64,000 bases of DNA from Vicinamibacteria bacterium. Lineage in GTDB: Bacteria; Acidobacteriota; Vicinamibacteria; Fen-336. Numbering within the stretch: position 1 is the stretch's first letter; each line of letters starts with the position of its first letter. The stretch is taken from positions 3,868 through 67,867 of the forward strand of contig JAFGSN010000052.1 in assembly GCA_016934575.1 (NCBI GenBank), read 5' to 3'. The notes beneath the pieces were generated by a model. The model was not told where the DNA came from and did not search any database. It saw only the letters and a list, made by a program, of their open reading frames with translations. Made by a program: the position numbers and the translations under genes. Positions 1 through 64,000 of the stretch are shown here, in pieces.

Positions 1-4
1 CTCC

Positions 5-769
5 ATGTTGCTCGAAGGCAAGAGGGCTCTGATATTCGGCGTTGTCAACGAGCGCAGTATCGCTTACGGCATCGCCGAGCAGTTGCACAAACACGGCGCG
101 CGGCTGGGCTTCGGATACGCGTCCACCCCGATTCGGAAGCGACTGGAGCCGATCGCCGAACGCCTCGACGGCGAGCTGCTCTTCCAATGCGATGTCACGT
201 CGGACGCGGAGATTCAATCCGGGGCGAATCTGGTCCGCGAAAAGTGGGACGGCGTGGACGTTCTCGTGCATTCCATCGCGTACGCCAATCGCGAGGACCT
301 GAAAGGACGCTTCATCGACACGAGCCGCGAAGGTTATCGTATCGCTCTGGATGTTTCATCCTACTCGCTCGTCGCGCTCTGTCGGGCGTATGAACGCCTG
401 CTCGTTCACGGCGCTTCCGTCATCACCCTGAGCTACTACGGCTCGGGACGCGTCGTCGCCAACTACAACGCCATGGGCGTCGCCAAGGCCGCCCTCGAGG
501 CATGCGTGCGTTACCTCGCCGTGGATCTCGGCGTCTCGGGCGTCCGGATCAACGCCATCAGCGCCGGCCCGGTCAAGACCCTGGCGGCAAGCGCCGTTTC
601 AGGCTTCCATAACATTCTTTCGCTAATCGAAGAAAAGGCGCCCCTCGGGAGAAACATCTCGTTGGAAGACGTGGGCAAGTGCGCCCTCTATCTCGCGTCG
701 GACCTATCGTCAGGAACAACCGGCGACGTCGTCTTCGTCGATTCCGGATACAACATCATGGGGCTATAA
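5..769 (+). CDS. fabI: Enoyl-[acyl-carrier-protein] reductase (NADH), FabI
   Basis: 254-aa ORF whose N-terminus (MLLEGKRALIFGVVNERSIAYGIAEQL) matches FabI SDR family; LVHSIAYAN and YNAMGVAKAALEA (Tyr-x6-Lys) catalytic motifs; TAA stop at 767-769. Confidence 0.85.
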   Translation: MLLEGKRALIFGVVNERSIAYGIAEQLHKHGARLGFGYASTPIRKRLEPIAERLDGELLFQCDVTSDAEIQSGANLVREKWDGVDVLVHSIAYANREDLKGRFIDTSREGYRIALDVSSYSLVALCRAYERLLVHGASVITLSYYGSGRVVANYNAMGVAKAALEACVRYLAVDLGVSGVRINAISAGPVKTLAASAVSGFHNILSLIEEKAPLGRNISLEDVGKCALYLASDLSSGTTGDVVFVDSGYNIMGL

Positions 770-814
770 TCGGCCCAAACTCGGCGTCCAGTTTGGATTC
801 GTGCGATTGAAAGT

Positions 815-2695
815 CTACCTCGGCTTCAGCTTCGCGGCCCAATCGGTCGTGGCCACGTCGTTATCACCAGGGAACTGAGGCGCGGTCAACAGTCCATTGG
901 TGTCGGCGTCGATCTCGATCGGCGCCATCCAATCGCCGCGCCGGGGATCATAGAAGGTCCATTGATAGCTTGTACTCGGCTGGAAGCCCGATAAAGTCGC
1001 TCGTACCGCGCGCTTTTCGAAATATAGCAACGCGAGATCCTGCCCGGCGGTGCGCATCATGAACGACCAGCCGTCCAGGCCCTTCTCCGGACTGCCCGGC
1101 GCCTGTCGCGGCGCGATATCGTCCGTCGCCAGGAGCAGGTTTTGATAGCGCCGCCCTTCGGAGAGCACGAACGCCGCAAGGTGTCGCATGTACTCTCCTG
1201 AAGAATATCGGAGAGCGTCCCAGATATACGGCCGAAATCCGGCCGGCTCGCCCGCCGCCGTCACGTCGTACGCGGCCGTGCCGTGCACGTGACCCACGAG
1301 AGCGCCGGACAGGACCGATCCATACATCTGCGCGCGCGCGAAATAGTTATCGCGCTCGGAATCGGCCGGCGGCCTTTCGCCTGCCGGCATGTTGAGGCTG
1401 TGATCCCATCCGGTGTAGTAGGGCTCCATGTTCACCGCCGGATAGGGCGGATCGAGACGAAACAGCTCCTCGATCAGCGCGTAGACGCCGTGGTGCCGGG
1501 GATTGTTCCCCACGCTGTGCATGGTGAGCCAGGGGCACTTGTCCCCGTGACCGAACCGGGGATAAGTCGACGAATCGATGAGCGTCGTGTACGGCTGTCC
1601 AAAAGGAGGCGGGCCGAACTTGTGGTGGTGATGAGTCAGCGCGGCGTTGAACTCGTCCGCGGTCAGGCTGTACTTCTCCGGAATCCAGTCCAGGTGAATG
1701 CCGCTGAAGATCATGTTGAAGGCGCCGTAGCGCGCGATGAGATACTGGACGAAACGAGCATAAGACTCGTTGAAGTCGAAATACGCTTTCCATGTCGGGC
1801 AGTTGTCGCGCCTCACGGTCTCGAAAACCGGGACGAATCCTTGTTCCGCGAGATGCCGCATCTTGCGATCGAGACTCTGGAAATAGCCGGGGTTGAGACG
1901 TTCGAAGTCCGCCACCCCTTCTCCGCCGGCGAGCAACTCAAAAGGACGCCGTCCCTGCTCGTCATGCATGTCCTTGGAGGCGAGATCGCCTTCCGCGGTG
2001 CGAAAACCGAACTTCTCCCAGGCATTGCGGACGAAGACTCCGTTCTTGTCGGCAAAGGTCGCGGAATAATGGTCTGTTTCCCAGTTGGGGAACGCCGCGA
2101 TGAAGCTGATCGAGTTGAAGCCCTGCCTCTTTCGGTAGGCCACGGCCTGCTCGAAGCCGACGCCCGGACCCGGCTCGTAGTCCGGGACAGCCGCCTCTCC
2201 TTTGTACGGCAAGCGCCATGTCGAGGCGGCCAGCCATGTGTCGCCGAGCATAAAGAACGGAGAGCCGTCCGCATGGTCGAACGCATGCCCGTTGGCCGTC
2301 GCGCGAATGAATCCGCGACGGTTTGGATTGGCCTGCTTCTCTTCCTCCGTCCACGGTATCGCTTCGAGCCGGCCGCTCCTTCCGTCGAGACCGGCGTCAT
2401 TCTGATTGGATGCGCTGATCCACGTCCATTCGCCCGTCTTTGTGGCCACGAATCGGACCTTGAAGACGTCTCCCCCGTCCCAGAATCCGTGGACACGCCG
2501 CGAAAAGTCCGGTCCCCGCAGCTCGATCCACATGATGACGTCCGTATAGGGATTGATGTCAGTCTTTGCGGACCGGAACACGATTTCTTGCATTTCCCAG
2601 ACGTGGATCCGTCGAAGCTCCGGCTCACCGGCGCATGGGCCGCTCACTACCAATGAAGCAACGATGAAGCCGAAAAACGCTCGGAAGAACCTCAA
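815..2695 (-). CDS. Secreted putative glycoside hydrolase (DUF4038/DUF5060-like, GH140-related)
   Basis: 626-aa ORF with N-terminal signal peptide (MRFFRAFFGFIVASLVVSGPCAG); content typical of DUF5060+DUF4038 plant-polysaccharide hydrolases; sits beside arabinose operon; antisense Arg-rich ORFs in same span judged artefacts. Confidence 0.5.
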   Translation of the reverse strand: MRFFRAFFGFIVASLVVSGPCAGEPELRRIHVWEMQEIVFRSAKTDINPYTDVIMWIELRGPDFSRRVHGFWDGGDVFKVRFVATKTGEWTWISASNQNDAGLDGRSGRLEAIPWTEEEKQANPNRRGFIRATANGHAFDHADGSPFFMLGDTWLAASTWRLPYKGEAAVPDYEPGPGVGFEQAVAYRKRQGFNSISFIAAFPNWETDHYSATFADKNGVFVRNAWEKFGFRTAEGDLASKDMHDEQGRRPFELLAGGEGVADFERLNPGYFQSLDRKMRHLAEQGFVPVFETVRRDNCPTWKAYFDFNESYARFVQYLIARYGAFNMIFSGIHLDWIPEKYSLTADEFNAALTHHHHKFGPPPFGQPYTTLIDSSTYPRFGHGDKCPWLTMHSVGNNPRHHGVYALIEELFRLDPPYPAVNMEPYYTGWDHSLNMPAGERPPADSERDNYFARAQMYGSVLSGALVGHVHGTAAYDVTAAGEPAGFRPYIWDALRYSSGEYMRHLAAFVLSEGRRYQNLLLATDDIAPRQAPGSPEKGLDGWSFMMRTAGQDLALLYFEKRAVRATLSGFQPSTSYQWTFYDPRRGDWMAPIEIDADTNGLLTAPQFPGDNDVATTDWAAKLKPR

Positions 2696-3214
2696 GTTTC
2701 ACCTCCAGGAATCATCCCATCGCCTCGCGGCACGCCGCGCCGGCCGTAATATTTATCATATAACGTGCTCCGTCATGCGTGGGATTCGGCTCGTGATGGC
2801 CTGCCATGGAGCAGAGATCGACAGCGTTGATTGCACAGGAGCCCGTCCGGTCGGTATTCATCAGCCCTTCTCCTCGACGGCGTCGGCATGTATGCATGCT
2901 CCAGCCCTGGACCGCTTCTCGGCAGCACTGCGACGACTCCTGCGCCATGCGGGCCGCTCACGGCCAGATGACTTCCATCCCGGTTTTGGACGGCCCGATC
3001 AGATAGGCATAGGCTTGATACAGCTAGGTCCTCGTCACGGCTCAGCTTGTCGAGGCAACAGATGACGAGGTTGTTTTCGAGGAACCAATTTGCCGCTGTG
3101 AGCCGACTCAAACTTGTCGTTCGTGAGGATCTCGAACGGGAGATGGAACTTCGCGGGAAGCTCGTCGGATTATGGGGCGCCGTTCAATCTTTACTGCATC
3201 TTGACGGGCCGATT

Positions 3215-3657
3215 CTATTCCGTCGCCGCGCGATACGCGTCCTCGATTCGCGACAAGAGATCCGGTCGCCAGCCGATCGTGCCCATGATGTCGCGGATGA
3301 GGCGCTCCCAGGTCACGATCCGCTGTCCATGGAGCAGGGTGACGAACGGCGGCTCCGCGCCCAGTCGGGCCACGAGCAGCGGCGGTCGCGGCAAAAGCGG
3401 ATCGACGCTGATAGACGCCGGCGCTGGCTCGTCGATCAGTCCGGCCGAGCGGACGGCGTCAAGCGCGCCGTCATCAAGATAACCCGTCAAATCGGAAGCC
3501 ACGAGAAAACCCCGCAGCCCGGCAAGGCGCACGGCCGTGTCGAGCGTCCAGATCGCGCGTCCTTTGAGTGCTTCCAGCAGAGACTGCGCGGGACAAGAAA
3601 GCGCGGCGGCGCGGAGCGCGTCCGGCGCGAGGAATAGATATGGCACGATACGAAGAT
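3215..3657 (-). CDS. Hypothetical protein (protein-like C-terminal portion of longer ORF)
   Basis: Only the last ~147 codons (from MRDLRIVPYLFLAPDAL...) of the 3215..4255 ORF look protein-like; upstream part is Arg-rich junk overlapping 3766..4488 in another frame. Confidence 0.35.
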
Positions 3658-3765
3658 CGCGCATGAACCGAGGGTACACGCGGCGAGCCAGGCTGCGCCG
3701 GCGATAAGCCGCGCGGTCGCGTCGAGCGCATCTCAGCCGCTCATCGGGCCACTCCAGGCCGCGCA

Positions 3766-4488
3766 TCACGCCGGCACCAATCGCTGAAGCGCCGACAGGC
3801 CGCGTGCCGACGCTTCGCGCAGCGCCGCGTAACCCGCCGATTGCGAATCGGCACGCATCGGATCCGAGGATAGCGCGAGGCTCGCCGCCTGCGCGTCGGC
3901 GAGCGCGTCTTGCAGGCGATCGTCCGGAAAACGCGCAAGCAAGCCGCGTAACGCCTCCAAAAAACCGGGATCCTTCGAGTGCTCGTCGATCAACAGCAGA
4001 GCCTGCAGCTTGTCCTTGCTCCCCTTCTCCAGGCGCACGGTGAGCAGCTTGCTGGCCGAAAGCGCCGCGGCCGAGAGCGCTCGGCCGCCGCCCGGCACGT
4101 CGACCGCCGCGCCCGGCTGTGTCATGATCTCTCCCAGATCCGCGTACGTCATCACGCGCACGACGGCGCCGCCGGCTATGCAATCCTGCAACTCGCCCCC
4201 GACTGAATACCCGATCAGATCCAGAGACATGCCGTCCTCGGCGATAAACGTGCACGAGCCTCTCTCGTGCCGGAACCCGAGCCGCGTCATGGCGTCAAGC
4301 ACGTCGGCTTCGTGATCGGCGAGCCAGTCCGCGTCCACAAGGAAATCGTAGTCCTCGGTCAAGGCGGGCAGCGTGTCGCTCGCCGCGTAAAGCCCGGACG
4401 AGCCGGCGAGCACGAAGCGCTGTCCGACCGCCGTGGACGCCAAACGTCGCAACAGTTCGCGCGCCGCAAGTCTTTCTGTCGAGGTCAT
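3766..4488 (-). CDS. Hypothetical protein, possible minimal nucleotidyltransferase-fold protein
   Basis: 240-aa ORF; LAGSSGLYAASDTLPALTEDYDFLV resembles pol-beta NTase GS...D.D motif; no firm family assignment. Confidence 0.45.
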   Translation of the reverse strand: MTSTERLAARELLRRLASTAVGQRFVLAGSSGLYAASDTLPALTEDYDFLVDADWLADHEADVLDAMTRLGFRHERGSCTFIAEDGMSLDLIGYSVGGELQDCIAGGAVVRVMTYADLGEIMTQPGAAVDVPGGGRALSAAALSASKLLTVRLEKGSKDKLQALLLIDEHSKDPGFLEALRGLLARFPDDRLQDALADAQAASLALSSDPMRADSQSAGYAALREASARGLSALQRLVPA

Positions 4489-4589
4489 CCGTTAATGCTA
4501 CGCAGCTCGATGCGCGAGGACAAATCCCGTCATTGATCTGGCGCGCTCGCGCCCTTACAATTGCTTCTTGAAAGGGGTGCGAACTGATT

Positions 4590-6089
4590 ATGATGAAACT
4601 CGACAATACTCCGGAGGTCAAGATCGCCGTGGCCGGCGTGAGCCGCGATTGTTTCCCGATCGAGCTGGCGCGCAACCGGCTCGGCCGATTGATGGCGGCC
4701 TGCGAGAAGGCCGGCATTCCGGCGCGGGCATGCCCGACGATCATCGAAAGCGAGAAAGACGCTCTACAGGCCCTCGAAGAAGCGAGAGGGATGGGCGCCA
4801 ACGCCGCCGTGATCTTCCTGGGCAACTTTGGCCCCGAAGGGCCGCTCGCGATCTTTGCGCAGCGCTTCGACGGTCCCGTCATGGCCTGCGCCGCCGCCGA
4901 AGAGTCGAGGAAGGACCTTATCCAGGGTCGCGGGGACGCTTTCTGCGGATTGCTCAACGCGTCATACAGCTTCGATCTGCGCGGCGTCGCAGTTCATATC
5001 CCGGAACGTCCGGTGGGGCTTCCCGACGAGCTGGCCGCCGATATCCGGCTTTTCATCGGCGTGGCGCGCGTCCTCCTTGGCCTGAAGAGCCTGAAGGTTT
5101 TCGGCTTCGGTCCCCGTCCCCAGGACTTCTACGCCTGCAATGCGCCCATCCGGCAGCTCTACGACCTCGGCATCGAGGTGACGGAAAACAGCGAGCTGGA
5201 TCTCTTGCAGCTCTATCAATCGGTCGACGCCAAGGACCCGCGGGTGGCCGAGATCGTTCGCGACATGGCCGCGGAGCTGGGCGAGGGCAAGTATTACCCC
5301 GATCTGCTTCCGAAGTTGGCGCGTTTCGAGCTGGCTCTTCTGCGCTTCGCCGAACAGAACCTCGGCTCCCGCCGATACGCCGTGTTCGCCGATAAATGCT
5401 GGCCGGCTTTTGAACGCGCCTTTGGTTTCGTGCCTTGTTATGTCAACTCGCGGCTGGCCGGGCGCGGCATGCCGGTCTCCTGCGAGGTCGACATGTACGG
5501 CGCCGTGAGCGAGTACGTCTGCCAGCTCGCGAGCCTGCAACCCGCGACGCTGCTCGATATCAACAACACCGTCCCGGATGATCTCGTCTCGTCCGGCACG
5601 GATCTCAAGGGAGCCGCGCGCGAAGACCTGTTCATGGGCTTTCACTGCGGCAACTCGCCAAGCTGTTGCATGAAGAGCTACTCGATGAAGCATCAGCTCA
5701 TCATGTATCGCCTGATGGAGGATCCGTCCAAGCCGCCGGACATCACGCGCGGAACGCTCGAAGGCCAGCTCCGGCCCGGTCCGACGACATTCTTCCGCCT
5801 GCAAGGCCACTCGAACGGAAAGGCGGCCAGTTACGTCGCTCCCGGCGAGATCCTGGATATCGACCCCCAGAGCTTCGGCGGCATCGGCGTCTTCGCCATC
5901 CCCGGCTTCGCGCGGTTCTACCGTCACGTCCTGGTCGGCGAGCGCTTCCCGCATCATGGCGCGGTCGCGTTCAGCGACTGCGCCTCGACGCTCTATGACG
6001 CGATGAGGCTCCTCGGAATCGGCGACATCCACGTGCCGTTACCGCCCGCGCGGCTCTATCCTCGCGAGAATCCGTTCCGCGCCGTCTGA
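4590..6089 (+). CDS. Sugar isomerase of the L-fucose/L-arabinose isomerase-like family (likely the L-arabinose isomerase of this operon)
   Basis: 499-aa ORF, RBS AAAGGGGTG upstream of ATG 4590; size/content consistent with FucI-like (COG2407) isomerases; immediately upstream of araB-araD. Confidence 0.6.
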   Translation: MMKLDNTPEVKIAVAGVSRDCFPIELARNRLGRLMAACEKAGIPARACPTIIESEKDALQALEEARGMGANAAVIFLGNFGPEGPLAIFAQRFDGPVMACAAAEESRKDLIQGRGDAFCGLLNASYSFDLRGVAVHIPERPVGLPDELAADIRLFIGVARVLLGLKSLKVFGFGPRPQDFYACNAPIRQLYDLGIEVTENSELDLLQLYQSVDAKDPRVAEIVRDMAAELGEGKYYPDLLPKLARFELALLRFAEQNLGSRRYAVFADKCWPAFERAFGFVPCYVNSRLAGRGMPVSCEVDMYGAVSEYVCQLASLQPATLLDINNTVPDDLVSSGTDLKGAAREDLFMGFHCGNSPSCCMKSYSMKHQLIMYRLMEDPSKPPDITRGTLEGQLRPGPTTFFRLQGHSNGKAASYVAPGEILDIDPQSFGGIGVFAIPGFARFYRHVLVGERFPHHGAVAFSDCASTLYDAMRLLGIGDIHVPLPPARLYPRENPFRAV

Positions 6090-6108
6090 CCGGACGAAAG
6101 GTGCGACC

Positions 6109-7797
6109 ATGGCACGCTACTCGCTCGGCCTCGATTTCGGAACGAACTCCGTGCGCGCCCTCCTCGTCGACGTCGCCAATGGAAAGGAGACGGCAACCGC
6201 CGTCGACGGCTATCGGCGCGGCACGCAGGGCGTGATTCTCTCGCACGATCCCAATCTCGCGCGCCAGCATCCGGCCGACTACATCGATGGAACGGAACGG
6301 GTGATCCGCAAGGTCCTGTCGCAGGCCCGCCGCGCCAAGAAAGGTTTTCGACCGGAGCAGATCGTCGGCATCGGCGTCGATACGACGGGCAGCACGCCCC
6401 TCCCGGTCGATCATCGCGGGATCCCTCTCGCCTTTGACAGACGCTTCGCGCGTGATCCGGCGGCTCTGGCTTGGCTATGGAAGGATCACACGGCGGTCGC
6501 GGAGGCGGCCGAAATCACCTCGTTGGCGCGAGAGATCCATCCGGAGTACCTGGCCAAGTGCGGCGGAACGTACTCGAGCGAGTGGTACTTCAGCAAGGTC
6601 TTGCATTGCCTGCGCGCCGCGCCACAGGTCTTCGACGCCGCGCACCTTTGGGTGGAGATCGCCGACTGGATCCCGGCGACGCTGACCGGCACGCAGGCGC
6701 CCGATCAACTCAAGGTCGGCGTGTGCGCCGCGGGCCACAAGGCAATGTACAACGATCTGTGGGGCGGCTATCCCGAAGCGGAATTCCTGGGCCGCCTGGA
6801 TCCCAAGCTGGCCGGGTTGCGTTCGCGCCTCCCGGCCAGGGCGGAAACGGTCGACAGCGCCGCCGGCGGCCTGACGGCGGACTGGTCGCGGCGCACGGGT
6901 CTGCCGGCGGGCGTTCCCGTGGCTGTCGGCGCTTTCGACGCTCACCTGGGCGCGATCGGCGCCGGAGTCGCGCCGGGAATCCTCGTCAAGATCATTGGCA
7001 CGAGCACTTGCGATATCACGGTCGCTCCCGTTGATCGCCCGCTGGCCGACGTCCCCGGCCTGTGCGGCATCGTGCCCGGCAGCGTTCTGCCCGGTTTTTA
7101 CGGCCTTGAGGCCGGCCAGTCGGCCGTCGGCGACATCTTCAACTGGTTCGTCAACTACGTTCAGCCGGGCGGCAAGAAGGCCGGATCGCACGAGGCTCTC
7201 AGCGCCCAGGCGGCCAAGGTCCGACCCGGCGCTTCGGGCCTTCTGGCTCTCGACTGGAACAACGGCAACCGCACGATTCTCGTCGATCAACGCCTGACCG
7301 GCTTGCTCCTCGGACAGACGCTCTACACCACTCCGGCAGAAATCTATCGTGCGCTCATCGAAGCCACGGCCTTCGGCGCGCTCACGATCATCAACCGTTT
7401 CGAGGAGTACGGCGTCGCGATCCGCGAGGTCGTCAACTGCGGCGGCATCGCCGAGAAAAGCCCGCTCGTGATGCAAATCTACGCCGACGTCATCGGCCGT
7501 CCGATGAAAATCTCGCGCTCCAGCCAGACCTGCGCGTTGGGCGCCGCCGTCGCCGGGGCCGTGGCGGCCGGCCGCGACGCGGGCGGCCACGCTGACTTCG
7601 ACGCGGCACAGAAGGCGATGACCGGGCTGAAGCCGAAGGACTACCGTCCCGATCCGCAAGCGCATCGGATCTATGGCGATATTTATGCTCTCTACAGGAA
7701 GCTGCACGACGGCTTCGGGCCGCCCCAAGGCGTTTGCGGGAACGTCATGAAAGACCTACTGGCGCTTCGAGCCCACTCCCGCCGCGACGTCATATGA
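6109..7797 (+). CDS. araB: Ribulokinase
   Basis: 562-aa FGGY kinase; N-terminus MARYSLGLDFGTNSVRALLVD typical AraB; RBS AGGTG before ATG. Confidence 0.85.
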   Translation: MARYSLGLDFGTNSVRALLVDVANGKETATAVDGYRRGTQGVILSHDPNLARQHPADYIDGTERVIRKVLSQARRAKKGFRPEQIVGIGVDTTGSTPLPVDHRGIPLAFDRRFARDPAALAWLWKDHTAVAEAAEITSLAREIHPEYLAKCGGTYSSEWYFSKVLHCLRAAPQVFDAAHLWVEIADWIPATLTGTQAPDQLKVGVCAAGHKAMYNDLWGGYPEAEFLGRLDPKLAGLRSRLPARAETVDSAAGGLTADWSRRTGLPAGVPVAVGAFDAHLGAIGAGVAPGILVKIIGTSTCDITVAPVDRPLADVPGLCGIVPGSVLPGFYGLEAGQSAVGDIFNWFVNYVQPGGKKAGSHEALSAQAAKVRPGASGLLALDWNNGNRTILVDQRLTGLLLGQTLYTTPAEIYRALIEATAFGALTIINRFEEYGVAIREVVNCGGIAEKSPLVMQIYADVIGRPMKISRSSQTCALGAAVAGAVAAGRDAGGHADFDAAQKAMTGLKPKDYRPDPQAHRIYGDIYALYRKLHDGFGPPQGVCGNVMKDLLALRAHSRRDVI

Positions 7798-8837
7798 AGC
7801 GCGCAGTGCTGTTCGCCGCTCGTGGGATAAGGATCGAGGAGACGACGATCCCCAAGCCGTCGCAAGGCGAGGCCCTCGTCCGCATTCAGGCTGTCGGCCT
7901 CTGCGGCAGCGACCTGCATCTCTACAAAGACGGCGTGATCGGCGGCGTTCCGATCGACGCCTCCGCCGGCGCCGTCCCCGGTCACGAATGCGTGGGGATC
8001 GTCGAAGACGTCGGACCGGGCACGGATCGCACTCTCGTCGGCCAGCGCGTGTCCATCGAGCCGGCGATCGCCTGTGGACGTTGTCGCTATTGTCTTGAGG
8101 GCAAGCCCAACGTTTGCCCGTCATCGCATTTCCTAGGCCTGCCGCCTCGAAGCGGCGCTCTGGCGGAGCGCATCGTTCACCCCGTTTCTCTCTGCGAGCC
8201 CCTGCCCGACGAGATCGACGACGACGAAGGCGTGCTGCTCGAGCCGCTGGCGATCGCCGTGCATTCGCTCGATCGTGTCGGCGTAACGGCGGGCGCGAGC
8301 GTCGCCGTCCTGGGCGCGGGGACGATCGGCCTCACACACACGTTGCTCCTGGCGCGAAGCGGCGTTCGGCCGCTGATCGTTACCGATCCGCTGCAATATC
8401 GCTTGGACTTCGCGCGCGATCTGGGCGCCACGCACGTCTTGAATCCTCGCTCCGACGACGTCGTCGAGATCACGCGGCAGTTGACGGGCGGACTCGGCGC
8501 CGATCTCGTCTTCGAGTGCGCCGGCGAACCCGAGACCTTCGAACAGATGGTGGATCTCGCATCTCCCGCCGGGCGCGTCGGCGTAGTCGGCATTCCGGGA
8601 GAGGATCGGCTGTCCTTCCGGCACTCGACCGCGCGGCGCAAAGGGCTCGACGTCCTGATGATACGCCGCTCGAACCGCACCTTTCATCGAGCGCTGGAAT
8701 GGACGTTGCGCGACGCTCTGCCGCTGTCGCGCCTGGCCACGCACCGCTTTCCCTTGGAACAGACGGTCGCGGCGTTCGAAACGGCGAGCGCCTACCGCGA
8801 CGGCGCCGTCAAGGTCGTCGTTCGATGCAACGACTGA
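7794..8837 (+). CDS. Zinc-dependent medium-chain alcohol/polyol dehydrogenase (sorbitol/L-iditol dehydrogenase-like)
   Basis: Start ATG 7794 overlaps araB stop (ATGA); GLCGSDLH zinc motif, GHECVG, Rossmann GAGTIGL; track ORF from 7734 is an upstream extension. Confidence 0.8.
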   Translation: MKRAVLFAARGIRIEETTIPKPSQGEALVRIQAVGLCGSDLHLYKDGVIGGVPIDASAGAVPGHECVGIVEDVGPGTDRTLVGQRVSIEPAIACGRCRYCLEGKPNVCPSSHFLGLPPRSGALAERIVHPVSLCEPLPDEIDDDEGVLLEPLAIAVHSLDRVGVTAGASVAVLGAGTIGLTHTLLLARSGVRPLIVTDPLQYRLDFARDLGATHVLNPRSDDVVEITRQLTGGLGADLVFECAGEPETFEQMVDLASPAGRVGVVGIPGEDRLSFRHSTARRKGLDVLMIRRSNRTFHRALEWTLRDALPLSRLATHRFPLEQTVAAFETASAYRDGAVKVVVRCND

Positions 8838-8847
8838 GCGATCGATC

Positions 8848-9567
8848 ATGATGAACGATCTGAGGATGGCCGTCCTTGATGCCAACCTGGAGCTGGTCCG
8901 TCGCGGACTGGTGCACGACACCTGGGGCAACGCCAGCGGCATCGATCGCGAACGCGGCTTGATCGCGATCAAGCCGTCCGGAATCGCATACGAGGTCATG
9001 AAGCCCGGCGACATGACGATCGTGGCGCTCGACAGCGGCGAAGCCGTCGAGGGCGATTATCGCCCAAGCTCGGACACGCCGACGCATCTCGCTCTGTATC
9101 GCGCCTTCAAGACGATCGGCGGCGTCGTTCATACTCACAGTCTCTATGCCACGGCCTGGTCTCAGGCCAACCGCGACCTGCCCGCTCTCGGCACGACGCA
9201 CGCGGATCAGTTCCACGGCGCCGTGCCCTGTACGCGCAAGCTCAGACCATCGGAGATCCGCGAGGATTATGAGCAAAACACGGGGCGCGTCATCGTCGAA
9301 CGCTTTCGCAAGCTGGATCCCATGCAGATTCCGGCCGTGCTCGCCGCCAGTCACGGTCCGTTCGCCTGGGGCGCGACTCCCGCCGAAGCTGTCGTGAACG
9401 CCGACGTCCTCGAACACGTTGCGCGACTGGCCTCGGAGACGCTGCGCATCGCGCCGCGCGCGCCGTCGATGCAGAAGGCGCTTCTCGACAAGCACTTCTT
9501 CCGCAAGCACGGCCCATCCGCTCGATACGGCCAAAACCGCGTCAAGAACGAGCGCTCGCCCCGATAG
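8848..9567 (+). CDS. araD: L-ribulose-5-phosphate 4-epimerase
   Basis: 239-aa class II aldolase/adducin fold; WGNASGIDRERGLIAIKPSG and HTHS motifs typical of AraD. Confidence 0.85.
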   Translation: MMNDLRMAVLDANLELVRRGLVHDTWGNASGIDRERGLIAIKPSGIAYEVMKPGDMTIVALDSGEAVEGDYRPSSDTPTHLALYRAFKTIGGVVHTHSLYATAWSQANRDLPALGTTHADQFHGAVPCTRKLRPSEIREDYEQNTGRVIVERFRKLDPMQIPAVLAASHGPFAWGATPAEAVVNADVLEHVARLASETLRIAPRAPSMQKALLDKHFFRKHGPSARYGQNRVKNERSPR

Positions 9568-9832
9568 CCGACGAGGCGGAACAGTCCTCCACCTCTCCGA
9601 TCGGGCTCGGCGGGCGCGCGAAACAGGAGCGGCGCATCGGGCCGCGCTTCGACGAACACGCGGCTGACAACACGGCCGCCGTCGATCGCAACATGACAAC
9701 TCCAGCCTGCGGGCGCGACGCGATCCAGCATGTCGGGCGCCCGGCCCGTAGGACTCTCATCGCGCTCACGCTCGACGATCCGCACGACTCTGGATCGCAT
9801 GATATATTTGTCGTCCATTTCGACGCCATGTC

Positions 9833-12673
9833 ATGAGAGTTCTCGAATACACCGACCTCGACACCAGCCGCGTGCGTCCTCAGTACGAGAAGGTCAAGCG
9901 CCGGATCGAGGAGGACGATTTCCGGTCCGCCGACCTGAAGAAGCTGACCGGCGGCCTCTATCGGGCCCGGCTCGACTACGCGAATCGGCTGATCGTGAAG
10001 CTCATGCGCCACCAAGGCGAGCGCGTGGCTCTGGCGCTCGAGGTGGTCGAAAACCACGCCTATGATCGATCGCGTTTCTTGCGCGGCGCCACCGTCGACG
10101 AAGACAAAATCGCCGTGCTCCAACAAGAAGATGTGCCGGAAACGGACCTGCCGCAACTGACCTACATCAATCCCGCCTCCACGCGTTTTCACCTGCTCGA
10201 CAAGGTCTTGAGTCTTGACGACGCGCAGGAGGTCGTCTATCGGCAAGCGCCGCCGCTGATCCTGATCGGCTCGGCGGGCAGCGGCAAGACCGCGCTGGCG
10301 CTGGAGAAGCTGAAGCTCGAGTCCGGCGACGTGCTATACGTCACGCTCTCCGCCTATCTGGCGCAACACGCCCGCAACCTCTACTTCGCGAACGATTATG
10401 CGGCGGACCACCAGAATCCCGACTTCCTGAGCTTGCGTGAGCTGATCGAGACCGTTCACGTGCCGCCGGGCCGCGAGGCGGGCTACTCCGATTTTCGCGC
10501 GTTCGTCGCGCGCCACAGGCAGGCGTTCCGCGATATCGCCGATCCTCACAAGCTGTTCGAGGAGTTCCGCGGAGTGCTGACCGGCCCCGCCATAGACTCG
10601 CCGTGGCTCACGCGCGCGGACTATCTCGCGCTCGGGCCGCGGCGCTCGTTGTTCCTCGACGAGGAGCGGAACCGTGTGTACGACCTGTTCGAGAAGTACC
10701 TCGTCTGGTTGCGCGCCGATTCGCTCTATGACGGCAATATCGTCGCCCAGGAAATCGTCGCGCGCGTTCCGCAACGCTACGACTTCGTGGCGGTCGACGA
10801 GGCGCAGGATCTCACGAACATCCAGCTCGCGTTCGTGCTCCGAATGCTGCGCCGGCCGGGAGCCTTCCTGTTGTGCGGAGACTCGAACCAGGTGGTGCAC
10901 CCCAATTTTTTTTCATGGTCCAACGTCAAGACGCTCTTCTTCGAGCATCAGGATCTGGCGCCGCGCCGGCGCGTGGAGATCCTACGCGCCAATTACCGCA
11001 ACGCGATCGAGGTGACCGGGATCGCGAACCGCCTGCTCAGATTGAAGCTCGCCCGCTTCGGTTCGGTCGACCGGGAGAGCCACTACCTGGTGGAGGCGGT
11101 CCCGGGCAACCGTGGAAGCGTGGATCTGTTGTCGGATCGCGATCGCGCGGTCGCGGAGCTCGACGCGCGTACCAACCGCTCGGTGCGTTTCGCCGTGATC
11201 GTGTTGCGCGAGGACGACAAGGCGGAGGCCGCTCGGCGTTTCCGCACGCCGCTTTTGTTCTCGGTGCAGGAAGCCAAGGGGCTCGAGTACGAGAACATCA
11301 TCCTATTCAATCTCGTCTCCCGCGCGCGAGCCGACTTCTCCGGCGTCGCCGAGGGCGTCTCTCCGTCCGACCTCGACACCGCGGCGCCGTACGCGCGGGC
11401 CGCCGACAAGCGCGACAAGTCGCTGGAACGCTACAAGTTCTTCGTCAACGGCCTCTACGTCGCGATGACGCGGGCCGTGCGCCGTCTTTACATCGTTGAG
11501 TCGGACACGCGTCATCCGCTGCTCGCGTTGCTCGGGATCAAGGAGTCGGCGGCGCAATCGAAGCTCGACAATCAGGCGTCGAGCGCGGAGGAATGGCAAC
11601 GCGAGGCGCGGCGGCTGGAGCTCCAGGGAAAGCAGTCGCAGGCGCAGGCCATCCGCCGGAACGTCCTTCACGAGCATGGAGTGCCGTGGCATGTCTTCGA
11701 TCTCGTCCGATTCGCCGAGGTCTCGACAAAGGCGCTCGATCCGGCCTGCGTCTCCAGCAAGCTGCGCCGGCAGCTTCTGGAATATGCCACTGTCTATCGC
11801 GAGTACGACGTGGCCGAACGATTGACGGCATTAGGAGTCGCCGATGACGCCGCGATCGACGTGATGTCGCCGGCGGTGCGGAGAAAACATCTGGCCGCTT
11901 TCGAGGCAAAGAGCGTCAAGGACGCGCTGCGGCTGGTCGACGAGCACGGCGTCGACTACCGCAGTCCCTTCAACTTCACGCCTCTGATGCTGGCCGCGGA
12001 GGCCGGCAATCTCGGTCTGGCGCGGATGCTCGTCGAGCGCGGCGCCGATCCGGAACTCGTCGACAACGGCGGCCGGACGGCTCTGCATCTGGCGCTGGCG
12101 CGGGCGCGCGACGACGCCGAATACGCCAGGATGACGCTCCCGGGCTTGTGGTCCCTGCTGGCGCCGCCCAGCGTGTCTTTCCGGCTTGACAACCGGCTCG
12201 TGAAAATCGACGCACACCTGATCGAGTTCGTGCTCTTCCATCTCATGTACGCGATGCTCCGCGACCATCTCTGCACTTCGCATGGCTGGAGCCATGGAAT
12301 GCGCTCCAAGGATCTGCTTGCGGTCGCCGCGCGCCTCCCCTTTGCGGCACTGCGGCCCGATCGTCGTCGGCGCGAGTATCTGAACGGCGTGCTCGCCCGC
12401 AACGAGATCGGCCGGGACTATCCCTACAACCGCCGCCTTTTCCTGCGCCTCTCGCATGGTCGATACGTGCTCAATCCACGGCTTGAGATACGCTCGGGAG
12501 AGGGCTTCACTCCCGTCTACGACGTGATGGGCGTGCGCCGAATGGCCTCGCTGGGTCTAACGCGATACGTTGCTGCGCTGGCATTGATCGAGAACGCGGA
12601 CGCCGCTTCGATCGCCGAGATCCCACGGATCGAGCGACAAGAGAAGGGGGAAGCTCAGGCGACGCTGTTTTGA
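9833..12673 (+). CDS. UvrD/Rep-like superfamily 1 helicase with RelE/ParE-like N-terminal domain and C-terminal ankyrin repeats
   Basis: 946 aa; Walker A GSAGSGKT, DEAQD (Walker B), motif VI-like VAMTRAVRRLYIV; N-terminal ~85 aa LKKLTGGLYRARLDYANRLIV resembles RelE/ParE toxin fold; two ankyrin repeats (TPLMLAAEAGNLGLARMLVERGADPELVDNGGRTALHLA). Confidence 0.8.
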   Translation: MRVLEYTDLDTSRVRPQYEKVKRRIEEDDFRSADLKKLTGGLYRARLDYANRLIVKLMRHQGERVALALEVVENHAYDRSRFLRGATVDEDKIAVLQQEDVPETDLPQLTYINPASTRFHLLDKVLSLDDAQEVVYRQAPPLILIGSAGSGKTALALEKLKLESGDVLYVTLSAYLAQHARNLYFANDYAADHQNPDFLSLRELIETVHVPPGREAGYSDFRAFVARHRQAFRDIADPHKLFEEFRGVLTGPAIDSPWLTRADYLALGPRRSLFLDEERNRVYDLFEKYLVWLRADSLYDGNIVAQEIVARVPQRYDFVAVDEAQDLTNIQLAFVLRMLRRPGAFLLCGDSNQVVHPNFFSWSNVKTLFFEHQDLAPRRRVEILRANYRNAIEVTGIANRLLRLKLARFGSVDRESHYLVEAVPGNRGSVDLLSDRDRAVAELDARTNRSVRFAVIVLREDDKAEAARRFRTPLLFSVQEAKGLEYENIILFNLVSRARADFSGVAEGVSPSDLDTAAPYARAADKRDKSLERYKFFVNGLYVAMTRAVRRLYIVESDTRHPLLALLGIKESAAQSKLDNQASSAEEWQREARRLELQGKQSQAQAIRRNVLHEHGVPWHVFDLVRFAEVSTKALDPACVSSKLRRQLLEYATVYREYDVAERLTALGVADDAAIDVMSPAVRRKHLAAFEAKSVKDALRLVDEHGVDYRSPFNFTPLMLAAEAGNLGLARMLVERGADPELVDNGGRTALHLALARARDDAEYARMTLPGLWSLLAPPSVSFRLDNRLVKIDAHLIEFVLFHLMYAMLRDHLCTSHGWSHGMRSKDLLAVAARLPFAALRPDRRRREYLNGVLARNEIGRDYPYNRRLFLRLSHGRYVLNPRLEIRSGEGFTPVYDVMGVRRMASLGLTRYVAALALIENADAASIAEIPRIERQEKGEAQATLF

Positions 12674-12684
12674 GCAAATTGACA

Positions 12685-12712
12685 GGCGGCGCCTGCGCCG
12701 CCTCGCTTCTCC
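12685..12712 (+). terminator. Candidate intrinsic terminator after helicase gene
   Basis: GGCGGCG-CCTG-CGCCGCC 7-bp GC stem/4-nt loop 12 nt after stop, followed by pyrimidine-rich TCGCTTCTCC (weak U-tract). Confidence 0.35.
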
Positions 12713-12943
12713 GCGCCAAGGACGGACAAGGACGCGCGGGACGGTCTCCGGCGAGACCCGCTCAATGCTTTGACTTGGCGCGCCCAGGCCGATAGTATGC
12801 AATTCCGCAGGCGCGGCTTTTAATCGCATCCAGACCGACGTGATACGTCGGCGGCAATCCGTGAGGTGAAAAGCCACGCCGGACGAGCATTGCCACGGTT
12901 CGCGCGGAAGTCGAGACGCAATATCGCAGAGGCGACTCACGCA

Positions 12944-13771
12944 TTGAAAATCGCCGCCATTATTCCGGCGCGTTACGCATCAACAAGACTTCCGGGAAAG
13001 CCTCTCTCCGACATTCTCGGAAAACCGATGATCCAGCATGTTTACGAACGGGTCAGCCGCGCGCGCTCGATCGATCGCGTGTTCGTAGCCACCGACGATG
13101 AGCGCATCGTGCGCGCCGTGCGCGCGTTCGGCGGCGAAGCCTTGCTCACCGCCGCGTCGCACCGGAGCGGAACGGATCGCCTGGCCGAGGCCGTGGCCCT
13201 GATCGACGCCGACATCGTCGTCAACCCGCAGGGCGACGAGCCGCTCATCAATCCGGATGCCGTCGACTCCGCGGTCGAACCGTTGCATCGGGACGCGGCG
13301 CTGCCGATGGCGACGCTTTCGGCGGCGATTCGCGACGTCGCGGAGATGCTCTCTCCGGACGTCGTCAAGGTCGTCGTCGACGCCGCGGGCGACGCGCTCT
13401 ATTTCTCGCGCAGCCCGATCCCGTACTCGAGAGAGGACGGAGCGAGCGATCGGCGCAAGGCCGCGGCCATCGCCGTGTCCCGCGGTCTTGCTCGCAAGCA
13501 CGTCGGTCTCTATGTTTATCGACGCGCGGCGCTCCTGCGATTCGCTTCGCTTCCGCCTTCGCCGGCCGAAGAGGCCGAGCGACTCGAGCAACTCCGCGCT
13601 CTTCACCACGGCTTGCGCATCCGCGTCGTTCCGCTGGACTCGGAACCCGGCCCCTCGGTCGACACGCCGGAAGACCTCGAGCGGGTGCGCTCCTTTATTG
13701 AAGCTGCGTCCGGGCGACTCGATGGTCGATCCATGAAAGGAGAGCCGTGCCCCCCAAGTACATCTTCGTGA
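12944..13771 (+). CDS. kdsB: 3-deoxy-manno-octulosonate cytidylyltransferase (CMP-KDO synthetase)
   Basis: [20 protein letters not shown] and PQGDEPLI motifs; probable TTG start 12944 (in-frame, GAGG 11 nt upstream); ORF open from 12866. Confidence 0.85.
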
Positions 13772-13849
13772 CCGGCGTCGTCGTCTCGTCTCTCGGAAAG
13801 GGCCTGGCCTCGGCGTCGATCGGCTCGTTGCTCGAAGGCCATGGCTGCA
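13748..13849 (+). pseudogene. N-terminal remnant of CTP synthase (pyrG), ~34 codons
   Basis: Translation [33 protein letters not shown] matches conserved PyrG N-terminus ([23 protein letters not shown]) then diverges into Arg-rich sequence; lies in kdsB-kdsA spacer where pyrG-kdsA linkage is common. Confidence 0.55.
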
Positions 13850-13901
13850 ATCGCCATAAACGCTGCCGCGTTGAAGCGGAAGCTCGAATGGAGGCGGTCT
13901 C

Positions 13902-14726
13902 ATGAGAGCGCGCGTCATCAAGCTGGGCGGCCTGCGTCTCGGCGGCGGACATCCTCTTTTTCTCATCGCCGGTCCGTGCGTTATCGAGAATCCCGCGCAC
14001 CCGTTGCGGATCGCCGCGCGTCTCAGACGTATCGCGAACGAGCTGGGCATGCCGCTCATCTTCAAAGCCAGCTATGACAAGGCCAATCGATCGAGCCTGC
14101 GCTCGTTCCGCGGTCTGGGCGTCGAACGCGGCCTGGAGATCCTGCGCGAAGTGCGCGAACGCCATGGCGTTCAGATCCTGACCGACGTTCATGAAGTGGA
14201 TCAGGTCGAGCGCGTCGCCCGGGTGGCGGACGTTCTCCAAATCCCCGCCTTTCTCTGCCGCCAGACCGACCTCGTCGTCGCCGCGGCGCGCACGGGCAAA
14301 ACGGTCAACATCAAGAAAGGCCAGTTCATGGCGCCATGGGACATGGCCGGCGTGCTCGAAAAAGCCGAGGCGACGGGCAACCGCAACCTGCTCGTGACAG
14401 AACGCGGATGCTGCTTCGGTTACAACAATCTGGTCGTCGACATGCGGTCGTTTTCCGTTCTGCGCTCGTTCGGATTTCCCGTAGTCTTCGACATCACCCA
14501 CAGCGTGCAACGGCCGGGCGGCCTAGGCGACCGCTCGGGAGGCGACGCCGCGATGATCGAGACGCTCGGTCCCGCAGGCGTGGCGGCGGGAGTGGACGGC
14601 GTGTTCATGGAGGTTCACGACCATCCGGAACGGGCGCTCTCCGACGGGCCGAACGCCTATCGTCTCGGCCGGCTCAAGCCGTTTCTATCACGACTCCAGA
14701 AGATCCATGCCGCCGCACGCTCTTGA
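13902..14726 (+). CDS. kdsA: 2-dehydro-3-deoxyphosphooctonate aldolase (KDO-8-phosphate synthase)
   Basis: 274 aa; [34 protein letters not shown] motifs typical of KdsA. Confidence 0.9.
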
Positions 14727-16371
14727 AAAGGAGAGCGCGGGTGAAAGACGTTGCGCCGACCGTGAGGTCTGGTTGACCGAACGCCGGCGTCGCATCGCGT
14801 CCGTCTCGCTTTTGATTCTCGTCGCATCACTTCTGTACGCATGGGGAATTCGATGGGGTCTGCCGAGCGCCGAGGGCTGGGCCGCGGATGAAATCGTTCC
14901 ATCGGACGTTCTCGAGGCGATGAGGCGGAGCTTCACGAACGGCTGGCACACGCGATACCCGCCGCTACATTACTACTTGTTAGCCGTCGTCTATCGCGCC
15001 GTTTTCTTCCTCTTTGGTTCGCAAACGCCGTTGACGGATCCGTCGGCGCCGATATACGCGGTTCTGTTCATCGCCGGCCGTTGTCTCAGCCTGCTCATGG
15101 CCGCCGGCGTCGTTCTCGTCGTTTACCGCTGCGCGCGCCTCCTGGCCGATCATTCGGGCGCCCTGGTAGCGGCCGCTCTCGTCGCCTTCCTGCCGGGCAT
15201 GGCCTACTATGCGAAGCTCGCGAACCTGGACGTTCCTTACATGTTTTGGTGGTCCTTGTCCCTGTTGTTTCAGATCCGCTCCTTCGCTCATCACCGGCGA
15301 AGAGACTATCTGCTCTTCGCCGTGTTCGCCGCGCTGGCTCTAGGAACGAAGGATCAGGCATATGGCCTCTATGTCCTGATCGTTCCCATGCTCGTTGTGT
15401 CACGCTATTTCCATATCGAGAGCCGATCGCGTCCCGGAGCGCTTCTCCAGGCTGTTTTCGGACGCGACCTCTGGCTGGCCGGCCTGGCCGGCGCCGCTGT
15501 TCTGGTCGCCATTCACAATCCTTTCGGCAACCCCTCGGGATGCCTTTCGCATTTCGAAGCGATCATCGCGTCCGCTCATGATTTTCGGGTTTTCGACAGA
15601 GGACCACGGGGTTATCTCGGCCTGTTCATCGACACGGCTCGCAGCCTCGACTTCGCGATGGGCGGCTCGGCGCTCGTCCTTGGCGCCGCCGGAGCGATAC
15701 ATCTGCTCAAGCCTCGCCGTGATCTCGCACCACGCCTTTCGCTCCTCGTATCGATCGTGTCCTACGGCATCTTCTTTCTCGGCGTCATTCTCTACTGCTA
15801 CGACCGATTCGTTCTGCCCGTCGCCGTCATCCTGTCCATCGGAAGCGGCCGCCTTTTCGCGGCGTCGGTCCGCGCGAAAAGCGCCGTCAGATTGCCGATG
15901 CTCGCCTGGATTGCGGCCACGATCGTTTTCGCCCTGGGACGCGTCATCACGCTCGATCTGGTCATGGCCAACGACTCGCGTCGAAGCGTGCGGTCCTGGC
16001 TGGAGGACGTCGCCTCCGACAAGAAGATCGCCACGATCGGACCGCCGATCATGTTGCCGAACCTGGCCGGTTTCGCGGCGAAGAACATCGTGCCGAGCGT
16101 CAATCGGCTGCGCCGCATGCGGCCCGATTGCCTTGTGATCAACTCCGACTATGTCGGTTACGTCGAATCCGGCGATTCCTCTCCAGGCTTCTTCACGCGC
16201 CTTGATCGCGGCGAGGCCGGCTACTGCCTGACGCGCCGTTTTCGGTACTCGCCGCCCTTGGACCTCCTGGATCTTGACGATGATCGGCGCATAGGAATCT
16301 CGAACCTGGCCAAGATCAATCCGTTGATGAGGATCTATCAACCTTGCGAGAGCGGCGGCGTCATGCGTTAG
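14707..16371 (+). CDS. Polytopic membrane glycosyltransferase of the ArnT/PMT (GT39/GT83)-like family
   Basis: 554 aa, ~12 predicted TM helices, overlaps kdsA stop; embedded in KDO cluster, suggesting LPS core/lipid A modification; start uncertain. Confidence 0.55.
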   Translation: MPPHALEKESAGERRCADREVWLTERRRRIASVSLLILVASLLYAWGIRWGLPSAEGWAADEIVPSDVLEAMRRSFTNGWHTRYPPLHYYLLAVVYRAVFFLFGSQTPLTDPSAPIYAVLFIAGRCLSLLMAAGVVLVVYRCARLLADHSGALVAAALVAFLPGMAYYAKLANLDVPYMFWWSLSLLFQIRSFAHHRRRDYLLFAVFAALALGTKDQAYGLYVLIVPMLVVSRYFHIESRSRPGALLQAVFGRDLWLAGLAGAAVLVAIHNPFGNPSGCLSHFEAIIASAHDFRVFDRGPRGYLGLFIDTARSLDFAMGGSALVLGAAGAIHLLKPRRDLAPRLSLLVSIVSYGIFFLGVILYCYDRFVLPVAVILSIGSGRLFAASVRAKSAVRLPMLAWIAATIVFALGRVITLDLVMANDSRRSVRSWLEDVASDKKIATIGPPIMLPNLAGFAAKNIVPSVNRLRRMRPDCLVINSDYVGYVESGDSSPGFFTRLDRGEAGYCLTRRFRYSPPLDLLDLDDDRRIGISNLAKINPLMRIYQPCESGGVMR

Positions 16372-16486
16372 TCTGTTTTTCTGGCGGGGATTTCACAAGC
16401 CTTGTCCCGTCTCCTTGCGCCTTTGCGTTGGTTGATGCGCGACCCCGGCCTTGCCTTCACGGGTCGGATGACACTAGCATTGCGCC

Positions 16487-17446
16487 ATGTCACGGGAGAT
16501 CGGACGGCGCGTTCTTCAGATCGAAGCCCAGGCACTGCTCGATCTCATCCCGCTCCTTGACGACTCTTTCGATCGGGCGGTGGACTCTCTCTTCGCCTGC
16601 TCCGGCCGGGTCGTCGTGACGGGCATGGGAAAGAGCGGGCTGATCGCCAGGAAAATCTCCGCCACGCTCTCCTCGACCGGGACGCCGTCCTTGTTCTTGC
16701 ATCCAGCCGAGGCGATCCACGGGGACATCGGCCGGATCGTGAGAAACGACCTCGTTCTGGCCGTATCCTACGGCGGCGAAACGTCGGAACTGCTCACGCT
16801 TCTGCCTCTCATCAAGCGTCTGGGATGCACGCTGATCGCCATGACGGGATACTCCGCCTCGACGCTGGCGGCGGCGGCGGACATGCATCTGGACGTCTCC
16901 GTGCGCAAGGAGGCATGCCCGCTCGGCCTGGCGCCCACGGCATCCACCACTGCGTCGCTGGCCATGGGCGACGCTCTCGCGATGGCCCTGCTCGAGCGCC
17001 GCGGCTTCACCGTCGAGGACTTCGCCGTGCTCCATCCCGGCGGGAATCTAGGCAAGAAGCTCCTGCGAGTCGAGGATTACATGCACACCGGACCCGAGAT
17101 CCCGCGCGTGTCGCCCGAAACGCTCATGAAGGACATGCTCTTCGAGATGACGCGCAAGCGCCTTGGGATGACGACGGTCGCGGACGGCGACGGCCGACTG
17201 ATCGGAATGATTTCGGACGGCGATCTCCGGCGACAGATGGAGCGTCACGGCCCAGCCGTCTTCATGCGCCGCGCCGAGGAGTGCATGACGCATCATCCGG
17301 TCTGCATCGCGCGCCAGGAACTGGCCACGCGCGCGCTCGACGTCATGGAGGAACGTAAGATCACTTCGCTGATCGTCGTCGATCCCGCGGGGACGATCGA
17401 GGGCGTCGTCCACCTGCACGATCTGTGGAAGACTGAAATGATATGA
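16487..17446 (+). CDS. kdsD: Arabinose-5-phosphate isomerase (SIS + tandem CBS domains)
   Basis: 319 aa; SIS domain GRVVVTGMGKSGLIARKI, C-terminal CBS pair; KpsF/GutQ family. Confidence 0.85.
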   Translation: MSREIGRRVLQIEAQALLDLIPLLDDSFDRAVDSLFACSGRVVVTGMGKSGLIARKISATLSSTGTPSLFLHPAEAIHGDIGRIVRNDLVLAVSYGGETSELLTLLPLIKRLGCTLIAMTGYSASTLAAAADMHLDVSVRKEACPLGLAPTASTTASLAMGDALAMALLERRGFTVEDFAVLHPGGNLGKKLLRVEDYMHTGPEIPRVSPETLMKDMLFEMTRKRLGMTTVADGDGRLIGMISDGDLRRQMERHGPAVFMRRAEECMTHHPVCIARQELATRALDVMEERKITSLIVVDPAGTIEGVVHLHDLWKTEMI

Positions 17447-17997
17447 GCGCTGATGCTTTCTCGTCTCGCAGCCGACGGCTGCGGCTGATCCTGAGCGACG
17501 TCGACGGCGTGCTGACCGACGGCACCGTGCTGCTCACCGCGGACGGACGCGAAGCCAAGTCCTTCCACGTGCGCGACGGCGTGGGCGTGAACCTGGCCCA
17601 TGGCGTCGGCCTGCGCACCGGCGTCTTCTCGGGACGGCGATCCGAGGTCGTCGTGCGCCGGGCCGCGGAGCTGGGCATGAGCATCGTCCGGCTGGGCGTG
17701 ACCGACAAGCTCGAAGCTCTCCGAGAAGTCATGGCCAAGGACGGACTGACTCCGGATCAGGTGGCGTTCATGGGCGACGACCTGCTCGACCTGCCGGTGA
17801 TGGCGGCCGTCGCCTTGAGCGCCGCGCCGATGGACGCGCCGGAAGAAGTCCGTTCGCGCGCGCATTTCATCACGGCGATGAGAGGCGGAAAGGGATGCCT
17901 TCGCGAGTTCATCGAGGCCATTCTCCGCGCCCGGGGAGAGTGGGAGCGGGCGCTCGCGGCCATCGGCGTCGTCTCTGCGCAACCTGGAAAGGATTGA
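17443..17997 (+). CDS. kdsC: 3-deoxy-D-manno-octulosonate 8-phosphate phosphatase
   Basis: ATGA overlap with kdsD; HAD motif I LILSDVDGVLTDG; KdsC family size (184 aa). Confidence 0.85.
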   Translation: MSADAFSSRSRRLRLILSDVDGVLTDGTVLLTADGREAKSFHVRDGVGVNLAHGVGLRTGVFSGRRSEVVVRRAAELGMSIVRLGVTDKLEALREVMAKDGLTPDQVAFMGDDLLDLPVMAAVALSAAPMDAPEEVRSRAHFITAMRGGKGCLREFIEAILRARGEWERALAAIGVVSAQPGKD

Positions 17998-18021
17998 GAT
18001 CATGCCCGGATTCATCCGGCC

Positions 18022-19200
18022 ATGAGCGAAACCGCCATCATGGCCGTCGTCCTCGCGTCGCTGGCCGGCATTTGGGCCGGCTGGGCCTGGGCGCATGCTT
18101 CCGATCTCGATGGCGGAGAGCGACGGCCGTCTTTCCGATCGTCGCATCATTACCAACAAAGCCTGCACTTTCTTTCATCCGGCCGGATGAGCCTGGCGAT
18201 GAGCGAGCTGCGCAAGGCAAGCCGCCAGAATCGCGACGCGACCGACGTCCAGCTTCTGCTCGGCAATCTTCTACGCGAGCTGGGACAGGTCGAGAAGGCC
18301 ATTCGCGTGCATCAGGGCGTGCTCTCGCGCGAAGATCTCGGCCGCGGCGAGCGCGCGTACGCGCTCTGCTGCCTGGGAATGGATTTCCGCCGCGCGGGTT
18401 TCCTCGATCGAGCCACCTCCACCTTCCTGGAGGTTCTCGATCTCGACCCGCGCAACATCCACGCCCTGGCGGGGCTTCAGAAACTGTACGAGGAACAGAA
18501 ACAATGGCCGGAAGCTCTCTCGGCCCAGAGCCGTCTCTCTCGCCTGCGCAAGACCGATGACAGCCTCGTCATGGCTTACCTGAAGTCCGAAATCGGGCTG
18601 CATCTGGCCGACTCGGGCCAACGTGACGCCGCGCGCAAGGCGTTTCTCGAAGCCATCGCTCTCAATCGGGCGGTCGTTCCGGCGTATCTCGGCCTTGCCG
18701 ACCTTCATGCGGAGACCAATCCGCGCCGCGCCGCGGCCATTCTCAACGATCTGCTCGCCATCGTCCCCGACCGCGCCTATCTCGCCTTCGACCGACTCGC
18801 GCGCGCCTACGCGTCATGCGGCGAGCCGGCTCGCTTCGTGGCTCTCTGCGAGCGCATGATAGAAGATGATCCCCGCGACTGGCGCGCCCGACTGGCGCTC
18901 GCGCGACATCTACGCGCCGACGGGCGTCATCGTGAAGCCTTCGGCCTGCTGCTGCGGGCTCTCGAGCTCAATCCTCAGGGCATGCTCCTGCACCTCGAGA
19001 CGTGGCGCAGCCTACGCGAGCTTTCGGGTCGCGATTCGTTGCTCGAGGAGTACGTGGCGACGGCGGAGCAGTCGGTCTTCTTTCTCGACCCTCATATTTG
19101 CACGAGCTGTCGTTACCGGACGGGCGACATGCTCTGGCGCTGCCCGCACTGCCACGAGTGGGGCACGCTCGTCGAGGAACGCGTCGCCCCGCGCGAGTGA
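18022..19200 (+). CDS. lapB: Lipopolysaccharide assembly protein LapB (YciM): TM anchor + TPR repeats + C-terminal rubredoxin-like zinc site
   Basis: 392 aa; N-terminal TM helix, multiple TPR repeats, C-terminal CTSCRYRTGDMLWRCPHCHEWGT (CxxC..CxxC) as in LapB. Confidence 0.8.
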   Translation: MSETAIMAVVLASLAGIWAGWAWAHASDLDGGERRPSFRSSHHYQQSLHFLSSGRMSLAMSELRKASRQNRDATDVQLLLGNLLRELGQVEKAIRVHQGVLSREDLGRGERAYALCCLGMDFRRAGFLDRATSTFLEVLDLDPRNIHALAGLQKLYEEQKQWPEALSAQSRLSRLRKTDDSLVMAYLKSEIGLHLADSGQRDAARKAFLEAIALNRAVVPAYLGLADLHAETNPRRAAAILNDLLAIVPDRAYLAFDRLARAYASCGEPARFVALCERMIEDDPRDWRARLALARHLRADGRHREAFGLLLRALELNPQGMLLHLETWRSLRELSGRDSLLEEYVATAEQSVFFLDPHICTSCRYRTGDMLWRCPHCHEWGTLVEERVAPRE

Positions 19201-19246
19201 TCGCCGTTTCCGAGCGAGGGCCTCGTTCTTCATCAAAACATACCGA

Positions 19247-20671
19247 TCACGGAGACGCGGAGTCGCCGCCTCCGCCTCGCGAGCCGCCCCGGAGCGACGC
19301 GGCGGCGGCGCCGAGAAGCGCGACCACGAAGCCGCCTCGGAGAACCAGGACGAAAGCTTCGAAATCCATCGCGCGCCACGGTGAACCCGTCCGGCCGCCC
19401 GCGTTACGGAAGATCAAGCTCGCCGCGGCGACGCCGAGAAGCATGCCGAGAATCCGCGCCTCGGCCAGAACGGCTCCCGCCGTGCCTTGCCGCGCCCGGG
19501 GCGCGGAACCCATGAGTGCGCTTGAGTTCGGAGAGCTAAAGACGCCTACTCCAAGCCCGACGATCGCCAGCCACATCGTTATTTCAAAAGGCGGGCTGTT
19601 GTCGGCAAGCGTCGAGGCGCCGAGCAGGCCCGCGGCCAACACGAGCATGCCCGCGGTCGTCGGAAGACGAGAGCCGAAGCGATCCGACAGCCATCCGGAC
19701 GGCGCGGCGACTAACGCCATCGTCAGCGGCTGTATCGAAAGCAGCAGACCGGCGAAGGCGGGCGAGAAACCAAGCCCCTCTTCAAGATAGAAAGGCATAA
19801 GAAGCGACACGGCCAGGAGCGCGATGTAATTGGCGACGGCGCTCAGCGTCGCGCCGGTGAAAACCCGCGACTGGAAAAGGCGCGGATCGATGAGCGGATG
19901 AGCGCTCCCGTGCTCGAGAGTCACGAAAGCACCGAATCCCAGCAAGGCGATGACGCTGGCGATCAAGGTCGGCGGCTGCGACAAGTCCTGCCACCGGACA
20001 TGACTCAGCCAGCACAAGACAATCGGAAGACCGACAATGATTAAAAGCGCACCGCTCCAGTCAAAACGTTCGCGGGTCGCCCCGCCGCTCCGACGGAGGC
20101 AGCGAAAGGCCAGGGCGATCACGGCCAGGCTCACGATCGTCGAGAAAAAGAACGTCCAGCGCCATCCAAGTGCGGCGATGACGAATCCTCCCAGCGGCGG
20201 ACCCGTCGTCAATCCGAGGTACGTGGCCGTGGCCAGCACGCCCAGGGCGCGCCCGCGCCGCGAGGGAACGACTGCGGCCGTGATAATGGCGGGGCTGGTG
20301 GCCATTATCATCGCGCCACTCACACCCTGGACGACACGCGCGGCGATCAGTATGCCGAACGATCCCGCCAGCCCGCTCACAAGCGTGGATGCTCCGAACA
20401 GCGCGAATCCGAGCATGTAGACGCGCCCATATCCAAAAAGATCGCCGAGGCGTCCAAAAGGCAGGAGCGACACCGCGTTGGCAAGTAAAAACGCCTGGAC
20501 GATCCACTGCGCGGCGTCGAGAGAAAGCGACATCTCGCGCGCGATGCTCGGAAGCGCCAGGTTGACCACGGAACCGGCCATCGCGCTCAGAAACGTTCCG
20601 GTTCCCAGCGTGACCAGAACCAGGTGCGGCCGGTCGCGCGTCTGTTCGCAGCCAAGCGATCTCAGAAACAC
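19247..20671 (-). CDS. MFS transporter (14-TM DHA2-like drug/H+ antiporter family)
   Basis: 474 aa, highly hydrophobic, MFS motifs (GRLGDLFGYGRV); GTG start. Confidence 0.8.
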   Translation of the reverse strand: MFLRSLGCEQTRDRPHLVLVTLGTGTFLSAMAGSVVNLALPSIAREMSLSLDAAQWIVQAFLLANAVSLLPFGRLGDLFGYGRVYMLGFALFGASTLVSGLAGSFGILIAARVVQGVSGAMIMATSPAIITAAVVPSRRGRALGVLATATYLGLTTGPPLGGFVIAALGWRWTFFFSTIVSLAVIALAFRCLRRSGGATRERFDWSGALLIIVGLPIVLCWLSHVRWQDLSQPPTLIASVIALLGFGAFVTLEHGSAHPLIDPRLFQSRVFTGATLSAVANYIALLAVSLLMPFYLEEGLGFSPAFAGLLLSIQPLTMALVAAPSGWLSDRFGSRLPTTAGMLVLAAGLLGASTLADNSPPFEITMWLAIVGLGVGVFSSPNSSALMGSAPRARQGTAGAVLAEARILGMLLGVAAASLIFRNAGGRTGSPWRAMDFEAFVLVLRGGFVVALLGAAAASLRGGSRGGGGDSASP

Positions 20672-20793
20672 GAAGGCAATGGTACGTCAAAGAAAGGCTT
20701 CGCTGCCATGACTGTCGCGGCGACGCGCGGATCGCGGATTGAAACGCCGGGTCTTCCGTTGGACTCGCCGCTCAACGCCGACGGAAGAGTCGA

Positions 20794-21165
20794 CTACGAA
20801 GCATCCTTGCCACGGGACGGCGAGCGCGGCCGAGCCAGTTTCGCGCCGCCGCGCGCGGCTTGTTTCAGATGATTGACGATGTGGAGCTTGTCCTCCATGG
20901 CGACTTTGCGAATCTGAAAACCGAAGCCCGCGGGAAGATGAGGCGCTCGCCGCTCCTTCCCCTCGTTCGTCCAGATCACGACGCCGGCGACGACGAAGGC
21001 GGGGCGCGATCCAAGCGCAAGCTTGAGGGCCACCGCCGTCCCTTGCATCGGCGGAATCGGCGTGCAGACGAACATCCCGCCGACGCTGATGTTGGCGATC
21101 GGGGCCGGCGCCTCGCTATACCATGCCCGCGCGTCGTCCAGGACGTATCGATCGGTCGAATACAT
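20794..21165 (-). CDS. Small PilZ-like domain protein
   Basis: 123 aa; NISVGGMFVCT resembles PilZ D.S.GG motif but RxxxR motif non-canonical. Confidence 0.4.
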   Translation of the reverse strand: MYSTDRYVLDDARAWYSEAPAPIANISVGGMFVCTPIPPMQGTAVALKLALGSRPAFVVAGVVIWTNEGKERRAPHLPAGFGFQIRKVAMEDKLHIVNHLKQAARGGAKLARPRSPSRGKDAS

Positions 21166-21319
21166 ATCTCACCTTCTTCCCATGATGCGGAAGACAGCCA
21201 ATGTATTTTAACAAATCGCACGACGCCGTGTGAATGGCCTTGACGAACATCGCTCCCTCTCGCCGTTCAAACCGCGAGATGGAAACGCGCGACCATCGTT
21301 CGTCGATGGACCGGCGGGC

Positions 21320-22474
21320 TCAGCCTTTTTCGCAGGCGGCGCGGAGAGCGTCGCTCTGGTTCGACTTCTCCCATGTGAAGTCGGGCTCGTTTCGTCCGAA
21401 GTGGCCGTAAGCGGCGGTGTTCTTGAAAATCGGACGGCGCAGCTTGAGGTATTCGATGACGCCGCCGGGCGTCAGGGGGAAGATGTCTCGTATCGCCTTG
21501 ACGAGGCGCCTGTCGTCGACTTGGCCCGTGCCCATCGTGTCGACCATGATCGACACCGGATCCGGCACGCCGATGGCATAGGCGATCTGCAGCTCGATTT
21601 TGCGCGCCAATCCCGCCGCCACGACGTTCTTGGCGATGTGGCGGGCCATATAGGAGGCCGAGCGATCGACCTTCGTCGGATCCTTGCCCGAGAAGGCGCC
21701 GCCGCCGTGGCTGCCGACTCCGCCGTAGGTATCGACGATGATCTTACGCCCGGTAAGGCCGCAGTCGCCCTGAGGCCCGCCGACCACGAAGCGGCCGGTC
21801 GGATTGATGAGAAACTTCGTCTGGTCGTCGAGCAACTCGGCGGGAATCACCGCGCGGATGACCTCGTCCGCGATATCGGCGCGAAGCTGTTCGATGGAAA
21901 CGTCCGGGCTGTGTTGAGTCGAGATGATGACGGCCTCGACTCGCAACGGTTTTCCATCGTCATATTCGATCGTGACTTGGCTCTTGCCGTCGGGACGAAG
22001 GTAATCGAGCAAACCCTCCTTGCGCACCGCGCTCAGCCGCCGGACGAGCTTGTGCGCGGCCATGATCGGCATCGGCATCAACTCGGGCGTCTCGTCGCAT
22101 GCATAACCGAACATCAAGCCTTGATCGCCTGCGCCGCCGGGATCGACGCCCATCGCGATGTCGGGCGATTGCTCGTGAATGGCCGATATCACCGAGCAGG
22201 TCTCGTAGTCGAATCCATACTTGGCGCGCGTGTAGCCGACGTCCCGGATCGTTTCGCGCACGATCGCGGGCAGATCGGCGTAGGCCTGCGTCGTGATCTC
22301 GCCGGCGATGAATGCCAGGCCGGTGGTCACCAGCGTCTCGCACGCGACGCGGCTTTTCGGGTCCTGCGCGATCAGAGCGTCGAGAACGGCGTCGGAAATC
22401 TGATCGGCGATCTTGTCGGGATGACCTTCGGTCACGGATTCCGACGAGAAGAGGTGTCGTTCGGCTTTGCTCAT
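21320..22474 (-). CDS. metK: S-adenosylmethionine synthetase
   Basis: 384 aa; [35 protein letters not shown] signature motifs; RBS GGAGGAG. Confidence 0.95.
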
Positions 22475-22707
22475 TGCTCCTCCGGCAGTGCGGTTTGATG
22501 GTTCAGAAGCGACATCGGCGGAGCGTCACGATTCCGCGCGATAAAAGCGGATTAGCGTACCACCGCGCCTCGGAACGGTCAATCATGCCGTGGCGAGCGG
22601 GTCACGGCGCGGTTGCGTCGCCGCCTCGAATGCAGTCACAATGCATTGACGGAGGCGCGGCGAGCGCCTATCTTCGAGGACGTATCGAGACGTGTTCCGA
22701 TCTGCGC

Positions 22708-23583
22708 ATGACTGATTTGTTACGGTGGTCCTTGATCGTCTGGTTCGCGGGCGGCGGTTTCATCGCCGGCGTCATTGGCATCGGCGCGGTGTCGGCCATC
22801 TCGGTCTTCAGACCCCGTCCGAGGCGCATGCTCCCGCGCGTCATTGCTTACATCGCCCTTCCGCTTCTCGCCCTTTCCGCGATACCGATGCCCTGGTGGC
22901 TATATCTGGCTTACTCCGGGGCGACTCTGGCCTGGTGCGAAATGGAGCGCCGCGTCCCGGATTCGCGGCCGCTGATCGCCGTGCCGCGGATCATCGTGGC
23001 GTCGTCGTCGTTGCTCGTCGCCGGCTGGTTCCTGGTCCGACAGATTCCTCATCGTCTCCCGCACGTCGACAAGACGCCGATCGTCGTCTTGCGCACGACG
23101 CAAGGCGACGATCCTGCATCGGAAGACTCCTGGCCGCGCATGCTGGCGACCTTGCTCGGCGCTCCGATCGACGATCGCTCGCTGAGCCTCGACCCGTCTC
23201 AAACGGCGGAGCATGCTTTTCTCACGCCTCGCCCTGGAATCGTCATCGTCGAGATCGGGCCGCATGAGTTTTTCGCGCGTATCACGGCCCGCGAGACGCA
23301 TGACGGGATCGAACGGCTGCTAGCAATGCTCGCGCGTCGCAAGCATGCGGTGATCATGCTCGAGACGCCGCTCGGTCCGTTGGAGAACCGCCACGGCGAA
23401 ATCCTGCGCCGTCTGGCGCGACGATATGACGTCATGCTCATCCCGCGTTGGGTGCTCGCACGTGCCTGGGTCGACTCCGCCGCCGGTCCGGCCGGACGAG
23501 AGGAGGCTCAGCGCTTCATCGCGCGTCGCCTGCACGAAGTATTACGACCGCTGAGGAAATCCCAGGCGCGCGGCGATGGATAG
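22708..23583 (+). CDS. Membrane-anchored hypothetical protein (possible SGNH/GDSL-like hydrolase fold)
   Basis: First ATG with hydrophobic N-terminus MTDLLRWSLIVWFAGGGFIAGVIGIGAV; 3 TM helices then soluble domain; 3' end overlaps murA start; track ORF from 22312 is an extension. Confidence 0.5.
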   Translation: MTDLLRWSLIVWFAGGGFIAGVIGIGAVSAISVFRPRPRRMLPRVIAYIALPLLALSAIPMPWWLYLAYSGATLAWCEMERRVPDSRPLIAVPRIIVASSSLLVAGWFLVRQIPHRLPHVDKTPIVVLRTTQGDDPASEDSWPRMLATLLGAPIDDRSLSLDPSQTAEHAFLTPRPGIVIVEIGPHEFFARITARETHDGIERLLAMLARRKHAVIMLETPLGPLENRHGEILRRLARRYDVMLIPRWVLARAWVDSAAGPAGREEAQRFIARRLHEVLRPLRKSQARGDG

Positions 23584-24829
23584 AATCCGAGTGCTCGGCG
23601 GCCGCCCCCTGGAAGGCACCGTTCGCATCTCCGGAGCGAAGAACGCTTCGCTCCCCGACATGTGCGCCACTCTTCTCGCGGACGAGCCCGTCGTCCTGCA
23701 CAACATCCCGGAGGTGCGCGATATCTGCACCATGGCACGGGTTCTGGAAGCTCTGGGGGCGGCGGTCGATTTTCGCGTGGGCGGCACGATCGAAATCCAT
23801 GCGCGCACGCTGCGCTCCATCGAGGCGCCTTACGACCTCGTGAAAACCATGCGAGCATCCGTGTTGGTCCTGGGCCCGCTGCTCGCGCGCGAGGGCCGCG
23901 CGCGCGTCTCGCTGCCCGGCGGCTGCGCGATCGGAGCGCGACCGATCAATCTTCACCTGCAAGCGCTCTCCAAGCTGGGCGCCGAGGTCGACGTGCAGCA
24001 CGGTTACGTCGAAGCGATCGCGAAGCGTTTGCAAGGCGCGAACGTCATGTTCGACACCGTGACCGTCACCGGAACCGAGAATGTGATCATGGCCGCCTGT
24101 CGCGCGCAAGGCGAGACCGTTATCGAAAACGCCGCCTGTGAGCCCGAAATCGTCGATCTCTGCGATCTGCTCCGCGCCATGGGCGGCGAGATCGACGGCG
24201 CCGGCACGCCAAGGATCCGCATACGGGGCGTGGACCGCCTGCATGGCGCGACGCATGCCGTCATGCCCGACCGCATCGAGACCGGCACCTATCTCGCGGC
24301 CTGCGCCGTCGCGGGCGGCGAGATCGAAATCTACGCGTGTCGCCCGGATCATCTGCGCGGCGTCCTTGACAAGCTTCGCGAGACGGGCGTGCGGATCGAG
24401 GAGGGTCCCGACAACTTGCGCGTGCGCGCGCCGCGAGTGATCCGCGCGACCGACGTGACGACTTCACCGTTCCCCGGCTTTCCCACCGACATGCAGGCGC
24501 AATACATGGCGCTCATGACCCAGGCCTCTGGAACGTGCACGATCACCGAGACGATCTTCGAAAACCGTTTCATGCACGTGGCCGAGTTGCGCCGCATGGG
24601 CGCCGACGTGCGCGCCGACGGACGAACGGCGCTGATCGTCGGCCCCACGCCGCTCTCCGGCGCGCAACTCATGGCGACGGACCTACGGGCTTCAGCCTGC
24701 CTCGTTCTCGCCGGCCTGGCGGCGAGCGGCGAAACGATCGTGGAGCGCGTTTACCATCTGGATCGCGGATATTATCGCATTGACGAAAAGCTGCGCGGCC
24801 TGGGCGCGGACATCGAGCGTTTGAAGTAG
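23576..24829 (+). CDS. murA: UDP-N-acetylglucosamine 1-carboxyvinyltransferase
   Basis: 417 aa; MDRIRVLGGRPLEGTVRISGAKNASLP N-terminus and EPSP-synthase fold motifs. Confidence 0.9.
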   Translation: MDRIRVLGGRPLEGTVRISGAKNASLPDMCATLLADEPVVLHNIPEVRDICTMARVLEALGAAVDFRVGGTIEIHARTLRSIEAPYDLVKTMRASVLVLGPLLAREGRARVSLPGGCAIGARPINLHLQALSKLGAEVDVQHGYVEAIAKRLQGANVMFDTVTVTGTENVIMAACRAQGETVIENAACEPEIVDLCDLLRAMGGEIDGAGTPRIRIRGVDRLHGATHAVMPDRIETGTYLAACAVAGGEIEIYACRPDHLRGVLDKLRETGVRIEEGPDNLRVRAPRVIRATDVTTSPFPGFPTDMQAQYMALMTQASGTCTITETIFENRFMHVAELRRMGADVRADGRTALIVGPTPLSGAQLMATDLRASACLVLAGLAASGETIVERVYHLDRGYYRIDEKLRGLGADIERLK

Positions 24830-24842
24830 ATCGTCGATCAGA

Positions 24843-25904
24843 ATGCCACGCACGAATTCATTGCAGAACCTTTCGGCATGGTACCGCCGGAATCGGCGCG
24901 AGCTGCCGTGGCGGCATAGCGGCGATCCATACCACATCTGGGTGGCGGAGGTCATGCTTCAGCAAACGACAGTGAGGTCCATGACGCCATATTACGAGGC
25001 TTTCCTGCGCCGTTTCCCCTCGATCGGCGCCCTCGCCGCGGCAAGCGAGGACGAAGTCGTCAGCGCCTGGTCCGGCCTCGGATACTACCATCGCGCGCGC
25101 AACCTTTTACGCGGCGCGCGACACGTCGTCGAACGCCATCGCGGGCGCTTCCCCGACGATCTGGATCACGCTCTCGCCGTTCCCGGCGTCGGGCTCTACA
25201 CGGCAAGCGCCGTCCTCTCGATCGCATTCAATCGGCCGCTGGCCGTCGTCGACGGCAACGTGCGCCGCGTCCTGGCGCGGATCCATGCTCTACGCGGACG
25301 ATCAAAGCGCAAGGAATCGAACTATCACCGCATGGCCGTCGAAATCCTCGATCGCCGCAATCCCGGAGAATGGAACCAGGCGTTGATGGAACTGGGCGCC
25401 CTGATCTGCACTCCGCGCAATCCGGCCTGTCCGGCCTGTCCCGTGCGCACGGCCTGCGCGGCACGACGCCTCGGACTTACTGCCGTGATTCCGGAAACAC
25501 GACCGCGCCGGGCGACTGCGGACGTTTACGTCAAGGCCGCCGTGATCGAGCGCTCGGGACGTTTGCTGCTCGTCCGAGGCGCCGAGACGCCGCTCCAGCG
25601 ACTCTGGTGCGTGCCGCACACGTCACTGGACTCGACTGTTGCTCCCAACCTTGCGGAGGAGCTCCGAAAACGATACGGAATGGCGATTGAACCGGGCCCC
25701 TTGTTGCTCCGCACACGTCACCGTGTGACGTTTCGACGCATTCGCCTCGAGGCGCATGCCGCCCGACTCCACTCGAATCCCGACTCCACGGCGCACGATC
25801 TTCTCTGGGCCGCGCCTGAAGAAATCGACGACCTTCCCGCTTCTTCCATGACACGTAAGATCATCAAGGCCTGGCTCGCCCGACAGCTCGCACTCGATCT
25901 TTGA
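24843..25904 (+). CDS. mutY: A/G-specific adenine DNA glycosylase
   Basis: 353 aa; HhH-GPD (PGVGLYTASAV), 4Fe-4S cluster loop CTPRNPACPACPVRTAC, C-terminal NUDIX-like domain. Confidence 0.85.
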   Translation: MPRTNSLQNLSAWYRRNRRELPWRHSGDPYHIWVAEVMLQQTTVRSMTPYYEAFLRRFPSIGALAAASEDEVVSAWSGLGYYHRARNLLRGARHVVERHRGRFPDDLDHALAVPGVGLYTASAVLSIAFNRPLAVVDGNVRRVLARIHALRGRSKRKESNYHRMAVEILDRRNPGEWNQALMELGALICTPRNPACPACPVRTACAARRLGLTAVIPETRPRRATADVYVKAAVIERSGRLLLVRGAETPLQRLWCVPHTSLDSTVAPNLAEELRKRYGMAIEPGPLLLRTRHRVTFRRIRLEAHAARLHSNPDSTAHDLLWAAPEEIDDLPASSMTRKIIKAWLARQLALDL

Positions 25905-26164
25905 TCCGTCATCCGGCATCTTACGCGACCGAACCGTTACAATGACTCGCGACATTCCGTGAGCGCGCGGTTTTTGCTCGGCGAATCCATCCGTGACGAT
26001 CATGCCCGCTCGTTGGTCGAGCGGCGCCGTGGCCACGATGTAAACAAGCAAACACACAATCGCGTCGCGCGTAATCCTTCCGACCACGCGTATGGCGCGA
26101 GCTTCATGTGGGCCACGCTCATCGAGTTGCTGCAAAAGCGAGGGCTCGGTGTACACTACGCATT

Positions 26165-26506
26165 ATGGATTGTTTATTCTGTGACATTGCTTCCGGACGT
26201 CTGGCCAGCAAGAAGGCTTATGAGGACGACGACATTCTGGCGTTTCACGACATCAACCCTCAAGCGCCTGTGCATGTTCTCGTGATACCCAAGAAGCACG
26301 TCGCCAGCCTGCTTGATTTGGCTCCCGAAGACGACGCTCTCGTCGGCGCTCTCGTTCGTACGGCGCGAGACCTCGCCCATCGGCTGGGTCTGTCCGAACG
26401 CGGATTCCGCCTCGTGCTGAACTGCGGCGCCGATGCAGGATACAGCGTCTTCCACGTCCATCTGCATCTGATCGGCGGTCGCGCTCTCGGGTGGCCGCCC
26501 GGTTGA
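26165..26506 (+). CDS. HIT-family (histidine triad) nucleotide hydrolase
   Basis: MDCLFCDIASG N-terminus and HVHLHLIGG histidine triad; start at internal ATG 26165 of track ORF 26108..26506. Confidence 0.8.
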   Translation: MDCLFCDIASGRLASKKAYEDDDILAFHDINPQAPVHVLVIPKKHVASLLDLAPEDDALVGALVRTARDLAHRLGLSERGFRLVLNCGADAGYSVFHVHLHLIGGRALGWPPG

Positions 26507-26522
26507 TCCCGAGGAAACGGCT

Positions 26523-28373
26523 TTGAGCGAATCCACGCCTTCGTCTGATCTCTCCGAGATCGCCGGCCGCTATCAGGTGGTCACGAAACTCGGCGCCGGA
26601 GCGTTCGGAACAGTCTTCAAGGCTCGAGACAAGGTCCTGGGTCGCATGGTGGCCATCAAGACGATTCGTCTCGACGGCCTCGCCGCGGCCGGCGTCAGCC
26701 GCGAAGAGCTCATGGACCGCTTCGGACGCGAAGCCCGCATCGCGGCCCAGATCAAGCATCCGAACATCGTCACCATTTATGACGTTGGCGAAACGGGAGG
26801 CGTGAACTACCTGGCGATGGAGTACATCGACGGGATCGGTCTCGACAAGCTCATCGTCTCATCGGGTCCACTGCCGGCGGAACGTGCCGGAGCCATCGCG
26901 GCGCAGGTGGCCGACGCTTTGGACCATGCGCACCGACACCACGTTGTTCACCGCGATATCAAGCCGGCCAACGTGATGATCGAAGCCGGCGACCACGTGA
27001 AAGTGACGGACTTCGGCATCGCCAAACCTCTGGACGCCAGCGAAAAACTTACCATCACCGGCAGCCTGCTCGGAACGCCCTCTTATATAAGCCCGGAGCA
27101 AGCCCGCGGCGGAGCGATCGACGGCCGCAGCGACCTGTTTGCTCTTGGCTGCATTCTTTACGAGATGCTGTCGGGCAAGAGGGCGTTCACCGGCGAATCG
27201 ATCACCGGCCTGATCTTCAAGATCATCACCGAAGAGCCGCCTCCCCTGCGCTCCCTGGCACCTACGGTGCCGGAGGCAATGGCGCGGATCGTGGACAGGG
27301 CGCTCGCGAAAGTCCCGGGAAAACGCTACCAGTCCGGACAAGAGATGGCCAGGGATCTGAGCGCCTTGACCGGCCCGGCGGCCGTGCCCACCGTACGTCA
27401 CGCCGATGTCCCGACCGCGTCGCTCCCGCAGGAGACCGTGCGAAGCCTGCCTCAAAAGGCGCCGAGCAGCCCGGACGTTCCAACACGCGTCGTCTCGCCG
27501 ACGCGCGCCGAGACGTCTCCGGGAGTGCGCCCGATCCCTTCATCGCCGCGGAGATCCATCTGGCTAGTCCTTGCGCTTCTGGGAGTTGTCGGTTTGATCC
27601 TCGTCGCCGGCGCCGCCGGCGTGGCGTGGCACGTCATGCGACCAAAGCCACGGCCGATCGTCGCGCCCGGCGATAGTACGACGATCGATGCGCTTCCGCC
27701 CGAGACGTCTACGGCGGAATCGGTCGCGGATGAATCAACCACCGAAATCCCTCAGAGCCCGCTCGGGACGGATGCGTCTCTCACTGGCGGCGGAACCGGC
27801 ATGGCGAGCGCTCATCATCCTCGAACAATGGCCTCCGTCTCGTCGCGTCTCGATGGCCGTGAAAAGCCGCCGCCCGCCGCCGCCCCTCAAACTTTGATGC
27901 CTGAACCAGCCGCTCGTGCGTCCGCCATACCCCCGGAGAGCGATTACTCCCTTCTCGATCCTCTTCCGGACGAGGAAGCCGACGGCTCTGAAACCGGTCA
28001 CCGCCTGGCCGGCATGTATCGGCGCGACGTCGGCTCAAGTCACGGGACCCACCAGCCGATGCGCGTACGGCGCAGAGTTCCGATCGGCGCTCCCGCCGAA
28101 CGGCCCGCGCTCCGAATGATGCATCACATCATCAACGCCGAGGAATCGCACAAGAGCGAGACGGGCAAATACGTCGATCTGCCCGCTCTCGCTCGCGCCG
28201 GCAAGCTGACTCCCGCCGTGACGCAGACTCTTGGAAAGTGGAGCGAAAACTACTATCGCTTCGAGATCCGCGTCGAGGACGGCGGCTTTAGGCTGCTCGC
28301 GATTCCAATGATGCGTCGTGAGACGCGTCCATTCGTCGCCGACGACTCCGGCATCATCCAGCCGAGCCGGTGA
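26523..28373 (+). CDS. Serine/threonine protein kinase with TM segment and C-terminal extracytoplasmic domain
   Basis: Hanks kinase motifs GAGAFGTVFKA, VAIK, HRDIKPANVMI, DFGIA, SPEQ; TM helix IWLVLALLGVVGLILVAGAAGVAW; TTG start. Confidence 0.8.
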   Translation: MSESTPSSDLSEIAGRYQVVTKLGAGAFGTVFKARDKVLGRMVAIKTIRLDGLAAAGVSREELMDRFGREARIAAQIKHPNIVTIYDVGETGGVNYLAMEYIDGIGLDKLIVSSGPLPAERAGAIAAQVADALDHAHRHHVVHRDIKPANVMIEAGDHVKVTDFGIAKPLDASEKLTITGSLLGTPSYISPEQARGGAIDGRSDLFALGCILYEMLSGKRAFTGESITGLIFKIITEEPPPLRSLAPTVPEAMARIVDRALAKVPGKRYQSGQEMARDLSALTGPAAVPTVRHADVPTASLPQETVRSLPQKAPSSPDVPTRVVSPTRAETSPGVRPIPSSPRRSIWLVLALLGVVGLILVAGAAGVAWHVMRPKPRPIVAPGDSTTIDALPPETSTAESVADESTTEIPQSPLGTDASLTGGGTGMASAHHPRTMASVSSRLDGREKPPPAAAPQTLMPEPAARASAIPPESDYSLLDPLPDEEADGSETGHRLAGMYRRDVGSSHGTHQPMRVRRRVPIGAPAERPALRMMHHIINAEESHKSETGKYVDLPALARAGKLTPAVTQTLGKWSENYYRFEIRVEDGGFRLLAIPMMRRETRPFVADDSGIIQPSR

Positions 28374-28403
28374 ATTCGTCGCGGAAGACGCGAAGCCTCT
28401 TGA

Positions 28404-29519
28404 CTAGAGCGTCAGTTCGGCCCGCAACCGTCCGCGGCTATCGCGGTATTGATTGAGGAAGCCGTACTCGAAGGACACTCTGAACCGTGGAATCACATGG
28501 ATTTGCACGCCGGGGAAGAAGCCGAGATACGTGCTCCGTCGTTCATCCGAAGACGTCGGCGCGACGTCCGTCCGCGGAGTCGGCGTCGCATACGTCGGTT
28601 GATCGACCAGGCTCATGCGAGCGGTGATGACGACCCGCTCCTCCAGATGATAGTCGCTCTGGATAAAAGCGCCGGCGACAAGACGCTCATCGCCGTACTT
28701 GCCGACGGCGACGAGGCCGTACATATTCAGATGCGCGAACCAGAGATTCCAGTCAAGACCGCCGCGGAAGTGGCTCTTGTCTTGCGGGGCGTTCGAGCCC
28801 AGGTGGGCGAACGCTCCGATTCTGTGCAAACGACAGGGAACGGCGGCTCTCATGAAGACGCTGAAATCATCGTCGCGTTCGGAATTTTCTCCCGCGAAAA
28901 GACCGAGCGACCAGCGGGAATCTCCTTTAAGAGCTCCGCCCAGCTCTATCCCATCCTTGCGCTCTCCCAGCGCATCCGGCCCGAAAGCGTCATAGACGTC
29001 GTATTCGAAAAGATGCGCGCTGCGGGTCTGCGTGAAGGGCAAATCCATCTCCATGCGGCCGCCGCGCAAGTAAACCCCTCCTCTGCGCGAGAGCTCGTAG
29101 CGCAAGTACGCGTTGTCCGGCTCGACGTGCGTGGGATCTTGGCCGGGTTTGCTGTAAAAACGCAGGCCGTCATCCACCCAGTACGAAAAACGATCGCCGA
29201 GATTTCCGGCCGAAACCAGCTTGACCGCTCCCTCGGACTCGCTTTCATCCCCCTCGACAAAGCCGTGGTTGAACGCGGCGCGACCGGAGATCGGCAGGCT
29301 GCGCAGCCACTCGCGCGAATCGAAGCTCGTCTCTCGTTCGAGTCGAAAACCCCGCTCCTTGAAACTCTGGCCGACGTTATTGAGCTTGGGATAGCCGGTG
29401 TGGCACAGGTTGCAGCTCACTTGATATCGTCGCGCGAACGCGGGCAGCGCGCTTGCCGTTCCACACCAGAGCATGGAAACGCAAGCGGCCAGCGCTCCGC
29501 TCGCCAACGCTCGTCTCAT
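28404..29519 (-). CDS. Putative outer-membrane beta-barrel protein with CxxCH motif at mature N-terminus
   Basis: Start at internal Met (MRRALASGALAACVSMLWCGTASA signal peptide); mature N-terminus FARRYQVSCNLCHTGYPKLNNVGQ; remainder rich in alternating beta-strand patterns. Confidence 0.5.
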   Translation of the reverse strand: MRRALASGALAACVSMLWCGTASALPAFARRYQVSCNLCHTGYPKLNNVGQSFKERGFRLERETSFDSREWLRSLPISGRAAFNHGFVEGDESESEGAVKLVSAGNLGDRFSYWVDDGLRFYSKPGQDPTHVEPDNAYLRYELSRRGGVYLRGGRMEMDLPFTQTRSAHLFEYDVYDAFGPDALGERKDGIELGGALKGDSRWSLGLFAGENSERDDDFSVFMRAAVPCRLHRIGAFAHLGSNAPQDKSHFRGGLDWNLWFAHLNMYGLVAVGKYGDERLVAGAFIQSDYHLEERVVITARMSLVDQPTYATPTPRTDVAPTSSDERRSTYLGFFPGVQIHVIPRFRVSFEYGFLNQYRDSRGRLRAELTL

Positions 29520-29595
29520 CGCACGATCTCCCCGTTCGTCATGATTGATTACTCTACTCGAACACGACAAGGCGCACCAGCCTCCAAACGGCGGA

Positions 29596-30261
29596 TCACG
29601 AACGCCAACCGAGCCAGAGCGTGTATTGACCGCATCCACGGATCAATGGCTGGCGGCGAAACGGCCTCTCGATGGCGGCCAGAGCGCCGAACGCCTGAGG
29701 ATGCGACTGCGCCCACGCCGCGTTTTCGGGACCCGGCATGAGCCAGCCAAGGCTGCAATACGGACGCCAGCGAAGCGCGACATCTTGCGACCTCGGCGGG
29801 GCAAGGTAATCCCTTCGTCGAATCCAGCCAAAGCCAACCCTTCGGCTCGGAAGAGTCAGAAGCGCGAAACCGCCCTTCCGCAGAGCGCGCGACAGCCATT
29901 CGCACACCATGGGCAGCGCATCCCGTTCGGGCGCGTCGGGAAACGCATAGGCGGCGTCCAATGAGTCGTGAAGATACGCCAGATCCGCGCCGATCGACGC
30001 TTCGATCTTCCACCGTTCGGCGCCCGGCATGCTCCTCTGCGCTCTGTCTGCCCATTGACGCGTCCGCCCGGAGCCAGCCTCCAGTATGCGGCGGACCGAG
30101 AAGCCGCGCTCCGCGAGATGGAACGCCGTCTCCGCCGTCCCGCCGCCCACATCAACGACGCTGGCTCTCTCCGGCATGAGGCTTATGAGATGTTCCTCGA
30201 ACACGAAGCGATAAAAAGCCATCACCGGATTCGCCGCATCCTGTTTCCGACAGTCCTTCAT
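29596..30261 (-). CDS. Class I SAM-dependent methyltransferase
   Basis: VVDVGGGTAETAFHLAERG glycine-rich SAM motif; start chosen at MKDCRK (ORF open to 30348). Confidence 0.55.
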   Translation of the reverse strand: MKDCRKQDAANPVMAFYRFVFEEHLISLMPERASVVDVGGGTAETAFHLAERGFSVRRILEAGSGRTRQWADRAQRSMPGAERWKIEASIGADLAYLHDSLDAAYAFPDAPERDALPMVCEWLSRALRKGGFALLTLPSRRVGFGWIRRRDYLAPPRSQDVALRWRPYCSLGWLMPGPENAAWAQSHPQAFGALAAIERPFRRQPLIRGCGQYTLWLGWRS

Positions 30262-30428
30262 GCGGACCCCGCTCGCGCAAAGACAACGACAAAAGACAAC
30301 GAAGACGACGATGCGCAGCCTACCATACGCGCGCGATGGCGCTCTCAACGGGCCGGCTGGTTTGACGGCATTTCCGGGCGCGTGATAGTTTGTCTCGTTC
30401 GGCGGAATTGTCCGTCTTTATTCGAACC

Positions 30429-33236
30429 ATGGCCACGAACGACATGAAAGCGACTCTCAACTTGCCGCGCACCGATTTTCCGATGAAGGCCAATCTCTCG
30501 CAAAGCGAGCCGGCACGGCTCGAAAGCTGGAAAGAAAGCGATCTCTACGGCCGGATCGCTCAAGCGCGACGAGGCGCCGCGCCGTTCATGCTGCACGACG
30601 GACCCCCATATGCGAACGGCCACATCCACCTCGGCCATGTCGTGAACAAGGTTCTCAAGGATTTCCTGGTTCGCAGTCGGAGCATGGCGGGCTGTCACGC
30701 TCCGTACATACCCGGTTGGGATTGCCACGGATTGCCCATCGAGCTGCAAGTCGATCGTAATCTGGGCGCCAAGAAAAAGGACTTGTCTCCCGTCGCCTTC
30801 CGCAGGGCCTGCCGTGCTTACGCGGAAAAATTCGTCGGCATTCAGCGAAAGGAATTCGAGCGACTCGGCGTGCTGGGCGAGTGGGATCACGCCTACTTGA
30901 CGATGCACCCCTCCTACCAGGCGGCCATCGTGAGACAACTGGCGGTCTTCATCGAAAAAGGGATGGTCTATCGGGCGAAAAAATCCGTCCACTGGTGCGT
31001 TTCCTGTCGCACGGCGCTGGCGGAAGCCGAAGTCGAGTACGACGAGAATCACTTGAGTCCGTCGATCGACGTGCGATTCCGTCTGGCGAACGAAGAGGCC
31101 GAGCGTCTCGCGTCGCGTCATGAGGCGCTGCGCGGTCGGCGCGTCTTCGCCGTGATCTGGACGACGACCCCCTGGACTCTGCCGGCCAACCTGGCGCTCG
31201 CCGTGCATCCTGATCACGACTACGCCTTTTACGAAATCGCGGACACGGGAGACATCGTGATCGTCGCCGAGCGTCTCCGCGAGGCCGCGTCGGCGCGTTG
31301 GCGCGACGCAGGAGTCGCGCTCACGACGCCGATGCTCTCCCTCAAGGGGCGCGATCTCGAGGGCTGGCGTTTCCGCCATCCCTGGATCGATCGCGATTCT
31401 CCGGTCGTGCTCGCGGAGTACGTGACGCTCGACGCCGGCACCGGCGTTGTTCATACTGCTCCGGGACACGGCTGGGACGACTACCTGACGGGCATGCGCT
31501 ATGCAATGGACATCTACTGCCCCGTCGACGAAGCGGGACGATTCCTGGCCGAAGTCGAACGCTTTGCCGGAATGAAGGTCTTCGACGCGAATCCGGGCAT
31601 CATGGACCTGCTGAAGGAGCGCAACGCGCTCATTCAAGCGTCGGAGGACCGTCATTCGTATCCCATCTGCTGGCGCTGCAAGCATCCCGTGATATTCCGC
31701 GCCACCGAGCAATGGTTCATCGGCCTGGACGCCGCCGGCCTTCGCGACCGGGCGCTGACCGCCGTGAGTCAGGCGCGCTGGTATCCCTCGTGGGGCGAGG
31801 AGCGCATCCGCAACATGATCGCCACGCGTCCCGACTGGTGCATCTCGCGGCAGCGATTGTGGGGCGTGCCGATCCCGGCCTTCTACTGCAAGAGCTGCGG
31901 CGAGACGATACTGACCGCCGCGCTGGCGCGGCGTTCGGCCGACCTTTTCGAGCGCGAGAGCGCCGACGCATGGTATGAACGCGAAGCGGCGGCGATCCTG
32001 CCCCCCGGATTTCAATGCTCGAAGTGCGGCGGAGCGTCTTTCGACAAGGAGAGAGACATTCTCGACGTCTGGTTCGACTCCGGATCATCCTACCCCGCGC
32101 TGCGCGTCTTGCGCCCCGAGCTTCCTCCTCAAGCCGACTGTTATCTCGAGGGCAGCGACCAACATCGCGGCTGGTTTCACTCCTCGCTCCTCATCGGCGT
32201 CGGCACCGTCGGCCGCGCCCCCTTCAAGCAGGCGATCACGCACGGCTTCACGGTCGACGCCGACGGCCGGAAGATGTCGAAGACCGAGGGCAACGTCGTC
32301 GATCCCCAAAAGATCGTGGCCAGTCACGGCGCCGAGATCCTGCGCTTGTGGGTCGCAATGGTCGACTACCGCGAGGACATGCGCATCTCGGATGAGATGA
32401 TCAGGCGGCTTGCCGAGGCTTATCGCAAGATCCGCAACACGTGTCGATATCTGCTCTCCAATCTTTACGATTTCGATCCGTCGTGTGACGCCGTCGGCGA
32501 AGAGCGTTGCGAAGAAATCGATCGCTATGCCCTGGCGCGCCATCGGCAGTTCGCACGCCGCGTGCTTTCGGCCTATGAAGCCTTCGAATTCCACGTCGTC
32601 TATCACCAGCTCGTTCAGTACTGCGCGGTCGATCTGTCCGCGTTCTATCTGGACGTTCTTAAAGACCGCCTCTACTGCGACGCGACGGCCGGATCGAGAC
32701 GACGATCGTCGCAGACCGTCCTCTGGCGCGTCGCGCGCGACTTGGCGCGTCTGATGGCGCCGGTTCTTCCGATCACGGCCGATGAAGTCTTCTCATTCCT
32801 GCCCGGACAGCGGCCGGAATCGGTCCACCTTGATCGTTTTCCCGACGCCGAACCGGTCGACGAAGCTCTGTTGGCGGAATGGCAGGGCCTGCTCGATGTA
32901 CGTTCCGCCGTCACCAAGGCCCTGGAGGAAGCGCGCGCGGAACGTCGCATCGCTTCCAGCCTCGAGGCGCACGTCGCGCTGCGGGGACCCGCCGGCGTTC
33001 TTGCGCCGCTTCGGGCATACGAGAGCCGTTCCACGCTCGCCCCGGGAAATCTGGCATGCCTGTTCATCGTTTCCGGAACGGACTTGCATGACCAAGACGG
33101 CGCGCTCACGATCGAAGTGGCGCGCGCCGCTGGCGAAAAGTGCGAGCGCTGCTGGTCGTATTCGACACGGTTGCGGCGGACGAATTCGTCGGCCGCCGTC
33201 TGCGAGCGTTGCGCCGCCGTCCTGGAGAGCGCATGA
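30429..33236 (+). CDS. ileS: Isoleucine--tRNA ligase
   Basis: ~935 aa; TLNLPRTDFPM N-terminus, HLGH (HIGH) and KMSKT (KMSKS) class I motifs, C-terminal zinc-binding CERCWSY...CERC; start ATG 30429 or 30444. Confidence 0.9.
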   Translation: MATNDMKATLNLPRTDFPMKANLSQSEPARLESWKESDLYGRIAQARRGAAPFMLHDGPPYANGHIHLGHVVNKVLKDFLVRSRSMAGCHAPYIPGWDCHGLPIELQVDRNLGAKKKDLSPVAFRRACRAYAEKFVGIQRKEFERLGVLGEWDHAYLTMHPSYQAAIVRQLAVFIEKGMVYRAKKSVHWCVSCRTALAEAEVEYDENHLSPSIDVRFRLANEEAERLASRHEALRGRRVFAVIWTTTPWTLPANLALAVHPDHDYAFYEIADTGDIVIVAERLREAASARWRDAGVALTTPMLSLKGRDLEGWRFRHPWIDRDSPVVLAEYVTLDAGTGVVHTAPGHGWDDYLTGMRYAMDIYCPVDEAGRFLAEVERFAGMKVFDANPGIMDLLKERNALIQASEDRHSYPICWRCKHPVIFRATEQWFIGLDAAGLRDRALTAVSQARWYPSWGEERIRNMIATRPDWCISRQRLWGVPIPAFYCKSCGETILTAALARRSADLFERESADAWYEREAAAILPPGFQCSKCGGASFDKERDILDVWFDSGSSYPALRVLRPELPPQADCYLEGSDQHRGWFHSSLLIGVGTVGRAPFKQAITHGFTVDADGRKMSKTEGNVVDPQKIVASHGAEILRLWVAMVDYREDMRISDEMIRRLAEAYRKIRNTCRYLLSNLYDFDPSCDAVGEERCEEIDRYALARHRQFARRVLSAYEAFEFHVVYHQLVQYCAVDLSAFYLDVLKDRLYCDATAGSRRRSSQTVLWRVARDLARLMAPVLPITADEVFSFLPGQRPESVHLDRFPDAEPVDEALLAEWQGLLDVRSAVTKALEEARAERRIASSLEAHVALRGPAGVLAPLRAYESRSTLAPGNLACLFIVSGTDLHDQDGALTIEVARAAGEKCERCWSYSTRLRRTNSSAAVCERCAAVLESA

Positions 33237-33775
33237 CGCGCGCGCGACGACGTTTCGCCTTCTACGCCGTCATCGTCGTGAGCGTCTTCGTCGCGGACCA
33301 GATCATCAAGCGAATCGTCGACCGGCTGTTCATGCTGCACGAAAGCCATGAGATCATCCCCGGCATGCTGAATCTCACGCATACCCGCAACTGGGGAGCG
33401 GCGTTCGGTCTGTTTTCGGACCGGACGCTGCCCGCGCAGACCGTCATCCTGACTCTCGTGAGCATGGCGGCGCTCGTCGCCATCTTCCTGTACTTCATTC
33501 GACTTCCCGCCGGCCGCGTTCTGCCCCACGCGGGGCTCTCTCTGGTGCTGGGCGGGGCGCTCGGCAATCTGGCCGACAGAATCCGTGTTGGATACGTGAC
33601 CGACTTCGTGGACGTCTATTGGCGTGAATACCACTGGCCGACGTTCAACGTCGCCGACTCGGCGATCACCATCGGCGTCGGCCTGCTGCTCATCGACATG
33701 CTCCGCGACCGAACGCCGCGAACGACCGAGTCCGGAGCCGTCAATCCCCGCGTCGCCGCGGAAAGGATGGAGTAA
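33233..33775 (+). CDS. lspA: Lipoprotein signal peptidase (signal peptidase II)
   Basis: ATGA overlap with ileS stop; NWGAAFGL and FNVADSAI motifs; 4 TM segments. Confidence 0.85.
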   Translation: MTRARRRFAFYAVIVVSVFVADQIIKRIVDRLFMLHESHEIIPGMLNLTHTRNWGAAFGLFSDRTLPAQTVILTLVSMAALVAIFLYFIRLPAGRVLPHAGLSLVLGGALGNLADRIRVGYVTDFVDVYWREYHWPTFNVADSAITIGVGLLLIDMLRDRTPRTTESGAVNPRVAAERME

Positions 33776-34771
33776 ATGTGGCCCCGTATCTTTTCAGTGC
33801 GCGCCTTTGAGATCCCCGGCTCTCCGATCGGTCTCACGATTCTCCTCGTGGGTTTGGCGCTCGTCGCGCTCGTGTGGTTCGCCGCCCTCTGGATGCGAAA
33901 ACGGAGCGCGAGCGGAGCGCGAGCGATCGAGTACGCCGCATACGCCGCCGCCGCCGTTCTGATCGCGGCATTCCTCCTGCCCGGCCGTCGTCTGGGGCCC
34001 TTCACTCTCCACACATACGGTTTGACGCTCGCCGTCGCGTTCCTTGTCGGGCTCTGGATCGTCGCGCGCCGCGCGCGCAAGGAAGGGCTCGAAGTCGCGC
34101 GGATGACCGACCTGTCGATCTTCATGCTGATCGCGGGCCTGATCGGAGCCAAGCTCTTCATGGTGATCGTCGAGTGGCGCCATTTCTCGCGTCACTTCCA
34201 ATGGCGCGACATCTGGTCGTTGCTGCAGAGCGGGGGCGTCTTCTATGGCGGCCTGCTCGTCGCGCTGCCCGTCGCCTGGTGGTACATGAGGAAACACGGG
34301 CTTCCAACATGGAAAGCGCTGGACGTTCTGGCCCAGGGTCTCGTGCTGGGTCAAGCGATCGGACGCCTGGGCTGCTTCTCCGCGGGCTGCTGTTACGGTC
34401 GCGGCTTTCAAGGCGCCTGGGCAGTGACGTTTCGCGACATCGAGGCATGGCGAACGCTCGGCACTCCGCTGGACACGCCGCTCCATCCGACCCAGCTCTA
34501 CGAATCCGCCGCGGCGCTGCTCATCTTTTTCCTTCTCGTCTGGCTCGCCCCGCGCAAGCGATTCCATGGCCAGATCGCGCTCGTCTACCTTCTCGCCTAT
34601 TCCTCGGCGCGCTTCGTGGTCGAGTTCTTTAGAGGAGATTCTGGAAGGGGCCTGCTCTTCGGCAACGCGCTCTCAACCGCCCAGGTCGTCGGCATCGTGA
34701 TCGTTGTCGTGACGCTGGCGATCATGCCCTATCTCGCCAAGACGCAACGCGTCACCACGCCGGGCGCATGA
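33776..34771 (+). CDS. lgt: Phosphatidylglycerol--prolipoprotein diacylglyceryl transferase
   Basis: Starts directly after lspA TAA; polytopic; Lgt signature region HTYGLTLAVAFLVGLWI and GRLGCFSAGCCYG. Confidence 0.85.
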   Translation: MWPRIFSVRAFEIPGSPIGLTILLVGLALVALVWFAALWMRKRSASGARAIEYAAYAAAAVLIAAFLLPGRRLGPFTLHTYGLTLAVAFLVGLWIVARRARKEGLEVARMTDLSIFMLIAGLIGAKLFMVIVEWRHFSRHFQWRDIWSLLQSGGVFYGGLLVALPVAWWYMRKHGLPTWKALDVLAQGLVLGQAIGRLGCFSAGCCYGRGFQGAWAVTFRDIEAWRTLGTPLDTPLHPTQLYESAAALLIFFLLVWLAPRKRFHGQIALVYLLAYSSARFVVEFFRGDSGRGLLFGNALSTAQVVGIVIVVVTLAIMPYLAKTQRVTTPGA

Positions 34772-34813
34772 CGGCGGCCTCCCGGCCTTGACGGCCGGAT
34801 CGTTCTTCACGTC

Positions 34814-35812
34814 ATGCCGGACGATATCAGAATGCGCGTGGACGCAAGCGGCGCGGACTCCCGTCTCGACTCCTGGCTGGCGCGCGTCATGCCGGAGCAT
34901 TCACGCTCGCGGATAAGGGACTGGATTGAACGGGGATTCGTCACGATCGACGGCGCGCTTCCCCGTCCCGCGACACGACTTCGCTCCGGACAGGCCGTGC
35001 GCGTCACGATGCCGCCGATCTTGGCGGCGGAACCGCTGCCGGAAGCGCTGCCATTGCACATCGTCCATGAGGACGCGAATCTCATCGTGATCGACAAACC
35101 CGCCGGCCTTGTCGTTCATCCGGGCGCCGGCGTTTCAAGCGGCACGCTCGTCAACGCCCTGTTGCATCATGTCCGAGACCTCTCCGGCGTGGGCGGAGTC
35201 TTGCGCCCCGGCATCGTCCACCGTCTCGACCGCGGCACTTCAGGCCTGTTGGTCGTCGCCAAGGACGACGCGACGCATCGCGATCTCGTCCTTCAGTTCT
35301 CGGGTCGGACCGTCGAAAAGAACTATCTGGCCGTGACGCTGGGCGAACCGCGTCCCGCGCGCGGCGTCGTTCAGGCGCCGATCGGGCGCGACGCCGCGCA
35401 TCGTCACAAGATGTCCACGCGCGCGGCGCGCGGGCGTCCGGCGACGACCGAATACGAAACGATCGAGACGTTCGACGGCGCCGCGCTGCTGCGAGTGCGA
35501 TTATTGACCGGACGTACGCATCAGATCCGCGTGCACCTGACCTCGATCGGACATCCCCTGGCCGGCGACGCCGTCTATGGCGGCGGCCGGACGCCGCCCA
35601 CGCGCAACCCCTTGACGCACGAGGCATTGCTGCGTTTCACGCGTCCCGCGCTCCATGCAACGCTGCTCGCTTTCGAGCACCCGTCCCTTCGCCGCCGTCT
35701 GGTCTTTGAAAGTCCGCCTCCGGAAGATCTGGAGCGCTTGATCGACGATCTTCGCGCCGCAAGAAAGGCGGCCCTGGGCGGCCACGCGCGAACCGCTCCG
35801 GCAAACGGCTGA
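34814..35812 (+). CDS. rluD: 23S rRNA pseudouridine synthase, RluA family with N-terminal S4 domain (RluD-like)
   Basis: S4 domain RLDSWLARVM...; catalytic HRLDRGTSGLLVVAK motif. Confidence 0.75.
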   Translation: MPDDIRMRVDASGADSRLDSWLARVMPEHSRSRIRDWIERGFVTIDGALPRPATRLRSGQAVRVTMPPILAAEPLPEALPLHIVHEDANLIVIDKPAGLVVHPGAGVSSGTLVNALLHHVRDLSGVGGVLRPGIVHRLDRGTSGLLVVAKDDATHRDLVLQFSGRTVEKNYLAVTLGEPRPARGVVQAPIGRDAAHRHKMSTRAARGRPATTEYETIETFDGAALLRVRLLTGRTHQIRVHLTSIGHPLAGDAVYGGGRTPPTRNPLTHEALLRFTRPALHATLLAFEHPSLRRRLVFESPPPEDLERLIDDLRAARKAALGGHARTAPANG

Positions 35813-35899
35813 GCCTCATGGCCCGCACCCTGGACGGCCGGCGTCAATCGAGACAGAATCCGTCTTCGGAACGATAATAGTATCGGAGACGAATGGAAA

Positions 35900-36469
35900 A
35901 TGGAGAACCGTTCTTCGCGCCCCAACACGACCGGCGGCGCGCTACGACTCGACTCGCGCACCATCCATGAAGGCAAGGTCTTCTCCGTCGAAGCGGTCGA
36001 GGTTATGGAACCGGGGGAAATTCGATCCATGCGCGAGGTCGTCCGACATCGCGGATCGGCGGCCGTGCTGCCGATTCATGACGACGGCCGCCTGTCGCTT
36101 ATTCGGCAGTACCGCTTCCCCGTTGACGATCGCGTCTGGGAGCTGCCCGCCGGCAGGATTGAACAGGGAGAGACGCCCGCTCAAAGCGCGGCGCGCGAGA
36201 TGGAGGAAGAAATCGGATTGCGGGCCGAATCGATCGAGCCCCTGGTCGTGTATTTTTCGACTCCCGGTTTCTGTGATGAAACGATGCACGTCTTCCGCGC
36301 CACGCGCCTTTCGCGCGTCCCGCCGCGCCCCGAAGTCGACGAAAAAATCGAAGCGCGCGTGTTTTCCCTCGACGAGGCGCGCGCGATGATCGCGCGCGGC
36401 GAGATCCGCGACGGCAAGACCTTGATCGCCCTTCTTCTGGAGAGCGAGCGACAGAGGAGATCGTCATGA
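35900..36469 (+). CDS. NUDIX hydrolase (ADP-ribose pyrophosphatase-like)
   Basis: Nudix box GRIEQGETPAQSAAREMEEEIGL. Confidence 0.75.
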   Translation: MENRSSRPNTTGGALRLDSRTIHEGKVFSVEAVEVMEPGEIRSMREVVRHRGSAAVLPIHDDGRLSLIRQYRFPVDDRVWELPAGRIEQGETPAQSAAREMEEEIGLRAESIEPLVVYFSTPGFCDETMHVFRATRLSRVPPRPEVDEKIEARVFSLDEARAMIARGEIRDGKTLIALLLESERQRRSS

Positions 36470-36966
36470 CCGACCGACGTCATACGCGCAGGCGCACGAT
36501 GTCCAACGTTCGCAGCGGCGTCCTCTCGGTGGGTTCGCGCAAGCACATCGTCGCCGTCGTCGACCTGAGTCCGGAAGGCGCCTTTCTCACGACGCGAGCG
36601 GAGGTCTCGGCCGCGGATGAAATGACGCTCGAGCTGATGCTGCCCCGCCGCAGCCGCGTCGTCCGCCTGCCGTGCCGTCTGGTCTGGCGCAGCGAACGCT
36701 TCGACGCGACCACGGGGCACCCGGCGGGCATCGCGGTCCGCTTCGAGCCGTTGGACGCCGAGACGAATCGACACATCGAAGAATTCGCCCGTACCGGCTT
36801 TAGGCTGTCGGAACAGCCGGCGACGTCGCGTTACGAGTACATCATCATCGAGCGCAAAGACGTCGACGTCGACGAGCTCAACCAGCTCGGCCGCGAAGGA
36901 TGGGCGCTGGTCGCGACGCCCCTGTCACGACGCGGAATGCGACTGGTGCTGATGCGCCCGCTCTGA
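36466..36966 (+). CDS. PilZ domain protein fused to C-terminal DUF4177-like domain
   Basis: ATGA overlap with preceding gene; canonical PilZ motifs RRHTRRR (RxxxR) and DLSPEGAFL (D.S.GG-like); C-terminal YEYIIIER...LNQLGREGWALV resembles DUF4177. Confidence 0.7.
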   Translation: MTDRRHTRRRTMSNVRSGVLSVGSRKHIVAVVDLSPEGAFLTTRAEVSAADEMTLELMLPRRSRVVRLPCRLVWRSERFDATTGHPAGIAVRFEPLDAETNRHIEEFARTGFRLSEQPATSRYEYIIIERKDVDVDELNQLGREGWALVATPLSRRGMRLVLMRPL

Positions 36967-37045
36967 TGCGCGAATCACGCGCCGGATGGGCCGCGGGTCG
37001 GCTCTCGGCCCCCTGGATCCCCTGGAGAGGTCGAATCGATACGCC

Positions 37046-40000
37046 ATGCGTTTGAGATTGTCGCGACGCGCCGGCCTGATCACCGTTCTGTTGTTGGTCT
37101 TCTGTTTGGGCCTGTTCAGCTTCGGATTGTTCCCCCAGGATCCCTTGCGTCGCCTGGCGGAACAAAGACTTCGCGCCGCGGTAGGTCCGCGCTGCCGCAT
37201 CGGTCAGCTTCATGTCATTCCCATCCGCCTGGCCGTCTCGGCCCGTGACGTCGTGCTGGCAAGCGACGGCTTCGAGCTCTCCATCGAACGAGGCAGCGCG
37301 GCACTTTCCCTCGATGCGCTCCTTGGCCGCGCCCTGTCCCTGAGGTCGCTCACTCTGCATCGGCCGCTCCTCCGTCTCAATTCGGCGCCGGCATCCGATG
37401 AAACGCCCCCCTTGGCGCTTCCCCCGATCGTCCTGAAACGCGTTCTGGTCACCGACGGCCGTTTCATTTACGCCGGCGCCAAGGAGCGTTTCGATCTCTC
37501 CGGCATAGAAGTCCGCGGCGGCATGGGAGAGGGCCGGCTCGACGTTCGGGTCCGTCACGGCCAGTTCCTTAAACCGCGTCGGATCGACATCGAGTCACTT
37601 CATGCCCGTCTGATGATCTCGCCGCGATTGGCGCTCGTCATCGAGTCATTCGAAGGCGCGACACGCGGCTCCCGGTTGTCGGTCGACGGCCGCTTGGGAT
37701 CGCTTCTCGACGACTGGAGCCCTGATTTGCGTTTCTCCGGAACGATCGCTCTGGACGAACTATCTCCCCCCGCACCGCAGCTTCATGGCGCCGTCTTCCT
37801 CGAAGGTCGTCTGTCGAAGCGTCAAGACGATCTCGAATGGAACGTCGTTATGAATGGCGCCCGGCTCGATGTCGCCGGCTGGACGATTGATCGCATGCGC
37901 GCATCGCTCAGCCAGTCCTCGGACGCCGGGCTGCGCGCGCGGGCGAAACTCGAAATGTTGAGCGGCGGAATCGACGTTCAGGCGACCATGCGAGAAAAGA
38001 AGTTGATCGCCACGCTCGCCGCGCGCCGCCTGCGTTTCGACCAACGAACGCTTCCCGCGGCCTTCCATCAAGCGGGCGTCGATTTCGACGCATCCGCGAG
38101 AGGCCGTCTCGACGGTCGGCTCACGACTCTGATCAGCGCCCGCGCCACGACGCATATCGGCCGAGACATCGTTGCGAACATCGACGCCGAAAGCTCCGGC
38201 TGGCTGAATCCCACGCGGCAGACGACTGACATGAAGTTCAAGGCCGTGACCGACGCTCGACCGCGTCATGCGTCGGATACGCCCATGTCAATCGTTCGCG
38301 CGACGCTCACGCTGAACGGCCGCGCTGCGGGCGCGCTGAACGATCTCTCCATCGAGAGCGTCCTGGAAGGCCTGGCGACCATCGCGACGCCGTCCGGCGG
38401 TCGTCACGTCGAGATCGCGGGCGAGCTGCGTCGCGTGCATGACCGCCTGACCTCCCGCATCGAAGCGCTGGGCGTCGGCGACGGCGCGCGCCTGGAGCTT
38501 GAAGCGACCGCTGGCCATGTGCGGAACCTCGCGATCAAGGCCGCCAACGTGAATCTGGCGGAGATCCTTCCCGAGTGGAGCGGAAAGGCGGACTGGGTGC
38601 TCGAGGCGTCCGGGCCGCCACAACGCCTCGCGGGTCATTCCCAACTCTCGATCCGTGACGCGTCCTGGCGTTTTCTGGACATCGGATCGGCGACCGCCGC
38701 TTACAAAGGAACGGCGAGCGATGGACGCCTCTCACTACGCGTGCCCGCCTTCAACGTCGCTGGCGACGGCGATCTGCGTCTGGGACGCCGTCCGATCCTG
38801 AACGCTTCGATCTCTTTCGAACGTTTTCCTTTGTCGCCGTTCGCCGCCCTGGTCGAGCGTCCTCTGGAAGGAACGCTCTCCGGCCTCGTCGTCGTCGCTC
38901 TTCCGCTCGATCGCCCCGAGAAGCTGCGCGTGGAGACGCGCCTGTCGGCTCTGAACGCTTCAAGCGAAAGACTCGACGTTCGTCTCGAACGACCGCTTGT
39001 CGTTCGACTCGACGAGACGACGATTGCGATCGACGATCTCGCTCTTCTCGGACCGGCCTTTCTGCTCGAGACGCATGGCGCCTCGAGCCGCCTTGAAAAC
39101 GGCCCCTTGGATCTGTCCGTGAAGCTTTCCGCGGATCTTGCCCGACTGCCGTACCGTTCACGCACGGACCTCGCGGGCGAAGTCGCCGCCGACATTCGCC
39201 TGCGCGGCTCCAGAAAGTCGCCCTCCGCCACGGGCACGATCCTTCTGAGTCGTGTCAACGCCGGCAGCCCGAAGCTCCCGCCGCTTGCGCTGGACTCGGG
39301 ACGTATCACGCTCGACGGCGACGCTTTTCGCTTCGACGACCTCGCCGCCGCGTTCGCGAATGGAACATTGAAACTGCATGGCCGCCTGCCGTTCGAATCC
39401 CTTCGTCCGCGCGACGCTTCTCGCCCGCATTCCGCGGAGGCGGACGTGGATATCGAATGGAGCGGCATCGAAGCCGCGCGGATTCTCGCGTCGCTCGCTC
39501 CTCGCGGCGTCGAGGGCGGCGCGCCTCGAATCAACGCTCGACTTTCAGGACGCCTCCACATCGGCGGCCGGCCGACGAGCCTGGAATCGATACGCGCGCG
39601 CCTGGTCTTCAACGAAACGCCTCTGACTATCGAGGAAGCGGGCGTCGTGATCTCTCAGGCAATCCTGACGATGGATGGCGGCGTCGTCCACACCGACGGC
39701 GTCGCGCTGGACAGCGAGCAAGGCGAGTTCTCCATGCGTGGAGACGTCGATCTGCTTCGACGACGTCTCGACGTCGGCGGCGACGGGGCGCTGAATCTGC
39801 GGATGCTTTCGCCTTTCCTCAGCGATATGGCGTTCGGCGGTCGCGCCGAGGCGCACGTCGCCGTCGGAGGAAGCTTCGACTCTCCCGACATGCGCGGCAG
39901 CGTCGACATCAAGGACGGCTTGCTGCGATTCCGCGAACTGCGCCAGCCGCTCACGGCAATCGACGCAAGATTGCAGTTCGATCGCGCTGCGATCCGATTA

Positions 40001-43000
40001 CGCGACGCTTCGGCCTCGTTCGGCGGCGGCGCGCTGACGCTTGACGGCGGCGCGCGACTGGAAGGCGGTGGCGTGACCGGCGTTCGGCTCGACGCGCGCG
40101 CGCGCGACGTCGCTCTCCACTATCCGCCCGGCCTGCGAAGCCGCCTTGACGCCGAAGTCGCGCTTACCGGCAGGTCCGGCGCGCTTCGGCTCACGGGCCG
40201 CATCGCTTCCCAGCGCGCGCTCTTCGATCGTGATCTGATGACGGAAGAAACCTTGTTCGCCTCCGTGCCCGAAGCGACGGCCTCTCCGCTTCTGCGGTCC
40301 ATCGGCCTTGATCTCGCCATCGACACGGCCACGCCGCTGCGGATGAACAACGACGTCGCCCGCCTTGAAGCCAAGGGAACGCTCGTGATCCGGGGCACCA
40401 TGGAAACGCCCGAGCCCTATGGCGCGCTCGACGTCGTCGTTCCCGGCGGCAAGTTCTTCTTCCAGGGACAGGAATATTCGATCACCGAGGGCCAGATCGC
40501 CTATCGGGGCGACTGGGAGCCCGTCCTTCGTCTCTCGGCCGAGACGTATATCGAGAAGCAGCGCCAATCCGAACCTGGGAACAAGCGCATCGACCGTTAT
40601 CTCGTCAGGGTGAACGTCAATGGAACGGTGTTCGAGATCTCTCAAGCCTGGACCGCGAAACGTTTCGGTTTGCAGTCGCCGGATCAAATCCGAGACGCCT
40701 TTTCAGCGACGTCCGACTCCATCACTGACGAGCAGCAGCTCCTTGACGAGCTTTTCGGACGCAGGGCCGATCAGCACGCGTTGTCGCTGCTGGCGGGCCG
40801 TATCTCGCGCGGATTGGCCGCCGATCTCCGCAAGCTGGGTCTGGACGAGGTGAGCATTGAGCCGCAGCTCGTGGCGCGCGAGACCGATCCGGGAGCGCGG
40901 TTCACCTTCGGCAAGAATCTGACGGATGACGTGGACCTCGTCTACTCCACGAGCCTGGGCAACGCCGAGCGGTCTTTCGTGAAAATCGAGGCGCGCCCCG
41001 GGTGGAACGTCGCGATCACGATCCAACGCCAGATTGAAGGCGCCGGCGGCGGCGCTTTCACTTACGGCGCCGGACAGAGGATCCGCCTGGGCGGACCTCG
41101 ACGTGACAAAGCGTTCGCGACCGAGGAACGAATAACGATACGCGCCCTGACTTTCGAAGGCTGTCCGGCATGTGAGACGGAGGCCTTCGCCGGAGTCCTG
41201 GAGCTTAAAGTCGGCGACCGCGTGACGCCGTTCGAGCTTCAGGACGCCGCCGAACGTCTGAGAAGCCGTCTTGCGAAAGACGGATACATCGAGGCCGCCG
41301 TCAGCGCGCATCACGTCGGCGACGGCGTCGTCTTCAAAGTGCGCGCCGGCCGTCGCTATGACTGGCGCGTCGAGGGCATCTCCAATCACCCCGATCTCGA
41401 AAGCGAGATCAAAGGCGCGCTCTTCGAAGAGGAAGCCGTCGACCGTGGAATCGCTCGCCTGCTCGATATCGCGCGCCGCCGCGGTCATCCCCGGGCGCGT
41501 GTCGAGACGCGCGTCGAGAACGAAGACGAGACGCGCCGCCTCGTTTTTATCGTCGAATCCGGCCCGCGCATGAAAATCGACGACGTCCGATTCCCCGGGG
41601 CGCATTCATTGTCTCGTCGAAGGCTTCTCAAGGCGTGCGGCGGCGCGGCCGAGCTGCTCGTGGCGCCGGATCATGCGCGCGCCGCCATCAGCGACGCTTA
41701 TCGCCGGATTTTCCATCTTCGCGCACAGGTCGGAGAGCCGGTCCTCCATGAAAGCGTCGGTCGTGTCGCGATCGAGGTTCCCATCGACGAGGGCGAAGCA
41801 GCGCGGGCCTCCGCCGTCGTATTCGACGGCGCGACTCTTCCCGTCGATGACCTCATCGACGCCTCCGGCCTCGTCGCCGGCGAGCCTTTCGACCCCGTTG
41901 CCGTCGAACGAGCGATCGTCACGGTCATCGAACACTATGCGAAGCTAGGCCATAGCGACGCACGCGTCTCTCTCACGACGTCGCCGGCCGGCGACGGCGA
42001 CCTCGACCTGCGTTTCACGGTCATCGAAGGTCCGCGCCTGCTTCTGCAAGCGATCGAGATCGAGGGCTTGACGCGGACGAGCGAAGCGCTCGTCCGCCGG
42101 CGCGTGCCGCTCAAGATCGGCGAACCGCTCGATCCTCGCCGGATGGCGGAAACGGAACGTTGCCTGAGAGGACTGGGCATCTTCGACAGCGTCGTCGTCC
42201 GGCGTGATCCGCAACGGCCCGACGTCGTGCGGATCGAGTTGCGCGAAAGCCCGATTCTCATCGGCGGATACGATCTACGTTACGAGAATCGCGGGGGGAA
42301 GAGGCGGTTCACCGACAACTTGAGCGCGCTTGCCGACGTTGAGTTGCGCAACTTTCTGGGCAGCGCCTTCACCGTCGGCGGCCGGCATCAGATCGGCCAA
42401 GCTCTCCAGGAAAGCCGCGTCTCCCTGCACGGGCCCCTGCCGATCGGCGGCTCCTTCACCGGCTCGGTCTTCCGCCAGTACGAGACTCTGCCCCCGACAT
42501 CGAGCGACGGCGAGCCCGTCGACAGCGACACGCGAGGCTTAAGCTTCCAGCACTCGCTGGATCTTCCCGATCGATGGGCTCTTCTCTATGGCTTTCGACT
42601 GAAGCGAGTGCGCATCTTCGACTTCAGTCCGGTGAACGTCGCCAGCGCCGAGCTTTCGCTGTTGCGCGACTCGCGCGACAATCCACTCGATGCGCGCCGC
42701 GGCCGCTTTCTCAGCCTGAACCTCACGCTGTCCCACCCCCGCCTCGGATCAAGCCTCTCGTTCCTCAAGGGATTCGGACAGGCGTTCGTCATGCGCCGGC
42801 TGGGCGAGAACTGGACCTGGGCGCAGGGTTATCGTCTCGGGCTGGCGCACGTTTTCAGAGAGGAGCCGCTCGTCGCATGGGAGCGCTTCCGGGCGGGCGG
42901 CGTCAACAGCCTGCGTGGTTTCGCCGCTGAAAGCGTGGGACCGCGCGACATCCTCGGCGACCCGCGCGGCGGACAGGCGGTGGTCGTTCTCAATCAAGAG

Positions 43001-43228
43001 CTGCGCTACCACCATCGAAGCGGTTTAGGTTTGTGCTTTTTCTACGACACCGGCGAAGTCTTTCCCTCGATCGGCGAGATGCGCCTGGATTTCCGCCATA
43101 CGGCCGGCGTGGGACCCAGGTGGAACTCGCCCATCGGGCTGCTCCGATTGGATCTTGGATTTCCGCTCGATCGCGAGGGAAATGAAGCGAAACTGCAGTA
43201 TTTCTTCAGCCTGGGACAGGCGTTCTGA
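37046..43228 (+). CDS. Giant envelope protein: TamB/AsmA-like (DUF490) module fused to POTRA + Omp85/TamA-like beta-barrel
   Basis: Uninterrupted 2080-codon ORF (36986..43228); start set at ATG 37046 (MRLRLSRRAGLITVLLLVFCLGLF signal-anchor, GGAGAGG upstream); N-terminal ~1350 aa TamB-like beta-rich repeats ending in DUF490-like C-terminus; then POTRA repeats and Omp85 barrel ending in aromatic beta-signal ...KLQYFFSLGQAF; no in-frame start or signal peptide at junction. Confidence 0.75.
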   Translation: MRLRLSRRAGLITVLLLVFCLGLFSFGLFPQDPLRRLAEQRLRAAVGPRCRIGQLHVIPIRLAVSARDVVLASDGFELSIERGSAALSLDALLGRALSLRSLTLHRPLLRLNSAPASDETPPLALPPIVLKRVLVTDGRFIYAGAKERFDLSGIEVRGGMGEGRLDVRVRHGQFLKPRRIDIESLHARLMISPRLALVIESFEGATRGSRLSVDGRLGSLLDDWSPDLRFSGTIALDELSPPAPQLHGAVFLEGRLSKRQDDLEWNVVMNGARLDVAGWTIDRMRASLSQSSDAGLRARAKLEMLSGGIDVQATMREKKLIATLAARRLRFDQRTLPAAFHQAGVDFDASARGRLDGRLTTLISARATTHIGRDIVANIDAESSGWLNPTRQTTDMKFKAVTDARPRHASDTPMSIVRATLTLNGRAAGALNDLSIESVLEGLATIATPSGGRHVEIAGELRRVHDRLTSRIEALGVGDGARLELEATAGHVRNLAIKAANVNLAEILPEWSGKADWVLEASGPPQRLAGHSQLSIRDASWRFLDIGSATAAYKGTASDGRLSLRVPAFNVAGDGDLRLGRRPILNASISFERFPLSPFAALVERPLEGTLSGLVVVALPLDRPEKLRVETRLSALNASSERLDVRLERPLVVRLDETTIAIDDLALLGPAFLLETHGASSRLENGPLDLSVKLSADLARLPYRSRTDLAGEVAADIRLRGSRKSPSATGTILLSRVNAGSPKLPPLALDSGRITLDGDAFRFDDLAAAFANGTLKLHGRLPFESLRPRDASRPHSAEADVDIEWSGIEAARILASLAPRGVEGGAPRINARLSGRLHIGGRPTSLESIRARLVFNETPLTIEEAGVVISQAILTMDGGVVHTDGVALDSEQGEFSMRGDVDLLRRRLDVGGDGALNLRMLSPFLSDMAFGGRAEAHVAVGGSFDSPDMRGSVDIKDGLLRFRELRQPLTAIDARLQFDRAAIRLRDASASFGGGALTLDGGARLEGGGVTGVRLDARARDVALHYPPGLRSRLDAEVALTGRSGALRLTGRIASQRALFDRDLMTEETLFASVPEATASPLLRSIGLDLAIDTATPLRMNNDVARLEAKGTLVIRGTMETPEPYGALDVVVPGGKFFFQGQEYSITEGQIAYRGDWEPVLRLSAETYIEKQRQSEPGNKRIDRYLVRVNVNGTVFEISQAWTAKRFGLQSPDQIRDAFSATSDSITDEQQLLDELFGRRADQHALSLLAGRISRGLAADLRKLGLDEVSIEPQLVARETDPGARFTFGKNLTDDVDLVYSTSLGNAERSFVKIEARPGWNVAITIQRQIEGAGGGAFTYGAGQRIRLGGPRRDKAFATEERITIRALTFEGCPACETEAFAGVLELKVGDRVTPFELQDAAERLRSRLAKDGYIEAAVSAHHVGDGVVFKVRAGRRYDWRVEGISNHPDLESEIKGALFEEEAVDRGIARLLDIARRRGHPRARVETRVENEDETRRLVFIVESGPRMKIDDVRFPGAHSLSRRRLLKACGGAAELLVAPDHARAAISDAYRRIFHLRAQVGEPVLHESVGRVAIEVPIDEGEAARASAVVFDGATLPVDDLIDASGLVAGEPFDPVAVERAIVTVIEHYAKLGHSDARVSLTTSPAGDGDLDLRFTVIEGPRLLLQAIEIEGLTRTSEALVRRRVPLKIGEPLDPRRMAETERCLRGLGIFDSVVVRRDPQRPDVVRIELRESPILIGGYDLRYENRGGKRRFTDNLSALADVELRNFLGSAFTVGGRHQIGQALQESRVSLHGPLPIGGSFTGSVFRQYETLPPTSSDGEPVDSDTRGLSFQHSLDLPDRWALLYGFRLKRVRIFDFSPVNVASAELSLLRDSRDNPLDARRGRFLSLNLTLSHPRLGSSLSFLKGFGQAFVMRRLGENWTWAQGYRLGLAHVFREEPLVAWERFRAGGVNSLRGFAAESVGPRDILGDPRGGQAVVVLNQELRYHHRSGLGLCFFYDTGEVFPSIGEMRLDFRHTAGVGPRWNSPIGLLRLDLGFPLDREGNEAKLQYFFSLGQAF

Positions 43229-43372
43229 GCTTCCCGAGCCTCCTGGCGATGATGAGTTGTCGCCGCTCACGCCAAAACTTCAAAGAGACCACGAGTGCGG
43301 TACGATGGCGGAGTCCGCGGATCGGCCGACGCCGAAGCCGCTGCCGGCGCGGCGCGGAATGGGAGAGGTCGA

Positions 43373-45079
43373 GTGAGGTTCGGCATCAAGAGATCGACAG
43401 CGTACATTCTTGCGGCGGCGGCTGGCGCCGCCGGCTTGGCGTACCCTGGCCGCGTTCAGGAGGTTCGTTTTACCGACGTGACCGAATCGTCCGGCATCCG
43501 CTTCGAGCACATCAACGGAGCGTTCGGCAAAAGGCTCCTTCCCGAAACCATGGGTGCGGGCGTGGCGCTGTTGGATTACGATAACGACGGACGCCAGGAC
43601 ATCTTTTTCGTCAACTCCACGAGTTTCCATGGCCAGCCTGGGCCCATAGGCCTCCCCGCGCTCTACCATAACAACGGTGATGGAAGCTTCACGGACGTGA
43701 CCCGCGCCGCTGGACTGGCCGTCGCGGTCTACGGCATGGGCGTCACCGTCGCCGACTACGACAACGACGGCTGGGAGGACATATACGTCACGGCGGTCGG
43801 ACCGAACCGATTGTTCCGAAACCTGAACGGCCGGCGCTTCACGGACGCGACAGTTAAGGCGGATGTCGGAGATCCCGGATTCTCGGCAAGCGCGGCGTTC
43901 TTCGATTATGACAATGACGGCTGGCTGGACCTCTTCGTCACCAATTATGTCGAGTGGTCGCAGGCCAAGGACGTCTTCTGCACGCTGGACGGCAGTCGCA
44001 AGTCCTATTGCTCTCCCGAGTCTTATCGCGGCCAGAGTCCCCGTCTCTACCACAACCGGGGCGACGGCACATTCGAGGACGCCACCGCCCGGGCCGGCCT
44101 CCGCGATCCATCGAGCAAGGCCCTGGGCGTGGCGCTCCTGGACATCGATAGCGACGGCTGGCTCGACCTGTTTGTGGCCAACGACACCCAACCCAACAAA
44201 CTCTATCGCAACACCGGCAAGGGCACATTTGTCGACGTCGCGGTTCAGATGGGCGTGGCCTTCAGCGAGTACGGCATCGCCCGGGCCGGCATGGGTACGG
44301 ACGCCGCCGACTACGACGGATCCGGACGAGCCGGCCTGATCGTCGGCAACTTCTCCAATGAGATGATGGCGTTGTTTCATAACGACGGCGACGGGTTCTT
44401 CGTCGACGAAGCCGCGCTGACGACCGTGGGGCATGCGACGTACCTCAAGCTGACCTTCGGCTGCTTCTTCTTCGACTTCGACCTCGATGGGCGCCGCGAC
44501 ATCCTCGGCGCGAACGGCCACATCTGCGACGATATCGCCGCCGCTCACCCGCGGATCGGTTACGCCCAGACCGCTCACCTCTTGCGCAACCTCGGCGGGC
44601 GGCGCTTCGAGGACGTCTCCGGAACGGTCGGCCGCGGGCTGGCCGTTCCGTTCGTCGGCCGCGGGCTGGCGCATGGCGACCTCGACGGGGACGGCGACCT
44701 CGATGTCGTCCTGACCGTCAACCAGGGACGGGCGCGAATGTTCCGCAACGACGGCGGCAACCGCAACGGCTACGTGCGGCTTCGGCTCATCGGAACGCGC
44801 TCCAACCGCAGCGGCATCGGCGCTCGCGTCATCCTGACTCATGCCGGCGGCACACGGCAATGGGCCCTCGTGAAAACTGGATCGAGCTACTGCTCCCAGA
44901 GCGAGCTGCCAATCACTTTCGGCCTGGGCCCGAGGGACAGGCCTGCGCGCATCGAAGTGGCGTGGCCCAGCGGCCAGCGGGATCTCATTACACATCCATC
45001 GTCCAACCGTATGCTCACGATCGTGGAGCGGGAAGGGCTTGTCGCAAGCGGCGTCATCAAGACGGATCGGAAGCGGTAA
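43373..45079 (+). CDS. CRTAC1-family protein (FG-GAP/VCBS repeats + ASPIC/UnbV domain), secreted
   Basis: GTG start 43373 preceded by GGGAGAGG (5-nt spacing); signal peptide ILAAAAGAAGLA; repeated DYDNDGW.D FG-GAP motifs; C-terminal UnbV_ASPIC-like region. Confidence 0.7.
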   Translation: MRFGIKRSTAYILAAAAGAAGLAYPGRVQEVRFTDVTESSGIRFEHINGAFGKRLLPETMGAGVALLDYDNDGRQDIFFVNSTSFHGQPGPIGLPALYHNNGDGSFTDVTRAAGLAVAVYGMGVTVADYDNDGWEDIYVTAVGPNRLFRNLNGRRFTDATVKADVGDPGFSASAAFFDYDNDGWLDLFVTNYVEWSQAKDVFCTLDGSRKSYCSPESYRGQSPRLYHNRGDGTFEDATARAGLRDPSSKALGVALLDIDSDGWLDLFVANDTQPNKLYRNTGKGTFVDVAVQMGVAFSEYGIARAGMGTDAADYDGSGRAGLIVGNFSNEMMALFHNDGDGFFVDEAALTTVGHATYLKLTFGCFFFDFDLDGRRDILGANGHICDDIAAAHPRIGYAQTAHLLRNLGGRRFEDVSGTVGRGLAVPFVGRGLAHGDLDGDGDLDVVLTVNQGRARMFRNDGGNRNGYVRLRLIGTRSNRSGIGARVILTHAGGTRQWALVKTGSSYCSQSELPITFGLGPRDRPARIEVAWPSGQRDLITHPSSNRMLTIVEREGLVASGVIKTDRKR

Positions 45080-46451
45080 GCTTGTCGGCGTCGATGCCGT
45101 GCTTGCGCAGGTAGTAGCCAAGGTTCCGCTGATCGATACCGAGCAGTCGCGCGGCCTCTTTCCGCACACCACCTGAGCCGCCGAGAGCCGCCAGAACGAC
45201 CTCTTTTTCACGCTGTAGAAGCGCCTGCCGTAAATTCATCGGGCTATCCTCGGCGTTCTTGCCTCTGGCCGGCGCAACAGACCCCGGAGCCAGGTCGAGA
45301 GACTCGACGATGTCGCCAATGCTCATGATGATCGTACGCTCGATGGCATTGCCCAGTTCGCGGACGTTGCCGGGCCACGAGTAGGCCGTCATTTCTTCCA
45401 GGCACGACCGTGAGAATGCAGGGGTGGATCGGCCGAGACGAGCGGATACCTTTGCCGCGAAGTGAGCGGCCAGGAGCGGAATGTCGTCGATCCTCTCGCG
45501 CAGCGGAGGGACGACGATACGAATGACATTGAGGCGATAAAAAAGATCCTGCCGAAAACGGCCTTCGGCGACGTCTTTCTCCAGGTCGCTGTTGGTCGCG
45601 GCCATGAGCCGAACGTCGACGCTGGTCGCGCGTTCATCGCCAAGGCGATTGAACTCGCCGTCTTGCACGACACGGAGGATCTTGGCCTGGGCGATGAGCG
45701 GCATGGACCCGACCTCGTCCATGAAAAGAGTGCCTCGATGAGCCAGACGGAAATGTCCCTCCCGATCCGCCACGGCCCCCGTGAAGGCGCCCTTACGATG
45801 GCCGAAAAATTCGCTTTCCCACATCTCCACGGGCACGGCGGCGCAACTGACCCGAACATAGGGAGCCCTGGATCGAGCGCTCCACCGGTGGACGAGGCGG
45901 GCGAGAAGCTCCTTGCCCGTTCCCGATTCGCCGAGGATCAGAACCGTCGAGTCAGTGGGGGCCACGGATTGAATGGTCTTCAACACCTGCCGCCACGCGT
46001 CCGACCGCCCCACCGGGAACTCCGCTCCGTCCTCTCTGCCACGCAGATATTCAAGCTCACGGCGTATCGCTCGCGATTCCATGGCCCGGTCGAGAACGAG
46101 CTCCAAAGCCGAGGGAGCGGCGGGCTTGAGGACATAGTCGGATGCGCCGGCGTGCAGACACTCCACGGCCGAGGACACGGTGCCGAAACCGGTCAACACC
46201 ACGACGGGAACTTCCGGGTAAGATGCTCGCACGCGCCGCACCAGTTCAAGGCCTCCGCCTTCGGGCATCTTGAGATCGGTGAGAACCACGTCGAATGAGC
46301 GGCGCTCGCAGCGCCTCAAAGCCGACTCAACTCCGTCGGCCAGATCGACGTCGAATCCGCGAGACGCCAGCATCTCGCCCAGTGAATTACGGACATAGGT
46401 CTCGTCGTCCACGACAAGGACCTGGCCCCTCCGTGGTCGCCCGTCAGCCAC
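45057..46451 (-). CDS. Sigma-54-dependent two-component response regulator (NtrC family: receiver + AAA+ + Fis HTH)
   Basis: Receiver VLVVDDE...DLKMP; AAA+ GESGTGKE, GAFTGA sigma54-contact motif, ESELFGH-like, arginine finger region; C-terminal HTH; GTG start 46451 two nt after kinase stop. Confidence 0.85.
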   Translation of the reverse strand: MADGRPRRGQVLVVDDETYVRNSLGEMLASRGFDVDLADGVESALRRCERRSFDVVLTDLKMPEGGGLELVRRVRASYPEVPVVVLTGFGTVSSAVECLHAGASDYVLKPAAPSALELVLDRAMESRAIRRELEYLRGREDGAEFPVGRSDAWRQVLKTIQSVAPTDSTVLILGESGTGKELLARLVHRWSARSRAPYVRVSCAAVPVEMWESEFFGHRKGAFTGAVADREGHFRLAHRGTLFMDEVGSMPLIAQAKILRVVQDGEFNRLGDERATSVDVRLMAATNSDLEKDVAEGRFRQDLFYRLNVIRIVVPPLRERIDDIPLLAAHFAAKVSARLGRSTPAFSRSCLEEMTAYSWPGNVRELGNAIERTIIMSIGDIVESLDLAPGSVAPARGKNAEDSPMNLRQALLQREKEVVLAALGGSGGVRKEAARLLGIDQRNLGYYLRKHGIDADKLTASDPS

Positions 46452-48066
46452 CGGCCGCCTCCGTCCACTCGGGAAGAGTGATGCGGAACACGGCGCCGCC
46501 TCCGTCTCTGTTCGCCGCCTCCAGCTTGCCTCCATGCTGGGCGACGATGGAGTTGCATACGGAGAGTCCGAGGCCGGTGGAGCCCTTCGTCGAGAAAAAC
46601 GGCTCGAAAATCCGATTCAGGTCGGCCGGCGAGACGCCGGGGCCGCGATCGGCGACCTCGATGCGTATCTGTCCGTCGCTCCGATCGGCGGTCAGGCGCA
46701 CCTCGCCCCCCTGAGGCTGAGCCTCGCAGGCGTTGAGCACGAGGTTCATGAGCACTTGCCCGAGCATCACGCTGTTTCCCATGACCATCAGCGGCCCCTT
46801 GCGCAGATCGACATCGAACGTCGTTTCACGGAAAGCGCGCCGCGATTCCACGAAAGCCGTCGTCTGTCGTGACAAATCTCCAACGTCTACTGGGCTGGCG
46901 GGGGCGCTCGTGGGATCGACCTGGGTGAGAACCTGCCGGACAGTGCCCGCGACACGCTCCATCCCCTCCTGTACGCCTTCCAGGCGACGGCGGACCGAGG
47001 AAACATCGGCGCGATCGAGATCATCCTTTGCCAGGGTCAGGTAATTGAGCATGCCCTCGAGCGGATTGTTGATCTCGTGAGCGATGCCGGCCACAACTCG
47101 CCCGACAGTGGCGAGCCGTTCGGAGTGAAAGAGCTGTCGCTCTAGTTCCCGAACCCGAGTCTCCTCGCGAGCCTGGCTCTCGAGCCTCACCTGGCGCCGA
47201 AGCTGGAGCACGCTGTAAAGACCCAACAACAAGGTCAGCGCCATCACTCCCAGGTCGACGACCAAGGTGAGGCGATAGCGGCGGGAGAGCGGTTCGACAA
47301 GACCGAGGATCGCCGCTCGGCTCCCCACGCAAGTCAGCTTCCATGGAGACGGCGCGGCCCAGCCTCCGGCCCGTACCAGTGACTCGGCCGTGAGGCGTTC
47401 AACGACGGCTTCGCTCTCCGGAATGCCGCCCGCCAGGGGCCAATCGCTGGCGTCCGTGAGCAGGCATTGCGGGGAAGCTTCGGATCTCGCCGGCGCGATC
47501 AGGCTGGAAGCGTCCAGCTCGGCCACCACACGCTGAGCCCTGGTCGTCGCGGCGTGAGTTCCTAGGCCGAAAACGCCCCGAATATGCGGCCGTCGTCCCA
47601 AGGCCGGCGGCGGCTGAACCATAACCTGTCTGTCGGAAGCAGGACGCCATACCATAGGAACGCCGCCGCGCCAGCCGGCTTCGACGAGCACACGGTTCTT
47701 TCCCACAAGGACGGAGATCCGCAAGATCTGAGGGTGTCCGCGAAGGAAGATGAGGAGGGCCGCTCCCGCGCCCTGGCGGTCCCAGTCGTTCCCTCCCGCC
47801 CCGGACGGATGGGTCTCCTCTCCTAGTCGAGTGATGGCGCTCGAGCCCGCTAGAAAGACGAGATCCATGCGGCTCTGCGACACGATATCCTGAATGGCGC
47901 GGGCGCGATTCTCCGTTTCGAGACGAAAGAGGCGATTCGCCTCCTCATCGAGACCCCGGCGGGCCATCGTGATGTCCCACAAGCCCGCCCCGTTGACGGC
48001 AACGACTATGGACAGCAGGAGAATCGTAAGCCAGCCAAGGTGAGTGTTGCTGCGGCGTATCTGCAT
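46444..48066 (-). CDS. Sensor histidine kinase with N-terminal TM/periplasmic sensor domain
   Basis: H-box HEINNPLEGM, N/G boxes DRGPGVSPADLNRIFEPFFSTKGSTGLGLSV; TM helices flanking ~270-aa periplasmic region; start ATG 48066 or GTG 48120. Confidence 0.75.
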   Translation of the reverse strand: MQIRRSNTHLGWLTILLLSIVVAVNGAGLWDITMARRGLDEEANRLFRLETENRARAIQDIVSQSRMDLVFLAGSSAITRLGEETHPSGAGGNDWDRQGAGAALLIFLRGHPQILRISVLVGKNRVLVEAGWRGGVPMVWRPASDRQVMVQPPPALGRRPHIRGVFGLGTHAATTRAQRVVAELDASSLIAPARSEASPQCLLTDASDWPLAGGIPESEAVVERLTAESLVRAGGWAAPSPWKLTCVGSRAAILGLVEPLSRRYRLTLVVDLGVMALTLLLGLYSVLQLRRQVRLESQAREETRVRELERQLFHSERLATVGRVVAGIAHEINNPLEGMLNYLTLAKDDLDRADVSSVRRRLEGVQEGMERVAGTVRQVLTQVDPTSAPASPVDVGDLSRQTTAFVESRRAFRETTFDVDLRKGPLMVMGNSVMLGQVLMNLVLNACEAQPQGGEVRLTADRSDGQIRIEVADRGPGVSPADLNRIFEPFFSTKGSTGLGLSVCNSIVAQHGGKLEAANRDGGGAVFRITLPEWTEAAGG

Positions 48067-48207
48067 GCCATGAAGACCCGAGTCGCACGCTAGCGTAGCG
48101 TGGATTCGCGACGAACGCACCCCGCCTGTCGTGCTCGATGTGCGCGCCTAGGCCGGATCATAGAGGATATTCGACCCCCGGTTGGCTCGCCCATAGATCG
48201 TATGGAG

Positions 48208-48226
48208 GGCACGCATCACACGTGCC
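48208..48226 (+). promoter_or_regulatory. Candidate enhancer (UAS) inverted repeat for the sigma54 activator
   Basis: GGCACG-N7-CGTGCC perfect inverted repeat ~100-125 bp upstream of the -24/-12 element, in the HK/RidA divergent intergenic region. Confidence 0.35.
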
Positions 48227-48310
48227 GGCGCTTCTCCAACGCACCCTGGAAGTCCTTCTCCTGTATAGTGATTCGCGAATCGTGGCTTGTTTCAGAGACG
48301 CCGCCATTCT

Positions 48311-48326
48311 CGGCATGTGTATTGCT
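48311..48326 (+). promoter_or_regulatory. Sigma-54 (-24/-12) promoter candidate
   Basis: CGGCATG-TGTA-TTGCT matches TGGCACG-N4-TTGCW with exact GG/GC spacing (GG 48312-13, GC 48324-25); ~80 nt upstream of RidA-like ATG; adjacent to sigma54 activator gene; AT-rich spacer region. Confidence 0.5.
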
Positions 48327-48405
48327 AGATATTAATTCGGTTGAAATCAACAGACCGCCTAAGAATCATCAACTGATTGGCGCGAAACAAGAATGCGAGG
48401 AAGCG

Positions 48406-49017
48406 ATGTTCAAGGAGCAATTCATGCCGGACAAGCAACAACACAAGATCGACCTCGGCCATCTGACGTCTGGCGGACGCGAAGAACTGGCGAAACTCGG
48501 CCTGCTCGGTTCGAATGACGCCGTGCTCGATTGCCCCTACCGTAAAGACGCCTCTCGATCTTCATCGATCTCTAAGCACGCCATATCGGCGCCCCAAGTG
48601 CTGAACGAGGCGCGCTGCTACGGCTCGTCTTTTCCGCGAGGCCTGCGACTTGAGCTCGGCGGATTGTCGGTCCTGCTCATCTCGGGGACGGCATCGATCG
48701 ACGAAAACGGGAAAACCGTCCATGTCGGCGATTTCGGCGCGCAGTGTTGGCGAACCTATCGCAATATCACGACGCTTCTGGCCGCAGAAGGCGCCACATG
48801 GCACGACGTCATTCGCACGACTAACTACCTGAGGGACATCGAGCGCGATTATGAGCCATTCAACGGAATCCGAACGTCATTCTTCACCTGGCTGGGCCTG
48901 AATCCGCTCCCGGCCAGTGTTGGCGTGCAGGCGCGGCTGTGCCGCAGCGATCTCTTGGTCGAGATCGAGGCCGTGGCTCTCATCCCACGCGGCGAGAAGG
49001 CCGAGCAAACGCGATGA
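48406..49017 (+). CDS. RidA/YjgF/TdcF-family protein with ~70-aa N-terminal extension
   Basis: GAGGAAG RBS before ATG 48406; C-terminal 130 aa match RidA fold (ISGTASIDENGKTV...NYLRDIE...VEIEAVA); track ORF from 48100 is an extension. Confidence 0.7.
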   Translation: MFKEQFMPDKQQHKIDLGHLTSGGREELAKLGLLGSNDAVLDCPYRKDASRSSSISKHAISAPQVLNEARCYGSSFPRGLRLELGGLSVLLISGTASIDENGKTVHVGDFGAQCWRTYRNITTLLAAEGATWHDVIRTTNYLRDIERDYEPFNGIRTSFFTWLGLNPLPASVGVQARLCRSDLLVEIEAVALIPRGEKAEQTR

Positions 49018-49044
49018 TTGACAACATGGAGGATCGACGGGCGC

Positions 49045-49329
49045 ATGACGACCCAATTTGAGTCGTCGATCCTGGCATGCGTTGAATCAACGGATCATCT
49101 CGGCGCCGCGACGCGATATAATCGCGCCGCTGTCGCGTGGAAAAAGCATCTCCTTGACGATTCGATCTCGGCGGTGGATATATCCGAGAACACGCATGGC
49201 GCACGGTCAACGGAGCCGAACGAAATCGAGGACATTTTTCGGCTGGTGCGCCGCGCCTCCGAGTATTTCCCGCTGAAGACGATGATTCGGCGGCGGATAA
49301 GCCGGCTGGAGGTCATCAGGCAGCAATGA
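49045..49329 (+). CDS. Small hypothetical protein
   Basis: 94-aa ORF (ATG 49045) between RidA-like gene and PD40 gene; overlaps next start; no recognisable domain. Confidence 0.3.
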   Translation: MTTQFESSILACVESTDHLGAATRYNRAAVAWKKHLLDDSISAVDISENTHGARSTEPNEIEDIFRLVRRASEYFPLKTMIRRRISRLEVIRQQ

Positions 49330-51407
49330 ACGTCATTCATCGTGACGAACAACACGGCTTGCGACGCGAGGCCCCGAGACTGCGGATTCGTCTGCTCGCG
49401 CTGGCGGTCTTTGTTACGACCGGCGATCCCGGGATCGCCTTGAACCGGCAGAGCGCTCCTGGAATCGCTGCGGCATTGTCCGCGAAACGTACGCCCTCGA
49501 TGTGCTTCGTCGTCACGCAATTGCCCATCGGCACGGCGGCCGAGAAGCAGGGGCCTCTTTCGGGCGGCATGTCGCCCGCCGACTGGGGCGCCGGCGCGCG
49601 GCTCGTTCTCGTCGAAGCGGGCAAGGTCTTCAAGGTGCTGACGTCCGATTTCGCGAGCGCCGCCGATCCCGACGTGTCCTTCGACGCCAAATCAATCGTC
49701 TTCGCCGGCCAGAAGCAAGCGGACGACCGTTGGGCCATCTACGAGATGAACGCCGACGGGAGCGGAGTGCGACAGGTCACGAGCGCGATCGATGATCTTC
49801 GCCAGCCCGTCTACCTACCAACAGTCCACACCATCATCGCCGACCCGACCAAGGGCACGGAGCCTCGACCTCAGATCGGCTACGTGCGTCTCTTCGACGC
49901 GTCACTCAACGAGGCCGGCGCCGGCCGCGCGCGGGCGATCTACTCCGTTCGAATCGACGGAGCATCGCCACGACGCCTGTCCTACAACTTGTCGAGCGAC
50001 ATGAACCCGACCGTTCTGAACGACGGCCGCATCGTCTATGCGAGCTGGCGGCGCGCGACGTTTTCACGCGGGGTCTCGGGTCGAATCGTGCTGCTCGGCA
50101 TCAACCCGGACGGCACGGACCCGGCGATCTTCGCGGGCGACGAAGGGCTGCGTCTCAAGCTCATGCCATGCGTGACGCGCGATCGCCTGGTGGCCTTCGT
50201 CGAAGCCGAAAGCGTGGGCTGGGACGGCGCCGGAAGCCTGGGATGCGTCAGCCTGCGCCGAAACCTGCACTCGCGCCGCCGGATCACCTTTGAGGGCGAC
50301 GGTCTCTTCCTTTCTCCGTCGGCCTTGTCTGACGGGCAGATCGTGGCGGCGCGACGCCCGCCAAACGGATCCGGCGATCACGGCATCGTCCGCGTTCATC
50401 CCGTTTCCGGCAAGGTGACGTCGCTCTTCGATGACGCCGCCTTCCATGACATTCAGGCGCGTGCGATTGCGCCGCGCCCGGCGCCCGACGGTCGATCGAG
50501 CGGCCTCAAGGACCCCGATGAAGAGGCGCATGCCGCCGAGTCCGGCGACGCGTCCCGGAAGGTTGCCATCCCGGACGTGACAATGTACGGCCTGAACGTC
50601 TATCTGAACGACTTGGGGCACGACTTGGCCGAAGGCGTCATCCGCCGCCTGCGCATCATTGAAGGCATGCCGTTGACCTCGACAAGCGGACCGGCAGCCC
50701 ATGGTCCCGAGCCGCTCGCTCCCCGAAGGCTCCTCGGCGAGGCGCCGATCGAGCCGGACGGCTCCTTCTACATCCAGATTCCGGCCGAGACGCCAGTGCA
50801 ATTCCAGATCCTCGATCAGGACGGCCTCGCGCTTCGCACGTCGGGTTGGATCTGGGGGCATTACAACGGCCGTCAGGGCTGCGTGGGCTGCCACGAAGAC
50901 CCGGAGCGAACGCCTCCAAGCCGCTTTGCCGACGCGCTCCGCAAGCCGGGCGTCAGGCTGATTCTTCCTCCCGAGCGCAGGCGTGCGGTGGATTACCGCC
51001 ACGACATCGCTCCCATCGTCAAGGCCCGCTGCGCCGGTTGCCACGGCGAGGACAAGATGGTGCGCCTGGACGGCGGCCTTTCCACAACAGGCGCGAGCGG
51101 CCGTTTCTCACGAGCATACGAGTCGCTGCTCGCCGAACTTGACCGTGCGCCCGGCGAGGTGGTCGGCCGGTACGTGCATCCCCATCAGGCGCGTACCAGC
51201 CCTTTGATCTGGCATATCCTGGGTCGTAACACCGCTCGGCCGTGGGATGGATCGGCCACGCGTGCGAAAGCCAAGCCGATGCCGATGAGCGCGGGCGCCG
51301 CCTTGAGCGAGGACGAACGCGGACTGTTCATCGAATGGATCGACATGGGAGCGCTATGGGACGCGTCGGCAGGGTCCACGTCCATGACGATCGGAGGAGC
51401 GCGATGA
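49326..51407 (+). CDS. Secreted PD40/TolB-like beta-propeller protein with C-terminal Planctomycete-type cytochrome c (PSCyt1-like) CxxCH domains
   Basis: Signal peptide region RLLALAVFVTTG; PD40-like repeats (DPDVSFDAKSIVFAG...IYEMNADGSGVRQVT); C-terminal CVGCHED and IAPIVKARCAGCHGEDKMVRLDGG matching PSCyt1 pattern. Confidence 0.65.
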   Translation: MNVIHRDEQHGLRREAPRLRIRLLALAVFVTTGDPGIALNRQSAPGIAAALSAKRTPSMCFVVTQLPIGTAAEKQGPLSGGMSPADWGAGARLVLVEAGKVFKVLTSDFASAADPDVSFDAKSIVFAGQKQADDRWAIYEMNADGSGVRQVTSAIDDLRQPVYLPTVHTIIADPTKGTEPRPQIGYVRLFDASLNEAGAGRARAIYSVRIDGASPRRLSYNLSSDMNPTVLNDGRIVYASWRRATFSRGVSGRIVLLGINPDGTDPAIFAGDEGLRLKLMPCVTRDRLVAFVEAESVGWDGAGSLGCVSLRRNLHSRRRITFEGDGLFLSPSALSDGQIVAARRPPNGSGDHGIVRVHPVSGKVTSLFDDAAFHDIQARAIAPRPAPDGRSSGLKDPDEEAHAAESGDASRKVAIPDVTMYGLNVYLNDLGHDLAEGVIRRLRIIEGMPLTSTSGPAAHGPEPLAPRRLLGEAPIEPDGSFYIQIPAETPVQFQILDQDGLALRTSGWIWGHYNGRQGCVGCHEDPERTPPSRFADALRKPGVRLILPPERRRAVDYRHDIAPIVKARCAGCHGEDKMVRLDGGLSTTGASGRFSRAYESLLAELDRAPGEVVGRYVHPHQARTSPLIWHILGRNTARPWDGSATRAKAKPMPMSAGAALSEDERGLFIEWIDMGALWDASAGSTSMTIGGAR

Positions 51408-53047
51408 AAAGCTGGACTGCCGCCGGAGCGATCATCCTTGTCGCGGCGACCGCGCCCGGCCAGGCGCAAGATCGGCCCTCCGGGCCGATCACTTTCACCG
51501 ACATCGCCGGACCAGCCGGCCTGGCCGCCTTCAAGCATAGCTACGGCGACCACGATCTCGACAACATCGTCGAGGCCACCGGCGTGGGGCCGTGCCTGTT
51601 CGACTATGACGGAGACGACGATCTGGACGTCTACTTCCCTAACGGTCGTTGGACGAAGGGTCTTTCCGATAATCGTGGCCGCAATCTGATCGGGAAACTC
51701 AAGAACGCCCTCTACCGCAACAACGGCGACGGCACGTTCACCGATGTCACGAATCGGGCCGGCGTGGCCGGCAAAAGCGCCGGTTACTCCGCGTCGGCGG
51801 CCGACTATGACGGAGACGGCGACCTCGATCTCTACCTATGCAATTACGGACCGAATGAGCTCTATCGCAACAACGGCGACGGCACGTTCACCGACGTCAC
51901 GGCCGAAGCGGGCATCGGCGATCCGCTCTTCAGCCTCTCGGGCGTCTGGCTCGATTACGACGGCGACGGCGATCTCGATCTCTTCGTCTGCAACTATCTC
52001 GAATACGATGAAGGCAAGTTCCGCTCTTTTTACGCGGCCACGGGTTTTCCCGGACCGCTGTCGTACAACGGCCAGCCCGACACGCTGTACCGCAACAACG
52101 GCGACGGCACGTTCACCGACGTGACCAAGGCGGCCGGCGTCTACTTCGAGCAAGGCCGCGGCATGAGCGCGACCGCCGCGGATCTGAATAATGACGGCCT
52201 AGTCGACATCTATGTCGCAAACGACGCTATGGAGAACAACTACTTCGAGAACAGCGGCAAGGGATCCTTTATCGATAATGGGCTGCTGACGGGACTGGCG
52301 TTCGGGCAGAACGGCCAGGGCGTCTCCTCGATGGGTCCCGCCGTCGGCGATATCGATCGCGACGGCCATCTGGACATCCTGATTCCCGATATGGACTACA
52401 TGAGCCTTCTCGTCTGGCGCGACGGCATATATGAGGATCATGTCGATCGCTCCAACATCGCCGTGATCAGCGGTCAGTACACCGGATGGGGCGGCGTGCT
52501 TTTCGACTTTGACAACGACGGCTATCTTGACGTATTCATCGCTAACGGCCACCCCCATCATGAATATCCAGAAAACGCCGTGCTGGCGCGGAACAACGGC
52601 AAGGGCGTCTTCGTCGACGTCGCGCGCCATGCGGGCGAGTACTTTGGAACGAAGAAATGGTACTCGCGCGGAACGGCGTATGCCGACATTGACGACGACG
52701 GCGATCTCGATCTGCTGGTAATGGACCTCAACGGCCACCCGCACTTGCTGCGCAACGACGGCGGCAACACGGCCAACCACTGGCTCAAGTTCGACGTGCG
52801 CCGCGCCGACGGCAAGCTGGCCGCGATTGGAGCCCGCGTCACGGTCGTCGTCGGGGGCTTGAAGTTGATTGACGACGTTTCGCCCGTCCGCGGCTATCTC
52901 GCGCAGAACGATCCGCGCCTTCACTTCGGGCTTGGCAAAGCGGTCAAAGCCGACTTGGTGGAGATCCGCTGGCCGGACGGCCGAACACGGCGGATGAAGG
53001 ACGTGCCGTCGAATCAAATCCTGAAGGTGACTCCCGATGCTCGCTAG
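51404..53047 (+). CDS. CRTAC1-family protein (FG-GAP/VCBS repeats + ASPIC/UnbV domain), secreted; paralog of 43373..45079
   Basis: ATGA overlap with upstream gene, GGAGGAG RBS; signal peptide MKSWTAAGAIILVAATAPGQA; DYDGDGDLD FG-GAP repeats; C-terminal UnbV_ASPIC-like. Confidence 0.7.
   Translation: MKSWTAAGAIILVAATAPGQAQDRPSGPITFTDIAGPAGLAAFKHSYGDHDLDNIVEATGVGPCLFDYDGDDDLDVYFPNGRWTKGLSDNRGRNLIGKLKNALYRNNGDGTFTDVTNRAGVAGKSAGYSASAADYDGDGDLDLYLCNYGPNELYRNNGDGTFTDVTAEAGIGDPLFSLSGVWLDYDGDGDLDLFVCNYLEYDEGKFRSFYAATGFPGPLSYNGQPDTLYRNNGDGTFTDVTKAAGVYFEQGRGMSATAADLNNDGLVDIYVANDAMENNYFENSGKGSFIDNGLLTGLAFGQNGQGVSSMGPAVGDIDRDGHLDILIPDMDYMSLLVWRDGIYEDHVDRSNIAVISGQYTGWGGVLFDFDNDGYLDVFIANGHPHHEYPENAVLARNNGKGVFVDVARHAGEYFGTKKWYSRGTAYADIDDDGDLDLLVMDLNGHPHLLRNDGGNTANHWLKFDVRRADGKLAAIGARVTVVVGGLKLIDDVSPVRGYLAQNDPRLHFGLGKAVKADLVEIRWPDGRTRRMKDVPSNQILKVTPDAR
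51710..52140 (+). repeat. Three near-identical ~41-nt intragenic direct repeats (LYRNNGDGTFTDVT-coding) within CRTAC1 paralog
   Basis: CTCTACCGCAACAACGGCGACGGCACGTTCACCGATGTCACG at 51710, 51860 and 52085 with 1-3 mismatches; corresponding repeats in paralog 43373..45079 are much more diverged. Confidence 0.7.
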
Positions 53048-53069
53048 AAACGAAAGGCCTCCGCGCGCG

Positions 53070-55973
53070 ATGCGTTACAAGAGAGCTCTCGCGTTGCTGC
53101 TCGTGCCGCTCGCATGGGTCTTCGTCCATGCGCCGGGGCGTCCGTCCGTTCGCGCCGCCGGCAAGGATCCGATCTATGTCGGATCCCACGCCTGTGCGAA
53201 GTGCCACGACGGCGCGGGCATGGGCCACCAGTATAGCAAATGGCTTCTCGGCCGACACGCACGCGCGTACGCCTCGCTGAGCCTTCCGGAGTCGCGCCAG
53301 ATCTCGGATCTTTCCGGAATTCCAGGCGATCCGCACGACTCCCCGATGTGCCTCGGCTGCCATGCCACCGGCTCGGATGCGGAGCCGTGGCAACGCGACG
53401 CCGCGTTTCATACGGCGGACGGCGTCCAGTGCGAGAAGTGCCACGGTCCCGGCAGCGAGTATATGGACATGGAGGTCATGCAAAACCGCGAGGCAGCCAT
53501 GATGGCCGGCCTCATGATGCCCGCCAAGAAGGACTGCATGCTCTGCCACTACGTCAAGGGGTCGCACGCGGCCGTGCACAAGCGGCCGCTGATCGACGTC
53601 GAGAAGGCATGGATGAAGATCGCGCATCCCACGCCCAAGAGCGCATCGCCGGGCGGCCCCGCCGGCGTGGGCAAGACGGTTTCCCTGAAAGGTCCCAAGT
53701 ACGCGGGCGTCGATGCCTGCGGCGCCTGCCACAACACAGCCATGATGAACCGCCAAGCCAATCGCTGGAAAATGACGGCGCATTCCCGGGCCTGGGCCGT
53801 GCTGGCGACGCCGAAGGCCTTCGAGATTGCGAAAGACAAGGGCCTGACCGGAGCGCCCCAGCAGACGGCGCAGTGTCTCAAGTGCCACGCGACCGGCCAT
53901 GGGCAAGACCCCGGCCGTTTCCTGGCGAGCGCACGAATCACCGAAGGCGTGACTTGCGAGGCGTGTCACGGACCCGGCAGCGAGTACATGCCCGAGGCCG
54001 TCATGCGCGACCGACTAGCCGCCAGGAAAGCCGGTTTGGTCGAACCGACGGCCGAGAGCTGCATGGGCTGCCACCAAAACGCCCACGGCAAGACGTTCGA
54101 CGCGGTGATGGCGATGAAAAAAATCGCCCATCCCATGAAGCCTCCCATGGCGACCATGGCAAAGACGGCCGAGTTCTCGATCCCGCCGAGCCGGAGCGGC
54201 TACAAGACGCCGCGCCACCTCGCCGTCCGTCCCGACGGCGCCGAAGTCTGGATCGCCTGCGAAGCCAGCGACAGCCTGATCATCGTCGACGTGAAGAAAC
54301 GGCTGAAGACGGCGGAAATCAAGGTCGGCGGGCAGCCTCACGACGTGGCGTTCGAGCCTGACGGGAAGCGCGCCTTCGTCTCCAATCGTCTCGATGACAG
54401 CGTCTCGGCCATAGACGTCGCGTGCCGCAAGGTTACGGCGACCATTGCGGTCGGCGACGAGCCACACGGGTTGGTCGTCAACAAGTCCGGCGCACTGCTC
54501 TTCGTGCTCAACTCCGCCAGTGAAGACATCTCGGTGATCGACCTTGAGGAGCTGCGCGAGCTACGCCGGCTCAAGGCCAGCCGTTTCCCATGGTCGCTCG
54601 CGCTCTCTCCCGACGGCCGGCGCATCGTGGCCACGAACACGCTCTCCAAGCTCGTGCCCTTCCGGCAACCGTCGGTTTCCGAGCTGACCGTGATCGACGC
54701 CGAGAAAGGCCGTATCGCGGACCGGCTGGAGGCGCCTGGCGCGAACTTGCTTCAGGGTGTGGACTGGCACCCTTCGGGCCGCTTCGCCCTCTTCACGCTG
54801 AACCGCACCAAGAACCTTGTTCCCATGACGCGCATCCACCAGGGTTGGACGATCACGAACGGTTTAGGCGTCGCCTGGGCTGACGGGCGCGTCGATCAGG
54901 TCCTGCTGGACGAGCCCAACTGGTACTTCGCCGACGCCTCCGACGTGGCCATCACGCCCGACGGCCGCCTAGCTTTCGCCACCAGCCAGGGCACGAATCG
55001 CGTCGCTGTTGTCGACGTCGAGCGACTCATCGATCTGTTGCAGAAAGCGTCGCTACGCGATCGCGCCGAGGTGATCCCGAACCACCTCGGCAAATCGGCC
55101 GAGTTCATCGTGAACTACGTGGAGACGCCGGATGCTCCGCGCGGCGTGGCCGTGACGCCGGATGGCACGACGGCGTTCGTGGCCAATCAGCTCGACGACT
55201 CGCTCACCGTGATCGACGTGGGAAGCAGGGCGTCCGTGGCGCGCATCGACCTGGGCGGGCCCAGGGAGGTCACGCACACGCGCTGGGGCGAGAAACTCTT
55301 CCACAGCGCCAACATCACTTTCCAGCGGCAGTTCGCTTGCGCCTCCTGCCACCCGGACGGCCACGTGGACGGTCTGACTTATGACATCGAGGCCGACGGC
55401 ATCGGCATCAATCCCGTGGACAATCGCACGCTGCGCGGGATCTACGACACCGATCCCTTCAAATGGGAAGGAACGAATCCATCGTTGGCGCGGCAATGCG
55501 GCGCGCGCTTGGCGGCGTACTTTACGCGCATTCAGCCGTTCACTCCCGAGGAGCTTTCGGCCGTGAACGACTACACGGTGACGATCCCTCGTCCTCCCAA
55601 CCGATACCGCGCCGCCGGCGCCGAGCTCACCGCGGCGCAAGCTCGGGGCAAGTTGGTGTTCGAGCGCACGCACGGCGCGGATGGCAAGGAGATCCCCGTT
55701 GACAATCGCTGCATCACCTGTCACTTCCCGCCCTACTATACGGATCGCAGCAAGCGGGACGTCGGCTCCAAGCACTGGCTGGACAAGCAGGGCATCTTCG
55801 ACGTGCCGCACCTCAACAACATCTACGACTCGGCGCCGTACTTGCACAACGGCATCGCCGACACGCTCGAGGAAATCTGGACGCGCTTCAATCCATACGA
55901 CACGCACGGCGTGACGAACGACATGACCAAGGACCAGTTGAACGACCTGATCGAATACCTGAAAACACTGTAG
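53070..55973 (+). CDS. Multidomain c-type cytochrome: 8 CxxCH (2x tetraheme c554-like) + YVTN beta-propeller + C-terminal di-heme cytochrome c peroxidase/MauG-like domain
   Basis: Signal peptide MRYKRALALLLVPLAWVFVHA; CxxCH motifs CAKCH, CLGCH, CEKCHGPGSEYM, CMLCH, CGACH, CLKCH, CEACHGPGSEYM, CMGCH, then CASCH and CITCH in CCP-like C-terminus (DVPHLNNIYDSAPYLHNG, LIEYLKTL); YVTN-like repeats between. Confidence 0.8.
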   Translation: MRYKRALALLLVPLAWVFVHAPGRPSVRAAGKDPIYVGSHACAKCHDGAGMGHQYSKWLLGRHARAYASLSLPESRQISDLSGIPGDPHDSPMCLGCHATGSDAEPWQRDAAFHTADGVQCEKCHGPGSEYMDMEVMQNREAAMMAGLMMPAKKDCMLCHYVKGSHAAVHKRPLIDVEKAWMKIAHPTPKSASPGGPAGVGKTVSLKGPKYAGVDACGACHNTAMMNRQANRWKMTAHSRAWAVLATPKAFEIAKDKGLTGAPQQTAQCLKCHATGHGQDPGRFLASARITEGVTCEACHGPGSEYMPEAVMRDRLAARKAGLVEPTAESCMGCHQNAHGKTFDAVMAMKKIAHPMKPPMATMAKTAEFSIPPSRSGYKTPRHLAVRPDGAEVWIACEASDSLIIVDVKKRLKTAEIKVGGQPHDVAFEPDGKRAFVSNRLDDSVSAIDVACRKVTATIAVGDEPHGLVVNKSGALLFVLNSASEDISVIDLEELRELRRLKASRFPWSLALSPDGRRIVATNTLSKLVPFRQPSVSELTVIDAEKGRIADRLEAPGANLLQGVDWHPSGRFALFTLNRTKNLVPMTRIHQGWTITNGLGVAWADGRVDQVLLDEPNWYFADASDVAITPDGRLAFATSQGTNRVAVVDVERLIDLLQKASLRDRAEVIPNHLGKSAEFIVNYVETPDAPRGVAVTPDGTTAFVANQLDDSLTVIDVGSRASVARIDLGGPREVTHTRWGEKLFHSANITFQRQFACASCHPDGHVDGLTYDIEADGIGINPVDNRTLRGIYDTDPFKWEGTNPSLARQCGARLAAYFTRIQPFTPEELSAVNDYTVTIPRPPNRYRAAGAELTAAQARGKLVFERTHGADGKEIPVDNRCITCHFPPYYTDRSKRDVGSKHWLDKQGIFDVPHLNNIYDSAPYLHNGIADTLEEIWTRFNPYDTHGVTNDMTKDQLNDLIEYLKTL

Positions 55974-56013
55974 GAGCGAAAGGCCGTTCGCCCCTACGAT
56001 TCGGGAGACACCG

Positions 56014-57219
56014 ATGATGCGCGTAATCATTAAAGTCTCGGCCGCGGTTCTGGCCGTCTTGACGCCGGTGGCCGCCTTCGCCGAGGCGACGCATGCGTCG
56101 CCTCGAGGATTGCCTTATGTCTATACAAAATGGAAGCATTTCACGATCGAGAACGGCTTGCCGAACAATCACGTCTTCGCCGTGCGCTCCAACGGGAACG
56201 ATCTTTGGGTCGGCACTGAAAACGGGCTGGCGCTGATCGACAAGCGCCAGAGCAAGGTCGTCAAGGTCTGGCAGGAAAAGGACGGCCTCCCCTTCCGATC
56301 GATCGCCGGCATCGATGTCGACAAAAACACCGGCGACGTCTGGCTCGGCCTTTTCGGCGGCGGATTGGCGCGCCTTTCGGGCGACCGTTTCGATCACTGG
56401 CACCAGTTGAACAGCGGTCTCGTCAACGACGTCGTCTACGACGTGGTCATGGAGCACGAGAACGTCTGGTGCGCCACGACCGCCGGGGCCTCGCGCTTCA
56501 ACCCAAAAACCGGCGAGTGGGCGATCTTCACTGAAAAAAACGCCCCCATGGAGGAAATCTGGAACTACGCCGTCGATTACGACCCGCAAGCGAACAAGGT
56601 CTTCCTGGCGATCTGGGGCTCGGGCGTGCTCGAATACGACGTGGCGACGGACCGCTGGCAGGAATACGTCGACCCGGACGGAGAAATGGAAATCGACCTT
56701 TACCGCGACGACGGCGTCAACCACGTCATTGTCACCGGCGTAACCAGCATCGACGGCGCCATGTGGGTTTCCTCCTACTTCGGCGGCACGCGCTATGACG
56801 GCCGGAGCTGGCTCGGACTGCCGGACATCGAAGGCGGACTGCCGAGCCTGTTCAACAATAACGTCAAGGGCCGGAGCGCTCACGAGGCCTGGTTTTGCTC
56901 GGACAAGGGCGCGGGCGCGATCGTGGATCTCGATCCCGAAACCTGGGTCCAGTACGTGCGCGACGGCCGCGGCGGACGCGCGATCGTGAAGCAACGCCTG
57001 AAGCCGGAGGACAAGACCCTGACGACGGTCGAGGTAGTCGAAACGGGCGTCAACGCACCCCACTCCTTCATCGTCAACGCCGACGTCGAGGGCAACGACG
57101 TCTTCCTGGGAACGTCGCACGGACTGGGCTGGGGCGTCGGCGAGGGCTATTATCCGCGCCTCAAGGAACGACCGCTCATCGGGGCTGCGCCCAAGGCGGA
57201 TGTCGCCACACAAAGGTAG
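56014..57219 (+). CDS. Secreted beta-propeller protein with two-component-regulator-propeller (Reg_prop)-like repeats
   Basis: Signal peptide MMRVIIKVSAAVLAVLTPVAAFA; repeats NGLPNNHVFAVRSNGNDLWVGTENGLALID typical Reg_prop. Confidence 0.6.
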   Translation: MMRVIIKVSAAVLAVLTPVAAFAEATHASPRGLPYVYTKWKHFTIENGLPNNHVFAVRSNGNDLWVGTENGLALIDKRQSKVVKVWQEKDGLPFRSIAGIDVDKNTGDVWLGLFGGGLARLSGDRFDHWHQLNSGLVNDVVYDVVMEHENVWCATTAGASRFNPKTGEWAIFTEKNAPMEEIWNYAVDYDPQANKVFLAIWGSGVLEYDVATDRWQEYVDPDGEMEIDLYRDDGVNHVIVTGVTSIDGAMWVSSYFGGTRYDGRSWLGLPDIEGGLPSLFNNNVKGRSAHEAWFCSDKGAGAIVDLDPETWVQYVRDGRGGRAIVKQRLKPEDKTLTTVEVVETGVNAPHSFIVNADVEGNDVFLGTSHGLGWGVGEGYYPRLKERPLIGAAPKADVATQR

Positions 57220-57272
57220 AGGGAAGGCATATGCCTCACCCGCGGAACCGTCAAATGGTTAGGAGAAACGTC

Positions 57273-58748
57273 ATGAAACGCCAATCGGTCATTGTAATCA
57301 TGCTGCTTTTCGCCGCCGGATTCGCTTTTCCCGGCGACGGACGGAAGGCAACGCCGCTCAAGGAGTGGATCGAATTCGATCATCCCAAGATTCTCGCGTT
57401 GCTCAATCACATCAACGGCTTGGACGCGTACACGGTTCCTCCGCTCGAGGTTCGCAAGGACGAAAACTACGCCGGCACGGCCGTTGACGTCGAGCCCTTC
57501 GGAGGCGTGCGACCCTACAACGAGTTCTTCCTCCAGCAGATGGAGTACACAGGGCCTGGACGAGCCGAACCCGAACCCGAACACCTCGACACGGTGAAGA
57601 TCGGTTTCATCGGTCCCATCATGTCCACGGTCTCGGTCGCCACCGGCGGCAAGAGCCACGAGGAGACGCTTGGCATTCCAATGCTGCAGGGCGCGCGTCT
57701 CGCTCTCGAACAGTGGAACGAGCGCGGCGGCTATCTCAAGCGCAAGATTCCCTTTGAGCTAGTCGTTAGCAACGACAACGGACTGTGGGGCGCATCCGGC
57801 AACGAGATCATCAAGCAGAACTACAAGGACAAGGTGTGGGCGATCCTCGGGACGATCGACGGCGCCAACAGCCACATCGCCATCCGCGTGGCGCTCAAGT
57901 GCGAGGTCGTGATGATGAACACCGGCGACACGGATCCGACCTTCATCGAAACCAACATCCCCTGGGTTTTTCGTAACATCGGCGATGACCGGCAGCAGAG
58001 CTATCTCCTGATCGACTACGCATACCGCAAGATGGGTTACAAAATGCTCGGCATCATCCGCGCCAGCAACCGCTATGGCCGTTTCGGCGTGCGCGAGGTC
58101 CGCGACAGCGCGCGACGGTTGGGCAAGCCCGTGCCGCTGGAGATGGCCTACCAGGTGGGTCAGGAGGACTTCGCGCTCGAGATCGAGCGTTTGCGGAAGT
58201 CCGGCGTCGACGCCATCGTGCACTGGGGCGACGCGGTCGAGGGCGCCAAGATCCTCAACCAGATGCGCGCCATGGGCATGAAGCATCCCTACCTGGCCTG
58301 CGATCGCTGCGTTCAGGCTGATTTTGCGAAGATCGCCGGCGCCAACGCCGAGGGCGTCGTCTGTGCTTACCCCTGGAATCCCGAGAGCCAGACGAAGTTG
58401 TTCGTGAAGTTCCGCGACGCCTACCGCGCCCGTTTCGGCCAGGAACCCGAGACCTACGCCGCCCACGCTTACGACGGCATGAACATGATCATTTGGTCGA
58501 TCCAGGCGGCAGGCCTCAATCGCGCCAAGATGCGTGACGTGCTGGCCTACATGCCCGAGCCCTGGCCGGGAGTTACCGGCGATATTCAGCTCTCGGCCTG
58601 TCTTGACGACGTGGGCGACGTCTTCCTGGCGAAATACGAGAACGGCGACTGGAACTACTATTCGCGCACGGATCTCGACATTCCCAAGGGTTACATCCCG
58701 CCTCGCGATCGCGTGAGTCGTCCGGACATCGAGATCGCGCGGAAGTAA
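57273..58748 (+). CDS. Periplasmic binding protein type I (LivK/Peripla_BP_6-like), orphan
   Basis: AGGAG RBS then ATG 57273; signal peptide MKRQSVIVIMLLFAAGFAFPG; PBP-I fold features; no ABC permease/ATPase genes nearby; track ORF from 56895 is an extension. Confidence 0.7.
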   Translation: MKRQSVIVIMLLFAAGFAFPGDGRKATPLKEWIEFDHPKILALLNHINGLDAYTVPPLEVRKDENYAGTAVDVEPFGGVRPYNEFFLQQMEYTGPGRAEPEPEHLDTVKIGFIGPIMSTVSVATGGKSHEETLGIPMLQGARLALEQWNERGGYLKRKIPFELVVSNDNGLWGASGNEIIKQNYKDKVWAILGTIDGANSHIAIRVALKCEVVMMNTGDTDPTFIETNIPWVFRNIGDDRQQSYLLIDYAYRKMGYKMLGIIRASNRYGRFGVREVRDSARRLGKPVPLEMAYQVGQEDFALEIERLRKSGVDAIVHWGDAVEGAKILNQMRAMGMKHPYLACDRCVQADFAKIAGANAEGVVCAYPWNPESQTKLFVKFRDAYRARFGQEPETYAAHAYDGMNMIIWSIQAAGLNRAKMRDVLAYMPEPWPGVTGDIQLSACLDDVGDVFLAKYENGDWNYYSRTDLDIPKGYIPPRDRVSRPDIEIARK

Positions 58749-58756
58749 GGGGCGGC

Positions 58757-59986
58757 GTGTCTGCCCCCGCGCCGGCTCCAGGGCCGCGTGGCCGCCTTCT
58801 GGTTGCTCCGTCCACGCCGGGCCTGCTGCTTCTCCTGGCGACAGCGACCATGGCCGTCGCGCAGGAAAGCCGCCCCGCGCCGTTCTTCGATGCGCGTACA
58901 TATCAGACGGAATACGTAGGGCCCGGACGGGACGCGCCCCAACCGACGGACCTGAACGAAGTGCGGATCGCTTACTTCGGACCCGCCGATGAGGGCCATC
59001 CCGACTGGGGCGAGGCATGGCGCGGCGCGAGTCTCGCGATAGAGAAGGCCAACGCCAACGGCGGCCATCAGGGCAAACCGTTCCGTCTGCTCTCGGCTTG
59101 GTCGGACAATCCTTGGGGTTCAGGTGTCGCCGACCTCGCCAGGCTGGCGTTCAAGGAAGGCGTCTGGGCGATCGTGGGCGGCGTTGACGGCGCCACGACG
59201 CACCTCGCCGAGCAGATCGCCGTCAAGGCCAGGCTACCGCTCGTGAGCCCGGGATGCACGGACCCGAGCGTCAACTTCACCAACGTGGCATGGATGTTCA
59301 CTCTTCTTCCCACTGACGACCGGATCGCGCCCTTGCTCGCGAAATCCATCGTCGAGAGAAACGCGGATAAGTCGTGGGCCGTCGTCACAACGAACAACCG
59401 CGACGTTCGCGCGGCATGGAGCGCTCTCCGCCTCGGGCTTGCGGCGCGTCGCGCGCGGTCGCCGTCGCTCCACTTGACGTTGACGACTTCGACGCCAGAG
59501 TGCGCACGCGCCGCCCGCGAAGTCGCGCGACACAAACCGCGCCTCGTGCTGGTTCTCGCGACCGCCCGCGACGGCGCTCGCATCATCAAAGCGCTTCGAT
59601 CTGCGGGTTGCGACGGAAACGTCATGGGCGGCGCATCGTTCGGACATCGGCCGTTCTCGCTAGAAGCAGGCCCGACGGCCGATGGAGTCGCTTTCCCCTT
59701 GCTCTTCGACCCGGAAAACCCGGATGCGGACGCCTTCATTCGAGCCTACAAGGCCCGTTGGGGCTCGCCGCCGGACTTTCTGGCGGCCAACGCATACGAC
59801 GCGACGGATCTGATCGTTGGCGCCGTGGACCGGGCCGGCCTGAATCGCGTCCTGATACGCGACGCTCTCGCAACGCTCGCGCCCTGGGACGGAGTCGCGG
59901 GCCGAATCGCCTGGGATTCCACCGGACGGAACATGCGTCCAGTCACGATGGGCGTCTGGCATGACGGCCATGTACGCCGGCGATAG
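58757..59986 (+). CDS. Second periplasmic binding protein type I (LivK-like), orphan paralog
   Basis: GTG start 58757; hydrophobic signal region LLLLLATATMAVAQES; IAYFGP, GVWAIVGGVDG PBP-I-like motifs. Confidence 0.6.
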   Translation: MSAPAPAPGPRGRLLVAPSTPGLLLLLATATMAVAQESRPAPFFDARTYQTEYVGPGRDAPQPTDLNEVRIAYFGPADEGHPDWGEAWRGASLAIEKANANGGHQGKPFRLLSAWSDNPWGSGVADLARLAFKEGVWAIVGGVDGATTHLAEQIAVKARLPLVSPGCTDPSVNFTNVAWMFTLLPTDDRIAPLLAKSIVERNADKSWAVVTTNNRDVRAAWSALRLGLAARRARSPSLHLTLTTSTPECARAAREVARHKPRLVLVLATARDGARIIKALRSAGCDGNVMGGASFGHRPFSLEAGPTADGVAFPLLFDPENPDADAFIRAYKARWGSPPDFLAANAYDATDLIVGAVDRAGLNRVLIRDALATLAPWDGVAGRIAWDSTGRNMRPVTMGVWHDGHVRRR

Positions 59987-60111
59987 CCGCGCGTCATTCG
60001 GGAGTCATGTGATAAGCTCTATGAAATCATGGGTATGACTTCGAAGCTGTTCATGCTTGTAATCCGGCGTTTCAACTACGCTCAATCGGCCCTTTTTCCA
60101 AGATTCAAAAC

Positions 60112-60140
60112 TTGACAATTAAGAGCATATGCTCATAATA
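60112..60140 (+). promoter_or_regulatory. Sigma-70 promoter TTGACA-N17-CATAAT with embedded 12-bp perfect palindrome operator
   Basis: TTGACA 60112-60117, CATAAT 60135-60140, spacer contains GAGCATATGCTC (60123-60134); in AT-rich stretch directly upstream of DUF134 gene (RBS GAGGTG, ATG 60155). Confidence 0.5.
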
Positions 60141-60154
60141 GACCGAGGTGTGCA

Positions 60155-60475
60155 ATGCCTCGACTTCCGGACTGCCGGCGTATTTCAGCGGACCCCGTGG
60201 TATCGATCTTCAAGCCCGCCGGCCTTCCGGTGAGAGGGCTCAACCAGATCGAAATGACGCTGGACGAGTTCGAGGCGATCCGACTCGCCGATCTGGAGGG
60301 CTTGTATCAGGAACAGGCCGCGGAAAAGATGCGGATCTCGCGTCCGACGTTTGGTCGCATCATCGAATCCGCGCATCGCAAGGTGGCGAAGGCGCTGGTG
60401 CAAGGACGGGCGCTCGTCATCCGCGGAGGCTTCGCCCACATGGCCGGAGAGCGCTGTCCGCGTTGTCGCACGTGA
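60155..60475 (+). CDS. DUF134 (UPF0251) family predicted DNA-binding protein
   Basis: 106 aa; LDEFEAIRLADLEGLYQEQAAEKMRISRPTFGRIIESAHRKVAKALVQGRAL matches DUF134 sigma-70 region-4-like HTH pattern. Confidence 0.75.
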   Translation: MPRLPDCRRISADPVVSIFKPAGLPVRGLNQIEMTLDEFEAIRLADLEGLYQEQAAEKMRISRPTFGRIIESAHRKVAKALVQGRALVIRGGFAHMAGERCPRCRT

Positions 60476-60523
60476 ACGCGCCCCGCTGGAAACGTCAATG
60501 CGGTCTTTGGATGCAAACGGAGG

Positions 60524-60892
60524 ATGAAAATGAAAATCGCCTTCACGGCGTCGGGTGAAACGCTGGACGCGCCGCTCGACGACCGTTTCGGCCGCGCCCC
60601 GAAATTCCTGATCGTCGATCCGGAAAGCGGCGCCCTTGAAGTCATCGACAATCTGCAAAACATGAACGCGCCCCAAGGCGCCGGCGTTCAGTCCGCGGAA
60701 ACGGTGGCGCGCTCCGGCGCGAGTTGCATCGTGACGGGCCATTGCGGGCCGAAGGCCTTTCGAGCGCTCTCCGCGGCCGGCATCAAGATCTACAACACGG
60801 ACGCGACCACCGTCGCCGAGGCGCTCGATCGATTCCGCTCGGGCACGCTCGTTCCGGCCGTATCCGCGGACGTTGAAAGCCACTGGATGTGA
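60524..60892 (+). CDS. NifX/NafY/NifB-C-terminal-like dinitrogenase FeMo-cofactor-binding domain protein
   Basis: 122 aa; MKIAFTASGETLDAPLDDRFGRAPKFLIVD...GAG...IVTGHCGPKAF...GIKIY matches Nitro_FeMo-Co domain. Confidence 0.8.
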   Translation: MKMKIAFTASGETLDAPLDDRFGRAPKFLIVDPESGALEVIDNLQNMNAPQGAGVQSAETVARSGASCIVTGHCGPKAFRALSAAGIKIYNTDATTVAEALDRFRSGTLVPAVSADVESHWM

Positions 60893-61383
60893 GCGCGACC
60901 GTCATCGCCTATCGACCGATCGGCGTAATCCGTAGCGAACATTTCGTCGTGGACAAGACGCCCATCCAGCCGATCTATGCGCGCGGATGCAAAGGGCAGG
61001 CGGAGGTGTTCCCGGAACACTCGGAGGGATTGAAAGACCTGGACGGCTTCTCTCACCTCTACCTCATTTATCACTTCCACCAAGCCGGGCCGTCGCGACT
61101 GGTCGTCGAGCCGTTTCTCCAGGACGTTGCGCGCGGAGTGTTCGCGACACGCGCTCCTTGTCGTCCCAATCCCATCGGCTTGAGCGTCGTGGAGCTGATC
61201 GGCCGTGACGGCAACGTTCTCCAGCTTGATGGCCTCGATGTTCTGGACGGCACGCCGCTGCTCGACATCAAGCCGTACACGGCCAAGTTCGACCGTATCG
61301 ACGGCACGCGCAACGGCTGGCAGGACTTTTTGGACGATGGAACTGCCGGAAGGCGAGGAAAACGCGGGTACAAGGAACCATGA
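60889..61383 (+). CDS. TsaA/YaeB (TrmO)-like SAM-dependent methyltransferase-fold protein
   Basis: GTGA overlap with upstream stop; PIGVIRSEH, LDGFSHLYLIYHFH, GVFATRAPCRPNPIGLS, DGTPLLDIKPY motifs typical of TsaA family. Confidence 0.8.
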   Translation: MSATVIAYRPIGVIRSEHFVVDKTPIQPIYARGCKGQAEVFPEHSEGLKDLDGFSHLYLIYHFHQAGPSRLVVEPFLQDVARGVFATRAPCRPNPIGLSVVELIGRDGNVLQLDGLDVLDGTPLLDIKPYTAKFDRIDGTRNGWQDFLDDGTAGRRGKRGYKEP

Positions 61384-62258
61384 AGACGTATCTCGACTGC
61401 ATTCCCTGCTTCGTGCGCCAAGCGCTGGAGGCGGTTCGTCCTCTCACAACCGACGTCGCCGTCCACGAGCGAATCGTCCGGGAAGTTCTCCGCTCCGCCG
61501 CGGAAATGGATTTCGCGCAGTCGCCTCCGTCAATGGGACAGTTTATTCATCGACGATTGCGCGAGATTACCGGCGTCGCGGACCCGTATCGCGACAAGAA
61601 GATCAGCTTCAATCGCATGGCTCTGGAAATGCTCGCCGAGAACAAGGCCCGTGTCGAAGCCGCGTCGGATCCCCTGGGAACCGCCGTTCGCCTAGCCGTC
61701 GCCGGGAACGTCATCGATCTGGGCGTCAAGGGCGGCCTGACGGAAAGCGATGCTCGCGAGGCGATTGAAAGAGCGCTTTCGGAGCCCCTCCACGGCGACG
61801 TGAACGAGCTGCGCCGCGCCCTATCCTCGGCCCGGCGCATTCTCTACCTGACCGACAATGCCGGCGAGATCGTTTTCGACCGTTTGCTCATCGAACAGCT
61901 TCCCCTGGATCGCGTGACCGTCGCCGTCCGCGGGCGTCCGATCATCAATGATGCGACTCTGGAAGACGCCGTCGCCGCCGGGCTCGATTCGCTAGTTGAA
62001 GTCATCGACAACGGATCGGACGCTCCGGGCACGATCCTGAGCGATTGCAGCGAAGGCTTCAGGGAACGATTCCGGACGTCCGATCTGATCATCGCCAAGG
62101 GCCAGGGCAATTTCGAAACGCTCTACGACGACGGGAACGACGTCATGTTCTTGTTCAAGGCGAAATGCCCCGTGATCGCCGCTCACATCGATCTGCCCCT
62201 GGGATCGCACGTGATGACAAGGCCGCCGAAAGCGGCGCGGGACGCGCGATGCCTCTGA
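61380..62258 (+). CDS. DUF89 (ARMT1-like) family protein
   Basis: ATGA overlap; MKTYLDCIPCFVRQALEA N-terminus and overall pattern of DUF89 metal-dependent phosphatase/damage-control family. Confidence 0.7.
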   Translation: MKTYLDCIPCFVRQALEAVRPLTTDVAVHERIVREVLRSAAEMDFAQSPPSMGQFIHRRLREITGVADPYRDKKISFNRMALEMLAENKARVEAASDPLGTAVRLAVAGNVIDLGVKGGLTESDAREAIERALSEPLHGDVNELRRALSSARRILYLTDNAGEIVFDRLLIEQLPLDRVTVAVRGRPIINDATLEDAVAAGLDSLVEVIDNGSDAPGTILSDCSEGFRERFRTSDLIIAKGQGNFETLYDDGNDVMFLFKAKCPVIAAHIDLPLGSHVMTRPPKAARDARCL

Positions 62259-63136
62259 ATACCCCGCCCGATCTGCGAGTCGTCGTGGCTTCCGGCAAGG
62301 GCGGAACCGGAAAGACGACGGTCGCGCTGAATCTTGCAAGCGTCGTGGCCGCGCCGGTGCAGCTTCTGGACTGCGACGTGGAGGAGCCGAACGTCCACCT
62401 GTTCCTCGAAGGCTCGACACGAAGCCGGGAGATCGTGTCGATTCCAGTTCCCGAGGCGGACGCGTCTCTCTGCGACGCCTGTGGCGAATGCAGCCGCTTC
62501 TGCCAGTATGGCGCGATCGCCGTTCTCAAGGATCGCCCGCTCGTGTTCGCCGAGCTATGCCACGGATGCGGCGGCTGTGTCAGGGTCTGTCCGAGGAGGG
62601 CGCTCCATGAGGTCGGACGACGGATCGGAACGGTTGAGGTGATCGCCGCGAATCACGTCACGCTCATTCAGGGTCGGCTCGACGTGGGCGTGGCCATGGC
62701 GCCGCCCCTCATCAAGGCCGTCAAGGCGCGCATGCGCGCCGGATCGATCGCGATCCTGGACGCTCCGCCGGGCACATCGTGTCCGGTGATCGCCGCGTTG
62801 CGCGATTCGGACGTCGCCGTGCTCGTTACCGAACCGACGCCTTTCGGCCTTCACGATCTGAAGCTGGCCGTCGAGACGGTTCGCGCGATCGGCGTTCCTC
62901 TGGGAGTGGTCGTCAATCGCGTCGGTATCGGCGACGATCGAGTGCATGCCTATTGCAGCGAACAGAGCCTCCCTGTTCTCGCGGAGATCCCGGACGACCG
63001 GCGCGTCGCCGAGGCCTATTCCAGAGGCGAGATCATTGTGAGCGCGTTGCCGGATTACCGGTCCGTTTTCGAGCGGCTGTGGGATTCCGTCGTGGATCTC
63101 GGCGCGCGGCAAGGAGATCAACATGCCGATGTATGA
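62249..63136 (+). CDS. MinD/ParA/Mrp-family P-loop ATPase with inserted 2x[4Fe-4S] ferredoxin domain
   Basis: Deviant Walker A GKGGTGKTT; two Cys clusters CDACGECSRFC and CHGCGGCVRVCP; start ATG 62249 overlapping DUF89 3' end. Confidence 0.8.
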   Translation: MPLNTPPDLRVVVASGKGGTGKTTVALNLASVVAAPVQLLDCDVEEPNVHLFLEGSTRSREIVSIPVPEADASLCDACGECSRFCQYGAIAVLKDRPLVFAELCHGCGGCVRVCPRRALHEVGRRIGTVEVIAANHVTLIQGRLDVGVAMAPPLIKAVKARMRAGSIAILDAPPGTSCPVIAALRDSDVAVLVTEPTPFGLHDLKLAVETVRAIGVPLGVVVNRVGIGDDRVHAYCSEQSLPVLAEIPDDRRVAEAYSRGEIIVSALPDYRSVFERLWDSVVDLGARQGDQHADV

Positions 63137-63383
63137 GTATGAGTGTCGATCGTGCGGTCATCGCTTCGAAAGCCGCCAATCGATCAAGGATGATCCGTTG
63201 ACGAAATGTCCGAGTTGCCAGGGCAACGTGCAACGATTGGTCACCGGCGGTTCCGGTTTTATCATCAAAGGTGGGACCGGACGAATTGGAGGGCGGGAAA
63301 ACGCGTGTTCCCTGGAGCAAACCGGACGGACGTGCTGCGGGCGAAGCACTCGTTGCGACCAGCCTGCCTGTGAAAGCCAATGA
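63123..63383 (+). CDS. FmdB-family zinc-ribbon protein
   Basis: MPMYEYECRSCGHRFE...CPSCQG classic FmdB CxxC...CxxC zinc ribbon; overlaps upstream gene end. Confidence 0.8.
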   Translation: MPMYEYECRSCGHRFESRQSIKDDPLTKCPSCQGNVQRLVTGGSGFIIKGGTGRIGGRENACSLEQTGRTCCGRSTRCDQPACESQ

Positions 63384-64000
63384 CGATCTCCGCGAGAAAA
63401 CGACACGTCTACGGTCCGGTTCCCTCGAAACGTCTGGGACGCTCCCTGGGACTGGATCTGGTCCCCTTCAAAACCTGCACTTATGACTGCATCTACTGTC
63501 ATCTGGGTCGGACCACGAACAAAACCATCGAGCGCAGGGAATACGCGCCGATCGATGCAGTCCTGTCGGAGCTCGAAGAAAGACTGCGACAAGGCCCCGC
63601 GCCGGATTATCTGAGCCTGGCGGGTTCGGGCGAACCGACGCTCAATTCGAAGATCGGCGATCTGATCCAGGCGATAAAGAGAACGTCCAGCATCCCCTTG
63701 GCGGTTCTCACGAACGGCTCCCTGCTATGGATGCGCGACGTTCAGGACGCTCTCATGGGCGCGGATCTCGTCATCCCGTCGCTCGACGCCGGTGACGCCA
63801 AGCTGTTCGAGCAGGTCAATCGTCCCCATGAAGGAATCTCCTTTGAAGCCATGGTCGACGGACTCATCCGCTTCAGGGAGCGGTTCGCGAAGTCGATCTG
63901 GCTCGAGGTTCTGTTGCTTTCCGGCTACACGGGGACGATTTCCGAAGCGGAGAAGATCGCCGCCGTCGCCAATAGAATACGACCGGACAGGATCCAACTC
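63380..64000 (+). CDS. Radical SAM enzyme (5' portion; runs off window end)
   Basis: ATGA overlap with FmdB stop; translation contains LGLDLVPFKTCTYDCIYCHLG (CxxxCxxC) and SLAGSGEPTLN glycine-rich SAM motif; no stop before position 64000. Confidence 0.75.
   Translation, partial: MTISARKRHVYGPVPSKRLGRSLGLDLVPFKTCTYDCIYCHLGRTTNKTIERREYAPIDAVLSELEERLRQGPAPDYLSLAGSGEPTLNSKIGDLIQAIKRTSSIPLAVLTNGSLLWMRDVQDALMGADLVIPSLDAGDAKLFEQVNRPHEGISFEAMVDGLIRFRERFAKSIWLEVLLLSGYTGTISEAEKIAAVANRIRPDRIQL

What the first reader, a model, noticed from the sequence alone, without database searches (positions are those of the whole stretch)
37046..43228. Single 2,061-codon ORF fusing a complete TamB/AsmA-like module to a complete POTRA-Omp85 (TamA/BamA-like) barrel
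TamA (an outer-membrane Omp85 barrel with POTRA domains) and TamB (an inner-membrane-anchored, periplasm-spanning DUF490 protein) are normally separate proteins, usually encoded tamA then tamB. Here the order is reversed and both are in one reading frame. There is no stop codon, no in-frame ATG/GTG/TTG near the junction (...AFTYGAGQRIRLGGPRRDKAFATEERITIRALTFEG...), and no signal peptide precedes the POTRA region. A separately translated Omp85 would need a signal peptide. The N-terminus has a signal-anchor helix and the C-terminus ends in a typical beta-barrel signal (YFFSLGQAF). If expressed as written, one polypeptide would be anchored in the inner membrane, span the periplasm as an AsmA-like beta-taco bridge, and end as a barrel in the outer membrane. 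That would be a covalent version of the TamA-TamB (or TIC236-TOC75-like) trans-envelope machine. A PilZ-DUF4177 gene is translationally coupled upstream.
Basis: partly seen in the sequence, partly recalled or inferred. Interest (0 to 1): 0.85.

Follow-up and report, generated by a model that had tools for sequence, protein, structure and literature searches.

The report
Natural single-chain TamB–Omp85 envelope bridge
One 2,060-codon gene of an uncultured soil Acidobacteriota (Vicinamibacteria) bacterium joins an inner-membrane-anchored TamB lipid-bridge protein to its BamA-like outer-membrane barrel partner; the fusion is real, old and widespread in that group, and I found no paper describing it.

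Summary
Window 37046-43228 (+) is one stop-free ORF of 2,060 aa. It has an N-terminal signal-anchor helix, a TamB-like part with a complete DUF490, a 15-residue polar linker, five POTRA domains and a 16-strand Omp85 barrel.

It is not an artefact. A separate assembly gives the identical ORF. About 60 protein clusters, down to 25% identity, share the architecture. A profile of the junction finds 1,175 clusters (50% identity) at E<=1e-30, and the best 150 all span the junction. Named sources are 13 Acidobacteriota/Vicinamibacteria MAGs and one MAG labelled Clostridia.

The linker is always short (9-23 aa, median 13) and never hydrophobic. No internal start codon or signal peptide exists. The six-strand C-terminal module that in E. 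coli TamB forms a hybrid barrel with TamA is kept whole, and the chain continues where free TamB ends.

The cultured relative Luteitalea has separate tamB and omp85 genes in the same order, with overlapping stop and start (TGATG) and a cleavable signal peptide. That is a plausible pre-fusion state.

Best reading: a covalent translocation and assembly module. Not tested: whether the protein stays uncleaved, and whether its TamB end docks in its own barrel. The PilZ "translational coupling" claim is wrong. Verdict: new variant of a known kind, moderately high interest.

The parts
37046..43228 (+). Coding sequence of the fused TamB-POTRA5-Omp85 protein (2,060 aa plus stop). It equals NCBI MBN2369540.1, which is called from the upstream ATG at 36986 as 2,080 aa.
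   Evidence: no internal stop. (P0001, 100% identical). (accession). (identical ORF in a separate Logan assembly of SRR13394437).
36986..37045 (+). Possible 20-codon N-terminal extension (alternative ATG). Probably not translated.
   Evidence: a GGAGAGG stretch lies about 15 nt upstream of ATG 37046 and none lies before 36986; the 68%-identical homologue P0002 starts MRLTFSRRAGLITV, matching the 37046 start.
37076..37132 (+). N-terminal signal-anchor helix (aa 11-29, LITVLLLVFCLGLFSFGLF). It is the only strongly hydrophobic segment in the protein.
   Evidence: Kyte-Doolittle 2.68; the rest of the protein is 1.26 or lower; nearly all of about 60 fused relatives have one N-terminal hydrophobic segment and nothing above 1.84 elsewhere; the exceptions, such as P0026 and P0048, look N-terminally cut.
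37133..40009 (+). Long TamB/AsmA-like periplasmic region (aa 30-988). Its last part was modelled as a run of long beta-strands.
   Evidence: DUF748 7-113, below its cut-off; YhdP 924-1038. (AF2 of aa 901-2060: continuous strands over aa 910-1206, pLDDT about 75-90). Aa 30-900 were not modelled.
40010..40993 (+). DUF490 / TamB domain (PF04357), aa 989-1316.
   Evidence: E 6.7e-26, 91.9 bits against a cut-off of 22.4.
40853..41089 (+). C-terminal six-strand beta module of DUF490 (aa 1270-1348). Its last strand, GGAFTYGAGQRIRL, has a beta-signal-like end. This is the counterpart of the E. coli TamB strands that form the hybrid barrel with TamA.
   Evidence: the region aligns with E. coli TamB up to its last residue and with free acidobacterial TamBs; position 1346 is hydrophobic in 170/188 and position 1348 is F/L/W in 172/188, followed by G (165/188) and G (132/188). 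Searches give the published E. coli structures.
41090..41134 (+). Junction linker GGPRRDKAFATEERI (aa 1349-1363). It is polar and basic, with no start codon and no signal peptide.
   Evidence: linker median 13 aa, range 9-23, in 213 family members; G/R/A/P-rich. AF2 pLDDT falls below 50 only here.
41135..42256 (+). Five POTRA domains (about aa 1367-1433, 1437-1504, 1510-1577, 1587-1660, 1669-1734).
   Evidence: POTRA E 2.1e-27. (BamA model TIGR03303 aligned end to end, 2-741 of 741). (AF2 pLDDT 85-95, five beta-alpha-alpha-beta-beta units).
42257..43225 (+). 16-strand Omp85 barrel (aa 1738-2060).
   Evidence: Omp85 E 1.8e-33. (16 strands, pLDDT about 90). (Foldseek best hits are BamA chains at E 1e-39; TamA at 1e-31).
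42911..42922 (+). Loop-6 LRGF motif, the Omp85 hallmark (V/I/L)RG(F/Y), aa 1956-1959.
   Evidence: R in 187/188, G in 184/188 and F/Y in 182/188 family members.
43199..43225 (+). C-terminal beta-signal YFFSLGQAF.
   Evidence: nearly all full-length relatives end in an aromatic residue (mostly F), most often in the motif ..G(Q/H)AF.
36466..36966 (+). Upstream PilZ-domain gene. It is a same-strand neighbour and possibly co-transcribed, but it is not a conserved partner of the fusion.
   Evidence: PilZ E 2.2e-11; DUF4177 below its cut-off. (present upstream only in the window and L002). (the only promoter-like site in 35500-44000 is at 35850-35878, before the NUDIX gene).

Best explanation
[quoted passage not shown] The tamB stop codon and the Omp85 signal peptide were replaced by a linker of about 13 residues.

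**How it most likely works (all steps below are inferred).**
1. The N-terminal helix inserts into the inner membrane as an uncleaved signal-anchor, as in E. coli TamB.
2. The remaining roughly 2,030 residues are exported through Sec.
3. The TamB part folds into a beta-taco groove that spans the periplasm and carries phospholipids towards the outer membrane.
4. [quoted passage not shown]
5. The six-strand end of DUF490 docks on strand 1 of the barrel in the same chain, giving an intramolecular version of the E. coli TamA-TamB hybrid barrel.
6. Because the linker is so short, the five POTRA domains would form a closed loop under the barrel.

**What is shown here.** The fused reading frame and its conservation. 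The single N-terminal hydrophobic segment. The absence of any internal start codon or signal peptide. The retention of every TamB and Omp85 hallmark motif. The split same-order gene pair in a cultured relative.

**What is not shown.** Export, membrane topology, lipid transport, intramolecular docking, and survival of the protein as one uncleaved chain.
For: **Real and conserved.**
- The ORF is identical in a separate assembly.
- About 60 clusters of 1,950-2,400 aa, at 25-68% identity, carry TamB + POTRA + Omp85.
- A junction profile finds 1,175 clusters (50% identity) at E<=1e-30, and all of the best 150 span the junction.
- Twelve loci in species-representative genomes cover the junction, and 11 have one stop-free frame.

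**Junction anatomy.**
- The linker is 9-23 aa (median 13), G/R/A/P-rich and not hydrophobic, in 213 sequences.
- No in-frame start codon lies near it, and no promoter-like site.
- Each chain has one hydrophobic segment, at the N-terminus.

**The TamB part is complete.**
- DUF490 scores E 6.7e-26.
- The six-strand C-terminal module aligns residue by residue with free acidobacterial TamBs and with E. coli TamB up to its last residue.
- The beta-signal-like end of the last strand is conserved.

**The Omp85 part is complete.**
- The BamA model aligns end to end.
- AF2 gives five POTRA domains and 16 strands at pLDDT 86.
- Foldseek finds BamA at E 1e-39.
- The loop-6 RGF motif is invariant and the C-terminal ..GQAF is kept.

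**Evolutionary precursor.** Luteitalea sp. TBR-22 has tamB (1,375 aa) then omp85 (986 aa) with a TGATG overlap, and its Omp85 has a cleavable signal peptide. The window's Omp85 part is 27% identical to that protein.

**Published basis.**
- In E. coli the last TamB strand pairs with TamA beta-1, and six TamB strands sit in the membrane (PMC12800296, PMC13119328).
- TamB is a lipid bridge that its Omp85 partner anchors to the outer membrane (PMC10345924).

**Hint of docking.** In an AF2 model without the beta-taco, the six-strand module still has pLDDT 71-87.
Against: - There is no expression, proteomic or structural data for any family member. All sources are uncultured MAGs or metagenomes.
- The tools returned no model coordinates or PAE, so docking of the DUF490 end onto its own barrel is untested. 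A direct-coupling analysis on 188 sequences gave only noise.
- The geometry is unresolved. A linker of 9-23 residues must bring the N-terminus of POTRA1 close to barrel strand 1. From my own recollection of BAM structures, not checked here, POTRA1 lies well away from the barrel. The POTRA arm must therefore fold back, or the hybrid barrel is not formed.
- Cleavage in the disordered linker after export is not excluded.
- Whether these genomes also carry a canonical BamA (needed to insert the barrel) or other TamB/AsmA paralogues could not be checked. None lies in the 64-kb window.
- Scores are far below NCBI's equivalog cut-offs for TamB, TamA and BamA. It is a distant relative, not an orthologue of the studied proteins.
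Confidence: 0.7

Rival explanations
1. Polyprotein. The fusion is translated and exported as one chain and then cut in the linker by a periplasmic protease. This releases an ordinary TamB and an ordinary Omp85, which then associate non-covalently. Under this reading the fusion only serves to export an Omp85 that lacks a signal peptide, in 1:1 amounts.
For: The linker is the only low-confidence, presumably disordered, stretch between well-folded parts (pLDDT below 50). It is rich in G, R, P and A, and the preceding GG is conserved. After cleavage the TamB part would regain a free beta-signal-like C-terminus like that of free TamBs.
Against: Beyond the GG, the linker has no conserved motif in sequence or spacing that would mark a specific cleavage site. 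Linker length is tightly bounded (90% within 11-17 aa) across clades only about 25% identical, which fits a structural tether better than a disposable spacer. No precedent was found in the papers searched.
Confidence: 0.15
2. Type Vd-like autotransporter. The TamB-like N-terminal part is a passenger that the POTRA-Omp85 part moves to the cell surface, as in PlpD (passenger-POTRA-Omp85 in one chain).
For: The order of parts (N-terminal extension, POTRA, 16-strand Omp85 barrel in one polypeptide) resembles PlpD (PMC11116518, listed).
Against: The N-terminus is a TamB-type uncleaved hydrophobic anchor. The passenger would be a full TamB with DUF490. There are five BamA-like POTRA domains, not one. 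The split homologues in Luteitalea form an ordinary tamB-omp85 pair.
Confidence: 0.05
3. Two proteins from one ORF. The Omp85 part is translated separately from an internal start codon.
For: None found. In-frame GTG codons exist at aa 1312 and 1393.
Against: Neither GTG is followed by a signal peptide, and both lie inside folded elements. No hydrophobic stretch occurs at the junction in any of 213 relatives. No promoter-like site lies near the junction. An Omp85 without a signal peptide could not be exported.
Confidence: 0.03
4. Assembly or sequencing artefact that joins separate tamB and omp85 genes.
For: Some assemblies of related genes do show splits. L002 is frameshifted. The P0028 cluster includes 1,580-aa and 576-aa versions on the same contigs.
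Against: Those splits lie inside the POTRA or TamB regions, not at the junction, and sit beside intact 2,229-aa copies, so they look like sequencing errors. The fusion itself recurs in hundreds of independent assemblies from many sources.
Confidence: 0.01

Closest known systems
E. coli TAM (TamA + TamB, tamA-tamB operon)
   Same: - TamB-type N-terminal anchor, long beta-rich periplasmic part and DUF490 with the six-strand C-terminal module.
- Omp85 partner with POTRA domains, a 16-strand barrel, the loop-6 RGF motif and a C-terminal beta-signal.
- Expected role in outer-membrane lipid and protein homeostasis.
-.
   Different: - One polypeptide instead of two.
- Gene order is TamB then Omp85; E. 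coli has tamA then tamB.
- Five POTRA domains, not three.
- No Omp85 signal peptide.
- The TamB beta-signal strand is internal, not at a free C-terminus.
- Scores are far below the TamA and TamB equivalog cut-offs.
TamB paired with a second, TamA-like BamA copy in Acidobacteria (Heinz et al. 2015, PMC4494059); here seen as Luteitalea sp. TBR-22 tamB-omp85
   Same: - Same phylum (and, for Luteitalea, the same class).
- TamB partnered with a BamA-like Omp85 that has many POTRA domains.
- In Luteitalea the genes have the same order, with overlapping stop and start.
-.
   Different: - Two genes, and the Omp85 has a cleavable signal peptide.
- The Omp85 appears to have about two more N-terminal POTRA domains: the window's first POTRA aligns from residue 196 of the 986-aa protein. 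The total of about seven is an estimate, not a count.
- Only 27-28% identity to the fused protein.
- Heinz et al. describe BamA-TamB order for Acidobacteria and do not mention fusions (0 hits for 'fusion' or 'fused').
Borrelia TamB-BamA and chloroplast TIC236-TOC75
   Same: A TamB-family bridge whose C-terminal DUF490 binds the POTRA-bearing Omp85 of the outer membrane. In Borrelia that partner is a five-POTRA BamA and the gene order is tamB-bamA. Sources: PMC5582053 and PMC11361582 (listed); the five-POTRA BamA and the tamB-bamA order are from Heinz et al.; PMC10345924.
   Different: The association is non-covalent, between separate proteins.
Single-chain Omp85 proteins with N-terminal extensions: PlpD (type Vd) and the 'Omp85 WD40-like' BamA-BamB-like fusions (Heinz and Lithgow 2014, PMC4104836)
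   Same: They are precedents for an Omp85 fused to a partner or passenger at its N-terminus.
   Different: - Their extension is a lipase passenger or a BamB-like propeller, not an inner-membrane-anchored bridge.
- They do not reach the inner membrane.
- TamB fusions are not among the ten Omp85 classes described in that paper.
VirB10 of type IV secretion systems (from my own knowledge, not checked here)
   Same: One polypeptide inserted in both the inner and the outer membrane.
   Different: It is unrelated in sequence and fold. Its outer-membrane part is helical, and it belongs to a secretion channel.

Membership tests
TamB / AsmA-like (DUF490, PF04357) | C-terminal DUF490 domain | tested here: met
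   PF04357, E 6.7e-26, 91.9 bits against a cut-off of 22.4, aa 989-1316; the rest of the domain, up to the position of the E. coli C-terminus, aligns to aa 1270-1348.
TamB / AsmA-like (DUF490, PF04357) | N-terminal uncleaved signal-anchor helix | tested here: inconclusive
   there is one strongly hydrophobic N-terminal segment (aa 11-29), conserved in the family. Whether it is cleaved or retained cannot be decided without a signal-peptide predictor or an experiment.
TamB / AsmA-like (DUF490, PF04357) | Long beta-taco (repeating beta-groove) periplasmic body | tested here: inconclusive
   aa 910-1206 are modelled as continuous long strands (pLDDT 75-90). No coordinates were returned to confirm a groove. 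Aa 30-900 were not modelled; they give only a YhdP hit and a sub-threshold DUF748 hit.
TamB / AsmA-like (DUF490, PF04357) | Free C-terminal beta-signal strand at the end of the protein | tested here: not met
   the strand is present and conserved but internal. The chain continues into a linker and POTRA1.
TamB equivalog (NCBIfam NF047952) | Score above the curated cut-off | tested here: not met
   46.9 bits against a cut-off of 825.
Omp85 superfamily (BamA/TamA type) | POTRA repeats followed by a 16-strand barrel (PF07244 + PF01103) | tested here: met
   POTRA E 2.1e-27, Omp85 E 1.8e-33; five POTRA units and 16 strands. Foldseek finds BamA at E 1e-39.
Omp85 superfamily (BamA/TamA type) | Loop-6 (V/I/L)RG(F/Y) motif and a C-terminal aromatic beta-signal | tested here: met
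   LRGF at aa 1956-1959, invariant in 188 relatives; the protein ends ..GQAF.
Omp85 superfamily (BamA/TamA type) | Own N-terminal cleavable signal peptide | tested here: not met
   no hydrophobic stretch precedes POTRA1 in any family member. The Luteitalea homologue has one.
BamA equivalog (TIGR03303) / TamA equivalog (NF047950) | Score above the curated cut-off | tested here: not met
   BamA 189.9 bits against 297.15, although aligned over the full model (2-741 of 741). TamA 94.6 bits against 625, covering the barrel end only.
TAM complex as defined in Proteobacteria | Two separate subunits, with a three-POTRA TamA | tested here: not met
   one chain with five POTRA domains. It may work like a TAM but is not a member of the two-subunit system as defined.
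TAM complex as defined in Proteobacteria | Hybrid barrel between the last TamB strand and Omp85 beta-1 | not testable with these tools
   No model coordinates or PAE were returned. The coupling analysis was underpowered.
TAM complex as defined in Proteobacteria | Phospholipid transport or outer-membrane-protein assembly activity | not testable with these tools
   This needs genetics or biochemistry. No cultured carrier of the fusion was found.

The most novel reading that the evidence does not exclude
The protein stays uncleaved. It is therefore a single polypeptide held by an alpha-helix in the inner membrane and by a beta-barrel in the outer membrane. Its own DUF490 end is permanently docked in the lateral gate of its own Omp85 barrel. 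This would be a natural covalent bridge-like lipid transporter plus Omp85 machine, used by a large group of soil Acidobacteriota. [quoted passage not shown]
Probability: 0.55. Interest if true: 0.75.

Novelty: new variant of a known kind. Interest (0 to 1): 0.62.

Why it matters
**1. It bears on a current dispute about TAM.**
- One 2026 cryo-EM study sees TamB engage and disengage from the TamA barrel (PMC12800296).
- Another argues that the hybrid barrel is stable and is the functional state, with DUF490 acting as an Omp85-docking domain (PMC13119328).
- A conserved natural fusion with a tether of about 13 residues shows that, at least in this lineage, the two modules can work without ever separating.

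**2. It sets a hard geometric limit for any model.** The TamB C-terminus and the N-terminus of POTRA1 must lie within about 9-23 residues of each other.

**3. It poses a biogenesis problem that can be tested.** A chain of about 2,060 residues must be anchored in the inner membrane, cross the periplasm, and have its far end inserted into the outer membrane as a barrel. Few single polypeptides are known to sit in both membranes.

**4. It offers a single-chain construct.** This could help structural work on the whole bridge and guide engineered E. coli TamB-TamA fusions.

**5. It fills in the history of TAM in Acidobacteria.** That phylum has been proposed as the place where TamA arose from a duplicated BamA (PMC4494059).

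**Caveat.** Fusion of interacting partners is a common evolutionary event, and annotation pipelines already see the architecture. The surprise is moderate, not extreme.

Tried and rejected
- **phmmer of aa 901-1400 against PDB sequences:** no hits. The junction profile against PDB returned only POTRA-containing chains. TamB did not appear, so it gave no residue-level link to the solved TamB. I used a MAFFT alignment with the E. coli TamB sequence instead.
- **The search for related loci with the 17-sequence junction alignment:** The 6-sequence version worked but reaches only the close clade, so the taxonomic range of the distant clade (about 26% identity) rests on a few named proteins.
- **First AF2 submission:** too large; repeated with 36 sequences. 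Only pLDDT and secondary structure are returned, so intramolecular docking could not be read.
- **Mean-field direct-coupling analysis on 188 C-terminal parts.** The first run was dominated by gap-column artefacts. After filtering, a few barrel hairpins were recovered but long-range pairs were noise. I rejected it as evidence either way.
- **afdb50 fold search:** not available.
- **Literature:** six full-text searches and keyword checks in six TAM, Omp85 or AsmA papers found no mention of a natural TamB-Omp85 fusion. This is absence within the held library only.
- **PilZ as a functional partner:** rejected, because it is not conserved upstream.
- **Other copies:** no other Omp85 or TamB copy lies in the window. 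The window has no tRNA or Rfam matches.

Full report
**1. Observation**

- Window 37046-43228 (+) is one ORF of 2,060 sense codons with no internal stop.
- An in-frame ATG at 36986 would add 20 residues. The 68%-identical homologue P0002 begins at the equivalent of 37046, and a GGAGAGG stretch lies about 15 nt upstream of it.
- Pfam places DUF748 (7-113, below its cut-off), YhdP (924-1038), TamB/DUF490 (989-1316, E 6.7e-26), POTRA (from 1364) and Omp85 (1769-2060, E 1.8e-33) in this one chain.
- NCBIfam's BamA model aligns end to end over residues 1364-2060. Its score, 189.9 bits, is below the equivalog cut-off of 297. The TamA and TamB equivalogs score far below their cut-offs.
- The only strongly hydrophobic 19-residue window is residues 11-29.
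- No in-frame ATG, GTG or TTG occurs between residues 1313 and 1392.
- No promoter-like site lies near the junction.

**2. Not an artefact**

- The protein is NCBI MBN2369540.1 from a Vicinamibacteria MAG. A separate Logan assembly of run SRR13394437 gives the identical ORF.
- A search of 5.8 billion proteins returned about 60 clusters of 1,950-2,400 residues with the same TamB + POTRA + Omp85 domains. Identities were 68%, then 32-38%, then about 25-28%.
- A profile of only the junction (the last 95 residues of TamB plus POTRA1 and part of POTRA2), searched against 1.84 billion representatives, found 1,175 clusters at E<=1e-30. All of the best 150 match across the whole junction. The complete ones are mostly about 1,940-2,350 residues long.
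- In one genome per species (GTDB), 12 loci cover the junction. Eleven are Acidobacteriota or Vicinamibacteria MAGs and one is labelled Clostridia.
- Eleven of these 12 loci keep one stop-free frame. L002 has frameshifts away from the junction.

**3. Anatomy of the junction**

- Across 213 sequences, the linker between the last DUF490 strand and the first POTRA strand is 9-23 residues long (median 13). It is rich in G, R, A and P and poor in hydrophobic residues.
- No family member has a second hydrophobic segment.
- Free-standing acidobacterial TamBs end ...TYAIDVRVRHVF. E. coli TamB ends ...QALDLLYQFEF. Both align column for column with AFTYGAGQRIRL of the window protein, which then continues GGPRRDKAFATEE-RITIRALTFEG.
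- The six-strand C-terminal module is therefore complete.
- Its last strand keeps a beta-signal-like end: hydrophobic at position 1346 in 170/188 sequences, F/L/W at position 1348 in 172/188, then GG.

**4. The Omp85 part**

- AF2 of residues 1255-2060 (pLDDT 86, pTM 0.70) shows five beta-alpha-alpha-beta-beta POTRA units and 16 barrel strands.
- Foldseek ranks BamA chains first (E 1e-39) and TamA lower (E 1e-31).
- The loop-6 (V/L/I)RG(F/Y) motif is invariant, and the chain ends ..GQAF.
- The closest unfused Omp85 proteins are at most 30% identical: a Rokuibacteriota BamA, myxobacterial BamA/TamA-family proteins, and an Acidobacteriia protein.
- Hits at 42-46% identity in that search are fragments of fused genes on short contigs.

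**5. Origin**

- In the complete genome of Luteitalea sp. TBR-22, a cultured Vicinamibacteria member, tamB (1,375 aa) is followed directly by an omp85 gene (986 aa). The stop and start codons overlap as TGATG.
- That Omp85 begins with a classical signal peptide, MRRSLAALVVLLALGHAGPARS. It appears to have about two more N-terminal POTRA domains than the window protein.
- A second metagenomic contig has the same layout: an upstream gene, cut at the contig end and not identified, ends exactly where an omp85 gene starts.
- The fusion therefore needs only the loss of the stop codon and replacement of the signal peptide by a short linker.
- The window's two halves are 27-28% identical to the Luteitalea pair, so the fusion is old.
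- This fits Heinz et al. 2015, who found a second, TamA-like BamA with up to seven POTRA domains next to TamB in Acidobacteria. They do not mention fusions.

**6. Mechanism**

- Published E. coli structures show that the last TamB strand pairs with TamA strand 1 and that six TamB strands sit in the membrane plane.
- With an even number of strands, the TamB C-terminus returns to the periplasmic face next to strand 1. This step is my inference.
- In the fused protein a linker of about 13 residues starts there and leads to POTRA1. POTRA5 leads back into strand 1. If the hybrid barrel forms, the five POTRA domains must therefore close a loop under the barrel.
- The six-strand module keeps pLDDT 71-87 in a model that lacks the beta-taco. 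This suggests that it packs on the Omp85 part. No coordinates were available, and a coupling analysis on 188 sequences was too noisy. Docking therefore remains inferred.
- Also inferred from knowledge of TamB and OMP biogenesis: export by Sec with a retained N-terminal anchor, insertion of the barrel by BAM, and lipid transport along the groove.

**7. Rivals**

- Cleavage in the linker after export (polyprotein) cannot be excluded. The variable sequence but bounded length of the linker argues mildly against it.
- A PlpD-like passenger reading, internal initiation and an assembly artefact are each contradicted by several results. See the rival entries.

**8. Surroundings**

- Upstream on the same strand lie lspA, lgt, an RluD-type pseudouridine synthase, a NUDIX gene and a PilZ gene.
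- rluD and NUDIX recur upstream in L002 and L004 (in L004 NUDIX lies 1.5 kb after rluD). NUDIX also recurs in L007. PilZ recurs only in L002.
- More distant members sit in unrelated neighbourhoods with no tamA nearby.
- PilZ ends 79 nt before the likely start, so it is not translationally coupled.

**9. Novelty**

- Annotation pipelines already label such proteins with TamB or BamA names, or both.
- Six literature searches and keyword checks in six TAM, Omp85 or AsmA papers found no description of a natural TamB-Omp85 fusion.
- I rate it a new variant of a known kind.

**10. Verdict**

- Interest is 0.62. The fusion gives a natural single-chain TAM that bears on the dispute over stable versus transient TamA-TamB engagement and poses a testable two-membrane biogenesis problem.
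- Against that, partner fusions are common, and the key functional points are still untested.

Noticed in passing
window 33233-34771 (+): lspA (Peptidase_A8) and lgt, the lipoprotein-maturation genes, lie about 2-4 kb upstream on the same strand as the fusion. They are followed by rluD-like, NUDIX and PilZ genes. This may be an envelope-biogenesis neighbourhood.
   Followed up: partly
window 35900-36966 (+): The NUDIX and PilZ genes overlap by 4 nt (ATGA at 36466-36469). This is the true translationally coupled pair in the region. The only sigma-70-like site in 35500-44000 lies just before the NUDIX gene (35850-35878).
   Followed up: partly
L017 8001-15088 (Luteitalea sp. TBR-22, AP024452): Split tamB (1,375 aa) and omp85 (986 aa, with a signal peptide and apparently about two more N-terminal POTRA domains than the window protein) in the same order as the fusion, with a TGATG stop/start overlap. 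Biotin-carboxylase and biotin-carrier genes lie just upstream.
   Followed up: yes
L013 4155-10466: A 2,103-aa ORF with the same TamB-POTRA-Omp85 architecture, on a 161-kb contig of 55% G+C from a MAG labelled 'uncultured Clostridia bacterium'. Either the bin is mislabelled or the fusion occurs outside Acidobacteriota.
   Followed up: partly
L002 4300-10400; protein cluster of P0028: Some long contigs carry frameshifted or split versions of fused genes. L002 changes frame twice. The P0028 cluster has 1,580-aa and 576-aa pieces on the same contigs, beside intact 2,229-aa copies. The breaks are not at the TamB/Omp85 junction and look like sequencing errors.
   Followed up: partly
proteins P0020-P0059: A second, larger-bodied clade of fused proteins (about 2,200-2,350 aa, about 26% identical to the window protein) also includes Vicinamibacteria MAGs (P0054). 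Whether one genome can carry members of both clades was not checked.
   Followed up: no
window 43295-45079 (+) and about 45057-46450 (-): Downstream neighbours are an FG-GAP/ASPIC (UnbV) repeat protein and, on the opposite strand, a sigma-54-dependent response regulator. The Luteitalea tamB-omp85 locus also has a sigma-54 activator a few kb downstream.
   Followed up: no
window 1-64000: No tRNA genes and no Rfam family at gathering score anywhere in the 64-kb window. No second Omp85 or TamB homologue either.
   Followed up: yes

Follow-up and report, generated by a model that had tools for sequence, protein, structure and literature searches.

The stretch of Vicinamibacteria (Acidobacteriota) DNA analysed here (the window, 64,000 nucleotides) carries an operon of eight co-directional genes (48406-59986, + strand, ~11.6 kb) that encodes a secreted homolog, with 12 hemes, of the hydrazine synthase (HZS) complex of anammox; it belongs to the clade I HZS homologs. 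This identification is well supported, as are the heme tally (two in the alpha-like subunit, and two plus eight of c554 type in the fused beta-gamma-like subunit) and the conservation of the companion proteins, i.e. an FG-GAP/CRTAC1 propeller, a Reg_prop propeller and two transporter-less LivK-type proteins, with a Rid-fold protein in front. Taken together with a sigma54-dependent regulation and a chemistry other than hydrazine formation, we regard this as the best overall explanation of the locus, with a probability of about 0.6. The operon comprises:

48406-49017, + strand: cytoplasmic Rid/YjgF-fold protein (alternative start at 48424)
49045-49329, + strand: 94-codon orphan ORF, its stop overlapping the alpha start (ATGA)
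49326-51407, + strand: HZS-alpha homolog (693 aa) with N-terminal beta-propeller, HZS_alpha middle domain and two c-type hemes
51404-53047, + strand: FG-GAP/ASPIC (CRTAC1-family) propeller with signal peptide
53037-55973, + strand: decaheme HZS beta-gamma fusion homolog (978 aa) with eight c554-type hemes, a 7-bladed YVTN propeller and a diheme CCP/MauG-like gamma domain
56014-57219, + strand: secreted Reg_prop-type beta-propeller
57255-58748, + strand: LivK-type (Peripla_BP_6) solute-binding protein 1
58757-59986, + strand: LivK-type solute-binding protein 2, the final gene

The alpha-like protein carries its two CXXCH motifs at residues 519 (CVGCH) and 569 (CAGCH). The PSCyt-type domains assigned to it in a preliminary description of this DNA were not found; it matches instead PF18582 HZS_alpha (Pfam, 1.2e-19) and NCBIfam hydrazine_alpha (NF052339, 1.6e-61, 208 bits against a cut-off of 800), as well as 5c2v_A by phmmer (5.3e-46). 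An AF2 model of medium quality (pLDDT 69) has 5c2v_A as its sole full-length PDB match (E 4.9e-35, TMq 0.70), the next structural match being TolB at TMq 0.31. The larger protein, previously read as a fusion of ten-heme cytochrome, YVTN propeller and peroxidase, does contain ten CXXCH motifs, as do 53 of 54 beta-gamma proteins, but the term peroxidase gives way to HZS beta-gamma homolog: its matches are to NCBIfam hydrazine_BC (2.4e-62; score 211 against an equivalog cut-off of 1250), hydrazine_beta (8.8e-47) and hydrazine_gamma (5.1e-22), to 5c2v_B (8.8e-38) and 5c2v_C (6.6e-17), and to Pfam Cytochrome_C554 (7.5e-34). Throughout the 54 beta-gamma proteins the gamma-I CxxCH, the Cys aligned to gammaCys165 (gamma-heme cross-link) and the beta-loop pattern P-M-T..G-W..N are invariant.

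Among the remaining secreted components, the FG-GAP protein has Pfam FG-GAP_3 (1.1e-49) and UnbV_ASPIC (7.5e-23) matches, the Reg_prop propeller resembles 4a2l, the periplasmic sensor of a Bacteroides hybrid two-component system (phmmer, 1.8e-23), and the two LivK-like proteins are indeed orphans, no transporter genes accompanying them; the first, which has an N-terminal extension of ~110 aa, matches PDB 4mlc (8.1e-21) and the NCBIfam LivJ-like family (1.1e-20), and the second Pfam Peripla_BP_6 (9.9e-38), with concurring PDB matches. The attribution of signal peptides to all structural proteins was, however, too strong: inspection shows nothing like a signal peptide at the N-termini of the Rid-like protein and the small ORF. 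The former has the expected Rid/YjgF fold (Pfam Ribonuc_L-PSP, 1.8e-15) but is not a canonical RidA, the arginine of the RidA 'PAR' motif being Ser ('PAS') in alignments to 1qu9 and 2dyy; a homolog lies immediately upstream of alpha in 31/66 loci. The 94-codon ORF has a coding-like GC3 pattern, lacks a homolog in 80 loci, finds itself alone among 1.84 billion representatives, and has no counterpart in the 52-bp Rid-to-alpha gap of locus L085. An arrangement as a single operon is well supported: common direction and tight or overlapping spacing (gaps of 27, -4, -4, -11, 40, 35 and 8 nt, a range of -11 to 40) are as first reported, although for eight listed genes and not nine. No strong internal sigma70 site was found inside the operon, and a strong sigma70-like TTGACA-16-CATAAT at 60112-60139, just past the last gene, would mark the next transcription unit.

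The gene set is kept around homologs in other genomes, as a neighbourhood comparison proposed at the outset reveals. The order alpha, FG-GAP/CRTAC1, beta-gamma, Reg_prop propeller and two LivK-like binding proteins is retained in nearly all sufficiently long loci of the 80 fetched, which span Planctomycetota, Acidobacteriota, Verrucomicrobiota and others: the FG-GAP gene immediately follows alpha in 66/66 loci, and beta-gamma is present in 60 of 61, Reg_prop in 52 of 54 and at least one binding-protein gene in 49 of 51 (two in 45/49). No further family is common to more than nine of the module loci, and GTDB species genomes contain at least 590 relatives. The clade I HZS homologs of Hagglund et al. 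(2025, PMC12758564) consist of alpha, FG-GAP and beta-gamma with eight extra hemes, followed downstream by two binding-protein genes, an architecture identical to that of our operon. What had been taken for a system without a described match is a further member, from a soil bacterium, of this known, widespread, recently described and functionally uncharacterised group of HZS relatives.

As to regulation, it is moderately supported that this sublineage transcribes the operon from a sigma54 promoter, with a divergent two-component system (TCS) as its putative activator. The elements concerned are:

43295-45079, + strand: FG-GAP/ASPIC (CRTAC1-like) paralog, convergent with the next gene
45057-46535, - strand: NtrC-type sigma54 enhancer-binding response regulator (EBP)
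46444-48066, - strand: sensor histidine kinase (HK) with two predicted transmembrane segments
48159-48171 and 48192-48204: two CATAG-N3-CTATG-like sites, candidate activator-binding sites found post hoc
48208-48226: GGCACG-N7-CGTGCC inverted repeat, originally proposed as the enhancer
48311-48326, + strand: -24/-12 element CGGCATG-TGTA-TTGCT (GG at 48312-13, GC at 48324-25)

Domains and sequence agree with the original reading of a minus-strand HK/NtrC-type pair facing the -24/-12 element. The EBP matches Pfam Response_reg, Sigma54_activat (6.5e-66), AAA_lid_14 and HTH_8 and contains a GAFTGA motif; its true start is probably a GTG near 46451, overlapping the HK stop as in L085, where the ortholog is of 463 aa and the overlap of 8 nt. 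The HK matches HisKA and HATPase_c, with no Pfam match for its periplasmic domain (~235 aa between the transmembrane segments), and its family numbers 2965 homologs at E<=1e-20, mostly full length. No rpoN gene lies within the window.

The -24/-12 element, from which a transcript would start near 48337, scores 6/8 and retains the GG and GC dinucleotides. Such a match by itself is not rare: a scan of the window gives one match against 0.69 expected (<=1 mismatch), and related DNA has a background of ~0.037 sites per kb at >=6/8, so that its weight comes only from position and cross-species conservation. In L085, the closest TCS-bearing relative, it is kept as GGCATGT[G/A]TATTGCTA within diverged flanks; L086 and L088 have a perfect TGGCACG-N4-TTGCT at the equivalent position, L066, with an adjacent EBP, has TGGCACGTTGCCTGCA, and L081 and L083, close relatives without an adjacent regulator, lack the element. 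Of the enhancer-plus-promoter layout first envisaged, the promoter is supported, whereas a role of the GGCACG repeat as an enhancer is not, since the repeat is not conserved in L085 and repeats of this kind occur at chance level, a 6-bp inverted repeat with free spacer being expected about once per 285 bp by our own arithmetic, and each orthologous intergenic region containing 2-6 inverted repeats of 6-7 bp, common in all compared. The pair probably binds other upstream sites. Both CATAG-N3-CTATG-like sites fall within one 285-bp intergenic region (the window as a whole has 11 matches, with 7 expected). L085 retains the equivalent blocks, and in L089 a similar CATAGGCCGTATG lies upstream of the promoter.

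It is possible, though rather unlikely, that the pair primarily regulates the CRTAC1-like paralog (elsewhere a c554/TPR protein), its juxtaposition to the HZS-like operon being lineage-specific and the -24/-12 element being served by another activator or non-functional. This second FG-GAP/ASPIC gene, located beyond the regulators as first described (Pfam FG-GAP_3 1.2e-48, UnbV_ASPIC 1.8e-16), belongs to a separate, TCS-associated orthogroup, with 61-84% identity to the FG-GAP genes beside orthologous TCS pairs (L085, L086, L087, L089, L090) and only ~35% to operon FG-GAP genes. Across Acidobacteria this paralog, not the HZS-like genes, is the constant partner of the TCS: in L087, L089 and L090 the TCS orthologs (~50% identity) precede c554/TPR and FG-GAP/ASPIC genes, without HZS-like genes, and in L089 a 7/8 sigma54 site precedes the c554/TPR gene. 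The HZS-like module does not as a rule come with the TCS, which is seen in 1/37 fully flanked loci and is missing beside the closest alpha relatives, L081 and L083. However, the paralog runs toward the EBP gene and lacks a -24/-12 match in front of it in each of the window, L085 and L086, whereas the divergent intergenic region has a single good sigma54 site, which is oriented toward the HZS-like operon and co-occurs with the TCS across the compared loci; one regulon could, moreover, hold both targets. The pair would activate the HZS-like operon upon some periplasmic signal. The original idea of an inducible periplasmic redox module is reasonable.

Comparison with hydrazine synthase suggests a different chemistry. 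In the alpha homolog the Tyr after the alpha-I CXXCH is missing, the alphaTyr591/Ser590 region is not conserved and the alphaHis772 position is Ala; with these alpha-site residues absent, hydrazine synthesis by the operon product is therefore unlikely. In the fusion, gammaHis144 is replaced by Trp, as in CCP/MauG, gammaAsp168 is not conserved, and Arg and His occupy the positions of the loop Glu residues. This inter-heme Trp of CCP/MauG is invariant (54/54) and, with weak CCP_MauG, MbnH and MauG family matches, would fit a gamma-like domain acting as a heme enzyme of CCP/MauG type, driven by peroxide or oxidising over long range, for peroxide detoxification or oxidation of an organic or protein substrate. 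Such a substrate might be an aromatic or an amine that the LivK-type proteins bind and that is linked to the Rid/FkbO-like and DAHP synthase genes recurring at these loci. A bona fide DAHP synthase gene adjoins the module in at least 12 loci of several phyla and is embedded in the operon of L086 and L088, the long Rid-like form shows a weak resemblance to FkbO/Hyg5 chorismatases, the Rid-like protein of the window has a weak match to their C-terminus (1.6e-9), and some PDB relatives of the binding proteins presumably bind aromatic acids. We nevertheless consider this unlikely: the CCP_MauG match is under the Pfam cut-off (19.3 against 25.6), the Met ligand position of bacterial CCPs is Leu, the 'PYLHNG' pattern resembles HZS gamma, the additional Cys-heme link is a feature of HZS and not of CCP, and secretion of the heme proteins separates them from the cytoplasmic Rid-like and DAHP synthase proteins.

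An extracellular or periplasmic conduit for metal reduction or oxidation with the propellers as scaffolds, the 'metal-linked' option raised initially, is improbable; the twelve hemes and weak MtrC/MtrF, decaheme DmsE and GSU2203 matches of the octaheme region would suit it, but no conserved outer-membrane porin or MtrB-like partner occurs in the module, HZS subunits provide the strongest and longest matches, and the invariant positions are concentrated around the gamma-I catalytic heme and the beta loop, not at the wire hemes alone. That the complex is a true hydrazine synthase, performing cryptic anammox-type N-N bond formation outside Brocadiia, is highly improbable, since despite homologous subunits, a retained whole-complex design and the gammaCys165 equivalent, scores fall far under the equivalog cut-offs, neither the alphaTyr591/Ser590 region nor alphaHis772 nor gammaHis144 is retained, no conserved hydrazine dehydrogenase (HDH) or HAO gene lies near the module, carriers include ordinary heterotroph lineages, and Hagglund et al. 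(PMC12758564) likewise judged clade I not to be a true hydrazine synthase.

On the preferred reading, the complex would retain two heme active sites as in HZS, joined via the beta-propeller loop. At the gamma-type heme, which bears a third Cys link, a small N-O species, e.g. NO or hydroxylamine, may undergo a multi-electron conversion, for which the built-in octaheme wire would feed or drain electrons. Against this stands the finding that partner genes specific to such a substrate (nitrite reductase, HAO/HDH) are not conserved near the module. The product would then pass to the alpha heme, with its normal His ligation, where a second step other than hydrazine formation would follow, and the binding proteins may bring or catch a co-substrate or product.

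Re-reading the window confirmed the coordinates and sequence features of the preliminary description, and Pfam domains match both the NtrC-type regulator and the sensor kinase that it had placed on the minus strand. The divergent co-directional run is likewise present, and comprises eight open reading frames separated by 27, -4, -4, -11, 40, 35 and 8 nt; the count of nine given earlier does not hold, the accompanying list itself naming eight. No strong internal sigma70-like site was found in the operon, and a strong sigma70-like sequence (TTGACA-16-CATAAT, 60112-60139) lies directly past its last gene.

Features of the regulator genes, the intergenic region and the operon (window coordinates, strand, description)
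45057-46535, minus: NtrC-type activator (EBP); Response_reg, Sigma54_activat (6.5e-66), AAA_lid and HTH_8, with GAFTGA in the translation
46444-48066, minus: sensor kinase adjoining the activator gene; HisKA and HATPase_c
48159-48171 and 48192-48204, no strand: CATAG-N3-CTATG-like pair, 33 bp apart, upstream of the sigma54 element
48208-48226, no strand: inverted repeat GGCACG-CATCACA-CGTGCC, read directly in the intergenic region
48311-48326, plus: -24/-12 element CGGCATG-TGTA-TTGCT (GG at 48312-13, GC at 48324-25)
First operon gene, plus: Rid/YjgF-fold protein, the Arg of the RidA 'PAR' motif being Ser
49045-49329, plus: 94-codon open reading frame
49326-51407, plus: hydrazine synthase (HZS) alpha homolog, 693 aa; HZS_alpha middle domain (PF18582, 1.2e-19)
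51404-53047, plus: FG-GAP/ASPIC (CRTAC1-family) propeller, between the two heme genes
53037-55973, plus: HZS beta-gamma fusion homolog, 978 aa, ten CXXCH
Downstream of beta-gamma, plus: Reg_prop propeller (4a2l match, 1.8e-23)
57255-58748, plus: LivK-type binding protein 1, with Peripla_BP_6/LivJ-like matches
58757-59986, plus: LivK-type binding protein 2, with Peripla_BP_6/LivJ-like matches

The two heme proteins had been labelled as carrying PSCyt-type domains and as a peroxidase fusion, respectively, and both labels give way to homology with HZS. No PSCyt family matches the 693-aa protein at E<=0.01; instead it contains the HZS_alpha domain, matches NCBIfam hydrazine_alpha (1.6e-61, 208 bits against a cut-off of 800) and aligns with PDB chain 5c2v_A (5.3e-46, 24% identity), its heme motifs CVGCH (residue 519) and CAGCH (569) falling on the two Kuenenia motifs. 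For an AlphaFold2 model of this protein (pLDDT 69, pTM 0.70), Foldseek returned 5c2v_A as the only full-length match (E 4.9e-35, TMq 0.70), the runners-up being TolB propellers that cover the N-terminal propeller only (TMq 0.31). Counting CXXCH motifs in the 978-aa protein bears out the ten hemes ascribed to it: eight lie within residues 53-342, where Pfam Cytochrome_C554 matches in two stretches (two c554 domains, i.e. eight hemes), and the others at 768 and 892, which brings the total for the two proteins to twelve. Its YVTN propeller matches HZS beta (5c2v_B, 8.8e-38) and its diheme domain HZS gamma (5c2v_C, 6.6e-17), and NCBIfam identifies it by hydrazine_BC (2.4e-62, 211 bits; cut-off 1250), hydrazine_beta (160 against 560) and hydrazine_gamma (78 against 625). 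Signal peptides had been assigned to all of the structural proteins; by inspection the heme proteins do carry secretion signals, but the N-termini of the Rid-like protein and the small open reading frame are not signal-peptide-like. Annotation labels such as 'PD40/cytochrome', 'CCP-like' and 'CRTAC1' thus mask one system.

The preliminary description could match the operon to no described system, yet a cluster of this kind has already been published. Hagglund et al. (Genome Biol Evol 2025, PMC12758564), who searched for HZS homologs, distinguish four clades in which alpha and beta-gamma genes lie together, and clade I has the alpha gene upstream, an FG-GAP/CRTAC1 gene between, a fused beta-gamma gene with eight extra N-terminal hemes, and two ABC substrate-binding genes downstream. 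They also report that clade I has Cys at the gammaCys165 position and Trp at that of gammaHis144 and has lost alphaTyr591/Ser590 and alphaHis772, that clades I-III share a two-residue gap at the alphaTyr591 region, and that the beta-loop Glu is not conserved; the examples named there include Syntrophobacter fumaroxidans, Paludibaculum fermentans, Aquisphaera giovannonii, Thermogutta terrifontis and Novipirellula artificiosorum. The window operon has the same order (alpha, FG-GAP/CRTAC1, beta-gamma, all on the plus strand), eight extra N-terminal and two C-terminal heme motifs in beta-gamma, both the alpha-I and alpha-II heme motifs, two downstream binding-protein genes, a gammaCys165 equivalent and Trp for gammaHis144, and lacks the alphaTyr591 region and alphaHis772. 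Because architecture and the residues checked agree, the operon, as judged from its sequence, fits clade I. It differs from the published cluster in coming from a member of the Vicinamibacteria and in having beside it a sigma54 two-component system whose -24/-12 promoter is conserved; the text of PMC12758564 makes no mention of sigma54, two-component regulators or RidA, and the part available to us holds no discussion of a Reg_prop propeller or DAHP synthase. A wider enzyme family of hzs-like genes, acting on other substrates, had been suggested before (PMC10732223).

Comparison with Kuenenia stuttgartiensis HZS (PDB 5C2V; Dietl et al. 2015) reveals shared subunit folds and domain order, including a beta-propeller with an inserted loop and a heme-carrying alpha middle domain. 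The gamma-I CxSCH motif and its third Cys are retained ('SLDRVCGR' aligns to window 'SLARQCGAR'), this gammaCys165-equivalent Cys, for which a covalent heme bond is predicted, being present in 54/54 beta-gamma family members, and the gamma-II 'Y-x-H-[DN]-G' pattern is compatible with bis-His ligation. In contrast to the Kuenenia genes, the order is reversed, beta and gamma are fused, eight hemes are added, anammox partner genes are lacking and the carriers belong to non-Brocadiia heterotroph lineages. Heme alpha-I of HZS has Tyr591 as its ligand, His587 being turned to the Zn site; the alpha-I sequence CSGCHYG aligns to window CVGCHED, which continues ...PERT without a Tyr. Similarly, chain His745 (alphaHis772, the distal heme alpha-II ligand) aligns to window Ala656, gammaHis144 in 'PPFRHEG' to the Trp of window 'DPFKWEG' (Trp in 54/54 members), and gammaAsp168 is not conserved in the window. 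In HZS a beta-loop Glu binds Mg in the inter-site tunnel. The loop is present and highly conserved here, and its Kuenenia segment 'CEAEN' aligns to window 'TRIHQ', which contains no Glu; the candidate Glu positions, of which the published one is picked out by our own numbering, fall on Arg and His.

The preliminary description had made its reading depend on conservation of the gene set around homologs elsewhere, and gene order is indeed kept across the fetched loci in several phyla. With each GTDB species represented by one genome, at least 590 relatives of alpha were detected; 80 loci were fetched and mapped by tblastn, with counts restricted to loci with sufficient flank.

Occurrence of module genes among the loci long enough for each count
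FG-GAP gene directly after alpha: 66/66
Beta-gamma: 60/61
Reg_prop: 52/54
At least one binding protein: 49/51
Two binding proteins: 45/49
Rid-like gene directly upstream: 31/66

Carriers fall in the Planctomycetota, Acidobacteriota, Verrucomicrobiota, Omnitrophota, Anaerolineales, Deferribacteres and Gemmatimonadota, the Gemmatimonadota locus holding a partial gene set. Clustering of the open reading frames of these loci yielded no other family shared by more than nine of them, and neither transporters nor nitrite reductase, HAO or cytochrome partners recur as neighbours above that number. Ten CXXCH motifs are present in 53/54 full-length beta-gamma proteins, and all 54 share, without exception, the gamma-I motif, the Cys165 equivalent, the Trp, the His within 'PYLHNG' and the residues P-M-T..G-W..N of the propeller loop. 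This pattern points to an enzyme under selection, not to decaying paralogs, and the invariance of the gamma-heme and tunnel-loop residues makes it very likely that the module specifies an active enzyme, in phyla that abound in soil and sediment. Horizontal acquisition of the window operon as an island was considered and rejected, because GC content is uniform with the flanks and the surroundings, in this Vicinamibacteria metagenome-assembled genome, are ordinary housekeeping genes.

The first gene of the operon is less constant. Arg105 of the RidA 'PAR' motif is catalytic and essential; E. coli YjgF 'fPARscVE' and PH0854 'kPARvaVE' align with window 'lPASvgVQ', and the protein scores 45 against a cut-off of 106 for TIGR00004. 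Since the Arg is replaced by Ser, the window protein is not a canonical imine deaminase. The window and its closest relative with the same regulators (L085) have only this short form of about 200 aa. In many relatives the gene instead encodes about 390 aa with the Rid domain C-terminal (L081 8817-10004; L083 8814-10004; L086 4873-6036), a form with a weak resemblance, along some 200 residues, to FkbO/Hyg5 chorismatases; the match of the Rid/FkbO-like gene to TIGR04444 is weak. A type I-beta DAHP synthase gene adjoins the module in at least 12 loci across the Acidobacteriota, Planctomycetota, Gemmatimonadota and Deferribacteres (L086/L088 3597-4631; L057 3690-4400; L070 8761-9474; L054 9051-9725; L027 8890-9573; L030 20450-21124; L081/L083/L024/L031/L063/L013 at about 7.6-8.5 kb), in some placed between the Rid-like gene and alpha; it is bona fide by NF006421 (366 bits, cut-off 335), and the window's own operon has no adjoining copy. 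Two products, one of 384 aa from the gene that opens the L086 operon and one of 389 aa from a neighbour in L083, were considered as a shared accessory protein, but they are unrelated: one has Cys-rich repeats, the other TPR repeats.

In the window, the 94-codon reading frame fills the 308 bp that separate the Rid-like gene from alpha, has coding-like GC3, starts in frame with the Rid gene shortly past its TGA and overlaps alpha by ATGA. Its standing as a conserved gene was rejected, there being no homolog among 1.84 billion representative proteins and no equivalent in L085; so was a recoded or interrupted long Rid gene at the TGA (49015-49017), since the long form of the relatives extends N-terminally, not C-terminally. 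Rfam gave no riboswitch or known RNA at gathering threshold in the 5' UTR or in this interval. The two LivK-type genes at the other end of the operon have no accompanying transporter genes.

The regulator pair resembles NtrB/NtrC, AtoS/AtoC and ZraS/ZraR in that an activator with REC, AAA+ (GAFTGA) and HTH_8 domains stands next to its kinase, divergent from a -24/-12 promoter, but differs from them in equivalog scores, which lie below cut-off (best AtoC, 427 against 714); the sensor domain of the kinase matched no known family. The divergent intergenic region spans 285-340 bp, and its -24/-12 element scores 6/8 flanking consensus positions and is oriented toward the operon. With up to one mismatch, 1 such match was found in the window against 0.69 expected, and related DNA holds about 0.037 sites of 6/8 or better per kb, so that the match alone is not rare and its support comes from comparison. 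The alignment with the L085 intergenic region keeps GGCATGT[G/A]TATTGCTA within diverged flanks; two further regulator-bearing loci, L086 and L088, have a perfect (8/8) TGGCACG-CGGG-TTGCT directed at the operon; and L066, with an activator gene just upstream, carries TGGCACGTTGCCTGCA. No sigma54 site is present in the close alpha relatives L081 and L083, both of which lack the two-component system. Present in the former four and absent from the latter two, the promoter thus co-varies with an adjacent activator, and this co-variation is what chiefly speaks for its function. The idea that sigma54 controls the module in general was rejected, given that a site of at least 6/8 occurs in only 7/72 loci (about 1.5 expected) and activator genes in a handful.

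The upstream repeat proposed earlier as an enhancer (GGCACG-N7-CGTGCC) was rejected in that role: it is not conserved in L085, and 6-7 bp inverted repeats occur several times in each of four compared intergenic regions, a chance-level frequency. The CATAG-like pair, found post hoc, is kept in L085, with a similar CATAGGCCGTATG upstream of the promoter in L089, and is possibly the better candidate for the activator site. No rpoN was seen among the annotated open reading frames of the window. Two other sequences may be recorded here. In L086, a perfect 11-bp inverted repeat, GCACGGCGCGT-N11-ACGCGCCGTGC (about 7600-7568, minus strand), lies in the long leader ahead of the operon's first gene, downstream of the sigma54 promoter. 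The best sigma54-consensus match of the window, TGGCACGCTACTCGCT (6110-6125, plus strand, 7/8), coincides with the start of an FGGY sugar-kinase reading frame (6109-7797) and is probably a chance match.

Relatives of the kinase, which belongs to a very large family matching over its full length, show where such regulators stand. L085 (kinase 85% identity) has the same layout as the window, and in L086 and L088 (62%) the pair is divergent from an operon with a long Rid gene, DAHP synthase, alpha and FG-GAP. L087, L089 and L090 (orthologous regulators, about 50% identity) have no adjoining HZS-like genes; there a c554/TPR protein, an FG-GAP/ASPIC gene or both come after the pair. The latter arrangement (regulators, c554-like/TPR protein of about 949 aa and FG-GAP/ASPIC genes; L087 11036-15570, L089 11246-15858, L090 11005-16058), which in L089 has a 7/8 sigma54 site ahead of the c554/TPR and CRTAC1-like unit, suggests a separate conserved unit in Acidobacteria. 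The FG-GAP genes adjoining the regulators share 61-84% identity with the window paralog at 43295-45079, of which they are orthologs, but only about 35% with the operon FG-GAP genes; it is thus the CRTAC1-like paralog that forms the constant partner of this regulator pair. To the regulon of the pair, or only to its neighbourhood, the HZS-like operon seems to have been added later, in one Vicinamibacteria sublineage. We favour the reading that the adjacent two-component system drives the HZS-like operon, with a probability of about 0.65.

Elsewhere in the window, a 2080-aa reading frame (36986-43228, plus strand) joins DUF748/YhdP/TamB domains, POTRA repeats and an Omp85 barrel, i.e. an inner-membrane-anchored TamB-like part and a TamA/BamA-like outer-membrane part in one polypeptide, a fusion also found in L085 (15344-21496); a 946-aa reading frame (9833-12673, plus strand) combines UvrD-type helicase motifs with ankyrin repeats.

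Regarding chemistry, the window proteins keep the gamma-I heme environment, including its unusual third Cys, and the beta loop. This loop gates the inter-site tunnel in HZS. We infer that the complex may retain the two-site, tunnel-linked HZS design, with the octaheme c554 region as a built-in electron wire. The gamma-type heme, which in HZS binds NO (PMC12607021), would convert a small N-O species, and the alpha heme, in a canonical CXXCH-His context, would carry out a second step other than hydrazine formation. N-oxide or hydroxylamine chemistry in particular is a tentative assignment, rated less likely than not.

Several lines of evidence pull toward a CCP/MauG-like oxidative role instead, namely the invariant inter-heme Trp of the 54 beta-gamma proteins, the recurrent cytoplasmic Rid/FkbO-like gene and the bona fide DAHP synthase adjoining in at least 12 loci of several phyla, all hints that the orphan binding proteins may have an aromatic compound or an amine as substrate. 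The C-terminal domain of about 230 aa, with two CXXCH and the inter-heme Trp, resembles diheme CCP/MauG. Unlike those enzymes it scores 19.3 bits with Pfam CCP_MauG (gathering 25.6), lacks the Met of His/Met ligation, 'APYLHNG' having Leu at what we take to be the position of the CCP Met ligand, has a predicted extra Cys-heme link and is fused to a propeller and an octaheme domain. A bolder proposal, in which the seven-gene module, from the Rid-fold protein through the two orphan LivK-type proteins, is a non-anammox periplasmic enzyme system, widespread in soil and sediment Acidobacteriota, Planctomycetota and Verrucomicrobiota for an undescribed nitrogen-cycle reaction with chemistry ancestral to HZS (e.g. 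reduction of NO or hydroxylamine to ammonium, or N-N/N-C coupling of hydroxylamine with an amine from the binding proteins), seems unlikely. True hydrazine synthesis is highly improbable, because alpha-site residues are missing and, unlike in functional HZS, all four NCBIfam equivalog scores lie far below their cut-offs. In the literature consulted, nothing useful emerged on what bacterial CRTAC1/ASPIC proteins do, nor on whether cultured carriers express their HZS-like genes.

The finding is real and biologically interesting, its core system having been published before as a cluster of uncharacterised HZS homologs. What is new is a Vicinamibacteria member, the scale and strictness of a six-gene core that includes the Reg_prop propeller, the association with Rid and DAHP synthase genes, and a probable, lineage-specific control by a sigma54 two-component system, the promoter being conserved; extra clues, absent from the available part of the published description, lie in the links to Reg_prop, Rid/FkbO-like and DAHP synthase genes. 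To our knowledge, HZS was long regarded as an enzyme without relatives, and we know of no handle on the origin of anammox chemistry other than its distant homologs. Here such a homolog belongs to a tightly conserved module of six to seven genes, more than a curiosity of a few genomes, and the sigma54 two-component link would open it to experiment, through a promoter that can be induced and a sensor whose signal might point to the substrate.

Follow-up and report, generated by a model that had tools for sequence, protein, structure and literature searches.

Anammox hydrazine synthase (HZS), represented here by the Kuenenia enzyme (5C2V), carries two hemes in its alpha subunit, two in gamma and a tunnel loop in beta. 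In the real enzyme, NO is bound at heme gamma-I, whose redox potentials fit reduction of NO to hydroxylamine. Hzs-like genes outside anammox bacteria were noted earlier (PMC10732223, PMC11828985). They are reported to be transcribed in cold seeps in non-Brocadiales MAGs that include Acidobacteriota, and they occur in MAGs from Fe/Mn-cycling biofilms (PMC10732223 / PMC11828985). One group, the clade I HZS homologs, has eight extra hemes and includes proteins of Aquisphaera giovannonii, Thermogutta terrifontis, Novipirellula artificiosorum, Syntrophobacter fumaroxidans, and Paludibaculum fermentans (Hagglund et al., 2025, Genome Biol Evol, PMC12758564).

A ten-heme protein related to hydrazine synthase

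We analyzed a 64-kb stretch of a Vicinamibacteria (Acidobacteriota) genome (the window), which encodes on its + strand a secreted ten-heme protein of 967 aa (53070..55973) within an ORF that spans 53037..55973. The NCBI annotation of the MAG places the start at 53037, giving 978 aa. The start at 53070 (MRYKRALALLLVPLAWVFV...) is backed by the family consensus, a Sec-type signal peptide, and a 22-nt gap after the upstream stop codon. The signal peptide (aa 1-30, 53070..53159, +; MRYKRALALLLVPLAWVFVHAPGRPSVRA) combines a basic n-region with a hydrophobic core, the family consensus begins at its Met, and the cleavage site is a predicted one. As originally predicted, the protein contains exactly ten CxxCH motifs (aa 42, 94, 121, and 156; 217, 269, 296, and 331; 757; and 881); shuffling the residues gave 0.017 motifs on average and never more than 1. 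None of the ten motifs varies across 20 relatives, and the 64-kb window contains no other multiheme ORF.

The original prediction described a generic propeller followed by a peroxidase-like domain, in an architecture that it did not recognize. Instead, these regions are HZS-beta-like and HZS-gamma-like. The top NCBIfam match is the hydrazine synthase beta-gamma fusion (2.2e-62, 211 vs 1250 bits), and in the PDB 5C2V_B and 5C2V_C lead in sequence searches as well as in fold searches, with a margin of several orders of magnitude over any CCP or MauG. With E ≤ 1e-5 as the limit, at least 1,354 clusters (90% identity) match the query over its whole length, and the top 120 are full-length with 59-79% identity. 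Its identity and architecture almost certainly mark the protein as the beta-gamma-type subunit of a homolog of HZS, a periplasmic heme enzyme made of several proteins. By sequence, it is a Vicinamibacteria member of the published clade I family and not a new family; that family is common, as the original prediction had allowed for, but has no known function.

Nothing essential differs from the description of clade I (PMC12758564). Like its members, the window protein fuses beta and gamma homologs, with two heme motifs in its C-terminal part and eight N-terminal motifs that form two c554 domains. An alpha-like gene is located upstream, with a CRTAC1/FG-GAP gene between it and the beta-gamma gene, and a pair of binding-protein genes follows downstream, as in clade I (PMC12758564). 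The shared residues include a Cys at the position of gamma Cys165 and a Trp at that of gamma His144. The alpha homolog has both heme sites; it lacks alpha Tyr591, Cys303, and His772, and the beta loop lacks its Glu.

A conserved six-gene cassette

The ten-heme protein does not act alone: its gene is co-conserved with those for an HZS-alpha-like di-heme partner and four other secreted products. The cassette consists of genes for the alpha-like subunit, a CRTAC1/FG-GAP protein, the ten-heme beta-gamma protein, a Reg_prop propeller, and two orphan binding proteins, in that order. Each member is present in 19-22 of 22 related loci from at least five phyla (Acidobacteriota, Planctomycetota, Verrucomicrobiota, Gemmatimonadota, and Fibrobacterota), while the flanking genes are unrelated. 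Three loci (L001-L003) have a gene order identical to that of the window. All six products carry signal peptides, and between neighboring genes the stop and start codons lie close together or overlap.

The alpha-like subunit (49326..51407, +; 693 aa) is encoded two genes upstream of the ten-heme gene and is present in 21 of the 22 loci. It comprises an N-terminal propeller, an HZS_alpha middle domain (Pfam PF18582, 1.2e-19, above the gathering cutoff), and the heme motifs CVGCH and CAGCH. It matches NCBIfam hydrazine_alpha (1.6e-61, 208 bits vs a cutoff of 800) and 5C2V_A (5.3e-46 with the single sequence, 8.2e-70 with the family profile). The secreted CRTAC1-like FG-GAP/ASPIC-UnbV propeller protein (51404..53047, +), whose gene is found in 21/22 loci, matches Pfam FG-GAP_3 (2.1e-49) and UnbV_ASPIC (8.6e-23). 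Its start codon at 51404 overlaps the alpha-like stop codon (ATGA), and it has a GGAGGAG ribosome-binding site and a signal peptide.

Downstream of the ten-heme gene lies a secreted stand-alone regulator-type (Reg_prop) beta-propeller of ~400 aa (56014..57219, +), recognized by family-profile matches and a signal peptide. Its profile matches the periplasmic sensor propellers of Bacteroides hybrid two-component proteins (4A2L, 4.9e-26; 3V9F, 2.8e-23). Present in 20 of the 22 loci, it is a fixed fourth cassette gene, which adds to the clade I description; it is absent from the main text of PMC12758564.

Departures from genuine hydrazine synthase

Similar genes have been read as anammox (PMC10732223, PMC11828985), so we considered whether this cassette encodes a genuine hydrazine synthase in a cryptic anammox bacterium. 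Besides these published claims, the co-location of alpha, beta, and gamma homologs, the retention of the heme-crosslinking gamma Cys165, and a beta-gamma fusion that resembles the Scalindua-type HzsBC (as in L097) all favor this reading. We compared the subunits with genuine anammox sequences (five each for alpha and gamma) and used the Kuenenia subunits as the reference for identity. Membership in the HZS families was rejected, as NCBIfam bit scores were ~4-8 times under every HZS cutoff. Identities to the Kuenenia alpha, beta, and gamma subunits are 27%, 28%, and 36%, compared with 61-77% between distant anammox genera.

The alpha-like subunit departs from HzsA at its active site. The HZS criterion is that heme alpha-I has Tyr591 as its proximal residue and that the motif His587 is turned towards the Zn site. 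All 5 genuine HzsA sequences have CxGCH-x-GSY at this heme; the window family has an invariant CxGCHED(P/G)E, so Ser590 and Tyr591 are lost, matching the report that clade I homologs are without this Tyr (PMC12758564). The family also has a five-residue deletion where HzsA has the Zn ligand Cys303 (YGNCDGE), a weak criterion since Scalindua-type HzsA is also without this Cys. The distal His772 of the bis-His heme alpha-II, found in GR(L/V)(L/M)H(N/D) in 5/5 anammox HzsA, is replaced by Ala, Gly, or Ser.

The beta-like region (aa 375-724, 54192..55241, +) is a seven-bladed YVTN propeller, which bears out the ~350-aa propeller that had been predicted (TIGR02276, 8.7e-38, aa ~375-725). It matches NCBIfam hydrazine_beta (8.6e-47, 160 bits vs a cutoff of 560) and 5C2V_B (8.7e-38 with the single sequence, 4.6e-51 with the family profile). 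In the AF2 model, pLDDT exceeds 90 across the propeller and falls below 50 in the heme domains of the full-length protein; the top Foldseek match is 5C2V_B (1.6e-31, target TM 0.89). A helical insertion occupies aa ~650-678 of the propeller, and aa 582-594 form a conserved flexible loop. This loop, which has low pLDDT in the model, aligns to the HZS-beta tunnel loop, and its flanks are conserved. However, CEAEN has become TR(I/L)xQ, so the Mg-binding Glu is lost, the same finding as in clade I homologs (PMC12758564).

The gamma-like domain has Leu and Trp in place of Asp168 and His144, and the two anammox-specific gamma insertions (10 and 35 residues) are missing from the window family. At the level of the locus, the three folds, the two hemes in each of alpha and gamma, and the beta tunnel loop are shared with anammox HZS. 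In contrast, the window protein has eight additional hemes, the cassette includes three extra proteins, and the gene order is alpha-x-beta-gamma, with the FG-GAP gene inserted, rather than B-C-A. Genuine hzs loci have an adjacent 8-heme ORF (octaheme HDH/HAO); the 64-kb window has none, and none recurs near the 22 cassette loci. Some cultured carriers of the family grow aerobically, which also counts against anammox. Together with the rejection of HZS identity in PMC12758564, these differences make a genuine hydrazine synthase highly improbable. The product is not expected to be hydrazine because the alpha heme appears to be canonical and His-ligated, with neither Tyr591 nor the Zn site, and because gamma Asp168 is Leu.

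The gamma-like di-heme domain

The C-terminal domain (aa 725-967, 55242..55970, +) contains the heme I motif C757/C760/H761 and the heme II motif C881/C884/H885, and the predicted hallmark strings DVPHLNNIYDSAPYLHNG and LIEYLKTL are both present. The original prediction assigned this region to the di-heme CCP/MauG proteins. That assignment holds for the fold: with the AF2 model (pLDDT 89), Foldseek returned CCPs at 2.6e-8 to 1e-5 (YhjA, 2.6e-8; N. europaea CCP, 4.5e-7) and MauG at ~1e-5, with a probability of 1.00 for CCPs, MbnH, and MauG and query TM scores of ~0.55-0.64. It does not hold for the family. In the HMM domain mapping that the prediction had proposed, Cytochrome_C554 scored above its threshold and YVTN repeats matched, but CCP_MauG (PF03150) fell short (19.3 vs 25.6 bits), and the NCBIfam cutoffs for CytoC_perox (13.5 vs 150 bits), MauG (15.9 vs 444), and MbnH (26 vs 363) were all missed. 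The closest relative is HZS-gamma, with matches to NCBIfam hydrazine_gamma (4.9e-22, 78 bits vs a cutoff of 625), 5C2V_C (6.4e-17 with the single sequence, 5.1e-26 with the family profile), and, by Foldseek, 5C2V_C (1.3e-13).

Conservation along the protein is highest in the gamma-like domain, where both the open-site heme motif and Cys810 are invariant. This Cys occupies the position of gamma Cys165 and is found in all 20 family members and in 33 of 97 related domains that we used to count conservation more widely. By analogy with HZS-gamma, Cys810 probably forms a third covalent link to heme I. Gamma Cys102, Cys105, and His106 (the heme I motif) and Arg167 are kept, and Glu122 is conservatively replaced by Asp. 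Gamma Asp168, which holds the axial water/OH- at heme gamma-I and is Asp in 5/5 anammox sequences, corresponds to Leu814 in the family, an addition to the clade I description; Phe or Leu is commonest here in the wider relatives. Gamma His144, which lies between the gamma hemes, is replaced by Trp799, as in CCP/MauG, and Trp occupies this position in 74/97 domains. This position has been equated with the catalytic Trp of CCP/MauG (PMC12758564). His946, at the His of the HZS-gamma 'D-x-HG' motif, is kept in 94 of the 97 domains, and His926 in 92; the aligned His residues of HZS-gamma are also conserved. As HZS-gamma heme II is bis-His, heme II of the window protein may be bis-His via His946.

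Close to the original view would be a CCP-type enzyme in which heme I reduces H2O2 and the fused octaheme wire stands in for the soluble cytochrome donor. Like CCP, MauG, and MbnH (PF03150), the domain has a two-domain di-heme fold with a Trp between the hemes, and it shares with CCP/MauG the (F/Y)D(V/T)P.L..(I/V)Y...PY.H.G motif and the C-terminal helix. Family-profile matches to CCP sequences (1e-5 to 8e-4) point the same way, and the missing anammox-specific insertions make the domain more CCP-like. However, besides the subthreshold Pfam and CytoC_perox scores, HZS-gamma leads by at least about five orders of magnitude, and the extra conserved Cys for the putative third heme link is a feature of HZS-gamma that CCP/MauG/MbnH do not share. 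If His946 ligates heme II, the bis-His heme would also differ from the His/Met of CCP and the His/Tyr of MauG. Moreover, in contrast to CCP/MauG, the domain shares its chain with a propeller and eight hemes, and the alpha-like heme protein is conserved alongside it; a peroxidase would have no need for this di-heme partner or for the four other proteins. We consider a CCP-type peroxidase quite unlikely.

N-terminal hemes and direction of chemistry

The eight N-terminal hemes form two tetraheme cytochrome c554-like modules, as had been predicted. Module 1 (53160..53639, +) contains the CxxCH motifs at aa 42, 94, 121, and 156, and module 2 (53682..54149, +) those at aa 217, 269, 296, and 331. The modules are 42% identical (E = 8e-40), indicating a true internal duplication, and both contain CE(K/A)CHGPGSEYM. 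Pfam Cytochrome_C554 (PF13435) matches in two stretches (6.9e-34, 117 bits vs a cutoff of 20.8; best module 2 stretch, aa 216-301). The invariant residues outside the motifs are His63, His166, His186, and Met137 in module 1 and His238, His354, and Met312 in module 2, where His339 is kept in 17/20 sequences. Module 2 matches N. europaea c554 (1BVB) at 2.3e-9 with the single sequence and 9.4e-13 with the family profile, and each module shares its four CxxCH motifs, c554-like spacing, and CExCHGPG signature. Unlike that cytochrome, the window protein has two tandem copies fused to an enzyme, and the Met of GSEYM is invariant in the window family where c554 has GRNF. It scores 57 bits on the NCBIfam equivalog model of Nitrosomonas c554, whose cutoff is 400, and so is not an ortholog.

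Ten hemes, a weak match to MtrC/MtrF domains II/IV (7.2e-13), and the presence of Hzs-like genes in Fe/Mn-cycling biofilm MAGs could instead suggest an extracellular or mineral electron conduit for metal oxide or Fe/Mn redox rather than a small-molecule enzyme. This is very improbable: the MtrC match overlaps the c554 modules and is weaker than the c554 match, the catalytic gamma-like domain is the most conserved, and the cassette contains neither an outer-membrane porin nor a lipoprotein signal.

An oxidative enzyme would fit other features. A cationic N compound (hydroxylamine, hydrazine, or an amine) would be oxidized at the crosslinked heme and electrons would exit through the c554 modules, or the chemistry would be MauG-like. 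In ammonia oxidizers c554 accepts electrons from HAO, and the P460 cofactor of oxidative HAOs is a precedent in which heme-protein crosslinks go with oxidative nitrogen chemistry. Trp799 also resembles the MauG Trp. Substrate could be captured by the two orphan periplasmic binding proteins of the HAAT/Peripla_BP_6 type, present as a pair in 19/22 loci. Binding protein 1 (57273..58748, +; Pfam Peripla_BP_6, 1.2e-37) has a ~130-aa N-terminal extension and a signal peptide, with generic NCBIfam matches only and 4MLC as the top PDB match (8e-21). Binding protein 2 (58757..59986, +; Pfam Peripla_BP_6, 9.9e-38) also has 4MLC as its top match (1.4e-20). No permease or ATPase gene occurs in the cassette, either in the window or in the 22 loci. 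In an alignment at ~18% identity, binding protein 1 has an invariant Asp at three pocket positions, and both proteins are without LivJ-type amino-acid-binding residues; these residues and the missing transporter partner extend the clade I description. A Rid (YjgF/L-PSP) domain protein (48406..49017, +; Pfam Ribonuc_L-PSP, 1.8e-15; start uncertain, as the ORF opens at 48100) is encoded upstream.

Several of these points are weaker than they appear. The pocket reading depends on that ~18% identity and on the residue roles in LivJ, and the Rid homolog is found upstream of the cassette in only 6/22 loci, a loose association. The cassette contains no candidate precursor protein and no quinone-reducing membrane partner, and heme gamma-I of real HZS works reductively. 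An oxidative enzyme is therefore unlikely, and nothing specific supports the original suggestion of a peroxidase or MauG-like oxidation of a bound macromolecule.

We favor a periplasmic HZS-homologous multi-protein heme enzyme as probably the best explanation overall. In anammox bacteria, the role of electron wire probably falls to a separate cytochrome. Here, the eight N-terminal hemes would serve as a built-in wire that exchanges electrons with generic periplasmic redox carriers, in either direction as far as the sequence shows. The wire would connect to the probably bis-His heme II and, via Trp799 as in CCP/MauG, to heme I, which would be ligated by His761 and probably linked to Cys810. A small ligand would be transformed at heme I, and an intermediate could then move along the beta-loop region to the alpha-like heme, predicted to be a canonical His-ligated site with neither Tyr591 nor Zn. 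This path from wire to di-heme domain to partner seems to us a reasonably likely scheme.

The substrate is a more tentative matter. If we commit to a guess, it is a small nitrogen oxide: NO or a hydroxylamine-level species might be reduced to ammonium or N2O, either to detoxify it or to respire. Reading NO chemistry into the family extrapolates from HZS because the gamma distal pocket differs in its changes of Asp168 to Leu and His144 to Trp. Also against this guess, no nitrogen-cycle gene (nir, nor, hao, hdh, or nrf) recurs near the cassette in the 22 loci. The FG-GAP propeller, the Reg_prop propeller, and the two binding proteins have roles that lie outside the proposed mechanism.

A ten-heme protein whose closest relatives are hydrazine synthase subunits

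An ORF search of the window placed the 10-heme protein in a reading frame at 53037..55973 on the + strand. We prefer the start at 53070 (MRYKRALALLLVPLAWVFV...), which lies 22 nt past the upstream stop, agrees with the consensus N terminus of the family and provides a Sec-type signal peptide. The resulting protein of 967 residues contains exactly ten CxxCH motifs (residues 42, 94, 121, 156, 217, 269, 296, 331, 757, and 881); in 2000 shuffles of its residues, the mean was 0.017 and the maximum 1. The predicted product is clearly a protein exported to the periplasm with ten heme c sites.

Motifs 1-8 form two homologous tetraheme modules (42% mutual identity, E = 8e-40) that both match Pfam Cytochrome_C554 (6.9e-34) and, in a PDB sequence search, N. 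europaea cytochrome c554 (1BVB). Each module has invariant non-motif His and Met residues numerous enough to ligate a full electron-transfer chain. A YVTN propeller follows (residues ~375-725, pLDDT > 90), and the C-terminal ~240 residues contain the last two CxxCH motifs. Within this di-heme domain, Trp799 sits between the two hemes and Cys810 is placed for a third heme link; His926 and His946 are near-universal around heme II, as in the bis-His heme gamma-II of hydrazine synthase (HZS). A full-length AF2 model averaged a pLDDT of 59, fell below 50 in the heme domains, and is usable for the propeller only; the C-terminal (gamma) domain was modelled separately with a pLDDT of 89. Motif counts, Pfam, NCBIfam, and the model bore out in every detail the architecture originally predicted: ten CxxCH motifs, two repeats, a propeller, and short C-terminal strings read as hallmarks of CCP/MauG proteins. 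An artefact of gene fusion or assembly was rejected, as more than 100 independent clusters and 18 genome loci show this complete domain arrangement.

We compared the protein with curated families and known structures. The top curated match was the NCBIfam hydrazine synthase beta-gamma fusion (2.2e-62). Next came hydrazine_beta (8.6e-47) and hydrazine_gamma (4.9e-22); none of these matches is anywhere near its family cutoff. In PDB sequence searches, the protein matched Kuenenia HZS-beta (5C2V_B; 8.7e-38 with the single sequence, 4.6e-51 with the family profile) and HZS-gamma (5C2V_C; 6.4e-17 and 5.1e-26, respectively). The propeller model likewise had 5C2V_B as its top structural match, ahead by eight orders of magnitude (1.6e-31, target TM 0.89). 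For the di-heme domain model, 5C2V_C came first (1.3e-13, query TM 0.73), followed by YhjA (2.6e-8), MbnH (5.7e-8), N. europaea CCP (4.5e-7), and MauG (~1e-5). The CCP/MauG-like label of the original prediction therefore holds at the level of the fold, in Foldseek comparisons, but the nearest relative is HZS-gamma. A CCP-type peroxidase, with such folds among the structural matches and a Pfam CCP_MauG match below threshold (19.3 vs 25.6 bits), is quite unlikely.

The gene lies in a conserved six-gene cassette

Two genes upstream of the 10-heme gene, at 49326..51407, is an HZS-alpha-like gene with an HZS_alpha middle domain above the Pfam cutoff (1.2e-19). Its product has two CxxCH motifs and matches HZS-alpha (5C2V_A) over its whole length (5.3e-46 with the single sequence, 8.2e-70 with the family profile). 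In the alpha-like proteins of two related loci, L001 (6367..8295) and L002 (6317..8389), the second heme motif is CAAAGCH or CASAACH (CX4CH), not CXXCH. Between the alpha-like and 10-heme genes, Pfam identified a CRTAC1-like FG-GAP/ASPIC protein. Downstream of the 10-heme gene are a ~400-aa secreted protein, which its match to 4A2L (4.9e-26) marks as a stand-alone propeller of the regulator type, and two binding proteins of the Peripla_BP_6 family (Pfam). All six products carry signal peptides, and the genes are closely packed or overlapping. A second CRTAC1-like FG-GAP/ASPIC paralog (43295..45079, +; FG-GAP_3 1.2e-48, UnbV_ASPIC 1.8e-16 in Pfam), which clusters with the cassette FG-GAP gene, lies ~6 kb upstream of the cassette.

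An all-against-all ORF comparison of the window and 21 related loci revealed the beta-gamma gene in 22/22, the alpha-like and FG-GAP genes in 21/22 each, the regulator-type propeller in 20/22, and the paired binding proteins in 19/22. The flanks were otherwise unrelated. At these 22 loci we found no recurrent nitrogen-cycle neighbors (hao, hdh, nir, nor, or nrf) and no recurrent ABC permease/ATPase gene. The 64-kb window contains no second multiheme ORF. A Rid (YjgF/L-PSP) domain protein directly upstream of the alpha-like gene (48100..49017, +), extended at its N terminus and uncertain in its start codon, has a homolog at the equivalent position in only six of the 22 loci. Divergent from the cassette, a sigma-54-dependent response regulator (NtrC-type activator) and a histidine kinase occupy 45057..48120 on the - strand; in the same comparison, this pair was not conserved. 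A sigma-54 promoter scan of the window gave 19 matches against 18.7 expected, which is not significant. The sole plausible one is a weak -24/-12-like box, CGGCAT-N5-TTGCT, at 48311..48326 (+), upstream of the Rid-like gene.

Both binding proteins match HAAT models as remote members and appear to lack the amino-acid-binding residues of LivJ. Binding protein 1 (57273..58748, +) has a ~130-aa N-terminal extension ahead of its Peripla_BP_6 fold. In its 19 orthologs, Asp is invariant at three pocket positions that correspond to LivJ 78, 101, and 226 in an alignment with only ~18% identity to LivJ. This pattern suggests an acidic pocket and weakly hints at a cationic ligand. We also considered a PQQ-dehydrogenase-associated SBP/propeller system and rejected it, as the binding proteins matched generic HAAT models only and no such NCBIfam entries.

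The cassette belongs to a published family and differs from hydrazine synthase

Genes of this kind have been described before. In Phycisphaerae, hzsA-like genes adjoin fused hzsBC-like genes, and the authors who reported them proposed either novel anammox bacteria or an enzyme family of wider scope (Dalcin Martins et al., 2023; PMC10732223). A 2025 cold-seep study interpreted such genes as a sign of anammox potential in ten phyla, Acidobacteriota among them (PMC11828985). In the "clade I" of Hagglund et al. (2025; PMC12758564), a CRTAC1/FG-GAP gene accompanies an alpha homolog and a beta-gamma fusion, and two binding-protein genes lie downstream. The clade I fusion carries eight additional heme motifs at its N terminus, which were assigned to two c554 domains. 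Cultured strains with clade I genes include Paludibaculum fermentans, Thermogutta terrifontis, and Syntrophobacter fumaroxidans. These authors concluded that conservation does not extend to key HZS residues, and proposed no function; our literature search for expression or phenotype data on cultured carriers found none. The 10-heme locus is a Vicinamibacteria member of this published, functionally uncharacterized family. The original interpretation was supported in part: its domain parse holds, and the architecture is the published one of the clade I HZS homologs.

We aligned genuine anammox hzs loci from several genera with the window family, subunit by subunit. Among them, L084 is a 100% match to a Kuenenia HzsA query fragment, and L097 has a fused hzsBC. 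All five anammox HzsA sequences contain CxGCH-x-G-S590-Y591 and His772, whereas the window alpha family has an invariant CxGCHED(P/G)E without the Tyr, lacks a His at 772, and has a five-residue deletion at the Cys303 Zn-ligand site (27% identity to Kuenenia HzsA). The gamma-like domain (36% identity to Kuenenia HZS-gamma) retains the heme I motif, the crosslinking Cys165 (Cys810), and Arg167, with Glu122 conservatively replaced by Asp. However, distal Asp168, which in HZS is 4.08 Å from the iron and holds an axial water (PMC12607021; bioRxiv 10.1101/2023.01.22.525020), is Leu814, His144 is Trp799, and two anammox-specific insertions of 10 and 35 residues are missing. The HZS-beta tunnel loop is present, but its acidic CEAEN is TR(I/L)xQ (28% identity for beta). 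Gene order also differs, being alpha-x-beta-gamma in the window and B-C-A in genuine loci, where an octaheme HAO/HDH gene adjoins hzs; none is beside the window cassette.

Because of these differences in residues and context, the 10-heme protein is, as judged from sequence, a member of clade I and not a hydrazine synthase. That the cassette encodes a true HZS, despite its profile and structural matches, is highly improbable, as the residue tests of alpha, beta, and gamma against anammox sequences reject it. The Asp168-to-Leu change and the regulator-type propeller gene are small additions, absent from the main text of PMC12758564. In four of six genuine hzs loci (L089, L097, L099, and L101), an ORF of ~520-560 aa with eight CxxCH motifs lies directly 3' of hzsA.

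Hzs-like genes outside the Brocadiales have been read in opposite ways, as anammox potential (PMC11828985; PMC10732223) or as non-functional homologs (PMC12758564). The window locus is a clean, complete Acidobacteriota example, and its residue tests favor the latter reading. It therefore argues for caution in using matches to HzsA or the HZS_alpha domain as markers of anammox in metagenomes.

The family is abundant and may act on small nitrogen compounds

Counted as 90%-identity clusters at E <= 1e-5, relatives number at least 1,354. The best 120 of these are all full-length (~950-1000 aa), share 59-79% identity across phyla, and bear only nonspecific annotations such as "YVTN/lactonase beta-propeller". 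One annotated protein of a Vicinamibacteria MAG matches the window copy at 100% identity. Other full-length copies occur in named genomes of Solibacteraceae, Thermoanaerobaculia, Sedimentisphaerales, Phycisphaerales, Thermoguttaceae, Pirellulales, Verrucomicrobiota, Gemmatimonadota, and Fibrobacterota; Opitutaceae have a beta-gamma-only form. Cultured carriers also include Aquisphaera giovannonii and, for a 4-heme variant, Opitutus terrae. The gamma-like domain alone gave 122 clusters (50% identity) at E <= 1e-30, most of them propeller-plus-gamma fusions of 600-680 aa without the N-terminal hemes. The locus thus points to an abundant, strongly conserved heme enzyme, present in cultured strains and probably a new periplasmic enzyme of nitrogen-oxide or peroxide metabolism. 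Its reaction would reveal the evolutionary source of HZS.

We propose an octaheme module that serves as a wire between periplasmic carriers and heme II. From there, electrons would travel through Trp799 to heme I, which would be open-site and crosslinked and would be the place of reaction for a small molecule. The beta loop and the canonical heme of the alpha-like protein may form a second site. The latter heme should be reducible, unlike HZS alpha-I, and HZS heme gamma-I binds NO and has potentials that suit the reduction of NO to hydroxylamine. On these grounds, our committed guess, held tentatively, is that NO or a hydroxylamine-level species is reduced to ammonium or N2O. Electrons might instead exit via the c554 modules, with oxidation of hydroxylamine or an amine, or a MauG-like role, at the di-heme domain; we consider this unlikely. 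Electron transfer to minerals, which a ten-heme protein might bring to mind, is highly improbable.

More broadly, the cassette may encode a periplasmic nitrogen-cycle enzyme that is widespread in soil and sediment Acidobacteriota, Planctomycetota, Verrucomicrobiota, and Gemmatimonadota. It could be an NO/hydroxylamine reductase or another converter of small nitrogen compounds on an HZS scaffold, with a Cys-crosslinked heme, an octaheme wire, and cation-binding accessories. We regard this as possible but rather doubtful. If true, the enzyme would represent the ancestral chemistry behind the evolution of hydrazine synthesis.

Other features of the window

The 2080-aa ORF at 36986..43228 (+) has DUF748, YhdP, and TamB-like domains at residues 24-1336, followed by three POTRA repeats and a C-terminal Omp85 barrel (residues 1789-2080). 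Such an ORF would join a TamB-like and a TamA/BamA-like protein in a single chain. An ARMT1-like damage-control phosphatase (61380..62258, +; Pfam 6.7e-70) is overlapped by an ORF at 62045..63136 (+) with matches to MinD/ParA-type ATPases and 4Fe-4S ferredoxin-type domains.
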